Assembly: GCA_000708835.1 (NCBI GenBank)
Contig: DF237320.1
Location: 29,027 to 92,656 of the forward strand
Length of the DNA stretch: 63,630 nucleotides
DNA from: Klebsormidium nitens
Lineage: Eukaryota > Plantae > Klebsormidiophyceae
Direction of reading: 5' to 3'
The position numbers and the translations under genes were made by a program. The notes under the pieces are model-generated. The model saw only the letters and a program-made list of their open reading frames with translations. It was not told where the DNA came from and ran no database searches. Below are positions 1 through 63,630 of the stretch, piece by piece. The number at the start of each line of letters is the position of its first letter. Position 1 is the stretch's first letter.

Positions 1-2
1 AA

Positions 3-214
3 AAGGGGCCTGAAGAGCCGAAGCCCACTTGCACCTCGTGCTATGCTATGCTCTCCACAGCGAAAGAGGATGGGCCTTCACCAAACGCAGCCGGGGGTAA
101 AATACCGTCGCCAGAGATGAAGGCTGCCCCGGAAAAGGTTCCTGGGGAGGGGATCCCCCTGACTGGCGCGCTTGTGAGTCGGCGGGTTGAAGTCTGGTGC
201 CCTATTGACAACAG
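3..214 (+). CDS. Partial exon (gene starts upstream of the window): C-terminal half of a GATA-like zinc finger plus N-terminal half of a PDS5/MSH6-type Tudor domain
   Basis: Frame from base 3 reads KGPEEPKPTCTSCY...LVSRRVEVWCPIDN, ending at donor AG|GTAAGG (215). This matches the GATA GPxxPKxxCxxC and Tudor LVGRRVxVxWPxD patterns. Not in the ORF track. Confidence 0.7.
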
Positions 215-1351
215 GTAAGGCTTGCCCCAGTTTTGCATCGTGCATGTCAGCTTTCAACCAAATGGGATGTCCTCTTGGTGTGCCCCTCTGCCGCTTGTGG
301 TTGGCCCGACATCCTTCAAAGTGGTTGGGTCTCCAGTTGTTGCCTGCTGCTGAGTTTTGCATGCTCTCACTAGAGCGTTACCTTGTTTGATTCTGTGGCC
401 GTCTTGGCTGTTGTGAACAAGGCTCCACTGGAGTGTTCAGGCCAATTGCTCGCTTTGATGGTTTGGATGTATCTCTGAAACAGGTGCCTTGCCTTTGAAC
501 GTCGCTCTTGATACATCGAGGTCCCTCTGTGCTAAGTTTCAGTGTTTAAAACCGCATAGGCCTGGTTGCTATCAATCTGAACCATCCTTCGTACGCTTTG
601 CTTTCAATTGTCGCCCATGTTGAGGGTCTTATGCAGACAGGCGCTGCGACAGTACTGTCAGGAAACCTTCTCAGAGGCCAAACAATGCCTCTGGCAGCAA
701 TTTGATGCTCAAGATTGGAGATCGATGCTGCTGAGCCTTGGTATATGACCGTGTTTATAACAAAATTGCTGTCTGATCGAAGGCTTTGCTCAATTGCAGA
801 TTCAATGCGGGCCGAGTTGTGCGCTTCACCAACTACAACAAATGGCACCAGGTACGGTCGCCAGCTCTGTCTTATTTGTCCACTTCTGGGTCACTTTCTC
901 CAGGAAGGCCATGAGGAAGCTGCGGATTTTATGCTGGTGTTGTACTTACATTTCGTGGAGAGCCCGACTGTAGTAGTTGAGGAGAGCCCTTCGCGAAGAC
1001 TGAGTTATTATCGTTCAACACCAAAAGATGCTTTCCCCATTCGTTATGCAGCGAAGGAAACTTTCACAACATTTCCACTCTTTATCTTCTGTCGTAAAAT
1101 TTGTCCCGCACAAGCAGCCCAATCTAGAAAACAATCCTAATTTGTGCGTCATTCAGAGCTGAACGGTTCACTAAGAAGGCTCTTTTGACCAGCGTCTTTC
1201 TCTCCGCGTTCTCTTTCCAATCTCAGGCGCCCAGTCAAACTTTCACGGTTCCCAGGCGTGCTGAATGGCAACGTTTGCATCACTCTGTCATATCTTGACG
1301 TGTGAGCCATAGGCTGGAGGCTTGACATGGACATTTTCAATTTCCTGGCAG

Positions 1352-2041
1352 GTGCGGTACGACGATGGAACCAAGGAGGTCCTGAATCTCGCAAAAGAGC
1401 GGTGGAAGCTTCTCCCACGAAATCACGAGAACGGAGATGAGAAACAAAGGACGAGCGAAAAGAAGGGGCCAGAACAAGACGAGGGGCCGGAAGAAAAGGG
1501 GGCTTCAGGAGAAGTGGCGATGCGGGGAGGCGATGCTGACGGGGAAGACTCTGGAGTGGACAGCAGCCTGCCCATTAGCAACTGGGCAAAACACGCAATT
1601 GGGACCTCCAAGCTGAACGCGAAGCGCAAGAAGGCACAACGGAAAGAAGCCGCTGCCGATGCGCCAGGCAAAAGCGGCCGCCGTGAAGTGGGGGGTCCGG
1701 CAACGCGCTTTGGATCTGGGGGCGTGAACGCAAAAGAGGGAGGGGCAGGGGGGGTGCTTGCGGCTGAGAGTGGGCCCCCCTGTTTCGGGAAAGCTCCGGC
1801 GATGTTGGGGGAGGTCTTGGAGCTGGTGTTCGAAAAGGAGCGGCGGGAGGGCGCTGCAAACGAGCTGGAGGGCGGGCCTGAAGGGCTGAGAAAGCCATCG
1901 GGAGGGGGGCTGCAAATGAGCGGCGACAAAACGGCCAGGAGCGGAGCCGGAGAATGGGCAAGCGGTGCGGCTGTGGGTGCAGGCCAAGGGGACACGGTAC
2001 CAGAGGACGCGTCTCACGAGCAAGATCCATCTCGAGGCTTG
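1352..2041 (+). CDS. Exon with the C-terminal half of the Tudor domain followed by low-complexity G/E/K/A sequence
   Basis: Acceptor TTCCTGGCAG|GTG; reads VRYDDGTKEVLNLAKERWKLL (Tudor YDDGxxExLxLxxERW); donor TTG|GTGAGC at 2042. The intervening Tudor exon (phase 2 to 0) was not identified. Confidence 0.7.
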
Positions 2042-3185
2042 GTGAGCGGGACGTTGTCTAAATCCTGGGAAGCTCTCGTCTCCTTCATTGAACAGCTTCC
2101 CAGGTCCTCTTTTTCTCTAGATCTGAGGATAAGTCGATTCTGAGAGTAGCGGCTAGCCCTTCTTTGCAGCAGGTTTTTTAGCCTAGGGATGCTTTCCCTT
2201 TGGCGTTAGTCCTTTGGGCCGGGCTTTTCCGCGGGTTTCCGAGCTGGATTCGGCTCCTCCGAGCATGCTGTCGTCAATCTTCTTACACTTTGTTTCTCGG
2301 TGATCGACCCCCGTGACTTCTTGAGCGCTCAAATTGGTTGTTTCAGCCTTTGGTGAGGTTTAAAGTATACTACGATACCTGCGTTTCTGGCAAGAATGGA
2401 AACCAGGATGGCACGTCAGTACGTGCTTGACAGATGGCGGATCGATATGTGTGTTTATGGAGCCCAAAAGAGCTTGTTCCGGGAGCACACGAACTTCCTT
2501 CGAGGAACTGAGCTTCGTCGAGGAAGAAGAAACGGGTTTGTCCATTGGAGAAGAGCCCTGGTGTCATTGGACTACGGGTTCTCTTTCAATCAGGTTGAGT
2601 TGCATCCATGCTGCTGCGACAGGTGGGAATGAATGCTTCTCGAAGACGCGCAGATGTTTTGCATATCTTGCTCCTTAGTCCGCCGCATGTCGTCAGGAGT
2701 TGAAGAATTTCGTTCAGGTCGTGCATCTGTCGAATCCAGGAGTCAAGTGGAAGCTGGTAGACCTCGAGGATGACTATCTCAAGACCAAAACTGCAATTTC
2801 GCAAAGCATTCTTGCACCTATTCAGACACTTTCACCAGTCGTTCCAAGTACTTCGTCTGTACGTATTCTTATTGGCTTGAGTCTTCCTTTGGCCCCACGA
2901 TCAGAACGTCTGAGTTCATTCGACGTGTCTGACTGTATTTTCAACTCTGTATCACCAGCGTTTTTAAGTCCTCTTAACCCTTCCTCTTGCTGACACGCTT
3001 CTCGCTTCTAGCTAAGCACGTTTGTCGTGGGATAGCTATCTCAGCTGAGTCAACAATCGTGAACAAGCAAGCCACTTGGCCTTACCCGTTTCCTTGTAAT
3101 TCTACAGGCCAGCGGACGCGTCGCACCTACTATCCCGCCCTCTGAGCTTCCCGACCGGAAAGTCGCTGACGGACCCCTTCCTCAG

Positions 3186-4412
3186 GATGCGGGGCGTGGG
3201 CGCAGCTCAGAAGTGGTCGAGGAGAAGCCTGGAGTTACAGCAGACACACCAACCGCAGCGGCTGGAGGCGACGGTCCCCCTTCGACCAATGCGGTGGACG
3301 ATTCACTCAAGGCCCAACCCAAGCCCTCGGACGTGAAAGACCTGCAGTCGGATGGACTGCGGACGGCAACAGCAGAACCGAAGGGTGCGCGGGCGGATGA
3401 GACGCAGATTGAAGACCTGCGAAGTGAAGAAGCGGAGCTCGACGAACGGCAGAAGGGAGGAGTGGCTGAGGGGCCACGTGGCAGCAGCAGGAAGCGGTGC
3501 GCGTCGTGCGGGGTGACCAAGTCGAGGCGGTGGTACGGCGCGTCAGCAGGCACGCGCAAGTGCAGCAAGTGCTATGACAGAGATCACGGGTCGAAGAACA
3601 AAGCGCGGAAGGGGAGCGGTGGGGAGAAGAAGAATGTGCCTGGCGATGAGGAAGGCGGGTCTGGAGGGCTCACGAAGAGTCGTAAGCGCCAGCGTAAAGA
3701 CGGTCTCACCGCTGGGGAGGCGAAGACGGCGGGCGCTGCTGTTGGTGGCGCGGAAGTACAGCCTGGAGGCGTCACTAAGAAGGGGCGGAAAGCCGGAATA
3801 ACGGACGGGGTGAAAAGAGAGGAGGAGGAAGAGACGGAAGGCGCTGCTGAGGAGGAAGAGGTGGTGACGAAGGGCGGAGCTAAAAGAGGGAGGAGGGAGA
3901 AGTCACGAGACGGTGTGAGAGGAGAGACGGCCGAAGGGGCTCAAGGCGCCATTGACGGGGGTGCAAAGGCGGATGCGGACATCAAGGTTCCGAAGGCAGG
4001 AAACAAGATTCGATCAGGGAAGGGCACGGACCTGGGGGAGGAACAGGGAACGGAGGGCGCTGCAAAACGTGGGGAGGCGGTAGAGGTGGCAGGCACGTTC
4101 CAGGGGCAAATGAGTTCGAAAAAAGGCAGCGATGCAGAGGGGGGGAGTGCGCCCGTGTTAGGGACTGAGCCGGGGGATCCCCCTGCAGGACAGGGCCTGC
4201 AAGGCTTCGTTGGCAAAGTGTCGGAGGGTTTGTTTGAAGCGGGGAAAGAACGTGTGGCAAAGGCGGATTGGGGCGAACGGCGGGAAGGTGCAGACAATGG
4301 GGCAAGCGATGCAGGGACGGGGACAGATGGGCACGCGGCCGACGCTGACAGGGAAGGCGTGGTGAAGGGGATGGCAGGGGTTTCTCGCAAGGAGAGCTTC
4401 TACAAAGGATTG
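3186..4412 (+). CDS. Large exon with a GATA-like C4 zinc finger (C-x2-C-x17-C-x2-C) in a K/E/G-rich disordered region
   Basis: CASCGVTKSRRWYGASAGTRKCSKC at 3498-3572; acceptor TTCCTCAG|GAT; donor TTG|GTAAGA at 4413. Confidence 0.7.
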
Positions 4413-5336
4413 GTAAGAAACTGATGCTGGTCGAGTCCTGCTTCGTGAGATTCAGAAGGTGCTTTGAACCCCAGGAACTATCTGGTTCTTAGAGCTTGCT
4501 TCTCTTTGTTGGTCGCTTGGGCGAGGGGGCAGAATGGAACGAAGTGCGTCATACCCCATGCGACTTGCTTCTGGTGTCCATGCTTTCTGTGGATCACATG
4601 TTTCTTCGCCAGTCTTCGTTAGCCAAAACCTTAAAAGCGGTCAGCAATTGCTTCTTTTGCTCCTCTGCATCCTCTGCAAATCTCGCAGGGGAAAATAAAA
4701 GTGTTGGAAGCCATTTCGTCAGAGGTGTTGCACTCGTCAGTTAGCGGCGCTCGACTGATGCTGGAAGGGTCTGTCTGGTATCGTAGCCGAGTGGCTCTGT
4801 AAGCTACGAGCAAGGAAAGCTCAGTGCCAGCGAGCAGACACGAGATGTGCCATTAGCAATCACTTCTGTTGTTGTTGACAGCTTCCTTCTGTGCGCCTGG
4901 GGTCTGCAACCGGTTAAGATATAGACTTTTCATCCTGCCTCGCATTGTGGAAAGACTGGAGAGCCTGCTTTCGGAATCGCGATGACATTCTACACTTCTA
5001 CACTTCTACCTATTCAGCGTTTTAGAGGGGGTCTGCTTTTGAAGTAGCCATTCAAGGTTGTCTCAATGCAACATGTGGTTGTTCAGACGTGCAATGGAAG
5101 AATTACCTCCGCATCCTTTTTCTTATTATCAGGACATGTATCTCATCTACACTGAGAAGGGATTTGCGGTCCTTCTCCTCTCTTCACTCCAACTCCGAGG
5201 AACCCGGATTTGGGCACGGCGACGTAATTGCAAATTCTGCCGTTTTGGGTCGGGGAAAAGCGTTCGTGAAGTCCTTTCCGTTCATTGATGTCTGCGGCAC
5301 CACTTGCTGACGGCAAGTCTCCCGTTTTATCTGCAG

Positions 5337-7154
5337 GAGTCAGCGCATGGTTCGCCTGTCCTTTCTCCCCCAATCAAAGCTACCAACCGGCATTCTACTG
5401 CGGGAACAAATTCAACCCCAAGCACGGAAGCAGCAGCGCCCAAAGAAGATCTCCGATCGGCTCAACCCGGCAGCAAAGCGCTGGCAGAGAATGAGCCCGG
5501 GGATAGCGACCCGTTGGCACGTGAGAAGAAGCGGAGCAGCACGGAGAAGCCTTCCGGACAGCCTAGCGCGGAAGAAGCAGGCGGAGCCATCAGAGAGGGT
5601 GAGGGAAAGCTGGTCGCCCGGAAGAAGGCACTGGGACTGGCGGCCAAGTCGACAGAGGTAGCAGGGAAGGGCGACCCGGCAGGTGGTGTCTCGGTAAAAG
5701 CAGCGGGAGTGGAGAGTGCTCGCACTGAGGAAGAGAGCGCCAGCGCGGCATTGAGGGGCGGCACCGTCAAGCCAGTGGGGAAGGGCGCTGGCCTGGACGT
5801 TGGGAAGGGTTCTGATGTCAACGCGGGGTTGGATGCTGACGGAACGAAGGAGGGGAGAGCCGACGGTTTAAATGAGGGAGAAGGGGACGTTGCATCGGAC
5901 CAGAGCGCTGACACCCCAACGAAGAAAGATCTCCTGGCTGCAATTGAGCGGGAGCTGCAGGAGAGGGAGCGTGTGGTCGAGGCGAGCACCTTGCTCGGGG
6001 GTTCCCCCGCCGAGAAGCCGCCGAAGCACAGCTCAATGCCCCAGCCGGCGGTCCTGCACCTGGAGAATGAAACTGCTAGCCTCATTTCTGGGGGCCCGGA
6101 TGTTCCTCCCAGGGCTGCTGACGTTGCTGCCGGGGCTGCTGACGCCACTGGGCGTTCCGGCGCTGACCATTCGGAGGAGCGGGTCCCTGCCGCAAATGGA
6201 ACGGCGATGACCTCGCCCATCGCACAGCCGGAGCTGGGGTCAAAGGAGCGGACTGATGTGGGGCAGAGGGGCGAAGGTCTGGAGAGCGGGGCTGCTGACG
6301 TCACAGCGGAGGGATGTGCTGACGGCACACAGGGGGATAACGGGCCGGACAGGAAGGAGGACAATAACGGAGGGGAGCAAGGGCACAACTCTGGAGAGAA
6401 CGGTGCGCAAGGACAACAAATACGGGGTTCGCAAGATCTCAGGGAAACGAGCGGAGGCGAAGCACCACGACCGACCATTCAGGGCGACCAGGCTGGGCCT
6501 TCGCAGCAGGCAGCAAGAGGTGAAGCGCAGACCGTGGTTGCCGAAGCAAAGGGAAAGGCTCCGGCAGGTGCCACGTGTCACACAGAGGTACCCCCTGCGA
6601 CCGAGGCGCTCCAGCATGCCGAGCAGCTGCCGTCGCCCGCAAGCTATGGTTCCCTCTAGAAGGCATATGCAGACAAGCTTTCCGAGCCGGAAAGCGGAGG
6701 ACCGTCCGAAGAGCGCGCCGGCGGTGTGTCGTCAGCCTCTCCCGGGGTTCTGCAGGAGCGCCCAGGAACAATCCCCGAGCCCTGGGCTGAAATCGTCGGC
6801 GCTCTGAGGGGGCTGATCCGCGTGACCGAGGACAGTGGCCGGGTGGTCGCGGCGCGGTTGGACACGCTTCTCGAAGCGCTCGAGCCGGCGCAAGGGGGTG
6901 GAACGAGGCAGGGGGCCCAAACAACCAGGGCCGCAGCTTTTGAGGCCGGGGCGCCGAGCACTGGGCCTTCCCTCGGGGAAGCCACGCCTCCCGAAAGTCC
7001 TGGACAGGTCCCCGAGGCTGCCGCCCGGGGAGGTGAAGTCAGCAAAGGCCGGTCAGAGGAGTCGGGATGGGGGCAATGCAGCGCCCGGAAAGTCCTGAGG
7101 ATGGTAGCTGGTAGTCAACTGGACCAGGCGAGTGCAGAATTTGAGTTGTTGTGA
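5337..7154 (+). CDS. Low-complexity coding segment(s), probably of the same Tudor/GATA gene; one in-frame TAG at 6657-6659 (probable 72-nt intron 6588-6659)
   Basis: Acceptor TTTTATCTGCAG|GAG; ORFs 5304..6659 and 6726..7154 share a frame; GAG|GTACCC...TTCCCTCTAG would remove the stop in frame. Further small exons are possible at ~7408-7537 and ~7673-8510. Confidence 0.5.
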
Positions 7155-7755
7155 CCTCCCGAACCTTCGTTCTGCCTTTTAAGCTCGGTCGTTGCATGCG
7201 AGCTTCGACCGGACTGTTGGGCTTTGTGCTTTTCGTTTCAGAGAAAGGCAGTTATGTTTTGAAATGGGCTCGGCTGTGTGCACTGTGCGGCTGCGAAATC
7301 ATGGAAAGATTCGTGATCCCAACAAGTGGCTCCCTTCGATAGCTGTTTGCTGCTCGTATACCGTCTCTGTCTCTGTCATCTTTATGCCGTCCACCCTTCT
7401 TAACAGAGATGCACAAAAAATGTATTGATTCAAAGCAAGAGACGTCGCCCGATATCACCCGACCAAGCGGCACGGAGATTGCTTGGCTAGAATTGTCACC
7501 TTCCGTCAAGTCCACACTGCAACGGCTGATTGCAAAGGTCGTGTCCGTACACTCTTCTCCTGTGGTATCGCTTTTTAGAGGATTGAGCTTGATTCACTCT
7601 GACCATCTTTGTTAAGGCCCTGTCTCCGGTGCATGGGGCTCGCCGAACCCTGATCGGAACGCTTTTCTTGCAGGAACACATAACGAGCTGCGCTGTGCGA
7701 GATGGCCTTTGGTTGCGAGGAGCTTGAGAGTCTATCCAATCAAGAATCTATCAGT

Positions 7756-8469
7756 CAAGAAGGCACGTGGCGNNNNNNNNNNNNNNNNNNNNNNNNNNNN
7801 NNNNNNNNNNNNNNNNNNNNNNNNNNNNNNNNNNNNNNNNNNNNNNNNNNNNNNNNNNNNNNNNNNNNNNNNNNNNNNNNNNNNNNNNNNNNNNNNNNNN
7901 NNNNNNNNNNNNNNNNNNNNNNNNNNNNNNNNNNNNNNNNNNNNNNNNNNNNNNNNNNNNNNNNNNNNNNNNNNNNNNNNNNNNNNNNNNNNNNNNNNNN
8001 NNNNNNNNNNNNNNNNNNNNNNNNNNNNNNNNNNNNNNNNNNNNNNNNNNNNNNNNNNNNNNNNNNNNNNNNNNNNNNNNNNNNNNNNNNNNNNNNNNNN
8101 NNNNNNNNNNNNNNNNNNNNNNNNNNNNNNNNNNNNNNNNNNNNNNNNNNNNNNNNNNNNNNNNNNNNNNNNNNNNNNNNNNNNNNNNNNNNNNNNNNNN
8201 NNNNNNNNNNNNNNNNNNNNNNNNNNNNNNNNNNNNNNNNNNNNNNNNNNNNNNNNNNNNNNNNNNNNNNNNNNNNNNNNNNNNNNNNNNNNNNNNNNNN
8301 NNNNNNNNNNNNNNNNNNNNNNNNNNNNNNNNNNNNNNNNNNNNNNNNNNNNNNNNNNNNNNNNNNNNNNNNNNNNNNNNNNNNNNNNNNNNNNNNNNNN
8401 NNNNNNNNNNNNNNNNNNNNNNNNNNNNNNNNNNNNNNNNNNNNNNNNNNNNCAAGAAGGCACGTGGCG
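7756..8469. mobile_element. Assembly gap (680 N) flanked by a 17-bp direct repeat: probable unassembled insertion with TSD, or a false gap from contig overlap
   Basis: CAAGAAGGCACGTGGCG at 7756-7772 and again at 8453-8469. Confidence 0.5.
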
Positions 8470-10818
8470 AAGGATCCTCCTGGTCCAGTATACGGTCCAA
8501 ACAGCTGTGAGATACGTGGCGGCTACTACTTCCAGAGGGCATAAAGTCGTTGGGTTTGCTTTTGACACGTGACTGTAGATACGGGCTGCAAGGGGGTTTT
8601 GACAGGGACGTAAGTGCTTTGTGCCCAGTTTAGCCAAAGAGGGTACTTTTGACACAGTCAAGAGCATGTAGAATTAGCTTAATCATACAGTAGTTCAGAG
8701 GACCCGTCTATCAACACTTGCAAATGTCAATCTGTCCTTTCCGGTGACATGCGTCTGTATCTTAGTAGAGAGGTCGCATTGCAAAATTTCTTGACAAGCG
8801 ACTCTAAGAATTTTGACAACAGAATAACAACAATCAAACAAAGTCTACCCCGAAAGTGTGAAAGTGTTAGATCTTGGGTTAGTGGCTGAACTAGTACTCA
8901 TAAACTTTGTGACTACATTACGAACGCACCTATCCGTTTACGGTTGGTCGACCATTGAGCGGCTAGGCGACCAGAACTTGTGCACGGTACGTCTCCAAAG
9001 TTCGAGAGGGCAACGCCCGGTCTGACTTGGCCCTTCTTAGAGGCATTGTACAGTAGAGTCCCACGAGATTGAACTGGCTGATCGCTGGCAAACGTGCTAG
9101 CACGGTTCGAATCCTATCAGAACTGTCGACTTGACGGTGGCCCGAGGGTCTCAACTCGATGGCATCATTGCAACGAATCAAACTAGCTCCCTCAGGGCTT
9201 GTGCACTAGGCTCACGGCAAACTCGAATGCCGGGCCGGACTCACTGTGACGCATCGGTACCGTCCCGTAAGTCAGTGTTCAAGGTACTACTACCCCCCAA
9301 CTTGGACGATTTGCAATCAGCTGAACCTTCTTGTCCAATGAGATATCTGATTCGCTTGCATCTATCATCATTGTCATTCGATTGTGATACTGATGCACAA
9401 CTAGCTAACCGACAGCCGCGGCCGCTGCCAGTGCGCGTGGCAGGCACGTGGCTATATGTACGTGTGGATATGACCGCATGACGTAAGACATTTCATTTAA
9501 GTGATATGTAGCTGCCAGAGACTCTGAGATCAGCCGCCACTGATCATGCAAATGGCAGATCGAACTTAGTAGACGGTTTGAGCTCACTGGCAGCTTCCGA
9601 TCCGGCGTAGTGAATCACTGCAGCCTTTCGATTAGCCAAATAATCAGTCACGGTGGCCCCATGCATATAGTGCCGCGATGCCGCCGCGTGATACGGCCTG
9701 TAGGCCAGAATTGGCAATGAATTGTTGTTTTAACGTATACAGGGCGGGCCGGGCGGCCCGCCGCGATCCGACATGACAGTTTTAGTATCGATTGGTATGC
9801 ACCTTGAACGGCACTAGGCCGGCCAGCGCGCTTTCAACTTAAGACTCGAGCAACGTGCGCGCGGGTTTCCAACGCATACATAGCTGGTGGCGCGCCACCC
9901 GCATGGGCCGCGGGCTCGACCGTCCCAAACAATCAGTCAATGAATCGACCCGGGACGGAGGGACGTACTACGGGAAACCCCAATGGATGCTTCTCTCTTT
10001 GAATAAGAGGGGTGACGCCACGACCTTCCCTCCTTCTTCCCCTCTTCTCCTCACGGACGAAGAAAGCCATTCTCTCCTCTGACATTCAGGCAAATCTGCC
10101 AGTCACAATCATAATAATGTGAGATTGTTCGACGAGCTTCAATTGCTTTTGGAAAAAGCCATAGCGAGACACGTGCGCCGCTGCTTGTAGTCCAGCCTTT
10201 GGTGTCGGGCAAAGATATGAACGTCATTGCACTTCCTGGGTTGAAACCACAAGCAATCGAAGCTGATGTTTATCTACTCAATTCTGCCCTGACTGCAAGT
10301 CGTTGCAGGTTGTCGGCATATATGGCAGGTAAACAGCTTGTGACATTGACAGCTTGTAACTTTGACAACAGAAGCCTTTTCCAGTGTTGGTCGGAAAAGA
10401 ACAGGTTCAATGGGGCGATCCTGATGAAAGTCGTAGCAGAAGTCTTGAAGGGCCTTTCTCTAAAAGACGTAACCTGGGTGAACTTCTAGGTAGCTATAGC
10501 TGGCTTTGCCCCCATATCAGCACGTGAGGTCCTCCTTGTAGCTGGAAGTCGTCTGGGTCTTCTCATGTTTCTACTTTGTTAGCGAAAGGCACCACCATCA
10601 GGGCACTCCCCTCAGACGAGCCTTCTCTGTGGAAGCATCTTAGGCAAGCTACCAGGAGATTCGTTAACCAGCAAAGCTCTTGCTGAATGGTTAAAAGAGC
10701 TTCTCTCTTTGACCAATGGATGTATAATTAGTACTAGATGCATCTAGGCCCCGCTTCATGGAAGACAGATACATTAGACGCGGTGTCTGAACAGCTCTTC
10801 ACATTCGAATTCGTACAG

Positions 10819-11426
10819 TTTCGGCGATCATTGTCACCATTGAGTGGAAGGTGCCCATCTCTTTGACGGACACCGTCATCATTGGGGACACCATCATTTG
10901 GAGCTGGGCCGACACCGCCCCCCACGACCTCACCTGTAAGCTCCTTCATGAGGCTGGCATAGTGTCAATTGAACGAAGCAAACCTGCCAGTTTGAGAGCC
11001 TCTTGCCTTAAGATTCTTTCTCTTGGAGGACAGACTCTGGCTATCAACCCGCGTTTTCGATGCTTCATTTCCTTATCTAGCTGTCCAGGTTTCCGTGACC
11101 ATGTTCCAACATTTGCACGTGACTCCACAAATCAGAGATATACACCAAACCATTGGGGAGGCGTTCCGTGGCTAAAAATCACGCCTCCTCAGGCTTTCCC
11201 CTACTCCTCTGCAGTTCTGACTTACCCCGCTGGCTTTACTAGCATTGCGACCAACGGTGTAGAGGGGCTCATGATCCCCACTACGCCAGTCCGGGGGCCT
11301 GTCAATGTGAGTTTCCATCCCAGTCTACCAGGGGAGTACACCTACCGGTACAGTGTTCACTCTTCCATGACTGGAACACTCACAGTGCTGGATAAGCATT
11401 GTAGTCGCAAGTACAGTGTCTATTAG
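10819..11426 (+). pseudogene. Cupredoxin (amicyanin/plastocyanin-like) module 1, two exons (10819-10935, 11215-11391); Cys ligand lost
   Basis: GDTIIWSWADTAPHDLT | FLTYPAG...PGEYTYRYSVHSSMTGTLTVL. TAC (Tyr) at 11349-51 where copy 2 has Cys; the terminal donor reads G|ATAAGC instead of G|GTAAGC. Confidence 0.75.
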
Positions 11427-11873
11427 AGCAAAGGGTTCAATTTGAACGGTAGTGACCAAAACGTCTAGATGGCCAGAATGTCTAGATGTGCTGATCAGAA
11501 GTCATTGATCATCTTTTCGAATGTGGATATGGGTCACACCGTGACTGGGCAACGTCACTCGGTCGAAGGGAACGTTTGACTACTTAAACTGTAATGATTC
11601 AACTCCAAGCCTAGGATTCTTGACACGATTCGGGCCGAGCCACGTGCAGGTGGTTTTGGGAGCTCCGAGTCGCTCTTCAGCACTCGTTGGGGGGGTATTG
11701 CTGATGCACCGTTGGATCGAGTTTCCTGTTTGCTGACGGTCGGATCTGCAGATCTGAAACTCGTTCTTGCGTACACGAAGAGTGAACACGGTTGAACAGG
11801 CACCGTAGCCTGCGCGCTGAAGCTCACAGCATTTCACATGCATGGCCTCTGACCACTTCTTATTGCCGTGCAG

Positions 11874-12594
11874 CGTCGGCGGTTGTAGTCACGTATGCCT
11901 GGAAGGTGCCAACCATTCTGACCAACACCATCAATCTCGGGGACACTGTCGTTTGGAACTGGGCCGACAGCGGCCCCCATGACGTTACCTGTAAGATCCT
12001 ACTAATTTTAGTGTCAACTCAATCACTGCAGCAGATCTGCCACCGTGTAGATCCGCGGTTTTGGTCCTTTTCCGTATAGTTAGCTGGCCCTTTTTGACCC
12101 ACCGAGTTTCTCACACACCGTCAGTGCAATCCAGTCAAGAGTGGTCAGGGCTTGATGGGCTTGAACCTTTCAATCCTGGCCCCCTTCATTGTATCGAAGA
12201 TCCCTACCGTTCAATCAGAGCTTTGAATCGCTTGAGACCCTTTTCAAACCTTGATATTACGTCAGTTTGACCCGGCGCACCCTCTCACGCTCCGTCTTCT
12301 CACCCCCTCTAAATCTGTCTTTCGTATCGTGACCATGTTTCGACCGTGGAGATGTTTCTTCACCTCTACAAGACCCACAATACCCAAGATCGTGACCCTT
12401 CTCTTCTTCCTTTGCATTTTTGACCTATCCCACTGCATTTACCGGTATTGCCATCGACGGAGTGGTGGGGCTCACAGTCCCTCCCATACCAGTCAAGGCC
12501 CCCTATAACGTGACTTTCCACCCCACTCTGCCTGGGACGTACTCCTACAGATGCAGCGTCCATTCGTCTATGACGGGAACGCTCACAGTGCTCG
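11874..12594 (+). pseudogene. Cupredoxin module 2, two exons (11874-11990, 12418-12594); type-1 Cu ligands H...C-x2-H-x2-M intact but the internal acceptor is mutated
   Basis: GDTVVWNWADSGPHDVT | FLTYPTA...PGTYSYRCSVHSSMTGTLTVL. The acceptor reads GCAT|TT (12417) versus GCAG|TT in copy 1; the terminal donor G|GTAAGC at 12595 is intact. Confidence 0.8.
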
Positions 12595-12939
12595 GTAAGC
12601 CCCGGGTCGGATTGAGCTGGAAAGAGGGTGTATTCAAAACGAAGGAATAAAGACTTCTTTATCTACTGTCAAAAAATAAAAACGTGCGTTTGGATTTGAG
12701 ATCATATGTGAGCAGACCAGGGTCGTTTGGGGAGCGGACTCCAAGTGCCAAACGTTACCCTATGGAGTTCAGCGACGTCTCTTCATTTGCTGGTTCATAG
12801 TCGCCTCCGTTAATCATCACGACCCAGACCGGCAGCTTTGAGCTTTCTAAGCTTTGTACTAATTTCAAAAATGACAGAAGTAGTCTGAGAGGGGTCAACT
12901 TGAACTTCGTCTCTTCTGAGAGTTTCTCTTGATCAACTT

Positions 12940-14694
12940 GTGCTTCAAAGAATTGGAGAATACGCAAACGTGAAACTATACATCTCCGGCTCGAAACCAC
13001 AGATTGCTTTGATCTCCGAGTTCCCTCTACAAGATCTAAGTTACTGGTTCAGGCCGCCTCACTGGGCCGTGGACTTCCAATATGGCCACGGAACGCTGAT
13101 TCAGACAATCGGTGACCTGAGAAAACAAGCTTTGAAAAGTGACGTTACCATCTGTGCAGGTCCTGACGTGGGCAATATGACGCTCGGAGGCGCCACCATC
13201 ACATCATCCACACCTGTACCGCTCCCATCTCCCCCCTCCAGTTCAAAAACGTTTCCAACGACAATCGCAGTTGCGGGCGGTATCGCTGCCGCAGCCATTA
13301 TCATAGAAGCCTTAGCTCTTGCGTTGCTTCGCTGGAAAAGGCAGAGGAGTCGCCGACGTCCTTCCGCTAGGCCCTTGGACTCTGATGGAAAGGCTTTCGA
13401 TCCCACGCAAGCCCCAACGTTGCCTGCTCGAGGGAGTTCCGGGCCGGTGTCGAGAGGGCTGCTTGACAATTGGTCCGACAGCGGACGTCAACCTGGGCCG
13501 GTCCTCTCGGATTCGTACTTGGAAGAGAGAACTCCGAAACCCCAACCGACTCAATTGGGAATGACTCAAAGGCCGCCAAAACCTGAGTTGCAAGAGCAAT
13601 ATACGCTGCGGCAGCTTCAAGCGGCCACCAATCATTTTTCAGAGGCTAGCGTCATCGGCGGCGGCTCATTTGGCGTGGTCTGCGAAGGTGTTCTAGCGGA
13701 TGGTTCGGTGGTGGCTGTAAAGCGGTTGAGGAAGCGATTCGGCATCCGCCAGAGTGAAGAGAAGTTGTGGAGAACGGAGGTGGACGCCCTTGGCAAGATG
13801 AGGCAAAAGAACCTGGTGTCACTTCTGGGAGTGTGCCTGGAAGGGGACGAGCGGCTGCTCGTATTTGAGTTCTTTCCCAGAGGTAGCCTGAACAGGCGGC
13901 TGCATGAACCTCGGGAAGAGGAGCCCGTCCTTACGTGGGCAGAGCGCATGTGCATTATCCGCGGCATCTGCCGAGGCCTGTCTTATCTTCATCACGACCT
14001 CCGGCCTCCAATGTTGCACAGGGACATCAACGCCGCCAATGTTTTGTTAACGGACGAGGAACCGTTGGAGGCCTGTATCGCAGACTTCGGCCTCGCGCAC
14101 TTTGTGCAAGACGTGGGAACGAATACTTCGACCATGGTAAAGGGCACGGTTCCTTACATGGCCCCCGAATATCTGCACGGTGGGGCGCGGTTCCTCTCGC
14201 CAAAGTGCGACGTTTACAGTTTGGAATCCTCCTCTTGGAAATAATAAGCGGACAGCCAGTGGTGAGGCAACGAGAAGACGGCACAGTTGAGCGCCTCTCA
14301 AAGCTGGCCGCCAAGTTGGTCGGGCTAAGAAGGGAGTTCGAATGGTGGATCCGAAGTTGGGAACGGAGTACGATACGCAGGAGGCGATGTGCTGTATCCA
14401 CGTGGCCATGGCATGTCTCAGAAACAAAGTGCCAACAAGCGACCAACCATGGAGCAGGTTGCCATAGATATAACTCAGGAAGTATTGCGGCGAAGCGACT
14501 TCTTGGCGGAAGATTCGGGATCAGAAGTCTCGACGTTCCTGCAGGGTACTGGGACGGATTCTGGATCTGGGTCGTCCCCGTTTCTTTCAAGAGCTAGGAC
14601 CACCTGGTCTGCTGCAAGATTTATTACTCCTAGGTCGAAGCAGCTAGGCCTGAGCTTTATAGCAACCTCGTCACAAGGAGGCCCGGCCTCCTGA
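12940..14694 (+). pseudogene. Receptor-like kinase (RLK/Pelle family): ectodomain remnant, S/P-rich linker, TM helix and kinase domain; three frameshifts in the C-lobe
   Basis: TM IAVAGGIAAAAIIIEALALALL; YTLRQLQAATNHFS, IGGGSFG, VAVKRL, HRDINAANVLL, IADFGLA, GTVPYMAPEY, DVYS/FGILLLE, RPTMEQV. Frameshifts at ~14221, ~14341 and ~14420. Confidence 0.9.
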
Positions 14695-15418
14695 AAAACC
14701 TTGAAGTAATTCTTCAGCAGCCTGATTAGCGTCAGCGCATGATGTGCCTTTGGTCGCTCTCCTTATGATATACTTCTCTCATGATTCAAGACATTTGGAG
14801 TGGCTCTGTTCGTCCTTCTAGTCTCATAGCATTCGAATGCATCTGATTGATACCGTGGTGCTTTGTCGTTGCGTGAGGTCACAATGGTCTTTTTGATGCT
14901 GCGCGCCAGACCGTCGATCAATTGAGAGGATGGTGGCCTAGCTAAACAGTTTAAAAAAAAAGAGTGTATCATGCATGTCCAACCGATCCGATCGAATATG
15001 GTTCAGTGCGCACGCATACGAAGTGCGCCGCAAAAAGTTCGTAAGTTTCAAAACAGACACCATCAATCTGATGTAACTTGGTGCGTGCTCTAAACGGCGA
15101 CACTGACCCGGTATCTGTGACCGTCGCGTACATCCGGCCAGTTTGACACTCGTTAGTGAATATGCTGTGGAAATGTGACTCAGTGACTGAAGTTTTCACG
15201 CGGCTTGCTTTAAATTCGTGCGCCAGCACGCAAGAGAATGATGTCACGCAGATCAGGCCGTATAATGCGCATGCTTGGCTTTCCAGGTACGTCACTCGCG
15301 CCCGGTACTTTAGTCTGGAGAAAGCAGACCGGCGGCGCTCAAACGAGACCCAAGTGTGTTTGAGACCCAAGCATCTGAAGTCCTTGTTGCAATCTTCCTC
15401 GTCTGTACAGACAAATAG

Positions 15419-17402
15419 CTTCCCCCGATCGAGTTCCCGACCCGCCACACGCTCGACATGTGGCTGGTCAAACTGCTGACCGCGGTGGGCGTCGAAGCCG
15501 CGGCACACCAATTCCGCTGCTGGGGACGACACATCACACTGACGACGCTTATCTTGGGCGTCGCCCTGGGCATCTCGGAGGCAATCCCCGACAACTCGGC
15601 CAAAGTGCTGCTAGTGACCGGGGCCACCGGGGTGTGCATGCCAGGTGTCGTACGTCATACCCGTGGGAAACCACCTCATGCTCTACTTTGAAATGTAAGT
15701 GCCGCCGCCTCTAGTTGAAATTGGGTCCCTTGTCGCGTTGCTCTGCTAATGGCAACTGGTCTTCTCATTTTTTAATATGAGAATCGAAGCAATCTGACAA
15801 GATTGAGTTGGTCAAGCTGGATTGACTGCCGGTGCTGGAAGCTTCGCGGAAAGGGTCTGCACCCACCGGAAAGTGGCTAAAGTCCTAGGATGCTGTCCAT
15901 GCCAGCGTGGAAAGGGGTGGAACCCTGTCAAAAGTCCCAACAGTTGGTCGATACGCCAATCTTCAGCTGCTACGCTAACATGATCCGTTTGCCAGCCTCT
16001 ACGGTTTAAGGGGTTCCTAAGTATCACTGTTCCGAGATTTAAGAAGAGAGAATTCTTACGAGAAGACGTCGAGTGGGCCTGCTTGTGCGCTCGGCAGCTG
16101 AGCAGCTTTGGGGGCAAGGTGTCTTTTCTACGGATATGCAAGCGTGAAGCACACTCCCTTTTTTTTCATTCATGAAAGTGGATGTCCCTCACAAGCGGAG
16201 ACAGTGCATTGAAGCGTTCCTTTCGTACGACGTAATGATCGTCTGCTCTATAACATTTGAAACCTTCGTCTCCACGCACGAAGACTCTGCGCAGACACGA
16301 AAACGTTTTTCTCAGGGCGAATGATCTGGATGTCTTAGACTCTCAAGGACAGCTTCCCTAAGCCCCCTCTTTTAGGCCCCAGTGGCTTCGCTTCCCGTGC
16401 CTATTCGCATCCAGACTTCAAGCTTTGTGTTTGCAGCACCCGGTGTCAGCGCCGGCTCAAAGCGGAGCTGATGCGGAACTTGTCCCTGCACGGAGGAGAC
16501 GTCTCCGTGCACTCGCAGGTGGTCTCAAGCACCGGCTTAGTCGACCGGTTGCGTCTGCGGGATGCCCCGCCTGGTCGAAAGCGCTGCTCCAGCATCTTTT
16601 TGAATACCGGTCTTAAGATTTCTTGAAGGAGGACTGTGTTTGCTAGTACGGCACGATTCACAGGCGTTCCACCTTGCTCGTCTCCGCAATTGACCGGTTG
16701 CTGAAATGTCTGCCGTTTAGCCGAGGACCGATGAAGTCCTTGTTAAGCGGTTCAACATGGTATGTGATCAGCTTGAGTGCGATATTCAAGGAGGACGGAA
16801 CGAGCAGCTAGATCCCACATCATTTGCCTCGACTCTGAACCAGTAATGGCCTCCGCAACCCCGGGCCAAGTCCCTCTGAAAGATGGTTCGTCTCTTTCAG
16901 AGTGACCACTGCTTTGAATCCGGCGAGCAAATCAGCGAGTTCTTTGGAGTGATCGTGGGGGACAGCAAGCTCTCCACCTGCTTAAAACGAGCGTCCAACA
17001 GGCGCTGGGGCGGTCCCTTGAAAGGTGTTGATCCTTTCCTTCTCATCATCCCTCGTCATTTCCCGGATTAAGATCTTCTGTACATTGAAGCCAAACAGCT
17101 TTAACCAACACCTAATCATCGATGATATGGTCCCTCGCTTTGCCCTCGCCCAGTACCGCGGCCACGTGCTGCTCAAGGAGCTTCAGAACCTGGCCGTGCC
17201 TCTGAAAGAGGCGCTCCCCCCCCTGGGCCCCAACTCCGAAAACGGCCCCCCCAACGTGCTCGAGTATCGCAAAAAGCCCACTTACCCCGGGGCGTTCGGG
17301 ACGCTGTACGAGGCCGTCACGCAAGTGGGCGCCCCGCTTCTAGTCCTCGCCGTCGGCGTCTTCTGCAGCGTCGCTGCGCTGACAACCATCAACACACTGT
17401 AA
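15419..17402 (+). CDS. Multi-exon hypothetical multi-pass membrane protein (5' end unresolved; +1 frameshift at ~15642)
   Basis: GC3-rich exons at 15419-15694 (donor GTAAGT), 16437-~16517 (phase-2 match, FEI|TRCQRRLKAEL), ~16899-17022 and ~17153-17402; hydrophobic stretches HITLTTLILGVALGI and LLVLAVGVFCSVAAL. Phase of the last junction unresolved. Confidence 0.5.
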
Positions 17403-18523
17403 AATAAGGGCAAGTATCGGTGATAAACTTACGATTCCAGTGCCAGCGCTTTCGGCCCTCTGCTTAGTACTGTCCGACAGGGTGCACAGTTTTTACTGAT
17501 GGAAATAAGTCTGCTTGGTGGAAAGAGGCGCACTTTCGACAGCCGAGTAAATATATGGGGAGAAGAAGTAGGTCGATACGATTTCTTATTTAAGTTAGCC
17601 ACTTGTAAGCGTCAAAAGGGCGAGTTAATTTCTGTAGGAAGAGGCAGACGGATCCACAACAAAGCATGCAGGGATCGCAGACAAGAAGTCGCACCCTTGG
17701 CTACAGCTCTAGCAGTCTAGGCCGTTGGCTTCAGTCGTCAAACGTGGACAGGAACGTATATACGATAGTGTGAGGTGAAAAGGAGTCGGGGTCATGATGT
17801 TAAATGCATCCCGGCTTTTGCACACAGAATTTGATATTTGGCTATATGCCATAGAGTGTCATATGCAGATTCCGTTACGTGACAGTGACTGTACGACGGC
17901 TGCCGCAATTGCCAAGTTGGGCAAATGCATGCACTGAATAAGGCTTATGCGCGATATGACCGGGTGCCGGCCCGGCCCGGCCCGGTCCGGTTTCGCTTGG
18001 CGCGCCATGCCGCCCTCACCGTACATGCGGCATCGCCGGAGTTGGTCAAGCGAGTTCTGAAGAACCATAGTTGAAGCCTTGAAGGACTCTGTACAAGCAG
18101 GAGTATGCCCTCAACATTCAGGTTGCATGAATGATGATTGATGTTTTCTTCTTACGCGTACAATCAATCCTTTCCGACTCAACAGCTAGTGGATTCTGAA
18201 TACGAAATGCATCATTGCATGGTCACCGTCCCGGTGACCGTACAGTACTGGCCACTGCCACAAGGAATCGAGAGGACTGCAGGAAACTGGCCGATATGCA
18301 GTGGGATTACATGGATGAGCAACCCTCCTCATTCTGAGACTCAGTGGCAGATCAGAGAGCCGTGACGGTCGTCCTTGTTTGAACGAACCGAAGCAGCTCT
18401 AAACCAATCAAGGTTGTTCGCGAGCTAGGAAACAGGCGTGAAGGGGTTTCTAGCCTTTTGATTGGGAGGTGAGCTTGAACCAGTCCGTGTTATAATCAGC
18501 TTCATGAAGACATCCGGCTTGAG

Positions 18524-19973
18524 TTATAGATCCACAGTCACGTAACTCAGAATGAAACGTGTAACGGAGTACCCTGCGCGCGTGCTAGAGGGAAAGCAAG
18601 AACCAAGATATCCGTCTTGCTCACTGCAAGTGGTCCTCTTGAGGTTGGGCCCAGAGTCAGAGCGGCACTTCTGGCAGGCCTTGGCCCCCGAGTTGGGAGC
18701 GATGCTCAGATCTGGGCATGGCTTGCAGGTAGAAGTCTTGGCGGATCCCCCTCTGGCGTAAGTCCCCGGGCCGCAGATGGCACAGTCACGGCCCGCATGA
18801 CCGGGCGCACATGATGCACAGCTGGCGGCGCCCGCTCCGGATGTGAAGCCAAGGCGCAGGGCTGGCAGGTTGTATTGGCGGGGCATCCCCCAGGCCGCGA
18901 GAATGTGTTTTTGGTGCAAACGTTGCAGTTGCTGCCACCTGTGCCGCGGGGGCAGACGCAACCTGGGAAGGGAATTTGAAAAGGTGAAGGAGAGTGAGAG
19001 AGTTGACCAATGTAATCAGGGAGGGGATATTTATACATGTTGTGAATGGAGGAGCTTTCTGGGTTCCTCTTGCCGTCGAGCTGGCTGTTGCACGTCAACC
19101 ATCGTACCACAAGATCTAGTATTTGCCAGCCAAAGACAGCTATCATCAATGCTTCAGGCAGCCACTGCCGAAACTTGTTGTGGTAGAAGTAGTCAATTGG
19201 TGCCTTTTGGTGACTCATGGACGGGCAGCCTGGCTGAACCAACATACAGTCACGATCTGTGCATTGCAACCAGGAGAAAGGCAGCAATGCAACGATCTGG
19301 TTAGACGACCTACTTGACATTAGGAACGGCTACAACGTCACCCTTTTGCTAGCTTTCCATACTTGCGAACAGAAGAACTTTGCGAAGAGAAGCATAAGAT
19401 GCGAAAATTGCCTCATGCAGGAGTTTGTTTATACTATACATTTTGAAAGAGGGTCTAGGCGAGCCACCAGTGCTTCTAAAGCTGAAGCTAGCTCTAGCAC
19501 TCTCTTAATTACAAGCGACCCAGTTCACTTGCTACTTCCTGCGAGCGTCAATCATGAGTGTCTAACCCCAAAACTCTGACGTAATATTGCAGAAAATTTG
19601 CAGCTGCAGCCGTCGTTTGCAAACAACAAAACTACAATCTAAACTGCAAAGCTCGCTGGGTTCCATGCATCAAAGCAAACAACGAAGACCTAGTAGAAAG
19701 ACAATGAAAGACCCGGGAGGTTTGGGGCCAATCACCAGCTCGCATGACCGCAAGCAGCGTTCTCGACACATGGTCAGCAAGCTCCTGCATGGTCGAGGTT
19801 GGCTTCAACGAGCTCGCTGGCGTCCGGAAGGGAGCCGGAAGGCTGGCTGCGGAGGCGTCAAGATCGCCCTGAACCAGGCGTGCGGATGCGTGGCCCGCTC
19901 CCAGCAGGACTCCTGCGGAGATCACGAACAGCAGCGCAAGAGTAACGCACTTCATCGTGCTGCTGGACGTCAA
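18524..19973 (-). CDS. Secreted Cys-rich repeat protein (GCC2/GCC3, ephrin-receptor-like CxxC repeats), frameshift at ~18852
   Basis: Signal peptide MKCVTLALLFVISAGVLLGAGHASA (19632..19973 ORF); repeats CPRGTGGSNCNVCTKNTFS...TCQPC / CAPGHAGRDCAICGPGTYARGG...TCKPC split across two frames. Confidence 0.65.
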
Positions 19974-20075
19974 ACGAAAGGGCTGGCGTAGGGAGTCCGA
20001 AAGGAGCTAGGGACAAAGTCGAGGTTGTGAGCGGTGCGATGAATGGTTTGAAGTTCTGTTTTTGTAATCTGAAAG

Positions 20076-21088
20076 CGGTTCAATTACGCTGGATTGCGTG
20101 GTGCTACCGAGCGAGTAGAAGGACCCCGTCCAGAGCTCCCTCCGCCGACTACGGATGACGTCATCTCCAGGGTCAGAGCTCCCCCCAGTGCAGACAGGCG
20201 CCCGGTACATCAGCGTCTTGGAACCCCGGCACAGAGCCCTGAGCGCCGTCCCATCTCGGAGCGGCTAACTGTTCCAGTGCAGGGGGAGCGGGTGCGGGTC
20301 GCAGACCGCCTCGGGCCAACCAACCGGTCCAATCTGCAAAATCGTTTAGGCACCCCTAACCCTTCTCCCCCTACAGGGCCTATCGAGTCTAGCCCCGGGC
20401 ATCGATTGCTGGCTTTGGCCGCAGAAACAGAGGACCGGGAGGCGATCGAGCTGGGCAGCCAACTCGAAGGGTTCCCCTCCCCGACACTCGCCCCCCGATC
20501 CCGAGTTCGAGTTCGGTCCCGTTACCCAGATGAGAGCGCTCAGCCCAAGCGCTCCCGGTTTGATCAGCCCCTTGCAGACTCCTCGGCACTCGGAGCCGAG
20601 CTTCTTTACATCTCCGCTCAGCGTCGCCTGCAGCAGCTGCAGCTTATCGCAAAGACTTGGGGTTTGCACTGCGACGACCCCGATAACATTTGTCTGGGGC
20701 GGTCGAGGGACTTGAGTTGGATGGAGAACATTCAGGCGGAGATTGCGGAAGCAGAGGCGACAGTCGCTAGCACCAAGCATGGAAGGCAGACTTCGCAAAG
20801 GCGCGGGAAGTGGTGCAGGCGAAAGCCGCCGCAGTGTCCTCTGTGTCCACAGTGACTCTCGGGGCGGAGTTTAAGCCGCTCAAAGGGAAGCGCCCCGCGA
20901 ACAGGCGCGGGGGCAAGGGTAAGAAAGGGGCTTCGCGCCCCTTCTCGGGAAAAAGGGATGTGGGACAAAACGGCTCCAGAACGACCCCTCTGAAGAGGTC
21001 GTCCACAACTTCTACTTCAGTCGTCACTACGGCTGCGATTTCGACCTCCATCCGGACGGTCTCCCGGAAGTCGCGCTGGGACGTCTGA
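20076..21088 (+). other. Intronless orphan ORF (frameshift at ~20783) with repeated xxxRL[G/T] motifs and a basic C-terminus; possibly TE-derived
   Basis: VHQRLG, ISERLT, VADRLG, LQNRLG; ORFs 20094..20855 and 20810..21088 join by one base (KHG-KADFAKARE); no ATG at the start. Confidence 0.4.
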
Positions 21089-23067
21089 TCTTCTTCGCCT
21101 TCGTTTTCTCTACAAACAGTAAGTCTCTTTTCCTTCTCGCTCCGGGACAAGCTCTCAGCGAGGGGATAGAGAATACAGTTGTGCTCTCCGAATACTCCCG
21201 CCCTCTGCGGAAGTCCCACCAGGATTGCGCGCGTATAAGATTGTCACACGTGGCATGAAGACACTTGCTGCTGCAGGGACAGGTGTGCGCGCTAAGCCGC
21301 GGCGCGGTATAAGTTCGACTTGCAGAGTGCGGAGTCTCCGTCTTTCAGGGTTTAGCACAGGGAATCTTTAGTGACCACGCGCAACTCCGGAGAGCCGCAC
21401 GACGGCTTACTCGATGTCGGAGTACCGTAGATCGATAGGCAGGAACCCGACCGTTAGTAGATACAAGTCGAAAGGCCTCGCAGAGAGAGAAGTTAGCTCT
21501 CTGCATTAGTAGCGCCGATTGGGCAAACTTAATTCAATATCTCATTGAGAACCTGCGCTAAGATTTGCTTGGTCTATCGTGCAGGTTCTCTACGGGGCCT
21601 CCTTCCGGAGTCTTCCCCGAGTCCCGGCGACCCAGTCATTGTGGCGCGCAAAGATGTAGTGCGCGCGCAGATTTGGAAGTCTGTCGAACAATCTAGAGTA
21701 TTTGATAAAAGGAAGCTTCTAGTTACTAGCTACGTGGCATACATGCCTTACTTTCTAGAACGTTCATATGCATTATGGTCTACAGTAGCGAAATAGACTG
21801 GGTACGTCACCTTCTATAAGCTATAAGATGTAGAAGGATGTTTGCAGACTGAGCACAGACCATGACTTTGATAGGAAGGCGCATAAGCTATCGTTCAGCT
21901 TAGGACTATAAAAGGACTGCCGAGATCCTTGTGGACGTCTCATTTCTCATTTGTAAAGATCCGTATTCCCGTTCACACAGCTTCCGAAAAAGTTTTCGCT
22001 TCCGCACATACTTGTTTGATAGCAGACTTTGGTAGTCACACATACATAAATAAGGGTCTTTTAGACCTGGGGGAAAGGCCGCACAACACTTCGGCTAGAA
22101 TCGATAGAAGTTTTGAAAACTTTGCAGAACTTTAGCTCATTCCTTGTGTTTTTTCAGATTTCCTAGCTTTTGGGGTAGAGCGCAGAGGCGCTAAGCAGAG
22201 CAGGAACAGGGGATCCGCAGCAGCACAGCCCAAGGGGCTAGTGCGCTGTGTAAAGCACTAAGACATTCTGTGTGGCTTTACTAAAGGCAGGACGCCTTGT
22301 TATATCTCAGGTATTGTTGCCCCTCATTGCATGGGTGCTGCGTGACTACTGTCGCTGCGCACAGTCTCCGTAGGAAGAATGCTCATGGCCATGATCAGGG
22401 AAGTACCCTTGTGATGGTATGACATGAGATGCGCCTCCCCGAGCACAAGTTTGAAGTGCATTGCTTGTATGAGTGATTGAATGAACCGGGATGATGAACT
22501 TATGAAAGCTTCGCACATGTAATTGCAGCCTAAAAGCTGCTAAAAGCAAGTGGTATGGGACACTTGTGCATTTGCTGAGAGCTACTAGGTTCCGGAGAGC
22601 TATGGCCTGAAAGGCACGCTACGCACACAAATTCCGCTGCGCAGGCGACTTCAAGTTGCGGCGGCTGAGCGCGCAGGCCTTATAAGCCATGGCCGCGTCG
22701 CTCCGCACGCGCTAGTGCGCCGAAACTCGATCGCCCCTGCCACGTGGCACTTAAACCCCGAGAGTGGGCAGTGGCCAGAGGGGGGTGTTCTCTAGAGAAT
22801 ACATGGGCCCTACTGTAGTAACTGCACGGTCTGCCGACCTGTACGGTCAAGCCTGCCGAACTTTAACCCTAGCAAAGACCGTGACGGCGGCGGTCGACAT
22901 CATTGCTTAATTAGTTGGCGAGACCATGTGTACTAGCGCGGCCGCGCCGCCCGGCCTCACAGAGTTAAGTTACCTGACCGAACAGCGCCGGTTCTCAGGG
23001 TCAGGTCAGGTCATGCAGTTCTTGCCTTCTATGCTTTTAGTAAATGTAAGATTGAATCTGCAAGGAC

Positions 23068-23360
23068 TCGGCCCTGGAACCGGCATTTTTTGGGTTCGGA
23101 AATTCCAGATTCCAAGCGTCAAATAAGCCGATATTCCAGATTCCTGAGATCCAAAAATGCCAGATTCCTTAAAAATGCTTCAAAATTTCCGGAAAAAGCT
23201 CTTGGTTTTGGAGGATTTCTAGATGCCACATTCCAGTTTTCCGTGATTCTCTTAAATTTTTAGAGATGCCAAATTCCTTCAAAAAATTTAGGCCGTATGC
23301 CAGATTCCTGGCCCCAAAATATGGAAAATGCCGATGCCAAGATTCCGGTTCCAGGGCCGA
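23068..23360. mobile_element. MITE, 293 bp, with perfect 16-bp TIRs and a 6-bp flanking direct repeat
   Basis: TCGGCCCTGGAACCGG (23068-83) / CCGGTTCCAGGGCCGA (23345-60); AAGGAC at 23062-67 and 23361-66; about 7 internal (AT)GCCAGATTCC-like motifs. Confidence 0.8.
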
Positions 23361-23802
23361 AAGGACGATCGATGAACACGGCCCGCTCAGGCTAGCACTT
23401 AGCTTTCATTGCACATTATCATTTCAGGATCGGCTGGGACGTCCTAAACATATATATATATCCACGAAGCCAGCAGCTGCAGCAAACGGTGGGGGATCAG
23501 CGCTGAGTCATCATCGAGCGACCCGATTCTATATAACATCCAGCAATCCAGGCGACTCCGGATCAAAGCCGAGGGATGCACCTGAGGCTGATTGTGACGG
23601 GATGGGATTTGGCTGTGTATCCACCCTGCCAGCTCGTTGATCCGTTGAGATCTTGCATGCCAGTGAGTTGAAAGATCTGATCCTGTTTTGAAGCTCTAAG
23701 ATCAGACTTCAAATCTGAGAGAGTCTCTAGTGAGGATGCTAAATATAACCAGCTTCAACATTGCATACATGAAACTATGAGGATTGGTTCGACTTCCAAT
23801 GC

Positions 23803-26091
23803 TTGATGACTGACACCATGAATCGCTCCGCTGCAAACGTCAGCCCTAAATCGCCGCTTGAGATTTCCCTTTCTGAGGACTGGCTGCGGCAACCTGTCAT
23901 CGTTGCTGTTATAGTACTGGTGGGCTTTTGTGTCTTCGTGGCCATTCCGTATAGCATGGGAGGGTTGGAGGGCGGAGGAGCCGGCTACTCAACAGCGATT
24001 TCAACTCACTCCGCTGTGCGTCAAGGGCTCCACATGCTGGCGGGCAGAGGGTTTGACGTAAAAGGTGGGGCTCAAGATTAGTCCAGGCCCTTCTAGCCTA
24101 CTTGTCTGGGTGAATCAAGATCAAATAAGAGATGCTCCTTTTCATCCTTCTTCGCATAGAATGACTTCTGAGCACCCTGATTAAAGCTAATTCAAAATGC
24201 TTAAATAAGGGCCTCACTTGATTGCTTATGCCTTGTTGCAAGCTGCATTGCAGTTTCTGAGTAGGTCGAACTAGTGTAGTAACCTGGTCGTTCATCAAGA
24301 GGAGGCTCACACCGGATCTAGGATCCAAAGCTAAATTTCAGGGCAGTCAAGCCTCCACTTTAACCAATCTGCAAAGATTACAGATGTACAACATCTTATA
24401 GACAGAGTATCTTGCAAGATGAGAAGCTCGCTAGCTGTGTCTGGGTACCTCTTCTTCTCTAACAAATGCTTGATCTCTTATACAAAAGGTACCGTTTTGC
24501 CATTCTGCTTCATCCAGACGTGCTCTGCCTCAACACTGTTGCTTTGATGTAGCGCCGTACGATGCTGAGGCGCAGCATGAGCAGCTTCTCAAACAAGCGA
24601 TTCAAACCATGGAGGAAAATATTGTTCGGAGGGAGGGCTATGTAAGCCCCTGGCACAGCGGCCACATCAAAGACCAGAAGGTGAGAGCACTGATCAGGAG
24701 AAAGGAAACATCGAATGTGAATCCTGATCAAAGCGTAACTGGTAGGGTGCTAGCATGATTACTTTGTTTCAGGCTATCACTTTTGTCTGCAAGTCTTGAA
24801 ACTTTACGAACTACTTGGAGGCCTCAAGGGGTCCTCCTTGCAACCCACGATCTCTCTGCTTCCTGAAAATGACAAAGCATACTGATTCACATGGATCAGC
24901 CAGCTAGCTTTGTAGCCTCAGTATGATCAGAAGACAAATTCGTCCGAAGAGTCTGGTCTTGTCAGACGGGCTCATTTGATTGAAATGTCAAGGCCCTCCA
25001 GTGAGACTTGGAACAATATGCTTTTGATCACTGGACGGCTTGATATGTACTTGAAAAGTGGTTGACAATCACGGCAGACCTTCTGACACTGGCATCCGCA
25101 CCCTCATTGGCACGGGTGGAGCATCTTAGAACCGTGTCTATTGCAGGAGGTCTACCTGAAGGAGCTGCTGGAGTACTGGGTGCCCATCTATCCATGCTAC
25201 CGCGAAGTCCGCTACGGTCTGATGGGCGATGGCGGCAAGTGGTTGTGCAATGCGCACCGGCTCAACGAGCAAAGCGTCATCTACAGCATAGGGAGCAATG
25301 CGCAGACGGACTTCGAAATGGAACTGATCGGTGCCACTGGAGCGGAGGTCCACGTCTTCGATTGCACATTGAAGGAGGCAGACGTGGTCAAAGTGTCCAG
25401 CCTGTCCCCGCTACTGTTCTTCCACCCCTGGTGCCTCGCAGAGAAAACGAATCTGGCAAGTGACGTGTGCGACATTTGAGTTCGCCTCCAAAGCTGTTCC
25501 ACTGCAGTGCGCTGGTTGGAAGTGCGGTGTACGTTAGGGACCGACCGATGGTTCAACATGAAGGAGAAATCAGATTGCGTACTCTTACGTTCGGACCTGC
25601 AGTTGTCGACAACCTGAGGATCAATGTCAAAAAACTGCGTGGACGCTGTAAATCTGGAGTCCACAGTGAAGCGTGACTTGAATCCACCTTTTGGCTGTGG
25701 CGAAGACATTTGCACCTGATCACACCTTTGTATCACTGACAAAGTCCGCCCACATGGTTGTGTGCAGGAGAAAAACGTTTACAGCCTGACGGACATTATG
25801 TTCAACCTCGGCCACCCGTTTCTGGACGTGCTGAAAGTTGACTGCGAGAGATGCGAGTTTACCAGCTTCAAGTCCTTCTTGTCACGCCTGGTCTATGAGC
25901 GCTCCAATCCACCTGTCGGTCAGTTTCTGGTGGAGACCCATAACGATGCCAGAGACGACCACAAACTTGTTGACACGTTCCTGAGGGAGTTGGAGACCGC
26001 GGGGTTTCGGCTGTTCCATATGGAACCCAATTGGCGCTGGTGGCCGCAAGGCGCCGAATGGGCGTTTGTGAATCCGTCAAGATTGAAATAG
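23803..26091 (+). CDS. Type-II membrane SAM-dependent methyltransferase, Methyltransf_22 / METTL24-like (putative glycan O-methyltransferase)
   Basis: TM VIVAVIVLVGFCVFVAIPY; exons ~23803-24049, 24518-24641, 25147-25464, 25768-26091; motifs GDGGKWLC, VIYSIGSN, EVHVFDCT, DVLKVDCE, QFLVETH, GFRLFHMEPN. Confidence 0.85.
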
Positions 26092-27565
26092 GCGAAGCGT
26101 GTAAGCATCAATGTCGCATCCCAAGTTGGTCAATCAAAAGGAACAGTTTGAATAGGAAGCAGAAGTACAGACGCCCCCGATCTGCCCACGTACACAAAGC
26201 AGCCTACTCGTGAAAAAAACTGAGCCACGCAAAAACGTTTGTTGTTTGGATTAGCTGATTGACCACAGCCATTTTGACGGTATCCAAAGCCTCGATCCAG
26301 ATAAATGATTTAGTCATACGTGGAAGGTCACACATTTATCGTTTAGTACGTTTTAAATATAGTAGCGAGTATTGAACACCATGTGCAGGGCCGGGTGTAT
26401 TGTTTTAAGCGACCTTTGGCTGGACTAGGTTCGATCAAAATAAAGCGGAACAGGCTCGTATATTCACTCTCATGGACATAGTTCCCTTGTCTATAAAGGA
26501 TTCAACTTAACACTAGTTGCGCCTTCATGTATAATATGCTGCAAATTTGAAGACAGAATACGCTCACCATTCTAAGCATGTTCGGAGAGCCTTGATTCGC
26601 GGAGCAAAAGTTGAAAACGAGAGCCTCTGCCACGTTACGTCGATGGACTAGATATTCCACTCATGATGGTACATCAAGTTCAATATTATGTTGAAGCTCA
26701 TACGTCCAGACTCACCAGGCTACCGCGGCTCAGCGGGCCATTTTACATTGTCTTATGCTTACGGCCTACCCTATGCGTTCATTTGGCCAAATATACATGC
26801 ACTGAGTCAGCAGGTTACCAGGACTCGGATGCATCAGAAATCACCGGGGTAAAGGCCATTGAGCCACCGTGACGGCGTCCGCCTGAATAACTCGGTGTAC
26901 ATGAGGACTTACTAGCTGGCCATCTCAGTTCTCTCTAAAGTTCTCTAAGTTTTAAATCCGTCATACACGATCAGTAGGTAGCGGACGTTGTCTTCTCAAG
27001 CGGGCCCCCCTAGCTAAGTTGGTGTCCAACGATTTGCTGTCAGGCGGCTAGTAAGCAACCTCAACGTCTCCACTGTCAAGCTGTTCACTATATGCTCGAA
27101 AAGAACGGCTCGCTGTGATTAGATTGTTAGCCTGGGGACTCACTTGCACTCCGTTTGCAGTACATCAGCGGACTGTGAGGTTGAAGTTTCTTTGCATGCC
27201 GCTATAAAAGGTCCCCGAGAAGCGTGAACGACACAAGAGCAGGGCAGCTAGCGAGCTAGGCGGCTACCATGCAGCAAGCTCTAAACGTTGCAAACCGAAC
27301 GACCTTCAATATCTAGCGGCCCAGATCCGCCTCGCGCTGGGCCAGAAAAGCTTCCGCGAGTCAAATTATCATGCTCAATTAACTCTATAAATAAGGAGTC
27401 TGCACGTGACGCAAAAGAAATTTCAAGCGCCGAAAGCGGCGCGCGCGCGCCGCTCGGCCATCAAGGTCACCGGCCGCGTACGCTCAAGGACAATCAAGCT
27501 TTACTTAATTTTGTTTTGATTGGCATGCCGATGCTCATCCTTAGTGATCGGCGGTGTCGTTTCAG

Positions 27566-28215
27566 GCCTGCACGTGAGAGATTATTATTATTCAAACAAG
27601 CTGCCGCACTTGCTGACCCACCGTGACTTCACGCCCGAGTTGCTTGAACGCACCCCGGCGCCTCGCATGCTGTTCGTGCACAAGCGACTACACGATGCTC
27701 AAAATCATGCGCCATGGCACGTACTCGGCTATACGTATCCGCTTAATCATGAACCCCGTATGCAAAGTTCAGTAGCACGTACCATGCTTGCGTAAGTGAG
27801 ATTTGATATCAAATAATGCCGAATTTGGGAATCTGCACATTGATGCACTAGCGAAGATTCTCGATCGAGCGCACGTTAATTCATCAATTTGCGCTTGAGT
27901 TCGGCCGTCCTGCTTAAGCGCCGCGCCAACTTGAAGCTGGTGACTTGATTCAATCCGCAACAAGCGCTCAGATCACTGTTCATTACTGCCTTCCTCCCGA
28001 ATAAGATGAAAGGCCCGACGAACTTGAGAATTCAACTGTCAGGCGACTCTTACAAACAACCTTGCCTGGAATTATATGAGATCGCGAACTTGAACAACTT
28101 CGTGAGGAATAAGTCACAGCTTTGGGACAACCACCGACCATTAGAAGAGCCTTTCTGCACGTCTGTACAAGAACCACGGATTGGAAACCACGCAAGAGTG
28201 TCGTCAAAGCCGTAA
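27566..28215 (+). CDS. Two in-phase exons of a small hypothetical protein or gene remnant
   Basis: Exon 27566-27791 ends GC|GTAAGT (phase 2) and joins in frame to exon 27972-28215 after GCTCAG; TATAAAAG at 27203 lies upstream. No family recognised. Confidence 0.35.
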
Positions 28216-28223
28216 GGGAAGAA

Positions 28224-29300
28224 TTAATCGAATTTGTCTCTCAATTCTTTCAACACAAAGAGCTCGTTCACTTGGCAATACTGCAGTACACGAGATCTTT
28301 CATTGGGGTACTTCACGCTGAGGTTGTATCTGCGGGTAATCTCGTACTCAATCTTCTGTTGAGCGGGTGTAAATCTCGACGGATCCTGCTTCGTTTTCAC
28401 TAGATACATAGACCGATTGTAGCTAAGCCTTTCGATCGGCTTCTCTCGCCACATCTCCTTCTGCAGTTTCTCTGGATTGAAATGCGTGTCGAGAGCGAGA
28501 AGGCGGCTATACCAGTAGTCCGGCGCGCAAGCCAGCTCCGCTGTCTGATTCAGCGCCGACATCATGGTCCTCATTGTCCCCACCAAGTGCCGATCTTGAA
28601 ATCCGCCATAGTCTTCTTCGATGGGCATATAAACCTGCCCATCTTCTATCGAGTCAAAGATGTTCTGATGCTCGCACAGGTATAGCTCGTCAGGCCGCGA
28701 GTAAACGACGTAGTCGTACTTATCCAGCAGGTTGAAGTACGCCAGCTTTTGCTGCGTGAACCAGCGGTACGCGAGGATGATCCCAGTGGCGGTTCCGTGT
28801 CTGCAACCCCCCAGGCCCCCCATGAAAAACCCTTGAACCCCGCACACTTTTCGCCACGTGCTGTTGCCAGCCGGATTATCAGTGCACGTCGTGGCAACCT
28901 CGTCCCAGACCAGCCCCCAGTCCGCGTACTCGGGCACCGTCCAGTCGTATTGGGCGACGCGGTGAAGAAGTGTATCCTTACGATCCCCGCTGAAACATAG
29001 CGCCAGGTGTGCGTTGTACGGTTGCAGCAGATTCTTCACGAGGGACCGCCATGCCAGCTCCCCGCCGCGGGCCTGACCAAAGAGAACCACGAGGATGCGC
29101 GGGCGCTGCATCTCTTTCCGCATCCATAAATACGTCCGCTCAAGGTCTTTACTAAGCGAGTTCCGTAAGGTGCTCCTTCGAGAAGATTCAGGTGCGTCAA
29201 TATTCCTAGCCGGAACTGGCGACGGGGCCTCCCGATGCTGGCGCCCGGCATCTTTGATATGAGGGTTCGCACCTTCGCCCGCGTGTTGGGATACAATCAC
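28224..29300 (-). CDS. DUF7796-like putative glycosyltransferase (intronless catalytic region; 5' end unresolved)
   Basis: RILVVLFGQARGGEL, YDYVVYSRPD, VYMPIEEDYGGFQDRHLVG and FNPEKL parallel the plant DUF7796 motifs as recalled (GGARRFEL, YDWIVRTRVD, YGGLNDR, LNSE). Confidence 0.65.
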   Translation of the reverse strand: MIVSQHAGEGANPHIKDAGRQHREAPSPVPARNIDAPESSRRSTLRNSLSKDLERTYLWMRKEMQRPRILVVLFGQARGGELAWRSLVKNLLQPYNAHLALCFSGDRKDTLLHRVAQYDWTVPEYADWGLVWDEVATTCTDNPAGNSTWRKVCGVQGFFMGGLGGCRHGTATGIILAYRWFTQQKLAYFNLLDKYDYVVYSRPDELYLCEHQNIFDSIEDGQVYMPIEEDYGGFQDRHLVGTMRTMMSALNQTAELACAPDYWYSRLLALDTHFNPEKLQKEMWREKPIERLSYNRSMYLVKTKQDPSRFTPAQQKIEYEITRRYNLSVKYPNERSRVLQYCQVNELFVLKELRDKFD

Positions 29301-30362
29301 CTGGAGTTGGGCCGCAATATCATACAGCGTCGAAGTGCTGAGACAAGATCGGCACGGGACAGATTAGAACCTTGGAAGTAACAGCGGCAGTGCATGCTAA
29401 GACTAAAACAGTAGATGCTACTTCCCGTTACGACTTGTGGAGCCGAACTCTTGTTGTAGGAGATTTTTGAGAAGCGAAAAAGTTCGCCCATGGAAGGAAG
29501 GTCTCATCGGTTAAGTAAACATGACAGAATGTTTCATCTTTTCACCAAAAATCTTTTGGAAGCAAGGCCGCCCGTCAATGGCACAGTCAATTGCCGGTTT
29601 TCAATTGCGGAAGTTTCAAGGGGTTTCGTGTAAGCTAGTAGCTTCGAACGGAGCGGAAGGAGATCGTAGAACCAAATGTCTTGAGAATTGACCCAAAGGA
29701 GCAAAACTATTAGAGCTCCACTTTACGGTCTGCTAGACCTGCGTAACTTGTCAGGCCATAGATAAAAAATTACCGGTGAGGGGAAGGATGGCGAGCCCGT
29801 ACAGAAGTATCAATTACTGACTTGGGAGCTGGTAGCCAGTAAGAGCAGGGTCCGGCCAGATGCGCAAGGGCCATAATGTCCAACCATGCATAAACTCCTG
29901 GTCCAGAAGGTCTACTTTCAACATTCACTCCGCACTGCTTATGGCGCAATCTTTATCAGCTTCATTGTCTTTTCCTTATTGTGATTTGGACACAACGTAA
30001 CAAGTGATGGTGGTGAGACGTACACATATTGCGGTGTTCCGCCACTACTAAAAAGACGCACAGCCCAAAAAAGCACCGGTTTCGAATTACGAAGCTACTA
30101 AAAGATCTGCATTCCAAGCCTGATGCAGCTTTTTGTTGGATCTATTTTTCGGAGCTAGGCCACACTTGTGATCAGTCGCCAGGAAAAGTCAAACCAGAGA
30201 GCACTTCCAGCCACCCGGGAACTGTATACTCGTATCAAGGAAAGGATCCAATGACGTCACTTAACTTTGGGGCAGTAGAATACTGTAGTTCTAACATCAT
30301 TTCGTGTCTCCCTTGCACAATCTTTTGAGAAACAGGATCAAAATTTATTTTGCGCCGCTTGC

Positions 30363-31451
30363 TCACCTTTGTGTCTTTACTCGAATCGGAGCTCTGTTCA
30401 AGCCAGCATCCTTCAGCTCCAGCAGGCTCTCAACGACGTCATCGACGTAAGCAAATGTGCGACGCCTATTTGCCCCACGCAAAGAGACAGATATGTACGC
30501 TGGATTATTGATTCCTTGTTGGATCAGATCTCGTATGGCCAAATCAGCAGCCGGCGTGGCCCCAAGCAAGACATAATCGTGAGGGCCATATGCACAGTCT
30601 ATTCTTAACACGCCAACTTTAAAATCCGCCGTCTTTTCCGAAGTGGCTTCGTTTTCTCCCATAGCTTTCATCCAATTATGGGTGTTCGCTCCAGTTATGA
30701 CAGGAGGCGGCAATATTCTGGACATATACCAGCCCGTTGGTATTGCTGCTGCCACATAGATATAATTGGGTATGCCGTTCCGCTTGCAGGAGTTCAAAGA
30801 CAGTGTATTAATCAGGACGTTATCATCAAAGTACGGATCCGTGCCATCTTGGTCGTCAGCGACTCCCGTCATAATAGCAAGGTGGTAGACATAGTCGGCT
30901 CCACGCAGGTATCTTTCCGAGCTCTCCCCTATCCTGAGGTCTGCATGACAGAAGTCTCGAGAGACGTTGATAGCCCAGGAACCATTTTCAATTTGGAGGT
31001 TTCGTAGCTGACCCCGCCATAGGTTATCGATAACTTTGATCTGCTCGCTCGGGACTACTCCGCTAAGCTTCTTGACCAGATTGCTGCCGATAAAACCTGC
31101 ACCACCGGTTACTATGAAGCGCGGCCGGGGCGTGTCTGGTTGAAAGAGACCATGAGCTTCGCCGTGGAAGGGACACCCCTTGCCAGCAATGTCTGGGAAG
31201 TCTGAATGCAGGATATCTCCCGCAGCTTCTGCTGCTGAATAGATCCGTTTGCTTGTGTATTTTTGATCAGGTTTCTGGGCTGGTTCAAAGTGTAGCCCTT
31301 GAAATACATTTTGCGCTTCCAGACTCCACCTGGAAGGTGGGCTCAAAAGCAGGGTGGAGGGCTCTGCCGCGTCCCGGAATCGCTGCAAGCCCAAGAAAAG
31401 AATACTGAGGGTCACCCCGAGGGGCAAGACGTAACCTTGCGAGAGACCCAT
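30363..31451 (-). CDS. Type-II membrane NAD-dependent epimerase/dehydratase-like protein (GDP-mannose-3,5-epimerase-like SDR) with altered catalytic residues; 3' exon(s) unresolved
   Basis: ATG at 31451; TM VLPLGVTLSILFLGL; FIVTGGAGFIGSNLV, VIDNLWRG, VYHLA, RIDCAYGP, RTFAYVDDVV; ends at donor AG|GTGAGC. Confidence 0.85.
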   Translation of the reverse strand: MGLSQGYVLPLGVTLSILFLGLQRFRDAAEPSTLLLSPPSRWSLEAQNVFQGLHFEPAQKPDQKYTSKRIYSAAEAAGDILHSDFPDIAGKGCPFHGEAHGLFQPDTPRPRFIVTGGAGFIGSNLVKKLSGVVPSEQIKVIDNLWRGQLRNLQIENGSWAINVSRDFCHADLRIGESSERYLRGADYVYHLAIMTGVADDQDGTDPYFDDNVLINTLSLNSCKRNGIPNYIYVAAAIPTGWYMSRILPPPVITGANTHNWMKAMGENEATSEKTADFKVGVLRIDCAYGPHDYVLLGATPAADLAIRDLIQQGINNPAYISVSLRGANRRRTFAYVDDVVESLLELKDAGLNRAPIRVKTQR

Positions 31452-34220
31452 TGACCTGTAAGCTTCAACACATTTGCAGGCTAGCTTGCAATGCTTTCTC
31501 TTGCCTTGCAGCCTTACAAATACGAGAGACAACCTTCCATCCCCGTGCGTGTGGCAATGCTGTTTTGTGACGTGTAATAGCAGGAAGCTTGCGGTGTGAC
31601 ACAAGCGCAGGCCATAACAAGTGAAGAGATGCTCTAAACCAAAAATAAGGACCAGTGGGCCTAAATGTATCTAGCTTAGTCAAGCGGCGCGCCGGCCTTG
31701 GACGCACTGATTGAGAAGTCAACCGATCCGTTCAGGAGCAGATCAAGCAGCTGGACGTGGTATATGACAGACCAATAGGCTCAGACTTCACTCCCATGCC
31801 AGACCTGATCAACAAGATTGTGCAATGCGGAGGTTCAGTCTAGTCAGCTCTTCCCTCACTCAGACTACGACTTCAAGTTGCAGATAGCTAGCTTCTGGGA
31901 CGTCCTGTTAAAAATACCGGTATAACGTGTAGACTGTCCAATTGGGCTGCACCGGGGGCTGCACCAACAACAAAGATCTATTTCTGCAGCTCCTTATCGT
32001 CTTGTACTCAAAATCCCTTACTTACCGTAATCGGCTAAGAATGCATTGGAACCGCCGTGTCTGCAAACATGTGAGGGTTGAAACTCCGCAAGTGCATTGA
32101 ATCTTAAGAAATTTCTCGACTCCAAAGCAAACGAACGAATCTACGATAATGACGTGACGCACGAATGCAGCCCGGCCGCGGAAGGACGTATTTCATGCGG
32201 CCCCAATGTCGGCGGGCCGGAGACGAAGTGCTTCATGCCTGTGATTGTTTCAGTCAACATAATCATGACCACAACTTTGTGACCGCACAATATCAATTTT
32301 GAATAATTACTCAAGCTTTTAAGCTCGACAGATCCATTGAACCTTCAACCGGTCATGTCATTCTGTCATGCAGCGGCCTCCCCCAGTCGTACTGCAGATT
32401 CACTGAACCAGGTCCGGCGCATAAGGCATTTGACGGTCGCGATCGACACAATTGACGTCATCTATTTTATACTACTAGTGTCTACTAGTGATCGCAATCG
32501 TCAGCTCACGTGCAGGTGTACGCAGATCGACGACATACCTAACTTAATATCACAAATGTACGCTTACAGCGCATGCGGCCAGCTTGGGCCTCGCGGCCGG
32601 CGCACCGCTAACCCTTCCTACTTTTTACTGAACTTCTCAGCACACGCCATACCTAGAATATTGCCCTGTTTCTACATAAATGGCCGTTTATCGTCGAAAC
32701 CGGTGAATTTGGTGACGGGAGCGCGGGCAAGTGCGGCAGAATCTTGTGACGGATTAGCACGTACAGCACTTTATCGAACGGAATCTACAGCCAAATGACG
32801 AGCCCGTCGAAAATGACTCCTCGGGAGTTCTCGATTGAGCGACCTTCCATGCTAATATATGTACATCTCTGTCGCCGGACTTTACAACTCAGGAAAAGGT
32901 GGATGAAAGAGAATTCGTATCGATCTGTTTTAACCGTACAGTCAACAGTAACCTACCGTAATTTTACCAATCGGTATAAGTTTGATTGACCTGGTAGGCA
33001 ATCCCGGTAGACTGTACTGAAAGCAAACCGACCACTATACCCAGTCCAAAAGCTACCCGGCTACCCGGTAGCTAAGCTCGGTACTTCGTTCCGCGCTTCC
33101 GGCAACCGTGGTCCCCGACAATCTGTAGGCGGAGTTCAGTATCACATCGTAGATTATTTTTCAATCTCTAGCTACTGCAACTACCGGTGATAGTCCCATC
33201 TGAGTAGGCTGACGTCGCTGTTCGACGGTACGGGTAAAACGACTGAGCCTGGCCGGCCGGCCGGCCGGCCGGCGCGCGAGCCGCTCAGCTAAGGCTTCAA
33301 TATCATTGAAAGTTGCCGTCTTGCTGCGCCGCGGCCCCGGTCTGCCAGGCGCGGCGGGCAGGTCGAGCCTGGGTCACTATGTACCTACTAAGATGAAGTA
33401 ATGGCAAAGTAGAGGAGTCCATACTAGGCAAGTAACTACAGTGGTACCCTCGGGAGGCGGCTGGCCGGGGTCTTCGAATGTCGTCTAATCGTCCATCTAA
33501 CAAAGTGCGTTTAAGGCCGTCTCCGAGTCGGCGTGGAGCAACCCCAAGTAGAGTAGTAGCTCAGCCAATCACAGAGTGTGTTACCTGCATATACTAATAG
33601 ACGAAGATCATTATGTGCTCACCCCGGTGGGGTAAAAACGGCGCGGGCCGGCACGGTTGTGCAGTCCTAGGGGCATTTAATGATCGAGTGGCACGACTCG
33701 TCCTCAGGCAATTACCGATGAGCCGATATTGTGAGGGCGCCGAAGCCTCTGAGGCGGCCGTGAGTCCAAATAAGAAGAATATATAATGGGTTGTTGAGAA
33801 TATCGCATCAAGCAAACAAGGCTTTTGAGGCCACCAGGAAACTTTCAGCAACAGTGGTCCTCCAGTGGTCAGTCGAAATTGATACGCTGCACAACAGTCT
33901 GCGTGTTGTTCGATCGAGCCTTCCGAGCCCGAGCTGTCATTTAGTCATACTACACTGCTAGCATCGCCACTAGCAAGGCCAGCTCAAGGTGAGCAACAAT
34001 CTGGTAGATCCGCAAATGCGGACTCGAGCTCTACGGAGTCTGTAGATGGAGCTTCAGACCTATGAAGTCATTTCCTGACACTCACCACGATGCGCGGTAC
34101 TATTTTCCATGCTCCTCATCTGAATTCAACGACCATCAAAATCTGAGGCAACCATCAATCAGTGCCCCTATCTGCGCCTAGTGTGCTGTTTAATTCCAAG
34201 CGGCTTGGCTGCTCAGCATC

Positions 34221-36126
34221 ATGGTTGATGCTGCTTGGCTGCCACCGGCGGTGCGCAGAGAGGCCACACAACGCCTTCTTCTGCTCTGCGTCATCACGGC
34301 TGTTGTTTTAGGGGGTCCTCTGCTGGTCACCAGTGGCGGCTGTCAGCTGGGGAGTCTTGCGAGCTTTCGAATCGCACAGATCGTCTTGGAGTCGAGTAAC
34401 AGCGCTCCCGTCACTCCCAGCGGTCTGAGTCAACCAGAAGAGACACGAACTCACGCTTTAGCACTTCTGCGGGCGCAGTCCTGGGGCTCCGCCTTCCACC
34501 AAGCAAAGCTGCTGGAGACAGTTGGTTATATGGGCGAGGAGGAGCGGCCCACTGGGCTTTGCTACGAAAACCGATCCATGGCGGATTTCACCATCCAAGC
34601 GGAAGATTTAAGAGCACAGAATGTCAGCACCTTTGTGCCCCTCTACTTCAACATTCAGGAAGCGAAGGCCCCCTCTCCCGGCAAACGTGGGCTTGGAGGC
34701 AAATACTTCTATATCAGTGTGGAAGGGAGGCCTTGGGCAGATCCTGGCACGGTGGTGCGCCTGCCACAGCCCCTTGTTTGGGATCACAGCAATGGATCTT
34801 ACACGGTTGCCTTTGAAGTCTATGACGAGGACGTCACGTACAATATCACTGTTTCTCTGTGGCATGCGGGGTATGCGGGGTACCTGGGGAATCTGAGGGA
34901 TTTCCACTGGGGCGACTGCTGCCCAGCGCTGCCGCAGATGACATTCCTAGAGTCCTTCACCTTTTCTACCAGAATTATGAGGCCTGACCAAGCCAACGCA
35001 ACAACAGCGCCGAATCACGGACAAAGTGATCAACGGCGAAGAAGTTCACCTCTGGGCTTTATCCCCCATATTCTTTTGAAAGCGAGTGCCCTTCCTGAGC
35101 ATGACGTGCAAGAACAGAGTCTGCCAGTGAAGCCTTCAATGATGGGTCCTCCAATGCGGATTGGTGCAGCAGACGAAGAGAATCCCGCTTTATATCAAGC
35201 AGCACTTGTCTGCCCCGACTCGAGATCTTTCCCAACGTGTCACTCTGCAGGCCGGGGTCGGTGGTTGAACGATTATTGGGAGCCTGCCGACTGCCCCTAC
35301 ACGCAGTTTAGTAATGAAAGCCTGAGGCAATGTGCGGAAAGAAACGGGCCTTTTCACATTACGTTAGTGGGAGATTCGTTGATGCGGGGGCTCTTCTTTG
35401 ATACGCGGGAGATCTTGTCCGGCAAGCGGCCGGACCAAAGCCAGGCGGGGCACCATGACGAGGAACCGGTGGAAGAGGCGCCCGGCTTCACACTTGAATT
35501 CAAGTGGACTCCACACTCGGCAGCTCTGCACCCGCGATTACAGAATGGGGACTTTTTCAGTAACACCTCGTCCGTCCTTGTATTCAACACACTGCAATGG
35601 GACCTTGCGAGACCCTCGCCGAGTGGATGATTACCTCGAAGCGACAAGGCGGTTCGTAGACGCGTTGGTCGAAGCGCGGGGTAGGTTCCGCAAGATCATA
35701 TGGCGGACGGGAGCAGCCGTGCACCACTTTGGCCCCGCCTCTTGCGACGCCAACTGTTCTATGGACGGCTTTATTATTGGCCCGAGGGGCGAACTGTACA
35801 ATTCTGCGGTTCGCTTCTTGGTGGAGGCAACGCCCGGGGTCGACGTACTAGACATGTGGCAGATTAGTTCAGGGAGGCCTGACTTGCAGCACGCCTTCCA
35901 CTGGGACGCGAGATATATCAGGCACGCTATCGTGTCTAAAAGCGTAGGTAATGTGCTTTTGAATATGCTGTGCAGCGAAGTAGTTCAAGTTAAGGTTAAG
36001 GGCAACTTAGTTGCATGTACGCTTTACTTTTATCTTAATTTACGCTTTACTCCGAGTACCGAGCGTCCGAGTATTGACGGAGTTTCGGATCCTGCTCTGC
36101 GCTATCCCGTTATCAATTATCCATGA
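34221..36126 (+). CDS. NXPE-like protein (Ig-like/neurexophilin region plus PC-esterase/SGNH domain), putative glycan O-acetyltransferase; +1 frameshift at ~35622
   Basis: TM LLLLCVITAVVLGGPLLV; GGKYFYISVEG...DHSNGSYTVAF; GRWLNDYWEPADC...CAER...ITLVGDSLMR; VFNTLQWDL; second frame IIWRT...VLDMW...RPDLQH...NVLLNMLC. Confidence 0.8.
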
Positions 36127-37487
36127 TTACGGCTTGCTTTTCTACTCATTCACCACTTACACGCGAACACCGGACGTTGATGCCCAGCAACTTCAAACCG
36201 GCCGCTTCTGCTGCTTGACCAAGGGTGAAATACGGCCGCCAAATCCATTGAAGCCTCAGTGGATCCAAATGTTCACATGGATGCTGCATGGCAGAAAGCG
36301 CTACACGAGCGCCTTCGAGCTTCGAGCTTCTAGTGATGGACAACGAGAATCTGATCCCGCTTCGAAGGATATCTAGTGAATTGACTTCAACTAGCTAGGT
36401 GCTTGATTCGCGATTACCGGCGTCATATGCAAGTCCCAATGGAAGAATTTGCTCTAGGTTAATCTCACGAGCTGAATCGACTAGCTAGTCTGTACCTTGC
36501 GAAGTAAAGGGCATGCTAGATTGCAGCATGTGTTGCCGCTCCATTTGATTGAAAAGTGAGCATGATGTAAGCAGAAGATCCAGCGTACATGAACACGATG
36601 CAGATTGTATGCGATGCCCAAGTTTCTGAGGGGTTATTTTCGAACTGTGCAGAAGTTACGATGTTTATGTGAGGTGATATTCTCCTACACGCCGTACTAG
36701 GCATATAGTCGTAGGCTTCTCATGGCATATATGATACAAACCGCCGCCGGAATGTCAGTAAATTGCAAAGAGTACAATCAGTCATATGCATTTAGCTTAA
36801 AAGAGTGAGGACATTTATTTACTTTGTCATTCGGAACCTCCTTCAGGACGAATGCTGGCAATTGTGCAATTCTGCATGAAACTGCACAGCTCGAAGTCAT
36901 CACGGTTTGACGGCACACCTTGGCTAAAAAACACTGGCAAGCGGAATCAACTGCAACCCGGTTCACTGAGCGATCAGTGACTGATCGCTCTTGCAGTTGG
37001 AAACAGCAAAAGTTTGATGATCGAGAAACAGATGATCCCCCTATTGTGACAAACAACTGTCGAATATGCAGTTAAGGACTTTCTTGACTAATATAGAAAT
37101 TCACGTGTTCTTGCGTCCATTTCTATATGGGTCCATTTGATGCCCCAAACCTCTGAAATACGTTGGGATCAGAATGAAGGCTTATAGACGTCTAAACTAG
37201 ATAAACCGCCCTATAGGTGAAGATCAGTGAGCTAGCTTACAGGCGTTATACATGCGCGATATCGATCGAAATGTGAAAATTCTATTCAGAAACTTCTGGA
37301 CCGATGCAAACGTTACTTCTTCAAGCAGCGGGTCTTTTGGTGTGGATACGCAGACCTTAATGGCTTCAATAGAGTCAGATCACATTCGTATCCAATTCAC
37401 CGACACAACCTATACTTCCACTTTACTGTCCGGGCCCTTCAAGCTATATCGTCTCAAACGGCAGCAAGACTCCTCCGTGTAGCCAGA

Positions 37488-39725
37488 TCATTCTGCATAA
37501 TCCTCTGAGTCGTTCCTTCCACAAGAACAGTCATCCTGGGAGTCTTGAGGCACCTCCCTCATACCTTCTCTTATCTTGGCTTGGAAACCAAGGGAAACGT
37601 GTAGATTCTCGAGGTGGAATGCCATTGAGCAGTAGATATCTTCCGTCCTCAGCCCTTCTAGTGCCAGCTTAAAACCAGCTTCCGCAATCTTCTGTGCTTC
37701 CTCGTCATGTTGTTTGATCCAATCGAGCTTCCTTACTAGATCAGCAAGGTTCGGTTCGACCTCTATTGAATTCACACCGTCCAGTAGGAGCGGGTAAAAG
37801 TCGCGAACCCAAGGGGACCGCTGCTTTACAAGCAAAGACCCGGAAAGGAGAACTTTCTCAATGCGGAAGAAGGAAGCACTGTTCCCATCAAGATCGAGTA
37901 GATACTTATGGTGCCCGATTGGAGGTTTCCGTACAAATGAAGCATTCAGACCTTTTTCGACGGCCTCGTCGAAAGCCTTGTCCAGGGTGTTCTTGTGACC
38001 CAGCACAATACGCGCATCGATCAGGTCGGGCCTTTTGACGCTGGTACTGGCGGCCAAGAATCGTGGCACTTGATACAGGTTCTCCTCGGTTGTGGTTGTC
38101 ATGCCGGTATTAGCGCCCCAAAAGAAAGCCTTGGGGATCCTGTCTTGCCACGGAGGCACTGAGCACGCCTCCCTGAACAGGTCGCCAGAGAAATACTCCT
38201 TGACCAGTGGTGATATGGGCGCCGGAATATCGATGAAAGAAGGGTGCGCGGCAATCGTAAGCCCAGGGATGGCGTCTTTTGCGGTTATAGACGCCCCATC
38301 GCCCAACGTAAGCACCAGTTCCACGTCCGGAATCTGGACCTGAGATGAACGAGTACAAGTCCCATTTGAAAGGAAAGCTGGTGTAGGTACGAGACGTGTA
38401 CTTTCAAGCTTGTTCTGGAGGTTTCTGCCAAATCTGTTGTTTGCCTGTCAGCTTGACTACGCTGAGTTTAGTAAGACCAATAAACGAGTCTGGATTGCAA
38501 TCTGCAGACGTCTTGGTATCTGGTACTCTGAGGCAGTAGCCGGTAACCGCAACCCAATTGAATTGACGGTTCCTAAGCTTGCTGATTTCTAAGTAGCGGC
38601 CTGACCACACTGAACAGCATACCCTTGACTGTGTCGGTTCTCACCTTTCGAAGGGTTGATAGCAGGACGCTGATGTATATGTCAACAAAAGGCCTAGAGT
38701 GCCCATCTGCAGGATACGTCTCGGGGAAGGTGTATAGCTTGTTGTTAATTATAGACACGTGTACTATTCTTTCACCATGGATCTCCGTCCATGCTAAGAA
38801 GGACTTCTCACTGAGAGGGCGGTGAGTCCATGCCGCATAAGCATCGCGTACAGTCTGTCTGGACGTCGAAGAGCAGTTGTAGGTTGCATTGAAACTGCAA
38901 CAGCAGGGTGATGAATGTGAAACTGGAATACATGATCAAGCACAAGCCGGCGTTGGATCTGAGCTTTTGAGCGAGCTGTGAAAGGCGAACAAGCACACCT
39001 GGTTCAAAGCTGGGATGATTGAGAGTTCAACAAGCTGATATGCTCAACCGTTTGCTACTATAGCTGCCCTATCCTCATCGTCTTAAAAGCTACGAGTCAC
39101 ACTTGTCACACTGATTGAATCAACAATATGCGTCACAGCATGGCTTGAGCATGCTAATCCGTCCACAACCTGCGGTTCTAGTGTTCCAAATACAGCTCAC
39201 TGTCCGTAGAAATTCAGCTAGAGTAGCACTTGGCTCCGGAGCCTTAGCTTACTTTGGGAAGGTTTCCGGACAGGAACACCTGTCAGGATGCAGCTGCATC
39301 TGCGCCACAGTCCTTCCGAGGTGCTGAATGCTGTGTGCCCCGCTCTTTTCCACTTTGAATCCGTACACAGAATCGCCAACGCCCAAGAATTGCCCCAGCC
39401 GCTCAGGGACTCTGGTCTGGCCCGAAGGATCCAGAAGAGTAACATTGGCATCATCACAAAACTGGAACCAATGAAAGGGGACGGAGGCATTGCTGGTTCC
39501 AGGGCCGGACGCTCGTGCACCCCTGGGACAGTATTTTCCAACCTTCCTGGTTTGTAAACTTGCGCCAACCGCTCCAGGCGGGAGTGCGGTCTGTGCCAGT
39601 CGCCAACCAGAGTACGACCCCAACATGAGAAGGTAGACCACACAAGCAATGAGTAAGAGCCCGCAAACTATGGCAAAGCTCACTCGTGACTGCATGTTGC
39701 CTCCCAACTGGAATCTGGACGCCAT
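37488..39725 (-). CDS. GT90 / CAP10-like glycosyltransferase, type-II membrane, three exons (39725-39280, 38894-38645, 38339-37488), apparently intact
   Basis: TM VSFAIVCGLLLIACVVYLLML; splice phases match (2, 0); motifs PWQDRIPKAFFWGANTG, HKYLLDLDGNSAS, LLSGSLLVKQ, VEPNLADL, HDEEAQKIAEAG. Confidence 0.9.
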
Positions 39726-40560
39726 ATTGTTGCTGGGAGATGGACTGATACCAGCCTCCGGGAGTTTCAGAAGTCAGCGGCTACGGGGCGGCTACACTAG
39801 CTCCAAGTTTAACTCTGTTTGGCACTACTCTTTGGCACGCTCACACGATCGGCCGCGAAAGATATTGCTTGTAGACACAGCGCACGAATGTCTGGGATGT
39901 GCCGCGAAGGCGCTACGTACAGGGGGCCGCCCTCTGCATATTTGAATGTATTTCTGTGTATACTTGGTCCGATAAAGAGACCTGTTATCTTGTGCTGACA
40001 GCTGTCCTTCTGAGAGGCCCAGCTGCCAGCTCGCAGCTCGCTCGATAATGACAGCAAGAGCGCCTGTAAATCATGTGTAAGAAACTTCCACCTTCAGGAT
40101 AGCGGCAGCTCAGAATTGAAGCTCACGCGGCAGCTGAGCTTCATGCATGCATGACGGCGCAACTGCAACCCTGATCACATCATGTAAAGATGTAAAGGCA
40201 AGGACACTCCAAACCCATGAAGCCAGGTTCAAAGAGACACTGACAGTCGCCCGTCGCTTTGATTATCAGCATCTTGACCAGATCAGCTGTCTGTCAACGA
40301 ATAAATCAATCACATCGACCTGAGTCTGCTGGAGGGTACCGGCCGCACCGGTCAACATCGACTCGTCACGTACCGGCGGGCTTGCGAGGTCGACTGTGCA
40401 TGCGGTCTCGCGGCGGTCTAAGTGCGTGCCACTATAATACAGCTAGCTCAGTGGCTAGTACGCGCAGTAGTACCGGGGCCCCGGCCCGTTTCGAACAGCG
40501 TGAGTGACCCAGTGTCGGAACCGAGACCGATCAGATCGTATATATATTTAAGGGTACCAT

Positions 40561-40993
40561 CACTTTGAAGTGGCACCCGGCCCCTTAGAAATTGTGTGGG
40601 GGGGGGGGGGTTCAGTTGCTTCAGCCAATCGAAGGTGGGGAAGGGGGGGGGGGGTAAATGCCTTTAATTCACTTGGGGCGAAGCCCCAGCCGGATTTCAG
40701 CTGAAGAACATTCTTTTCAAGCTAATTTATCATCTTTTACCCCACGGGTCAGAGATTCTACACCATGAATGCAACAAAGAAGCTCTTTTCAACGTTAAAA
40801 AGGGGGCGAATTCATGCATACGACACTATTATTTTTGTCCAATTAAAGCAATTGCCCGGGTGGTGGCTGTTTGACCGGGGCCTTGACCTTTTTTCTGAAG
40901 ACAAGGCCAAGAGAGGGGGGGGGCTTGAGACCCTCCAGCCAAAGTGCCTCTACTAGCTAGCTAAAACAACTAACCGGGTGCCACTTCAAAGTG
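40561..40993. mobile_element. MITE, 433 bp, with perfect 20-bp CAC-initiated TIRs and internal poly-G tracts
   Basis: CACTTTGAAGTGGCACCCGG (40561-80) / CCGGGTGCCACTTCAAAGTG (40974-93); no matching TSD seen. Confidence 0.75.
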
Positions 40994-41174
40994 CTAAACA
41001 CCATTGATGTCGGCGCCGGCCGGGCCGGCCAGCCGTACGGGTCTTTGCCGGAGCCCGGGGGCTCAATTGGCAATAAAGTTGCGAAGCCGGATCCGAAGTT
41101 AGTAAGTGCTTCCGAGTACGTAAGAGCCGGTACCTACTTAGTACTTTACAAAAGCAAAAGCAACCGTGTACGTA

Positions 41175-41418
41175 ATGCCATTGTGAATTTGCAAAAAAAA
41201 AAACTATTTTTGCCCAGGTCGAAATTTCTCAGAAATTATTCCCTGCCTGGTCGAAAAGTTGGAAATGAAAAAACCAAGTTATTTGGACCTAAGAATGCTT
41301 GTTTAGCGGGAAAAATGGGCAAAAACGAAAACAAAAATAGATTATTCTAACCGATGCGAAACCAAAACAACTTTAAAAATAATTGTTCGCGGTGTTTGGG
41401 TGCGAATTCAAATGGCAG
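41175..41418. mobile_element. AT-rich MITE with imperfect ~18-bp TIRs flanked by TA (Tc1/mariner-like)
   Basis: TA|ATGCCATTGTGAATTTGCA ... TGCGAATTCAAATGGCAG|TA; A-run-rich interior. Confidence 0.5.
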
Positions 41419-42170
41419 TACGGGTACATCTCGTCGCGGCATGCAAAGAAAATCTGGTTTTGATCTTCATTCTGCCAGTACGTGAGAAGTAGGCACGCAA
41501 GTACATGAGCCCTAGCTGGCCGAAAGTCAGGAAAGTTTTAACGGTACTGGTCCAATTTGCAGCTCTGTCCAGAGTCGACCAGCTTGCCTTGTTTGGCTTT
41601 CAGGTATTCTGGATACAGTGAACCTGGACTCCGAGCGCTCTGCCGCGTACAGCCGTGACGGTGTAATACTTAATGACTGCGCTGAAGTCACCTTTAATCC
41701 TCTGCCGGCACACTTCCAAGCTGCGTCACCTAGGTACTTCGTACCTCGAACCTCTTTTGCCAGCTCGCGGACGTCGGCATTATGCGGATCTGACAGGAGT
41801 GCATGAGACGACTCCGACCACTGTACGGAGCTACATGCGTAGGGCAAACGCTTTTATTAGCATTCCGGGCTCCTGGTATGGTCAAGAACTCAACCCAAAC
41901 CTACATATTACCTGTCCTGCTCTTGCAGCGCACCACGGCTATGTAGTTGGCTGCTGGTCTTTTGGTAGCCATTGTCCCATCATGTCTCTCGTCTGAATAT
42001 GGCTTGGGTTTATGCTCACTTGCTTACAGGGCAGGGGCGCCACGGCCATGGTCTGCGAGTTGAATGTATGGTATACATGATCCTCCCGCCAGCTCAGGAA
42101 GCGACGCTCAGCCGCTTCAATGAAAGAGCAGCTCAAGGTTAGGCGGGGGCAATCAAAAGGTTGAAGAACA

Positions 42171-43382
42171 TTGGGATCGGGCATGCGACCCCGGCGCTAT
42201 ACGTGTGGACTGTTGGTCACAATGGGAGGGAACACAATGGCACCTGGTCCCGGGCAGGGAGACAGCGCACACTGGTACTTACTAGGGTTCTCTCTCAAGC
42301 CGCTGCAGAAGGTTAGCTGGAGGTATCTTGCCCTTGCTTTGGTGGTGCTTAACGCGGCAGCTTACTCCTGCCTCTGCACCTTTACCTCCCGCCCTTGCGA
42401 TGTTTGCTCGCACGAGATGTTCAGCAACTCGTCGCGCCAGCTTGCGGCCTGCGAAGCGCAGGTCCAGGCACTAGCGCTAGCTGAAAGAAAGAAACAAGAT
42501 GACGGTCCGCCAGCTAAAAGCGTGCCGACCAGCTGCCCTGATTATCCAGGACCTAGGACACCCCTCAAGGACTTTGCTTGTGAGATCTTCACGGAGACGG
42601 CCCAGCGGATGCAGGATACGGATTTCTGGAAAAATGATGCGGCGCCCGCGACTTTTTTGCTGCCCCCGGTGGATCCCCGCTCCCGGTTCCTGTACACGAG
42701 CCCGGTCAACGTGGACTCTGGCATGGTGCAGATGATGCGGGACATGAGCGCGCAGGTTCCAAGGATCATACACCAGGCGTTCTTCGCACCAAAAGTTCAC
42801 AACCTGCAGCAGCTGGAGCCGTGGCTGGAACGCGCCAACGCCATGCAAGAGTACGCAGCTCAGTGGGGCTATACTTACATCCGGTGGGACTTGTCCAGCT
42901 CAAACGAGCTTGAGAGGCTTCTGGGGTCTGAGGGATTTCAGCTGCTGCAGTTGGAGATCAGCAAAGAGCACCTTGCTTCTGCTGCCAATCTGGTTCGCTA
43001 CGTAGTTCTTGAGGAGCACGGAGGTTTCTGGATAGATCTGGACTATAGCCTGCCCAAGGATCATACAACGGGAGAACTGATTGACCTTCTGGACGTGTTT
43101 TCTCCTAGTGGGGCTACCTTCGTTCCGGAGGCTTCGTGCAGAAACATAGAGAAGAGTGCGATCTTCGTAGAGACGTCGCTCTTTTCGTGCCCTCCCCACC
43201 ACCCTATCATCAGAAGGATGATTGCGAGCCAGATCCAGAATTTCGAGGTGACAAACGGAGTCGACTTGGCGAAGAGGGGAGGCAGCTTTGTTCAGACGGG
43301 CACCATGCTGTTCAATAAGGTTCTGTTTGGAAAATACACTTTGATTGACAGGCAAACTCTGGACACCATAATGAGTCGCTAG
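42171..43382 (+). CDS. GT32-like (Gly_transf_sug, DxD) glycosyltransferase, type-II membrane, intronless
   Basis: TM YLALALVVLNAAAYSCLC; VPRIIHQ, AANLVRYVVLEEHGGFWIDLD, PPHHPII, QTG motifs. Confidence 0.85.
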   Translation: MGSGMRPRRYTCGLLVTMGGNTMAPGPGQGDSAHWYLLGFSLKPLQKVSWRYLALALVVLNAAAYSCLCTFTSRPCDVCSHEMFSNSSRQLAACEAQVQALALAERKKQDDGPPAKSVPTSCPDYPGPRTPLKDFACEIFTETAQRMQDTDFWKNDAAPATFLLPPVDPRSRFLYTSPVNVDSGMVQMMRDMSAQVPRIIHQAFFAPKVHNLQQLEPWLERANAMQEYAAQWGYTYIRWDLSSSNELERLLGSEGFQLLQLEISKEHLASAANLVRYVVLEEHGGFWIDLDYSLPKDHTTGELIDLLDVFSPSGATFVPEASCRNIEKSAIFVETSLFSCPPHHPIIRRMIASQIQNFEVTNGVDLAKRGGSFVQTGTMLFNKVLFGKYTLIDRQTLDTIMSR

Positions 43383-45073
43383 ACTACGTACGTACCTTTG
43401 CCTTGCCACAGTCTCTGAGATCTTTTGTAACTGATTGTACATTTGTTTGTCAATCTTAGAGGTAGAGAATGAATCTTTTTGTGCATACGGTACCGTATTC
43501 TAGGGAGAACTTTCACTGTCTCGTCCTTACGAGGTCAACAAACCAGACCACAGGACTCGATCATGCAATTGTTTGAATGGGTGTAGTAGCACTCATTCAA
43601 AAATCAAGGCCAGATTCTAGACGTCGAGCTCCTTGCATATCGACGCTGAGAATCAGCTGATGGTCGATAAAATCATGACGGATCGGAGGAGGCATATTGT
43701 GACATGCATGCGAGGCAGCTCACATCCGCCGAGCTTAATGATCTGGGTCGGTCAAGCACTCGGTACAATCATGCAAGTGCAATAGTCAGGTATCTTGTGC
43801 GTCCAGACGTGTAGGCTGACCGTACCGTATGAGACCGGGCCTTGCGTTATTGTCCGCTTAAGTGAGGCTTCCGAAGTTCACCGTTCTAGCTCTACCGATA
43901 TACTTTTCTGCTTTTTGTACGTTTCAAATGTTGCTCATATAGCTCACATTATTCAACACGCATGCTCTGACTGGTGCTACTATCATCAGCCACCGCGTCG
44001 AAGACTGCAGCAATTTCTAACGTACATCAAGCTAATTGGATGTAATCATTCCTAGGTTATTTGACACAAAAGGTCCTTCAATCCAGTTGTACAGACGTGG
44101 CAGTAATCGGATCAAAGCGACCATGCCCGCATTCAAGTCGAAGCCGGTCAGAGGGCCGGCCCGGGCCGGGCTTGATGGTCACTTCTTTCGATACACGCTC
44201 AAGTTAGGCACAAGCCACTGGGACCTTGACGCAGAGAGAAGCAATTTCCGAATCCGGGCATCATCAAAATATGCTTCTGTACTTACCAAAGCAATCATGG
44301 TCATCGTGATTACTGACAAGAAAGCAGCATGTCTAACAGAAGTGTTTAGCTAGCATTGATGTTTCGTCGATGAAAAACGCAAATATGAATATCTTCTCGT
44401 ACACCCAACAGAAGCTAGTGGCGACTGTCCTGGCTTACAGTTAGTAGAAGCTGGTAGGCGCAGTTGCACCGCACTGCTAAATGAAAGGTGAAGGCCCAAA
44501 GTCCAACACGGACACCAGAGAGAAGGAAGACTAGTGGACCAGACCGTCTCATTGGACGAGACCCCGTTGTTAGAGATTTCTACCAGCGAAGCTTACTGAT
44601 CCCATGTCCATGATTCTTGCCATGCACTTCGATTCGTCATCAATCACCTGTACTGGCAGCTACTATAAACTCCGTTCTATTGGGCCCTTCCAAGTTCCGT
44701 TCCGCATACTCCCGTAAAATGTACGACCTTTAACGGTGTCTGTGATAATTGCATTAGTACTGTCGGCTGTTACTTACCTAGTCCAGTAGTCACTTCTAGC
44801 CATGCTTTGTTGAAGAGGAGGCGATCCTGAAAGTACCACTCAACTAAGGCGTTGTAGTATACTGCCAGCAAGTTCCGCCCGTTTTCGGGAGCATTCTAGA
44901 AACGCATGCACAGTCAGCCTTTTCGAGTACGTATAGGCACTTCCACTGCATTACAGACCTGTTTGCTTTTGTCTGACAAGCAGTGGCTACTTTCGATTAT
45001 AATATACAAATACACGCTCCCCTCTTCTCAATATGACGGGCGCAAAATCTGCTGCATCTCCCAGGATTCCGCT

Positions 45074-48000
45074 TCAGGATACGAACCCCTTGGCAAACCT
45101 CATCACACACGCAGCGAAATCACCCCGCATTTCCTCCACCTGTGCTCCTCCTCCCAATTTAGGCACAGTTCCTCCCCAATCAATCCGTCTCCGTTTGGAA
45201 TTGGACGCTTCGCTAACTCTGGCTCCGAAGCCCCCCTCCCCTTCTCCGTCTACATATCCCTGCCCCTGCGAGGCGCGCCCACGTTGCCGTAATATTGCTT
45301 GTTGCTGCCCTTCACCGGAAACACTAAGTGGCGAATATGGTTCCTTTCGCAGTACTGGGGAGGTGCTCTGGTCTAGGAAGTCCATCAGCACCTGCTTGAT
45401 AGAGGACAAGGGAAAATGTGGATTGCATGGGTTCAGAATTAGCTGGATTTTCATCTTAGTCCTTTCAAGCCCCGGCAACTTGAATCGAGGCGCGCGTCAC
45501 TGTAACGAGATGTTTTCCCTTCTCTTGTGGATTTTTACGACGTACGTTTTGATCGAAAAACATTCTTTGAGACAATCACTGGGAGCTCAAAGTCCTAGGT
45601 CTTCTTAGCGCAAGCTTGAATATATTACTCGAAGGGAATGAAGACGAGGTACGAGCCACTTTACTTCTGTCAGGGGCTTAATTGCTCAGCTCTCGAGCTG
45701 AAATTTTGCAGTCGCCGCATGCGAACGGGATACAAGATCAAAACCTCTCAGGATTAAGGGCTGCGAACGAATCATCGGAGATATATAGTGGATGCGCACT
45801 CAGGACATCAGATTTTTCTAGGATTCTGAAACTGTGAAACTGCTTACGTTGAGAGGAAGCCAGACTGGGAGTGTGTTCGAGTTCATCAAATAAGAGCCCA
45901 TATCAGTGCTCAAGGAATGTGCTTTGATCAGAATCGCGAGGTGGCCAACTTCAGGTACTCAGAAGGGGATTGCTCTTTGAGTTACTGCTCAACTGTGAGC
46001 ACGGGTACACGTAAATACTCTCACAAAAGTATGCTTTTACACAAAAGGGCCGTGATCAAAGAAAAGACAGCTTCTTCAACAGTCTTTGATGGAGATCTTC
46101 AAACACCGTGACGTACCTCGCTGATTCCCGCACTGTAAAGCCCAATGTCGTCGAACGCCTTCCACGCTTCCACCCCCGTGTCACCTCCTGTCCGCCTTTC
46201 TAAATTCCTATCCGGCCAGTCCCGCAAAGCCCCTAACCCGTCGTCTCCCAGTCCCGGAAACTGCTGCCAGAACGATCCGCTGAATTTCTCCACTGCGTGA
46301 TTAGAACTTTGCACCGGGGCTAACGGGTGCGACTCTTCATGCTGACGCGCAGTGGACGTGCGGGCGTCGAGAGGGACTGACGGGCGCCCGGGCGTCAGTT
46401 GAATGCTCGGCGTCAGACATCCCCCTGCGGATGGCCAGGCGTGTAAGCCGTCCACCGGAAGGTGCTCGCTCAAACAATCTGGTGTCGGGAGAGGATCCAA
46501 CGAGTGCCACACTCCGGGGTTCCGCCTCCCAGGAGGCAGCTTCCGCGGCCGGAAAGCAGCACTCTCTGCTTGTTGAATCTGCTGCGATGACGGGGATTCG
46601 ACGTGCGGCGCTTCATCAGGCTGACCGTTTTCTCGCCGGGCTGAGGCCCCTGGTGTGACAGCGGCTGACGTATTTGGGGATACCTCCGGAAGCTCAAGGC
46701 TGGCGAGACCCACCGGCTCGTCAAAACGGGTTCCGTTTTCTTTCGCTTCTCCGATGGCGGCCCCGTCCGGCTCTAGTCTTGCCCCGGACTCCCACACTTC
46801 AGACGGCTGGTGAAGTTGACGTGGGCGACCTACAGCATACTCTGTTGGAAAGTCGTCGGCACGGCACGCTAGGGGTCTTTGACTTGTTGGAGCTGTTGCG
46901 CCTCCGTTTTTCGGGGACGGGTATTGCGCTCCCCAAATAGCGGCAGCCGGAACCGTTGTCCTGACAATAGGAGCTTCTTCCAAAGACGAGCCGGTTGGCG
47001 GTACAGCCACTGACAAGCTTCCACGTGGCCCTTTCACCGGCAACTGGTTCAGCGTAATTTCCGTGTAAGCTGCCAAAGCGATCACGGATTCTTTGTTTGC
47101 TTCTGGGGCTACAGAGTCTGCGGAGACAATCCACCGTGAAGCCCCTGTAGCGTGACAGCAGGACAGCATCAGAAGGAGTTGAACTTGAAACGCTTCATGA
47201 CCAAAACCGAAACAAACATAGAAGGCTCATCCGAGCCATAATGCTGTCTTCTCCATCTTTCCATTGGCCCTGATAGTTTCCAAAGATTACTCGCTCGTTC
47301 AACCGGCCGCTACGGATTGAAAGGTGTTTCCCTTCTTTAGCTACACGACCTTGAGAGTCAATCAACGCCAGGCGATGCGGCAAATGCTGCATGCATGCAG
47401 CAGGACCTGGTGCGAACATTGCAGCTAGACCTCGCTGAATGACGAAGAACCTAACTTGAAACAGTTGAACAATCATAAAAGCTGCTACGGACTCCAATTA
47501 TCAGCCATTGCGAAACACCTCAAACCTCCGAGTCCCCCCCGGCATGCTAGAAAAGACATTCTCAAAGAAAACACAGAGAGCACGCAGAATGTTGATCGAT
47601 CACTGGCAGTACTTAGAGAGTCACTCAGAGAGCAACTCTGTGCGTGTCTTGTTAAAACATCGGGCCGGCGTTAGATTTCCTGGATAAGTATGCTTCTTTT
47701 TTCAATTACCCCTGGTTGAGGTTGAAAGTAGGCATGGAACAACAAACTGCTTTCGAGCTTCTCACCATGAGCAACACTTGCTCTTCCAATCTCGTAGTCG
47801 TCATTCCGCGTGCCGAAATCCTTATCCCAGGTCTCCTTGAACGGGCCCGTCCGCCGTGAACACTTGCCCGTTAATTGAAGCTCCTCCAACAGCGCGCCAA
47901 AGCGCTCGAGAGTTTCCTCTCCCGATGCTACAAACTTGGCGCAGGGCAAAGGAGCAGGAGCGCTATTGGGCCAGATCAGACTCAACTCCTCTTTCCTTGA

Positions 48001-49128
48001 CAGCTTTTGGCTGCCCGCAAATCCATTTTTCAATTCCGCTCCCCCTTGCAAACCCGCCTCTTCCCAATTAGAAGGGAGCGAAACCCGCTGCACCTTTGCT
48101 TCGTCTTCTCCGAGTCTTCGCTTGAAGGCTGATCCAGCAGCCCGCCTCCCACCCAACGGATTTGAGCCAACGCTCCGATTTCGACCTTCTCCGGTCGGTA
48201 GCTTAGCCGCAGCCTGAATTCTCCCCGGCTGCCGTCCGCAACCGTCCGTCTCTGGTCTGCAGCGGTTTGCCTCTTCCCTGCAGGCGTCCGCTTGTTGTCC
48301 GCAGCCGTCCGCTTTTCGTTCCTGGCCGCCAGACTCCCGACTGCTGCCGACTGATTGCCGTCCGCAACCGTTTGCTTGCCGTCCGCAGGCATCCGCAGGC
48401 AACCGGCGGACCTCCGCTTCGGCAGCTGTTCCCGTTGCGTGACAACTAGCAACGTCCCCTCCGTTAGTCGCCCCAGCTTTCTTTAGGACTCGCCCATCCG
48501 AAGGACCACTAGCGCGCACTGCATTTTCTACATGCCGGGGGGCCACTGTCTCACCACTGCCTCCTCGACCGGTTTGCACACCACTGGTTGGCTCAACCCT
48601 GTGCTCTAAAGTGCTCCTTTGGCTCCACTGCAGCTGGTCTCCCCTTTCGAGTATCTCAGGGGAAGCGGTTGGCAGCAGAGCGCTACTCCGTCCCTTTGGA
48701 AGGGCTGTCTCCGCCGCGACGCGTCTCGTATGAGCCTCGAGGAGGGCTTTCCAAGCCCTGCTCTTCCCCACCCCCTTGCCTACGTTTCTCCAGACGATGG
48801 GCCGCAGCCTGGCTGGCAGATCCGCATGCTTGCCTAAAGCCGTGACCCTTTTCATCTCAAAGTTCACCTCTCCTTCTTCAGCAGCAGGAATTACCAGGTC
48901 CGCAAAGGCCCACTCCGTCAGTCTTGGAATGAGGACTTCGTTGTCTCCCGGAAGGTTAGACCGGGCTCCGCAGGCCCTCAACAAGAGTCCCGGACCACTG
49001 CTGCCACCCTCCATCTGTTTAAAATGCAGCTTTGGGGGAACTATTGGATCTTTGTTCAACAGGAGTCTTGAGGGACTCGGACATCATGGATGGTCTTCTG
49101 TAGTACGGCTCCCACTGGTAGCTCCTCC
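45074..49128 (-). CDS. Large multi-exon hypothetical, largely disordered protein; in-frame TGA at 49084-49086 in the 5'-most visible exon
   Basis: Long ORFs 47671..49059, 46099..47169 and 45074..45478 with donors G|GTAATT and GAG|GTACGT and acceptor GCTACAG; no family recognised. Confidence 0.55.
48225..48410 (-). repeat. Coding 21-bp minisatellite encoding (A)D(G/A)CGRQ-like heptads
   Basis: ADACGRQ ANGCGRQ ... ADGCGQQ ADACREE ANRCRPE TDGCGRQ; plus strand shows TGCCGTCCGCA repeats. Confidence 0.7.
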
Positions 49129-51660
49129 TGAAAGAGGAATAACCGTTGTCAAAAGCTAGCACGCTCAAAATTTGTTAGCCAGATCCTGGGTTCAATGTAA
49201 ATTCGACAGACAGTGCGTGTTGGGATATAAAAGATTTCTGAAGCGGTTGCTAGAGGATCGATGTCTGTGAGGAATCGAGTATTTTAGATCAAATGCATGA
49301 AATATTTTGGTGATCCCCGCTTCCCCATGTCCTTCTGTATCGGCTTTAATATTAAAACCATGTCTGCAGATGCGGAGCCTCAAACACTGTGCCAGCTAAT
49401 TGTCTGAAAGTTAGAAGGCCAGCTATGTGGTATGACCTTTCCAAGTACACATATATCTCTGTCTGTTGTTGGTTTTTTTAAGATGTGCAAGCACCCTCAG
49501 AAGCAGGCTTTGTGTCGAGGAAAGTGAGACAAAGCTTGTCTGAAGCAACTTTCGAATCGCCCACGCTTTTCTGACCTGTAAACATCATGAATTATCTCCA
49601 AGCTTAGTAGCCAGTACTAGGTGTCCCTCAAAATGAACCGCTTTCAACAACCACGGAGGCACACAGACTCCAACCAATTTCCCAAGTTGTTCTTCCACTT
49701 CACACTATTTCTATGGCACGCAAAGCTAGTGTAAGAAGGGGCCACCATCTTTCCCCTTCTGCACCACAGACCTCTGTTTAGAGACGGTGCAGAGACCGAT
49801 TGGATAGCAGGCATGATATCTTTTGTTCTGGCTCGCTGATTAATTTGCATATGACATGACAAGCGATTGACCCACCGTAGCCTGCATGCGCTAAGCCAAG
49901 GTTTTTGCCTAGGTAAAATTAGCTCAAGCCCATAGCGGGCCGCTACAACTAGTTGTGTTCAATTGAGAAGATTATCAACCAGCGCTAGGCCTCGTTATAC
50001 GTGATTGAAAAGCGCGCAGCCTGAGAAGCATTTTAAAGGAACCCCATGGTTCCGATGCATCGAAACCCACATCGATCGAGTTCCAATATTCACGTGCAGA
50101 CAGGAAGACGTCGCACCTACCTTGATCTCAGGGATGGCAGCTGATCGATTGCGGTGGCTCAATCAAGCCTGTAATTGATTGATAACTTTAAACCGGCCAA
50201 CTTGAAGAAAGGGGCACGGACTGGTTGAGCAAAGCTGGGCCACAACTTGAAGATCACTGAAGTTCACTGGCAGTACTCTAAGATGATAAGATGCCAATCA
50301 AACCAAAGTGCCAGCAAACATCAGACGAGTTGCCCAAAGCTTTGCACTTCTTTTTTGCGGCCGCGGCAACTAGAACTTGAATTAAGTTGAAGCCCTCAGG
50401 ATCGAAAGTCTCCGAACAAAGTAACGCTGGTGTAATTGCTTCCTTTGCAGCTGAGTATATCCCCGGATGCAAAGCATGCAGCGCGGAGAACACTTGATTG
50501 AAGCCTTCATCTACCTGACCATGCAGTCAGGTCAGGACGTACGTACTGAGGGAAAGCGATGGGAGGCCGCACCTGCCTCTTCAACATCATGAAGGAGCTA
50601 CTTCAACAGGAGCCGATGCCCCCGAGCTGGGCAGTCTGTGACGTCACGCATCTTTGTCCTTCAACATCCAGAAGAAGATAGCACAGCTGCAATCAGAGCA
50701 GCCTTACATCCTCTCTTCCATCTGGCAAACGCCGGTGAACCATCTACACCATGATGGTAAGGCGAGTCCATTTTTGAACCCGAATTCTGGTACCTACAAC
50801 CCGCTTTCTAATTGGGTTTGTCGGTCGGTCGGTCGGAAGAATATCTATTGAATCAATGACTGATCTATCCTTTTGCTCATGAAACCTATACTGAGCTATT
50901 TCCAGATATATTAATGGCAATGAGATATTGGGGTGTCGACTTTGTCGAGGGCAAAAGGGCGCAAGGAAATCAAGTCACAAACACCACACACTCTTATCCT
51001 TTCTATTCTGAAGGATATTCATTCTCGAAGGGAAAACATTATCCACATTTTTATCATGAAATTGATTCGTCCCATTCTGGGTTGGTCGGGGACTGGGAAT
51101 CACCGCATTCAATTCAAACGGCCTAAGCAGCGGACCGTCCCCCTTCCACGGTTGCTGCAGTTGGTGGTTAATTACACTTCTTTGATTCGAGCATAGCAGG
51201 CTCTGCTGGTTAAATTGATCTGGCATAGAAGTACTCTCTCTCGAAGACAGGTTCACCGAACCACAGCACGATGGCATACATTTTGTACCGTACGTACTCG
51301 CTCCGACCTCCCGAAAATTGCGTACTACGTACACTGATTGATATGACCGGTTCAAGTCCCGCGACTGTTCGCCTACCGTCGATACGTGACCTGACAGTCT
51401 AGATGAGCTGCACACAGGCAGGCCGACACGGCCGCCGAGGCCAGCTCCCGCCGCCTGCGCACGTACGGACTAGTCTGACCACTGAGTGCATGACGGCAAT
51501 CATGAAACTCGCAAACTTTCGGCTGCGTCGTGTGAAGCAGGCGCTGTGACGCTGGAGGACTGAGGTAAACGAGACAGCTTCAATATTCAATGCACCTCCG
51601 GTGGTTGGTCAAGGCACGCACTCGCATACTACCTATGTGACGTCCTCAGGCTGTGTCATG

Positions 51661-52323
51661 GGACAATGATTTCAAGGAAAAAAAAAAAANNNNNNNNNNN
51701 NNNNNNNNNNNNNNNNNNNNNNNNNNNNNNNNNNNNNNNNNNNNNNNNNNNNNNNNNNNNNNNNNNNNNNNNNNNNNNNNNNNNNNNNNNNNNNNNNNNN
51801 NNNNNNNNNNNNNNNNNNNNNNNNNNNNNNNNNNNNNNNNNNNNNNNNNNNNNNNNNNNNNNNNNNNNNNNNNNNNNNNNNNNNNNNNNNNNNNNNNNNN
51901 NNNNNNNNNNNNNNNNNNNNNNNNNNNNNNNNNNNNNNNNNNNNNNNNNNNNNNNNNNNNNNNNNNNNNNNNNNNNNNNNNNNNNNNNNNNNNNNNNNNN
52001 NNNNNNNNNNNNNNNNNNNNNNNNNNNNNNNNNNNNNNNNNNNNNNNNNNNNNNNNNNNNNNNNNNNNNNNNNNNNNNNNNNNNNNNNNNNNNNNNNNNN
52101 NNNNNNNNNNNNNNNNNNNNNNNNNNNNNNNNNNNNNNNNNNNNNNNNNNNNNNNNNNNNNNNNNNNNNNNNNNNNNNNNNNNNNNNNNNNNNNNNNNNN
52201 NNNNNNNNNNNNNNNNNNNNNNNNNNNNNNNNNNNNNNNNNNNNNNNNNNNNNNNNNNNNNNNNNNNNNNNNNNNNNNNNNNNNNNNNNNNNNNNNNNNN
52301 NNATGACGGACAATGATTTCAAG
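51661..52323. mobile_element. Gapped insertion flanked by a 16-bp direct repeat (TSD), starting with an A12 run; probable short non-LTR retroelement
   Basis: GGACAATGATTTCAAG at 51661-76 and 52308-23; inside are G + A12, 613 N and ATGAC. Confidence 0.65.
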
Positions 52324-53299
52324 ACCGCATGCAGTTGATCAACTCAGCGCTAGCGAAGTGGCAAGCTAGACCGGCCAGCGCTGCACTAAGGAACTAGCGT
52401 GAGACTGTGTACACACGAACCACTCATGCTGCCACTGCCGGTCTGCAAAGAACGTCGACGAGTCGCATACATACTCTGCCCTAAAAGTGGATTATTACCG
52501 AATTCAGATCGTTGCCAGCGTTTCAGCCTTCGACGTCAGCACAGCTGAGTTTTCTATAGCATTCAATCAAGGCAGAAGAATGCGGGCGAACTCAGGTTGC
52601 AGCCCGTTTTGAAAACATAATGCGGTACATTACAGAACCTCTTCAGCTGAGAAATGGTAGGAAGGCTGCAGTAAGACGGCGTGGCATGAGCTACCTAGCT
52701 TCCACTGCAAGGTAGCTAAGGCAGCTTCCGGCCAGCTATTTTCTCCCAAAAACGTCTTCAATTTAAGACCGTACTAAAAAGAACTAGGTAGTCGGGCCAG
52801 AAGTCTTCCTGTCGAACAGCTAGGCCGTTATCACAGGATTAGCACTGTCAGGAGGGGTACCATGGCCCGCAAAGCCTTCCGAGCTTCAAGTTAATGGCCC
52901 TTGAATGTTTTGTCTTGATAGGACGTGCTGACGTGCGCTCAGCAACAGGGACCAAAGCGTGTCCTTGAGTTGGGACCACGGATCCTTCTCCACTAGCGGT
53001 TTGAGCTACCTTATTCTGACGAGATTCTCATATCTTGCACTAGAGGATCAACTTCTTGCAAGGGGTACGATTATCTGGTCCATTAGTGTCGTGACCCCAG
53101 TGTTCAAAGCGCGCATGCAGAGAATCTCCTGCCAACACCCTAATTGGCAGCACCTCGGCCACTTCGGACGCTCTTAACCGCGCAAGGACCATTGCACTCC
53201 CCTTTCAGGGCTTTCCGGCTGTTCCTTCTGCCGCCATTCAGCCAGCAACCTGTTGACGCGCACGTGAACTGATCAGTTAGCGTAGACCTGCATCGCCTG

Positions 53300-56200
53300 A
53301 TGCTGAAGCTGGCCAAAATGTACCGGCGCTTTGGGACCAGGCTGTTTGGATCTCCGGGGGACAAGAAGCTGGTCTTCACCTTCTGCGCATTCTTCTTCCT
53401 TAATGCGGTTCTGCAAGGCTTCCTTGCCGGGTTCCTGGGCGCTGTTATCAGCGCGCCTCCCTCATCAAATTGCCTCCATTTGGCGCAGCTCGAGTCAGTT
53501 TCCCGAGGGACGGTTTTGAGAGGCGGGGAATCAAAGGCTCTGCGTATCGCTGTTGTTAGCTCATACCCGCCGCAGGCTTGTGGAATTGCAGAGTTCACAA
53601 GGGATTTGCTTGTGAAAGGGTTTCAGAAGACTGCTCTAGCGGAGTCCAAAGTGGAGGTCAGCATTGTTGTGATTGATGAGGAGAACACGGAGCGGGCATA
53701 TGGGCCGGAAGTGGCGGCTGTTTTTAGGAAACACGTGGCTTCAGATTACGTTTTAGCCGCAGATCTTCTCAATTCTGATTTTGATGTCGTGAGCCTGCAA
53801 CACGAATATGGCATCTTTGGCGGGGAGTGGGGCGAGCTGATCCTCCTCCTGCTTCAACGGCTCTCAATACCAGTGGTCACAAACTTCCATACCGTCCTTC
53901 CAGATCCCACAGTCCAGTCCCGCAAGGTCCTCATTGAGATCGCCCATCTGTCCAACATGGTCACCGTCATGCTCCCATCGCTCTGCGAGCACTTGAATCT
54001 GCACTACACTGAGAATATCACGTGTCTTTTCATGCCTCATGGAGCGCCGTTGGAGGAGCAAGGGCATCCCCCAGATCTCGAGGCGCTTCGTATATCCAGT
54101 GACAGGAGTATCATCCTGTCGCCTGGACTTCTGTCTCCCAACAAGGGCATTGAGTCTATGATATCTGCAATGAGCACTTTGCAGAAGAAACTTCCCAAAG
54201 CACTGTACGTGATCGTTGGGAGGCAGCACCCTGGGTTGAGGGGAAGAGACTATCTGGGAGAACTGCGCCAGTTGGTGCAAGAAATGGATTTGGAGACCTC
54301 GGTACTCTTTGTGCCTCTGTACCAGACGAAGGAACAGCTGATTGGCTGGATCTCCCAATCTCATATTGTAGTGACCCCCTACGAAGATCGGACTCAGGTG
54401 AGCAACTCACGACTGGCCCCTCTGCTATCTCCAATGGGTCTAAGGTGCTGTCCCTGTAGCTCGCAATCTGAAACTCAAATCGTTCATGAGAGAACCTTAG
54501 GAACATACTCTTGACGAATCACACAAGATTGTCGGGACGCACATCTGTCTCGGAAAAGTTTCTATTCTGGTGGCTATCAATCAACGGCTGCAGATTTGCC
54601 CTCGATTTCGTGCATTCGCTCCTGTATGGATGGTACATATCCAGATCGTATCGATCACATCAGGATCTTCCGTGAAAAGCTTTCGGTGGACCAGCCTTCG
54701 ACTGAGTTATTCACACAGTTGTAGCTGACGTTGCAGCTAGGTGATGCACCGATGCTTTATTCTCCCTTAAGTTTCAACACCTGCTCTCACACTGAGTCAT
54801 GCACTGGAAGATTTCAACCTTTTCTTCTCTACTTACTCTGCAGGTTAGTTCTGGCACCCTTTCGATGACTGTCGGTCTCGGGCGGGTCGCCGTCACCACC
54901 GCCTTCCCGTACGCCCAGTGGCTCTGCCGCGCCGTTAACGAGATGGCCGCCACAGCCGTGCAGCCGTGCATGACCGTCCCCTTCGCGGAGGACCTCGGCC
55001 CGGAGCTCGCATCAGCGTTGCTTGCTATCCTGGGTAACGACACGCTCCAGCAGGCGATGCGGGGCGCAGCCTTTGAGCACGGGCGGCGGGCGCAGTGGAC
55101 CAGCGTTTCGAAGGAGTGGGTCGACTTACTACGGCAGGCGGCAGTTCGAAACCGGGCGTCTTTGCTGGCACGAAGGGGAGAGTGGGCCGCGCTAGCAGCG
55201 TCCGCGTATGAGGCAGGCGCCGTGAGCGATCGGCGTTTGCACAAAGTTCCGGTGTCCCCAACCGACGGGAGGGTGATGAAGGTCTGGGCGAGCGACCTCG
55301 CTCGAGATGTTATAATGGGCAATCGGAAGGCGGAGGAGTCGGCCAAAGTCCTCTCGGACCTGACATTGGGCCCCTTACGATTTGCGGCGCGCGTTGATTC
55401 TGACGAGACGGAGTGCATGGCTGAGACTGGCGGCCTTGGGTCCTTCTTCACAAGCAACGGGATAGCGGCTTTTCATGGTCAGGTGAGTGGCCATGACAGC
55501 TTGTTTCCAAGTTCCGTCTCAAAGAGTCGTGTTTAGACGAAGCGCAACTGAAAAGCTCGGGAAGAGAGAGCACTTCGCGTCTACGGGTAAGGAGACCCAA
55601 AAATTGGAAGAGCACAAAGACGTGTTTTTGGCAGGTTGTGACAGGAGTGCTTGCACTTAGAAGCCTCGTTTGAAACAGCTAACTGAATTCAGGCACGTCT
55701 CTCAGTGGAATATATCGAGGCGCGTGGAGCGCTTACCCGGCAAACGCGCTAAACAGCTCCAAATAGATTCTAACAAATGTCAACGCTGACCGTTAATTGT
55801 GACTTCAAAGACGTTGCAAACTAGCTGACGTTGATGCAAGGTTGGACCAAAGCAGTCCTTTGAATCCCTGACTCAGTGATCTTGGCACTCCTGATGCTGA
55901 TGTCTGAGCTTATTCTTTCTCGTTCTTGCGGCAGGTCCGAAAGGACGACTACGTCTTTCTCCACACCCTGCCCGACAAAGGTCTGCTGTTAGGAAGCGGG
56001 TTGCGTTATGGCGGTATGTTCGTCAACTATGTGATCGACGGGGATATGACGGGGGAGCGCGCTTATCCTGCGGAGTGGTCCTTCTCGTGCCAGGGCTCCA
56101 ATAGCGTATTGAGGATGAAGAGCGTTCTGAAGCACCCTGTGAAGAGCAGCGTAATTGTCGGGGAGGTGGATATGAGCTTCAACCTGGACGGTAGCACGTC

Positions 56201-56759
56201 GCTCCTGACGTGGACCGCTCGCGTGAGGAGTTTCGAAGATTGCCTCGACAACGTCGAGGTGCAGTCCGCAATGGACGGGATGTCGACTCTGTTCGAGAAC
56301 CTGCACTTCAACCAGTTCTATGCAGTGTCCCCAACGGACGGCATCGTGGGCGTCAAGAGTGCGGTCGAGGATATTGAGCTGTACAACCAGGAACTGGACG
56401 GGCCGCTTGCCTGGGACGTTTTCACCAACAAAGAAGGGGAGTTCGCGCTTATTACTGTGATCAGGAACCAGACGACTCTGCGATATATTACTGGCCACGA
56501 CCCGACTAATGAGAACTTCCATTATACGGTCCACAGGTACCATGTCGGGAGCATCTGCCCTTGGGACCCGCCGCTTATAATCGTCGAGGACAGGATCATA
56601 CTGCATAATATGGATCTGGATAATGTAGAGAGCTATGCTCAAGTTATTGACAGAATCTCGGAGCTGACTGGAGTAGACGTGTCTGGTCCCGAGAATAAGG
56701 CGCTTGTGGAAGAAGCGTTCCAAGTGCTAGCCTACCATACCAGTACAGCTTCTATCTAG
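53300..56759 (+). CDS. GT4 glycosyltransferase (bacterial mannosyltransferase-like subfamily) with N-terminal anchor and unassigned ~300-aa C-terminal domain; three exons (53300-54397, 54844-55482, 55935-56759), ~853 aa
   Basis: RIAVVSSYPPQACGIAEFTRDL, LQHEYGIFGG, VVTNFHT, GLLSPNKGIE, TPYEDRTQ|VSSGTL; both introns phase 0 with canonical sites. Confidence 0.9.
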
Positions 56760-57394
56760 ATATTTAGGTGATCGAAAGGGTACAGCCGGATTAACCGTCT
56801 AGAAGCATTGATAAAGCGGACAAAATTGATTGGGGTTGAAGGCGGTGGCTCAGAAGTGACAAGAATTGAACGTGGAGTATAGGGATGTACATTAGCTAGC
56901 TTGCTAGCCGCCGTTACCACTTGATTAAGTAAACAGATTGACTGCCATTGAAAGGGCTCATCAGTACAGCGGTATCTTATTGAAAACGCGTCGCTACCTT
57001 ATCCGAAAGCGGCTGCCCTAGTTTAGGCGATCGTCTCAGTCTGGCATGGCGAGTCTGCCATGCTGATTAATTAAAGGTTGTAAATCATTCACTAGATGCC
57101 CCGCAATATGCACCAGTGCACTACTCGGAAACGGATTTGCCGTTATTCGCGGAATCGTTCATCGAGCTCTTGAAGGACCAGGGAAGGATCAATTGCAATC
57201 TCGATGAAGCCCTCCACTAAGTTTGGGAGCCTTACAATTCCGACCGATGATCGATGCGCGTGAAACCTGGGACAAGGACTCAATGCAAAAAGGACAATCC
57301 AATCGATTGACAGAGTCTGCACCCAATCCCGACCAGAACGGCCGGAACTAGGTTCATCATGACAGGTACTCACCAACCGTCGTTTCTACTATAT

Positions 57395-57520
57395 CACTAT
57401 AAATCTGGACACGAATTAAGAGCGGCCGTTTTAAGAGCGGCGCCGGTCTTAAACATTGTCCGCATTCAGACCGGCGGCGCTCTTAAAACAGCATCGCTTT
57501 AAGGGCGCCGTCGCTCTAAA
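57395..57520. mobile_element. One end of a CACTA (En/Spm)-like transposon with subterminal repeats
   Basis: CACTATAAAT at 57395, followed by several TAAGAGCG motifs in both orientations including a 22-bp inverted repeat (57428-49 / 57468-89, one mismatch). No partner end found in the window. Confidence 0.5.
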
Positions 57521-57979
57521 TGCACATGCTGAAATTAAGGACGATTTTGGCTGAAATGTCCGGTTTTCCAGTACGAAACATACTGAAAACGCGCAAATCA
57601 AGTGCGCTAGGAATCTTAAACGAGGATCAGACGGAGTCGGGTGTTATTAAGTGCGCTACCGTTGTCCTGCCTTGCGGAATCTTCTATTCACTGTTGGGTC
57701 CGTCTACAATAGACTCTTCCGCTTCTAATGACCCTGATTACAGCGAGGCAATTACACGAAGACTAGGGGCTGCTACTGTGCTGCTATACTCTGCACGTTT
57801 TTGTACGTTGACCTCGCCTCGACTTCAGGCTTGCCATGCCACACGACTTGCGATGCTTGGGGAGAGTACTTTGACTTCTCATCCTTGCTGATGCTCAGTA
57901 CCACACCTCGCCGTCCGCATTCGTTGGTATACCGAACTGCAGAATGAGAAATTGCGTCCGAGAGCAGTCAATGCACGTC

Positions 57980-58630
57980 TGACGACAGATATATACGGAG
58001 TTTCGTGCGTGCGGACGAGCGCGACGTGGACGCATCTTTGAAAGAAGTTCCGCTCTACCACCGCCGTCCGGCTTCTCGCACCTTCAATACTGCGCGAGCA
58101 AAGATGATGTCAGCAGCTGCTGCTTTGCAATCCTGCCATGTTCGTGCACCCCAAAAGAGGCGCGGCCCAAAAAACCGGTCCGACTCTGCTCACGGCCGCC
58201 GCGGATGCAGAACTGCGAGAATGCGGAAGATGACGTCAGCAAAGGCGAAAGTATTAGAGTCGAGCCCGCTCGTGTTTGCGCGAACGCGGGAGGGGATCGG
58301 CCCAGGAAGACGTCCTGCTCCACAGCATCTGCCGCTTGCGGCTGCAGAATTGCGCAAAACGAAGGTGACGTCAGCAAGCGTTCGAATCGTTCCTTGCTTG
58401 CGCTCGCGCGTGGGGGGCGCGGCCCAGTAAGACGTTCTGCTCCACGGCCACCAATCGCTCGCGCTCGGAGGACTGCGCGAGCGAACATGACGTCAGCAAG
58501 CGCGAACATATCAAGAACATCTCGGTCTAGCATTCCCGAAGTTGCGCGCGCACGGGAAATAAACTACGGCCACCGGCTGCTCCCCAAAGTTTTCTTCTCG
58601 CAAACGCACGTGACATCAGCAAGCGCGAGT
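57980..58630. repeat. Diverged ~125-bp tandem array with a conserved TGACGTCAGCA core
   Basis: Cores at 58105, 58231, 58366, 58488 and 58611, plus a degenerate one at 57980; secondary shared motifs CTGCGC and CGGCCCA. Confidence 0.8.
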
Positions 58631-58988
58631 AAACCAGTGAAAGTTTCTGTGGAACCTTCAGGCAGACAAACACTGCTGTGTACCGCAATCTTCTGCCACC
58701 TTTCTTAGCTGGATGCACGAAAACCTGGCGACTACGGGTAGAACAGCTAAAGTCTTGTCAGAAATTGTCGAAGGCTGGTAAAGGCAGGATGGCAGCATAA
58801 AGCGAACCGACAATATCAAGTACCGGCAAGAAAGAATGCTTTGTGAATGTCAAAAGAGCAAGCAAATGGCAATCTGGTAATGCATCGACCGCGGGGGCCA
58901 AGGTGAGCTCAAGAATGCTCTCGAGCTTACTTTCAAGTGGTTCACGAAACGGACTCCAGTGAGAAGAAGCTACGACCTACCTGCACTC

Positions 58989-59324
58989 TCATTTGCCGCC
59001 TTTTCGAGGCTTTCCTCGACCGCGGCGCTGGATCTCGGCGTGTTTCTTGGGCGAATCGATCACGTCCGTCTTCACCGGCAGACATCCTACCGTGAGCGTC
59101 GTTCCGCCGGTAGTCGGCTCCACTGCGGTGTACCCCTTGGGCACGTTACGCCGGGCTTGCGACGTGTCAGTCGATTCGACGAATACCCCAAGGTGCTCGG
59201 GTCCCAGAGGCTCACCATTCACCAGATCCCTCGCCTTGGTATAGTTGACTTGAGCCACGCCAACAGGCTGCAGGGCACCGTGAATAACATTCTCAGCGTT
59301 CGGACGCTGCTTCCGGACATTCAA
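58989..59324 (-). pseudogene. TNP1/En/Spm (Transposase_23-like) domain fragment of the CACTA element
   Basis: VGVAQVNYTKARDLVNGEPLGPEHLGVFVE resembles the recalled VAxGx..LVxxxPLGPxxVxVxVD pattern; transcribed toward the CACTA end. Confidence 0.5.
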
Positions 59325-62300
59325 AAGGGAAGAGCGGAGGACCGTGTTTCGTCACCAGATTGATTAGAGAAACTACCGCAGGCGCAACACCAATGACTAC
59401 AGCCGCATAAATCCAATGTCCAAGGATTCCACGCTTCACCGTTAAAAAGAGACGCTTCGAAGAAAAGGACCCTGCTTCCGGAACTTCCCAAGGAAAGTTG
59501 CTGCCAGCAAACAGAAGCCGTACTCACGACGACAGCGGCAAGTACTCTGAATTTTGAAATGGAGACAGCCCCGCTACCCGCAGATGGTGGTGACTGATCC
59601 GCAATCGACATTGACTGCTTACCACGTCTCTGATTAGCAGCCGTACTAAGAGCTCCGGCTCGCCTTCGCTTGCTTGGCGGGGGAAGTGACCTGCAGTGAG
59701 GACGATTGAAGCTTTGGTGAGGATACAGATCTGCTCGAAGATGATGCTTTAAAGGAGCGCTGCTGCAGCCGAAACCTTCTTATCGCTCTCTTCGTTGTCG
59801 AACATGTATGACAACCCTGAGCGAAGCCATGGTGGAGACGAGTCAAGCTTTCAAACGCTGTCCGGCCAACGAGCCAATACTCAAATTGAGTAGGGAGTCG
59901 TCACTTACGTCTTGCAAGTCTACAAAATTACGACCCCGCTTTCCTAGTGTGCCGAAGGATTGTACGCGACCAGTGAGAATTGGAACGAGAGCAAGGGTTG
60001 TAATAGACTGGAATGAAGTGGCTTCAAAAGAAATACTCAAGGAAACGAGTCAACCGTAGAAACTGAGCCCTTCAATTCGTCACTGACGTATGTCTCGAGT
60101 GTTTATGAGTAGACGAGGGTTTGTCGAAGCAACGGTCCGCTTTCTTCAAGGTTACCACATCAAATTTTGAGAACAAGCTCACCGCCAACAGCTGACGGCC
60201 CGACGTGCTTCTTGGCAGCCGCCGTTTGGTAATCAGCATACTTTATAGTCATTCCGGCAGTCACCCGGCCGCTCATCTGCGAGAAGAATCAAAAAGGTTC
60301 CGTCGAGAAGGTTCCGAGTGACGGTGAAAGCTTCACCTTGCAATATGTCTTCGATTGATCCGGTTCTGCGCGTCCGCAAATGCTGGTCAATGCAGTAACC
60401 AACAAGAATGTGCCTCATGTGCTTGATCAGGTGATCAACAGGTAGTCACTCGATGCTGCTCAAGATGATCACCTTACGGGGCTCAACGTGCTTTTTCTTC
60501 CATTTTCTTCGCTGCATGTGCACAATCGTGAGTGACTCTCCAGAACACATGCGGTTCACCTTATTGAAGCATCGTTTCGCTCCAGTCGGGCAGAACTTCC
60601 GCTCTTGGATCGACTCAGTTGACCAGCATTCAAATTTTTGTTCCTGGCTTGAGACGCCTCACGAGTCACCCTCATGAGAGACTCGCAACAAGCGATTGAC
60701 CCTACAATGAAAGGCCCGAGTCTTACCTTTGCGGTCTCAGTTCCATGTTCTCTTTGTCCGTACGGCTGGGGCTCATTGCAGTTGGCTGCGGGCAGACTGC
60801 ACAGAGTCAATGGTGTGCGAGCACTGATGCTCTTGGTCGGAAAAGAGATGCTTCTGATGCATGTTGGATCAAAGCACTGTCAATGGCACCAAGGCCAAAA
60901 GATTAGAAAACGAGAGCTGGTGCGTGCCCATCTTGCAAAGAAACGCAACGTGTCCGCCTTTTTTTGCGGTTTGCAAAATATATACCACCAAACGAGCGAC
61001 CAACCCAGACAAATTTCACACCCAAGTATTTGTAACTCGGTCGTTCTATTGCTATTCGACCAGATCCGTGAATGAAGCCTCACAACAATTCCTCATTCCG
61101 TCAGAGATTCACAAGCTTACCATGGCGCTCTGAGATTGCAATGGAACCGTCTCAGGTCCTCTCCTCCAGCTTTCGTGTCCTCGCTTTTGAGTGTGCCCTG
61201 CAAAGAAAATTCTTACATGTTTTGTTGAAAGGTGGCCTCCCAGCTTCTAAGCAGGGACCTGTATTCAAACAGCCAAGCTCTGAATCTACATCGTGAGGGT
61301 GTGCTCGTCCGGGTAATGCTGTTCGTACGCACGAGGCCTAGTCAAGTCGCAAAAGATCTGTCCATCCGACCAACCGGTACGCGGGGCGGATGTCAGATCA
61401 CAGCAGGAACCTGCCTGAAGGTACAGAAACAAGCATTCTCAATGCTTCTTTTATACGCGATGCTTATGGGCTGTCCTTTCGTAGCTCGTTTGCTTTCAAG
61501 AGACTCCTAAACTCGAATACAGTGCAAAGACTGTTCTTTTGTGTTCGACCTGACACACGGACAGGGAAGCGCGGCCAGAGCTGCTAGCAGCAGTGCTTAG
61601 CAGCATTTACTTACTTTGTGGGACTTCTGCGAAGACCTGCTACACGCATCTCAATCATCATCAGCAGTCCAAATGGGCATTCCCTTTCGCCTCTAATCGC
61701 TTGTTGATTTGAGCTCTACTGTTTACACTGGCTTGCATGAGAACCAGCGTAAGGATATGCAGAGTCAGAGTAGACTACCGATACATGCAAGCCCTCATTG
61801 GATGACATAGGCGCTGGAAACTTTGCAAATCGTCTGCTTGCAACGGGGCCTTATCAGCTCCCAAGCCAACAGTAGGCTCTGGAGCTCACCATAGCAGTGG
61901 GTTTCGCCTCCTCTTTTGATAGTTGGCTGGCCCGTTCGGCTTCAGATACTGAAGATTGGACGGCATCTTGTCAAGCGCGCTCCAGCGCTCCAATTCTGGC
62001 AGCTGCCGCATGTTACAAACAAGGGAACAAAGGTCTGGAATCATGACAACTTGTGATCATCTGCGGGCAGGCTTATCTTTCTTCCGCTTCAGCCTACAAA
62101 ACATTTGAAGCATGGCAATGACAAGTTCAAGAAGCAACCTTTTTCCCCAGGGAGTCTAGCTTAGCGAGCAATCTGATGCATCAAGCATGACTTTCTCTTG
62201 ACAGAGACTCCGTTGTTCCCAGGTTAAAAGCGTTTGTCAAGTAGCTTGCTGAATCAATCCCGAACAGCTTCCTAAATCAATCCCAGCGTGCCTACCTTTT

Positions 62301-62986
62301 GATCTAATTTCAATGAGAAACTTGCATGTAGACTGAAATGCTAAAAATACTTTCAATAACACCCTCCAACCCTCCAGGCTTCGGCGCTAGGATCCAACCC
62401 AAGGGAGGAGACAGTAGATGCCAATGTTATTATGCTGGTGGTTATTCTATGAAAGCTGATTTCGTTCAAATATTGATGCATCAGCAGTTGGGATATTCAA
62501 TTTTGACTGCTTGAATTGACGAGCTGATTAGCAGCAAAGGGTTCAAGGGAAAGATGTTTGGAGCCTGTGCATGCAATACAAAAAGCCTGAACGGCCACGA
62601 AATCCTTTGAATCTCTTTTGCACTCACCTGCATTAGGTGCACAGGTCAGATTGCACTTTGCATCCCCCAGTCTTTTACCTAACAACATAGGACAGCCCCT
62701 CGGGGATGTATCGAATCAGATTCTAGAAGCAGGGATTGCCTGCAACGAGCACTCGATTCTTAAATTTTGGCGCGGCCCAAAGGAATAATTGCCCCCCCGA
62801 CCAGCTGTCAAAAGTCGGCTACATTCGCAGGCACTGGCACTTTAGGCACCGCTCGAAGTGAGGGTTCTTTCCATATACGAGCGGTACGGTACCAGCGCCG
62901 TGCGAGGGACTGGGTAAGCCGACTTGGGCTGACAGCTGGACTGGGTCAAAGGGAAGACGCGAGTGCGCGCAGGCAATACCTACTTT

Positions 62987-63237
62987 GGCCGGGTGAAGCG
63001 GCCGCCGGGTGAATACGGCGAAAGTTGCTCAGAGGCTTTCAGGCAGTGAGCCGAACGTGGCGCCGGGTGAATACGGCTGTTCTTCCGGTTGTGGCGCTCA
63101 GGTGTTTTGAGTGCGGCCAACGTGGCGACGGGTGAATATGGCAGGTGTTGGTCACCGTATAAGGTGAATGCGTTTGCGGGGAAGCTGTATGAAGCTTTAT
63201 TTCCCGAAGGATGTAGGGTGCGCCGGGTGAATACGGC
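62987..63237. repeat. Spaced array of a 16-bp mini-hairpin motif GCCGGGTGAATACGGC
   Basis: Copies at 63004, 63062, 63127 (two mismatches) and 63222; partial copies at ~62988 and ~63162. Confidence 0.8.
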
Positions 63238-63630
63238 TGGTCATGAATGGTATCGTTTTACCATTGCAGGCTAGGATGTGGTCTACATCGCGAGCAGTGG
63301 CTTGGAATCCTGTGTCAGCAAGCGGAGATGCCAGTGGTGCGCTGCCATGTGGGCAAAGTCCTGGAGAGAGTGGCCAATGGGAAGCGGAGATCAGCTGGGC
63401 TAGAGCTGAATGGTAGGTGATAAAGGATGATAGTCTTTAGCATTTTGATTGTCATGGCTGTTGAAAGATCAGAATATAGGGTGGGTTTGGGTGGGAACGG
63501 AAAAACAATGGCGCCCGAGCGCCTCAAAAAAAGCTCCTCTAAGCTTCGTCAGGAAAGAAGGAAGGAGCTGCGCATTTTTACGAAGTTGTGCTTCAACTTC
63601 ATCGAAGCACGACCGTCCGATGAGACGGCC

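Follow-up and report, generated by a model that had tools for sequence, protein, structure and literature searches.

A loosely organised neighbourhood of glycan-type genes on a scaffold of the alga Klebsormidium nitens

Within 33 kb of scaffold DF237320.1 of Klebsormidium nitens lie seven enzyme-type domains, carried by six genes, together with one interloper. The positions given here count from the first letter of the window, the whole stretch of 63,630 nucleotides that was analysed. The genes are as follows.

23803..26091, plus strand: Methyltransf_22 gene, probably kfl00371_0090, multi-exon, annotated product 335 aa
28224..31451, minus strand: kfl00371_0100, SDR-DUF7796, one 732-aa protein in the public annotation
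34221..36126, plus strand: kfl00371_0110, NXPE/PC-esterase-like, intronless (unspliced RNA contigs, three-frame translation)
37488..39725, minus strand: kfl00371_0120, 524-aa GT90 (POGLUT-like) type-II membrane protein (RNA-supported model, Pfam)
42183..43382, plus strand: kfl00371_0130 (KFL_003710130), GT32-type, intronless, about 399 aa, type-II (Pfam, ORF of a relative)
45074..49014, minus strand: kfl00371_0140, interrupting gene, 864 aa, start codon at 49014 (annotation)
51690..52302: assembly gap of 613 N, with the 16-mer GGACAATGATTTCAAG in each flank
53300..56759, plus strand: kfl00371_0150, GT4, 853 aa (annotation, Pfam)

The original prediction, made from the letters of this DNA, had counted seven enzymes of seven families in these 33 kb. 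The domains are real, but they belong to six genes, because the public annotation has the SDR and DUF7796 parts in a single gene and one GT..AG intron matches its length. More than three non-homologous enzyme genes are thus physically adjacent, namely six glycan-type genes of different Pfam families, although the adjacency of the GT4 gene depends on the scaffold gap. Since the families are non-homologous, tandem duplication is excluded as the cause of the clustering, as had been argued beforehand, and the single unrelated interrupting gene was also correctly foreseen, being the 864-aa gene that lacks a Pfam match. The strand order of all seven genes, the unrelated one included, is + - + - + - +, which forms three head-to-head pairs; two of them, epimerase/NXPE and GT90/GT32, had been named in advance and agree with the gene strands, and the third joins the unknown gene to GT4. 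Comparison of the three divergent intergenic or promoter regions revealed no shared motif or sequence. Clear N-terminal anchors are found in five proteins (Methyltransf_22, NXPE-like, GT90, GT32 and GT4), suggesting a lumen-facing topology. Six clear type-II anchors had been claimed, but the SDR begins with a short hydrophobic segment only and the DUF7796 part has no anchor of its own. Likewise, the description of the genes as intron-poor holds for the NXPE-like and GT32 genes, the only intronless ones, but not for GT90 and Methyltransf_22, nor probably for SDR-DUF7796 and GT4, which have introns or several exons. Neither the locus prefix kfl00371 nor the run identifier of the relative was found mentioned in papers.

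The Methyltransf_22 gene has the following parts.

23803-24081, plus strand: first exon with transmembrane anchor (hydrophobic segment at residues 25-55 of exon 1)
about 25141-25440 and about 25762-26091, plus strand: catalytic exons (Pfam matches)

Two exons match Methyltransf_22 (PF13383) with 61.8 and 35.2 bits over profile positions 51-251, above the gathering score. In the annotation, the right end of the gene is at 26091 and its start lies to the left of 24221.

The structure of kfl00371_0100 was deduced from its annotated length, as exactly one GT..AG intron gives a product of 732 aa.

31451-30367 and 29337-28224, minus strand: proposed exons (splice solution giving 732 aa)
30366-29338, minus strand: proposed intron, 1029 nt, canonical (GTGAGC...TCTCAG), inferred from the annotated length and not from RNA

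The predicted protein consists of a short hydrophobic N-terminal segment, an atypical SDR (Rossmann) domain, a linker and a DUF7796-like domain, which makes the gene a candidate fusion of SDR and DUF7796. The epimerase-like character that had been proposed for the SDR was upheld in part. Its Pfam Epimerase match scores 63 bits, and the NAD(P)-binding GxxGxxG is kept, with TGGAGFIGS aligned to the motif of 8rdg; the best Arabidopsis match listed for it is AT3G62830 (PMC9121098). However, the catalytic residues and the substrate domain are missing. No YxxxK occurs anywhere in the SDR domain sequence, where HNWMK stands opposite YGAAK; AAA stands opposite SSS at the catalytic Ser/Thr, in a stretch of low alignment confidence; and the C-terminal substrate-binding domain is absent, as the ORF ends at profile position 222 of 240 and no SDR-like exon lies within 29300-30363. 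The annotated model runs on into DUF7796 where the substrate domain would be expected. Compared with extended SDR nucleotide-sugar epimerases and dehydratases such as UXS, the protein shares an N-terminal hydrophobic segment followed by the Rossmann TGGAGFIGS and the Epimerase match, but it differs in lacking YxxxK, in having Ala for Ser/Thr and in carrying a linker and DUF7796 in place of the substrate domain. Judged by these residues, the SDR is predicted to be unable to act as a canonical epimerase or dehydratase. The match to DUF7796 (PF25072) reaches 26.6 bits, slightly less than the cut-off of 27, and spans profile positions 116-173 only, while an atlas feature search placed this part at 0.96, with 213 features in common, beside a DUF7796-bearing cluster. 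A single-sequence AF2 model of the domain has a pLDDT of 33. DUF7796 loci were sought in viral contigs and in metagenome contigs and none was found.

The NXPE-like gene encodes a transmembrane anchor, an N-terminal domain and an SGNH domain, and is interrupted in the sequenced strain.

about 33459-36102, plus strand: transcript of the NXPE-like gene (RNA contigs)

An extra C at 35603/35604 shifts the frame downstream of the block-I GDS serine and ahead of the invariant His. Frame 0 stops at 35628-35630, and the remaining ~165 codons, among them that of the invariant His, are read in the +1 frame as far as 36126, so that the two catalytic residues, both conserved in family alignment A2, do not share a frame in K. 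nitens. The frameshift is backed by three-frame translation and by DNA alignment with the intact 571-aa orthologue of a relative (P0003). RNA contigs from two runs of two studies (X1 and X5) are unspliced and identical to the genome, the extra C included. Two other causes of the frame change, a short intron and an assembly error, were ruled out, as the RNA contigs span the site with no gap, mismatch or joint; the in-frame intron of the public model is without support. An exact-protein look-up of the 469-aa NXPE ORF returned no record.

Membership of this gene in the NXPE/PC-esterase group had been proposed from the beginning, and the predicted fold agrees with it, but the frame is broken and no Pfam match was obtained, as neither PF13839 nor PF24536 scores above gathering in the K. 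nitens pieces or in P0003. The AF2 model of residues 320-571 of P0003 has a pLDDT of 80.1, and Foldseek with this model gave XOAT1 as top match (E 4.3e-7), with many GDSL/SGNH esterases and PatB ranking behind it. On this model, the fold is the alpha/beta/alpha one of the PC-esterase/SGNH group. The atlas feature search found an NXPE_C cluster at 0.93. Homologues number 14 cluster representatives among 1.84 billion at E <= 1e-3, and NXPE4_C matches occur, sub-threshold, in three remote homologues only. These NXPE-like genes are a small, divergent algal branch. With the plant TBL/XOAT1 O-acetyltransferases (PC-esterase; PDB 6cci) they have in common a type-II anchor, a lumen-facing SGNH domain, the GDS serine and the catalytic His. 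In contrast to those enzymes, however, the clade has no PC-Esterase match above the Pfam threshold, an H-x-D instead of the canonical D-x-x-H and an additional N-terminal region of ~320 aa, and its K. nitens member carries the frameshift. Animal NXPE proteins (NXPE4_C, PF24536) show the same succession of an N-terminal domain and an SGNH-like C-terminal domain, although the K. nitens gene and its orthologue fall below every Pfam threshold.

The two introns of the GT90 gene are seen in RNA contigs of four runs, each from a different study, and the NXPE-like transcript in those of two runs; RNA contig depth gives no basis for ranking the genes.

39725-39253, 38894-38643 and 38337-37488, minus strand: GT90 exons (RNA contigs)
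38338-38642 and 38895-39252, minus strand: GT90 introns
about 40300-36966, minus strand: GT90 mRNA (RNA contigs)

The 524-aa model has a transmembrane segment at residues 11-41 and matches PF05686 with 75-81 bits (81.1 at best) against a cut-off of 24. Among solved structures, the catalytic exon matches POGLUT2 at 4e-22 and the other member of the POGLUT1/POGLUT2 pair at 5.6e-13. By sequence, the protein is closest to protein O-glucosyltransferases among the solved structures compared, which include no capsule-type GT90. A homologue search with the GT90 exon by itself, limited by a length window that does not suit a 524-aa protein, gave no match. It shares the GT90 Pfam family with POGLUT1/POGLUT2 (Rumi/KDELC), its best solved matches, but differs in that no EGF-repeat substrate is identified for it. 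The neighbouring GT32 gene matches Gly_transf_sug (PF04488) with 24.9 bits (cut-off 23) and carries the DLD motif as WIDLDY, conserved in the relative, whose GT32 is a single 428-aa ORF with 71% identity over the full length including the anchor. The annotated 246-aa GT32 model is wrong, with the anchor and stem spliced out. In the atlas search this protein falls among Gly_transf_sug clusters at 0.94, and its ten best family-bearing neighbours all belong to Gly_transf_sug or its clan. A homologue search returned the self-match P0001 only, and the GT32 alignment, searched in metagenome contigs, revealed no related locus.

To the right of these genes stands kfl00371_0140, a low-complexity protein in which no Pfam match, hydrophobic segment, anchor or signal peptide was detected. 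The assembly gap lies in the 4.3-kb divergent intergenic stretch between its start at 49014 and the GT4 start at 53300, where it is not spanned by any annotated frame. As the gap is unread, the place of GT4 in the group depends on scaffolding. The GT4 protein has a transmembrane anchor (residues 23-52), a GT-B catalytic domain with a Glycos_transf_1 (PF00534) match of 37.6 bits against a cut-off of 26.4, and an extension past the Pfam-matched part.

54398-54843 and 55483-55934, plus strand: likely GT4 introns (best-consensus splice solution giving 853 aa; inferred, not from RNA)

A solved relative of GT4 was sought by sequence and none was found.

Giant viruses carry clusters of glycosyltransferases, SDRs and methyltransferases. 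The locus might accordingly be read as a domesticated remnant of a glycosylation cassette of a giant virus (Nucleocytoviricota) that integrated into the algal genome. The atlas cluster nearest the DUF7796 domain is 79% Nucleocytoviricota, although the taxa of atlas matches do not indicate transfer; viral sequences occur among the GT32/Caps_synth neighbours, and two of the genes are intronless. Against this, no viral hallmark domain was found by Pfam in any large ORF of the window, the G+C of the neighbourhood is that of the surrounding DNA, four genes have spliceosomal introns (RNA-supported in GT90, inferred in the others) and the best atlas neighbours of GT32 are eukaryotic. We consider such an origin very improbable. 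A recent giant-virus insertion was rejected, since hallmark genes are missing and both the introns and the host-like G+C speak against it.

Comparison with the relative shows linkage of two or three members. On its contig L002, the NXPE-like orthologue (57% identity, 571 aa) and the GT32 orthologue (71%) lie 7 kb apart, and on contig L006 from the same sample a second NXPE-like paralogue lies 2.7 kb upstream of the GT90 exon-1 orthologue. Members of the NXPE-like family therefore adjoin GT32 and GT90 in two species. No SDR-DUF7796 occurs within 7.8 kb upstream of the NXPE-like gene in the relative, no GT90 lies between its NXPE-like and GT32 genes, and gene order and orientation differ from K. 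nitens. Distant NXPE-like homologues have no glycosyltransferase neighbours. The synteny proposed as a check of the cluster was thus recovered for these two linkages, but not for the SDR-DUF7796 gene or for the gene order.

In one RNA-seq study, high light represses kfl00371_0100 (SDR-DUF7796), kfl00371_0140 (the unrelated gene) and kfl00371_0150 (GT4) together and leaves kfl00371_0090 (Methyltransf_22), kfl00371_0110 (NXPE-like), kfl00371_0120 (GT90) and kfl00371_0130 (GT32) unchanged (PMC9121098). In this single usable data set, the joint change is confined to two of the six glycan genes and the unrelated gene, so that under this condition the co-expression also proposed as a check is seen for SDR-DUF7796 and GT4 but not for the four others. 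The scaffold is absent from the supplements of the auxin paper.

Whether such a grouping could arise by chance was estimated roughly, under independence and our own assumption that 3-5% of the 17,290 genes are glycan-related. At least six glycan-related genes in seven consecutive ones would then be expected 1e-4 to 2e-3 times per genome. When only the secure glycan enzymes are counted (GT90, GT32, GT4 and PC-esterase-like; four of seven, at a frequency of ~2.5%), about 0.2 runs are expected per genome, so the statistical case rests on Methyltransf_22, SDR and DUF7796 counting as glycan-related. A neutral neighbourhood is a rival account that we hold somewhat less likely than the preferred one: in a genome with many Golgi glycan genes, chance or regional effects of chromatin would have placed genes for separate glycans side by side, and no common pathway would exist. 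It is favoured by the strict count, by a co-regulation that is partial and takes in the unrelated gene, by the different order and content in the relative, and by the broken NXPE-like gene and the catalytically atypical SDR. It fits less well with the NXPE-like members beside GT32 and GT90 in two species, and with the presence of secretory glycan-type domains in six of seven consecutive genes, an arrangement that independence makes very improbable provided all six are counted.

At the other extreme, the original prediction saw here an operon-like module for one methylated, acetylated glycan. In its full form, a seven-enzyme cluster would make one methylated, O-acetylated Golgi glycan with a backbone glycosyltransferase, a side-chain GT90, a nucleotide-sugar epimerase, a methyltransferase and an acetyltransferase. 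Every needed enzyme class is nominally present, and the perfect strand alternation with its three head-to-head pairs is in keeping with it. However, the candidate acetyltransferase has a frameshift, Ser/Tyr and the substrate domain are missing from the SDR, the members have no common high-light response, the synteny covers two or three members only, and the GT90 is nearest to protein O-glucosyltransferases among solved structures that included no capsule-type GT90. With an esterase out of frame, an SDR devoid of its catalytic residues and both co-regulation and synteny partial, the claim lacks support in that form, and we regard the full model as quite improbable.

Our preferred reading, held tentatively and at a little under an even chance, is a real, loosely organised and partly conserved neighbourhood of six secretory-pathway glycan-processing genes, with a small core that is likeliest to be coupled. 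Its members are the methyltransferase, the atypical SDR fused to DUF7796, the PC-esterase-like protein, GT90, GT32 and GT4, with one unrelated gene among them. The core likeliest to be functionally coupled would be the NXPE/PC-esterase-type acyl-transferase or esterase and a glycosyltransferase (GT32 or GT90), a pairing that recurs in the relative. By analogy with XOAT1/TBL and POGLUT-type GT90, we infer that the two enzymes would work in the lumen of the Golgi or ER, where a secreted glycoprotein or wall glycan would first receive a sugar, with O-acylation following. Methyltransf_22, SDR-DUF7796 and GT4 are neighbours that might take part in making the same product. The proposed line is not intact in the sequenced strain, where an insertion of one base interrupts the esterase-like gene and the SDR is unfit for canonical epimerase or dehydratase activity, and the presence of a broken gene speaks against strong selection for a complete pathway. 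We read the grouping as a neighbourhood; that it forms one single-product cluster is a hypothesis. A bolder version, which we consider unlikely, would have a conserved, selectable Klebsormidiophyte Golgi module that pairs NXPE/PC-esterase-type acyltransferases with GT90 and GT32, extended in K. nitens by the methyltransferase, SDR-DUF7796 and GT4 into a true biosynthetic gene cluster for one acylated, methylated wall or glycoprotein glycan, the first in the plant lineage.

Bacteria routinely group non-homologous genes for one glycan in clusters. Such clusters are rare in eukaryotes, and the clearest example is the fungal one for galactosaminogalactan, an extracellular glycan. In Aspergillus fumigatus this cluster comprises uge3, sph3, ega3, agd3 and gtb3, is co-regulated and conserved across species, and each of its genes is genetically tied to one polymer (PMC4817252). 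The K. nitens locus resembles it in being a set of eukaryotic non-homologous neighbours, among them a nucleotide-sugar enzyme of SDR type, a transferase and an esterase-type enzyme for glycan tailoring. Unlike the fungal cluster, however, its co-regulation is partial, its synteny covers two or three members, one gene is broken, the SDR is without catalytic residues and a common product is hypothetical.

Even without a cluster, the locus offers several leads: a small, divergent PC-esterase-like family with members next to GT90 or GT32 in two algae, a natural frameshift in the copy of the reference strain and a candidate atypical fusion of SDR and DUF7796. Two public gene models also need correction, those of GT32 (~399 aa, not 246) and of the NXPE-like gene (in-frame intron unsupported). 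If verified in a streptophyte alga, a glycan cluster would give jobs to DUF7796, Methyltransf_22 and the NXPE-like branch, families of no known function, and would provide a shortcut to the enzymes for the unusual wall polymers of Klebsormidium.

Seven genes lie at 23.8-56.8 kb of the window according to both the public annotation and our ORF and Pfam scans. The window takes in record positions 29,027-92,656 of DF237320.1 (92,656 bp; assembly GCA_000708835.1), its right edge being the scaffold end. The domain types named in the original prediction of seven enzymes are all present, but the SDR and DUF7796 ORFs are joined in one annotated gene. The single unrelated gene said to interrupt the enzymes is also there, and neither annotation nor Pfam gives it a domain.

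Genes of the span 23803-56759, in order (strand, product, evidence)
+ strand, Methyltransf_22 gene, 335 aa; annotation, ORF and Pfam scans
minus strand, kfl00371_0100, Epimerase/3Beta_HSD matches with the DUF7796-like ORF included, 732 aa; annotation, ORF and Pfam scans
+ strand, kfl00371_0110, NXPE-like gene; annotation, ORF scan
minus strand, GT90 gene, 524 aa; annotation, ORF and Pfam scans
+ strand, GT32 gene; annotation, ORF and Pfam scans
minus strand, kfl00371_0140, domain-less protein, 864 aa; annotation, Pfam scan without match
+ strand, kfl00371_0150, GT4 protein, 853 aa; annotation, ORF and Pfam scans

The seven genes alternate perfectly in strand, an arrangement with a chance of about 1 in 64, and form three head-to-head and three tail-to-tail pairs, which bears out the divergent transcription that had been proposed. 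Comparison of the three divergent intergenic regions reveals no detectable sequence in common. The GT90/GT32 region carries a perfect 20-nt inverted repeat (40561-40580 and 40974-40993), with arms about 400 nt apart. A Pfam scan of the large ORFs elsewhere in the window finds nothing except a protein kinase at 12904-14241, indicating that glycan-type genes are restricted to this span. The kinase match (1e-33) is the only domain detected in its gene, which occupies 10791-14594 in the left flank. Further left, G+C skew is strongly positive (0.09-0.18) in 1-8000, across the long + strand ORFs 3063-4421 and 5289-6656; these have no Pfam match and are probably low-complexity coding sequence.

Is such a neighbourhood expected by chance? 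If 3-5% of K. nitens genes are glycan-related, a share that is assumed and not measured, the expected number of runs with at least six in seven consecutive genes is 1e-4 to 2e-3 per genome. With the count limited to the four secure glycan enzymes, at an assumed 2.5%, the expectation is about 0.2 runs per genome. Pure chance is an unlikely explanation, and the observation of a glycan-type gene neighbourhood confined to this span was largely right. The adjacency of GT4 to the other glycan-type genes is dependent on scaffolding. Two N runs lie in the window, at 7773-8452 and 51690-52302, and the second sits between the start codons of the 864-aa gene (49014, -) and GT4 (53300, +), with no annotated frame crossing it. 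An identical 16-mer, GGACAATGATTTCAAG, flanks this gap at 51663-51678 and 52308-52323, and an A run follows the left copy at the end of the left flank. The repeat could reflect a small overlap or collapse at contig ends, or else an insertion that duplicated its flanks.

Expression data give a partial picture of co-regulation. High light for 3 h represses 678 of 17,290 K. nitens genes, among them _0100 (FPKM 49 to 10.6), _0140 (2.7 to 0.57) and _0150 (4.6 to 1.27), while _0090, _0110, _0120 and _0130 are on neither high-light list (Serrano-Perez et al. 2022, PMC9121098). Three of the seven genes are thus repressed against about 0.3 expected by chance. In this one data set the repressed glycan-type genes are _0100 and _0150, whereas _0140, the third, is the 'unrelated' gene, and the other four glycan-type genes, including the GT90/GT32/NXPE core, do not join.

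For transcript evidence, Logan contigs from four runs, each belonging to a different study, were aligned to 34101-40100. The intergenic 36301-36900 has zero cover and the canonical GT90 introns (38338-38642 and 38895-39252) are removed in all four, so these runs behave as RNA. The RNA-derived GT90 model equals the annotated 524 aa, with a hydrophobic segment at residues 11-41; its closest solved structures are POGLUT2 and POGLUT1. In two runs the NXPE-like gene is covered by a single continuous unspliced contig (about 33459-36102) identical to the genome, and the other two yield no contig for it. The public model KFL_003710110 (394 aa; 34221-35630) appears wrong, because its in-frame 'intron' stays unspliced in these contigs. 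KFL_003710130 (246 aa; 42222-43382), the entry that a protein search with the GT32 ORF matched at 100% identity, likewise appears wrong, with anchor and stem spliced out: the GT32 protein is encoded by one uninterrupted ORF of 399 aa, its anchor at residues 48-69, and the orthologue in a related alga (SRR23617307) is a 428-aa ORF of 71% identity from anchor through end. The GT4 protein has an anchor, a GT-B domain that an intron probably interrupts, and an unassigned extension past the Pfam-matched part. The methyltransferase gene has its anchor in the first exon and at least three further exons. The description of the genes as intron-poor is thus true of two only.

The NXPE-like gene is frameshifted in K. 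nitens. Frame 0 (34221-35630) encodes the anchor, N-terminal region and GDS block, and three-frame translation finds the domain remainder in the +1 frame, to 36126, which puts the serine and the histidine in different frames. On L002, a Logan contig of the relative with 52% G+C, the orthologous ORF (P0003, 571 aa) is intact, with 57% identity to the first part and 81% to the out-of-frame part. DNA alignment places one additional C of K. nitens at 35603/35604 (GGGACCTTGCG vs GGGA-CTTGCG in the relative). Assembly error is ruled out as the cause, since the RNA contigs have the same extra C. The downstream sequence has no further defects, which marks the lesion as recent.

Pfam has no match in the NXPE-like protein of either alga, and 1.84 billion cluster representatives, searched exhaustively and without a profile, gave only 14 proteins at E <= 1e-3, three with sub-threshold NXPE4_C or PC-Esterase matches. 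Conserved across their alignment are GDSxMRG and a single invariant His; unlike in PC-esterase, the Asp follows the His (H-x-D) rather than preceding it. Residues 320-571 of P0003 were modelled with AlphaFold on this alignment (pLDDT 80), and the top Foldseek match of the model is the xylan O-acetyltransferase XOAT1 (E 4.3e-7), ahead of numerous SGNH esterases and PatB, a peptidoglycan O-acetyltransferase. At the level of predicted fold, the assignment to the NXPE/PC-esterase family is thus upheld. P0003 residues 124-195 (L002 8220-8435) show a weak, non-significant match to a filamin/gelation-factor Ig-like repeat (E 0.6). The N-terminal region may form a beta-sandwich domain that precedes the SGNH domain.

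The SDR ORF of kfl00371_0100, the proposed epimerase, has TGGAGFIGS, but YxxxK is absent throughout; alignment to a solved SDR, of low confidence in this stretch, places HNWMK opposite YGAAK and AAA opposite SSS. The ORF ends at profile position 222 of 240, with no SDR-like exon found downstream. The annotation merges it with the DUF7796 ORF, and only one GT..AG intron (30366-29338, GTGAGC...TCTCAG) reproduces the 732 aa. The DUF7796 ORF has no start codon near its 5' end and no hydrophobic segment of its own, consistent with the candidate fusion. The share of sampled words from 28.2-32 kb in RNA runs suggests nearly full transcription, weakly supporting a single transcription unit. The DUF7796-like domain (28227-29300, -) scores 26.6 bits against a Pfam cut-off of 27. 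Its closest atlas cluster is 79% Nucleocytoviricota, with proteins of about 320 aa, and the remaining close clusters are from haptophytes; the family seems common to algae and giant viruses.

Synteny in the relative retains some of these linkages. On L002 the NXPE-like (+) and GT32 (-) orthologues are 7 kb apart with no GT90 between them. On L006, from the same sample, an NXPE-like paralogue (P0007) lies 2.7 kb upstream of a GT90 exon-1 orthologue (70% nucleotide identity). In both algae, then, NXPE-like genes have GT32 or GT90 as a neighbour, although in a different order and orientation. The SDR-DUF7796 gene was not found in the 7.8 kb upstream of the L002 NXPE-like gene, a stretch that contains a classical adh_short gene instead. 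More distant NXPE-like homologues neighbour housekeeping or unrelated genes.

In summary, an intact line of seven enzymes making one methylated, acetylated glycan is not supported by the evidence. Two public models, KFL_003710110 and KFL_003710130, need mending, and what the data support is no more than a small, conserved association between PC-esterase-like genes and GT32 and GT90.
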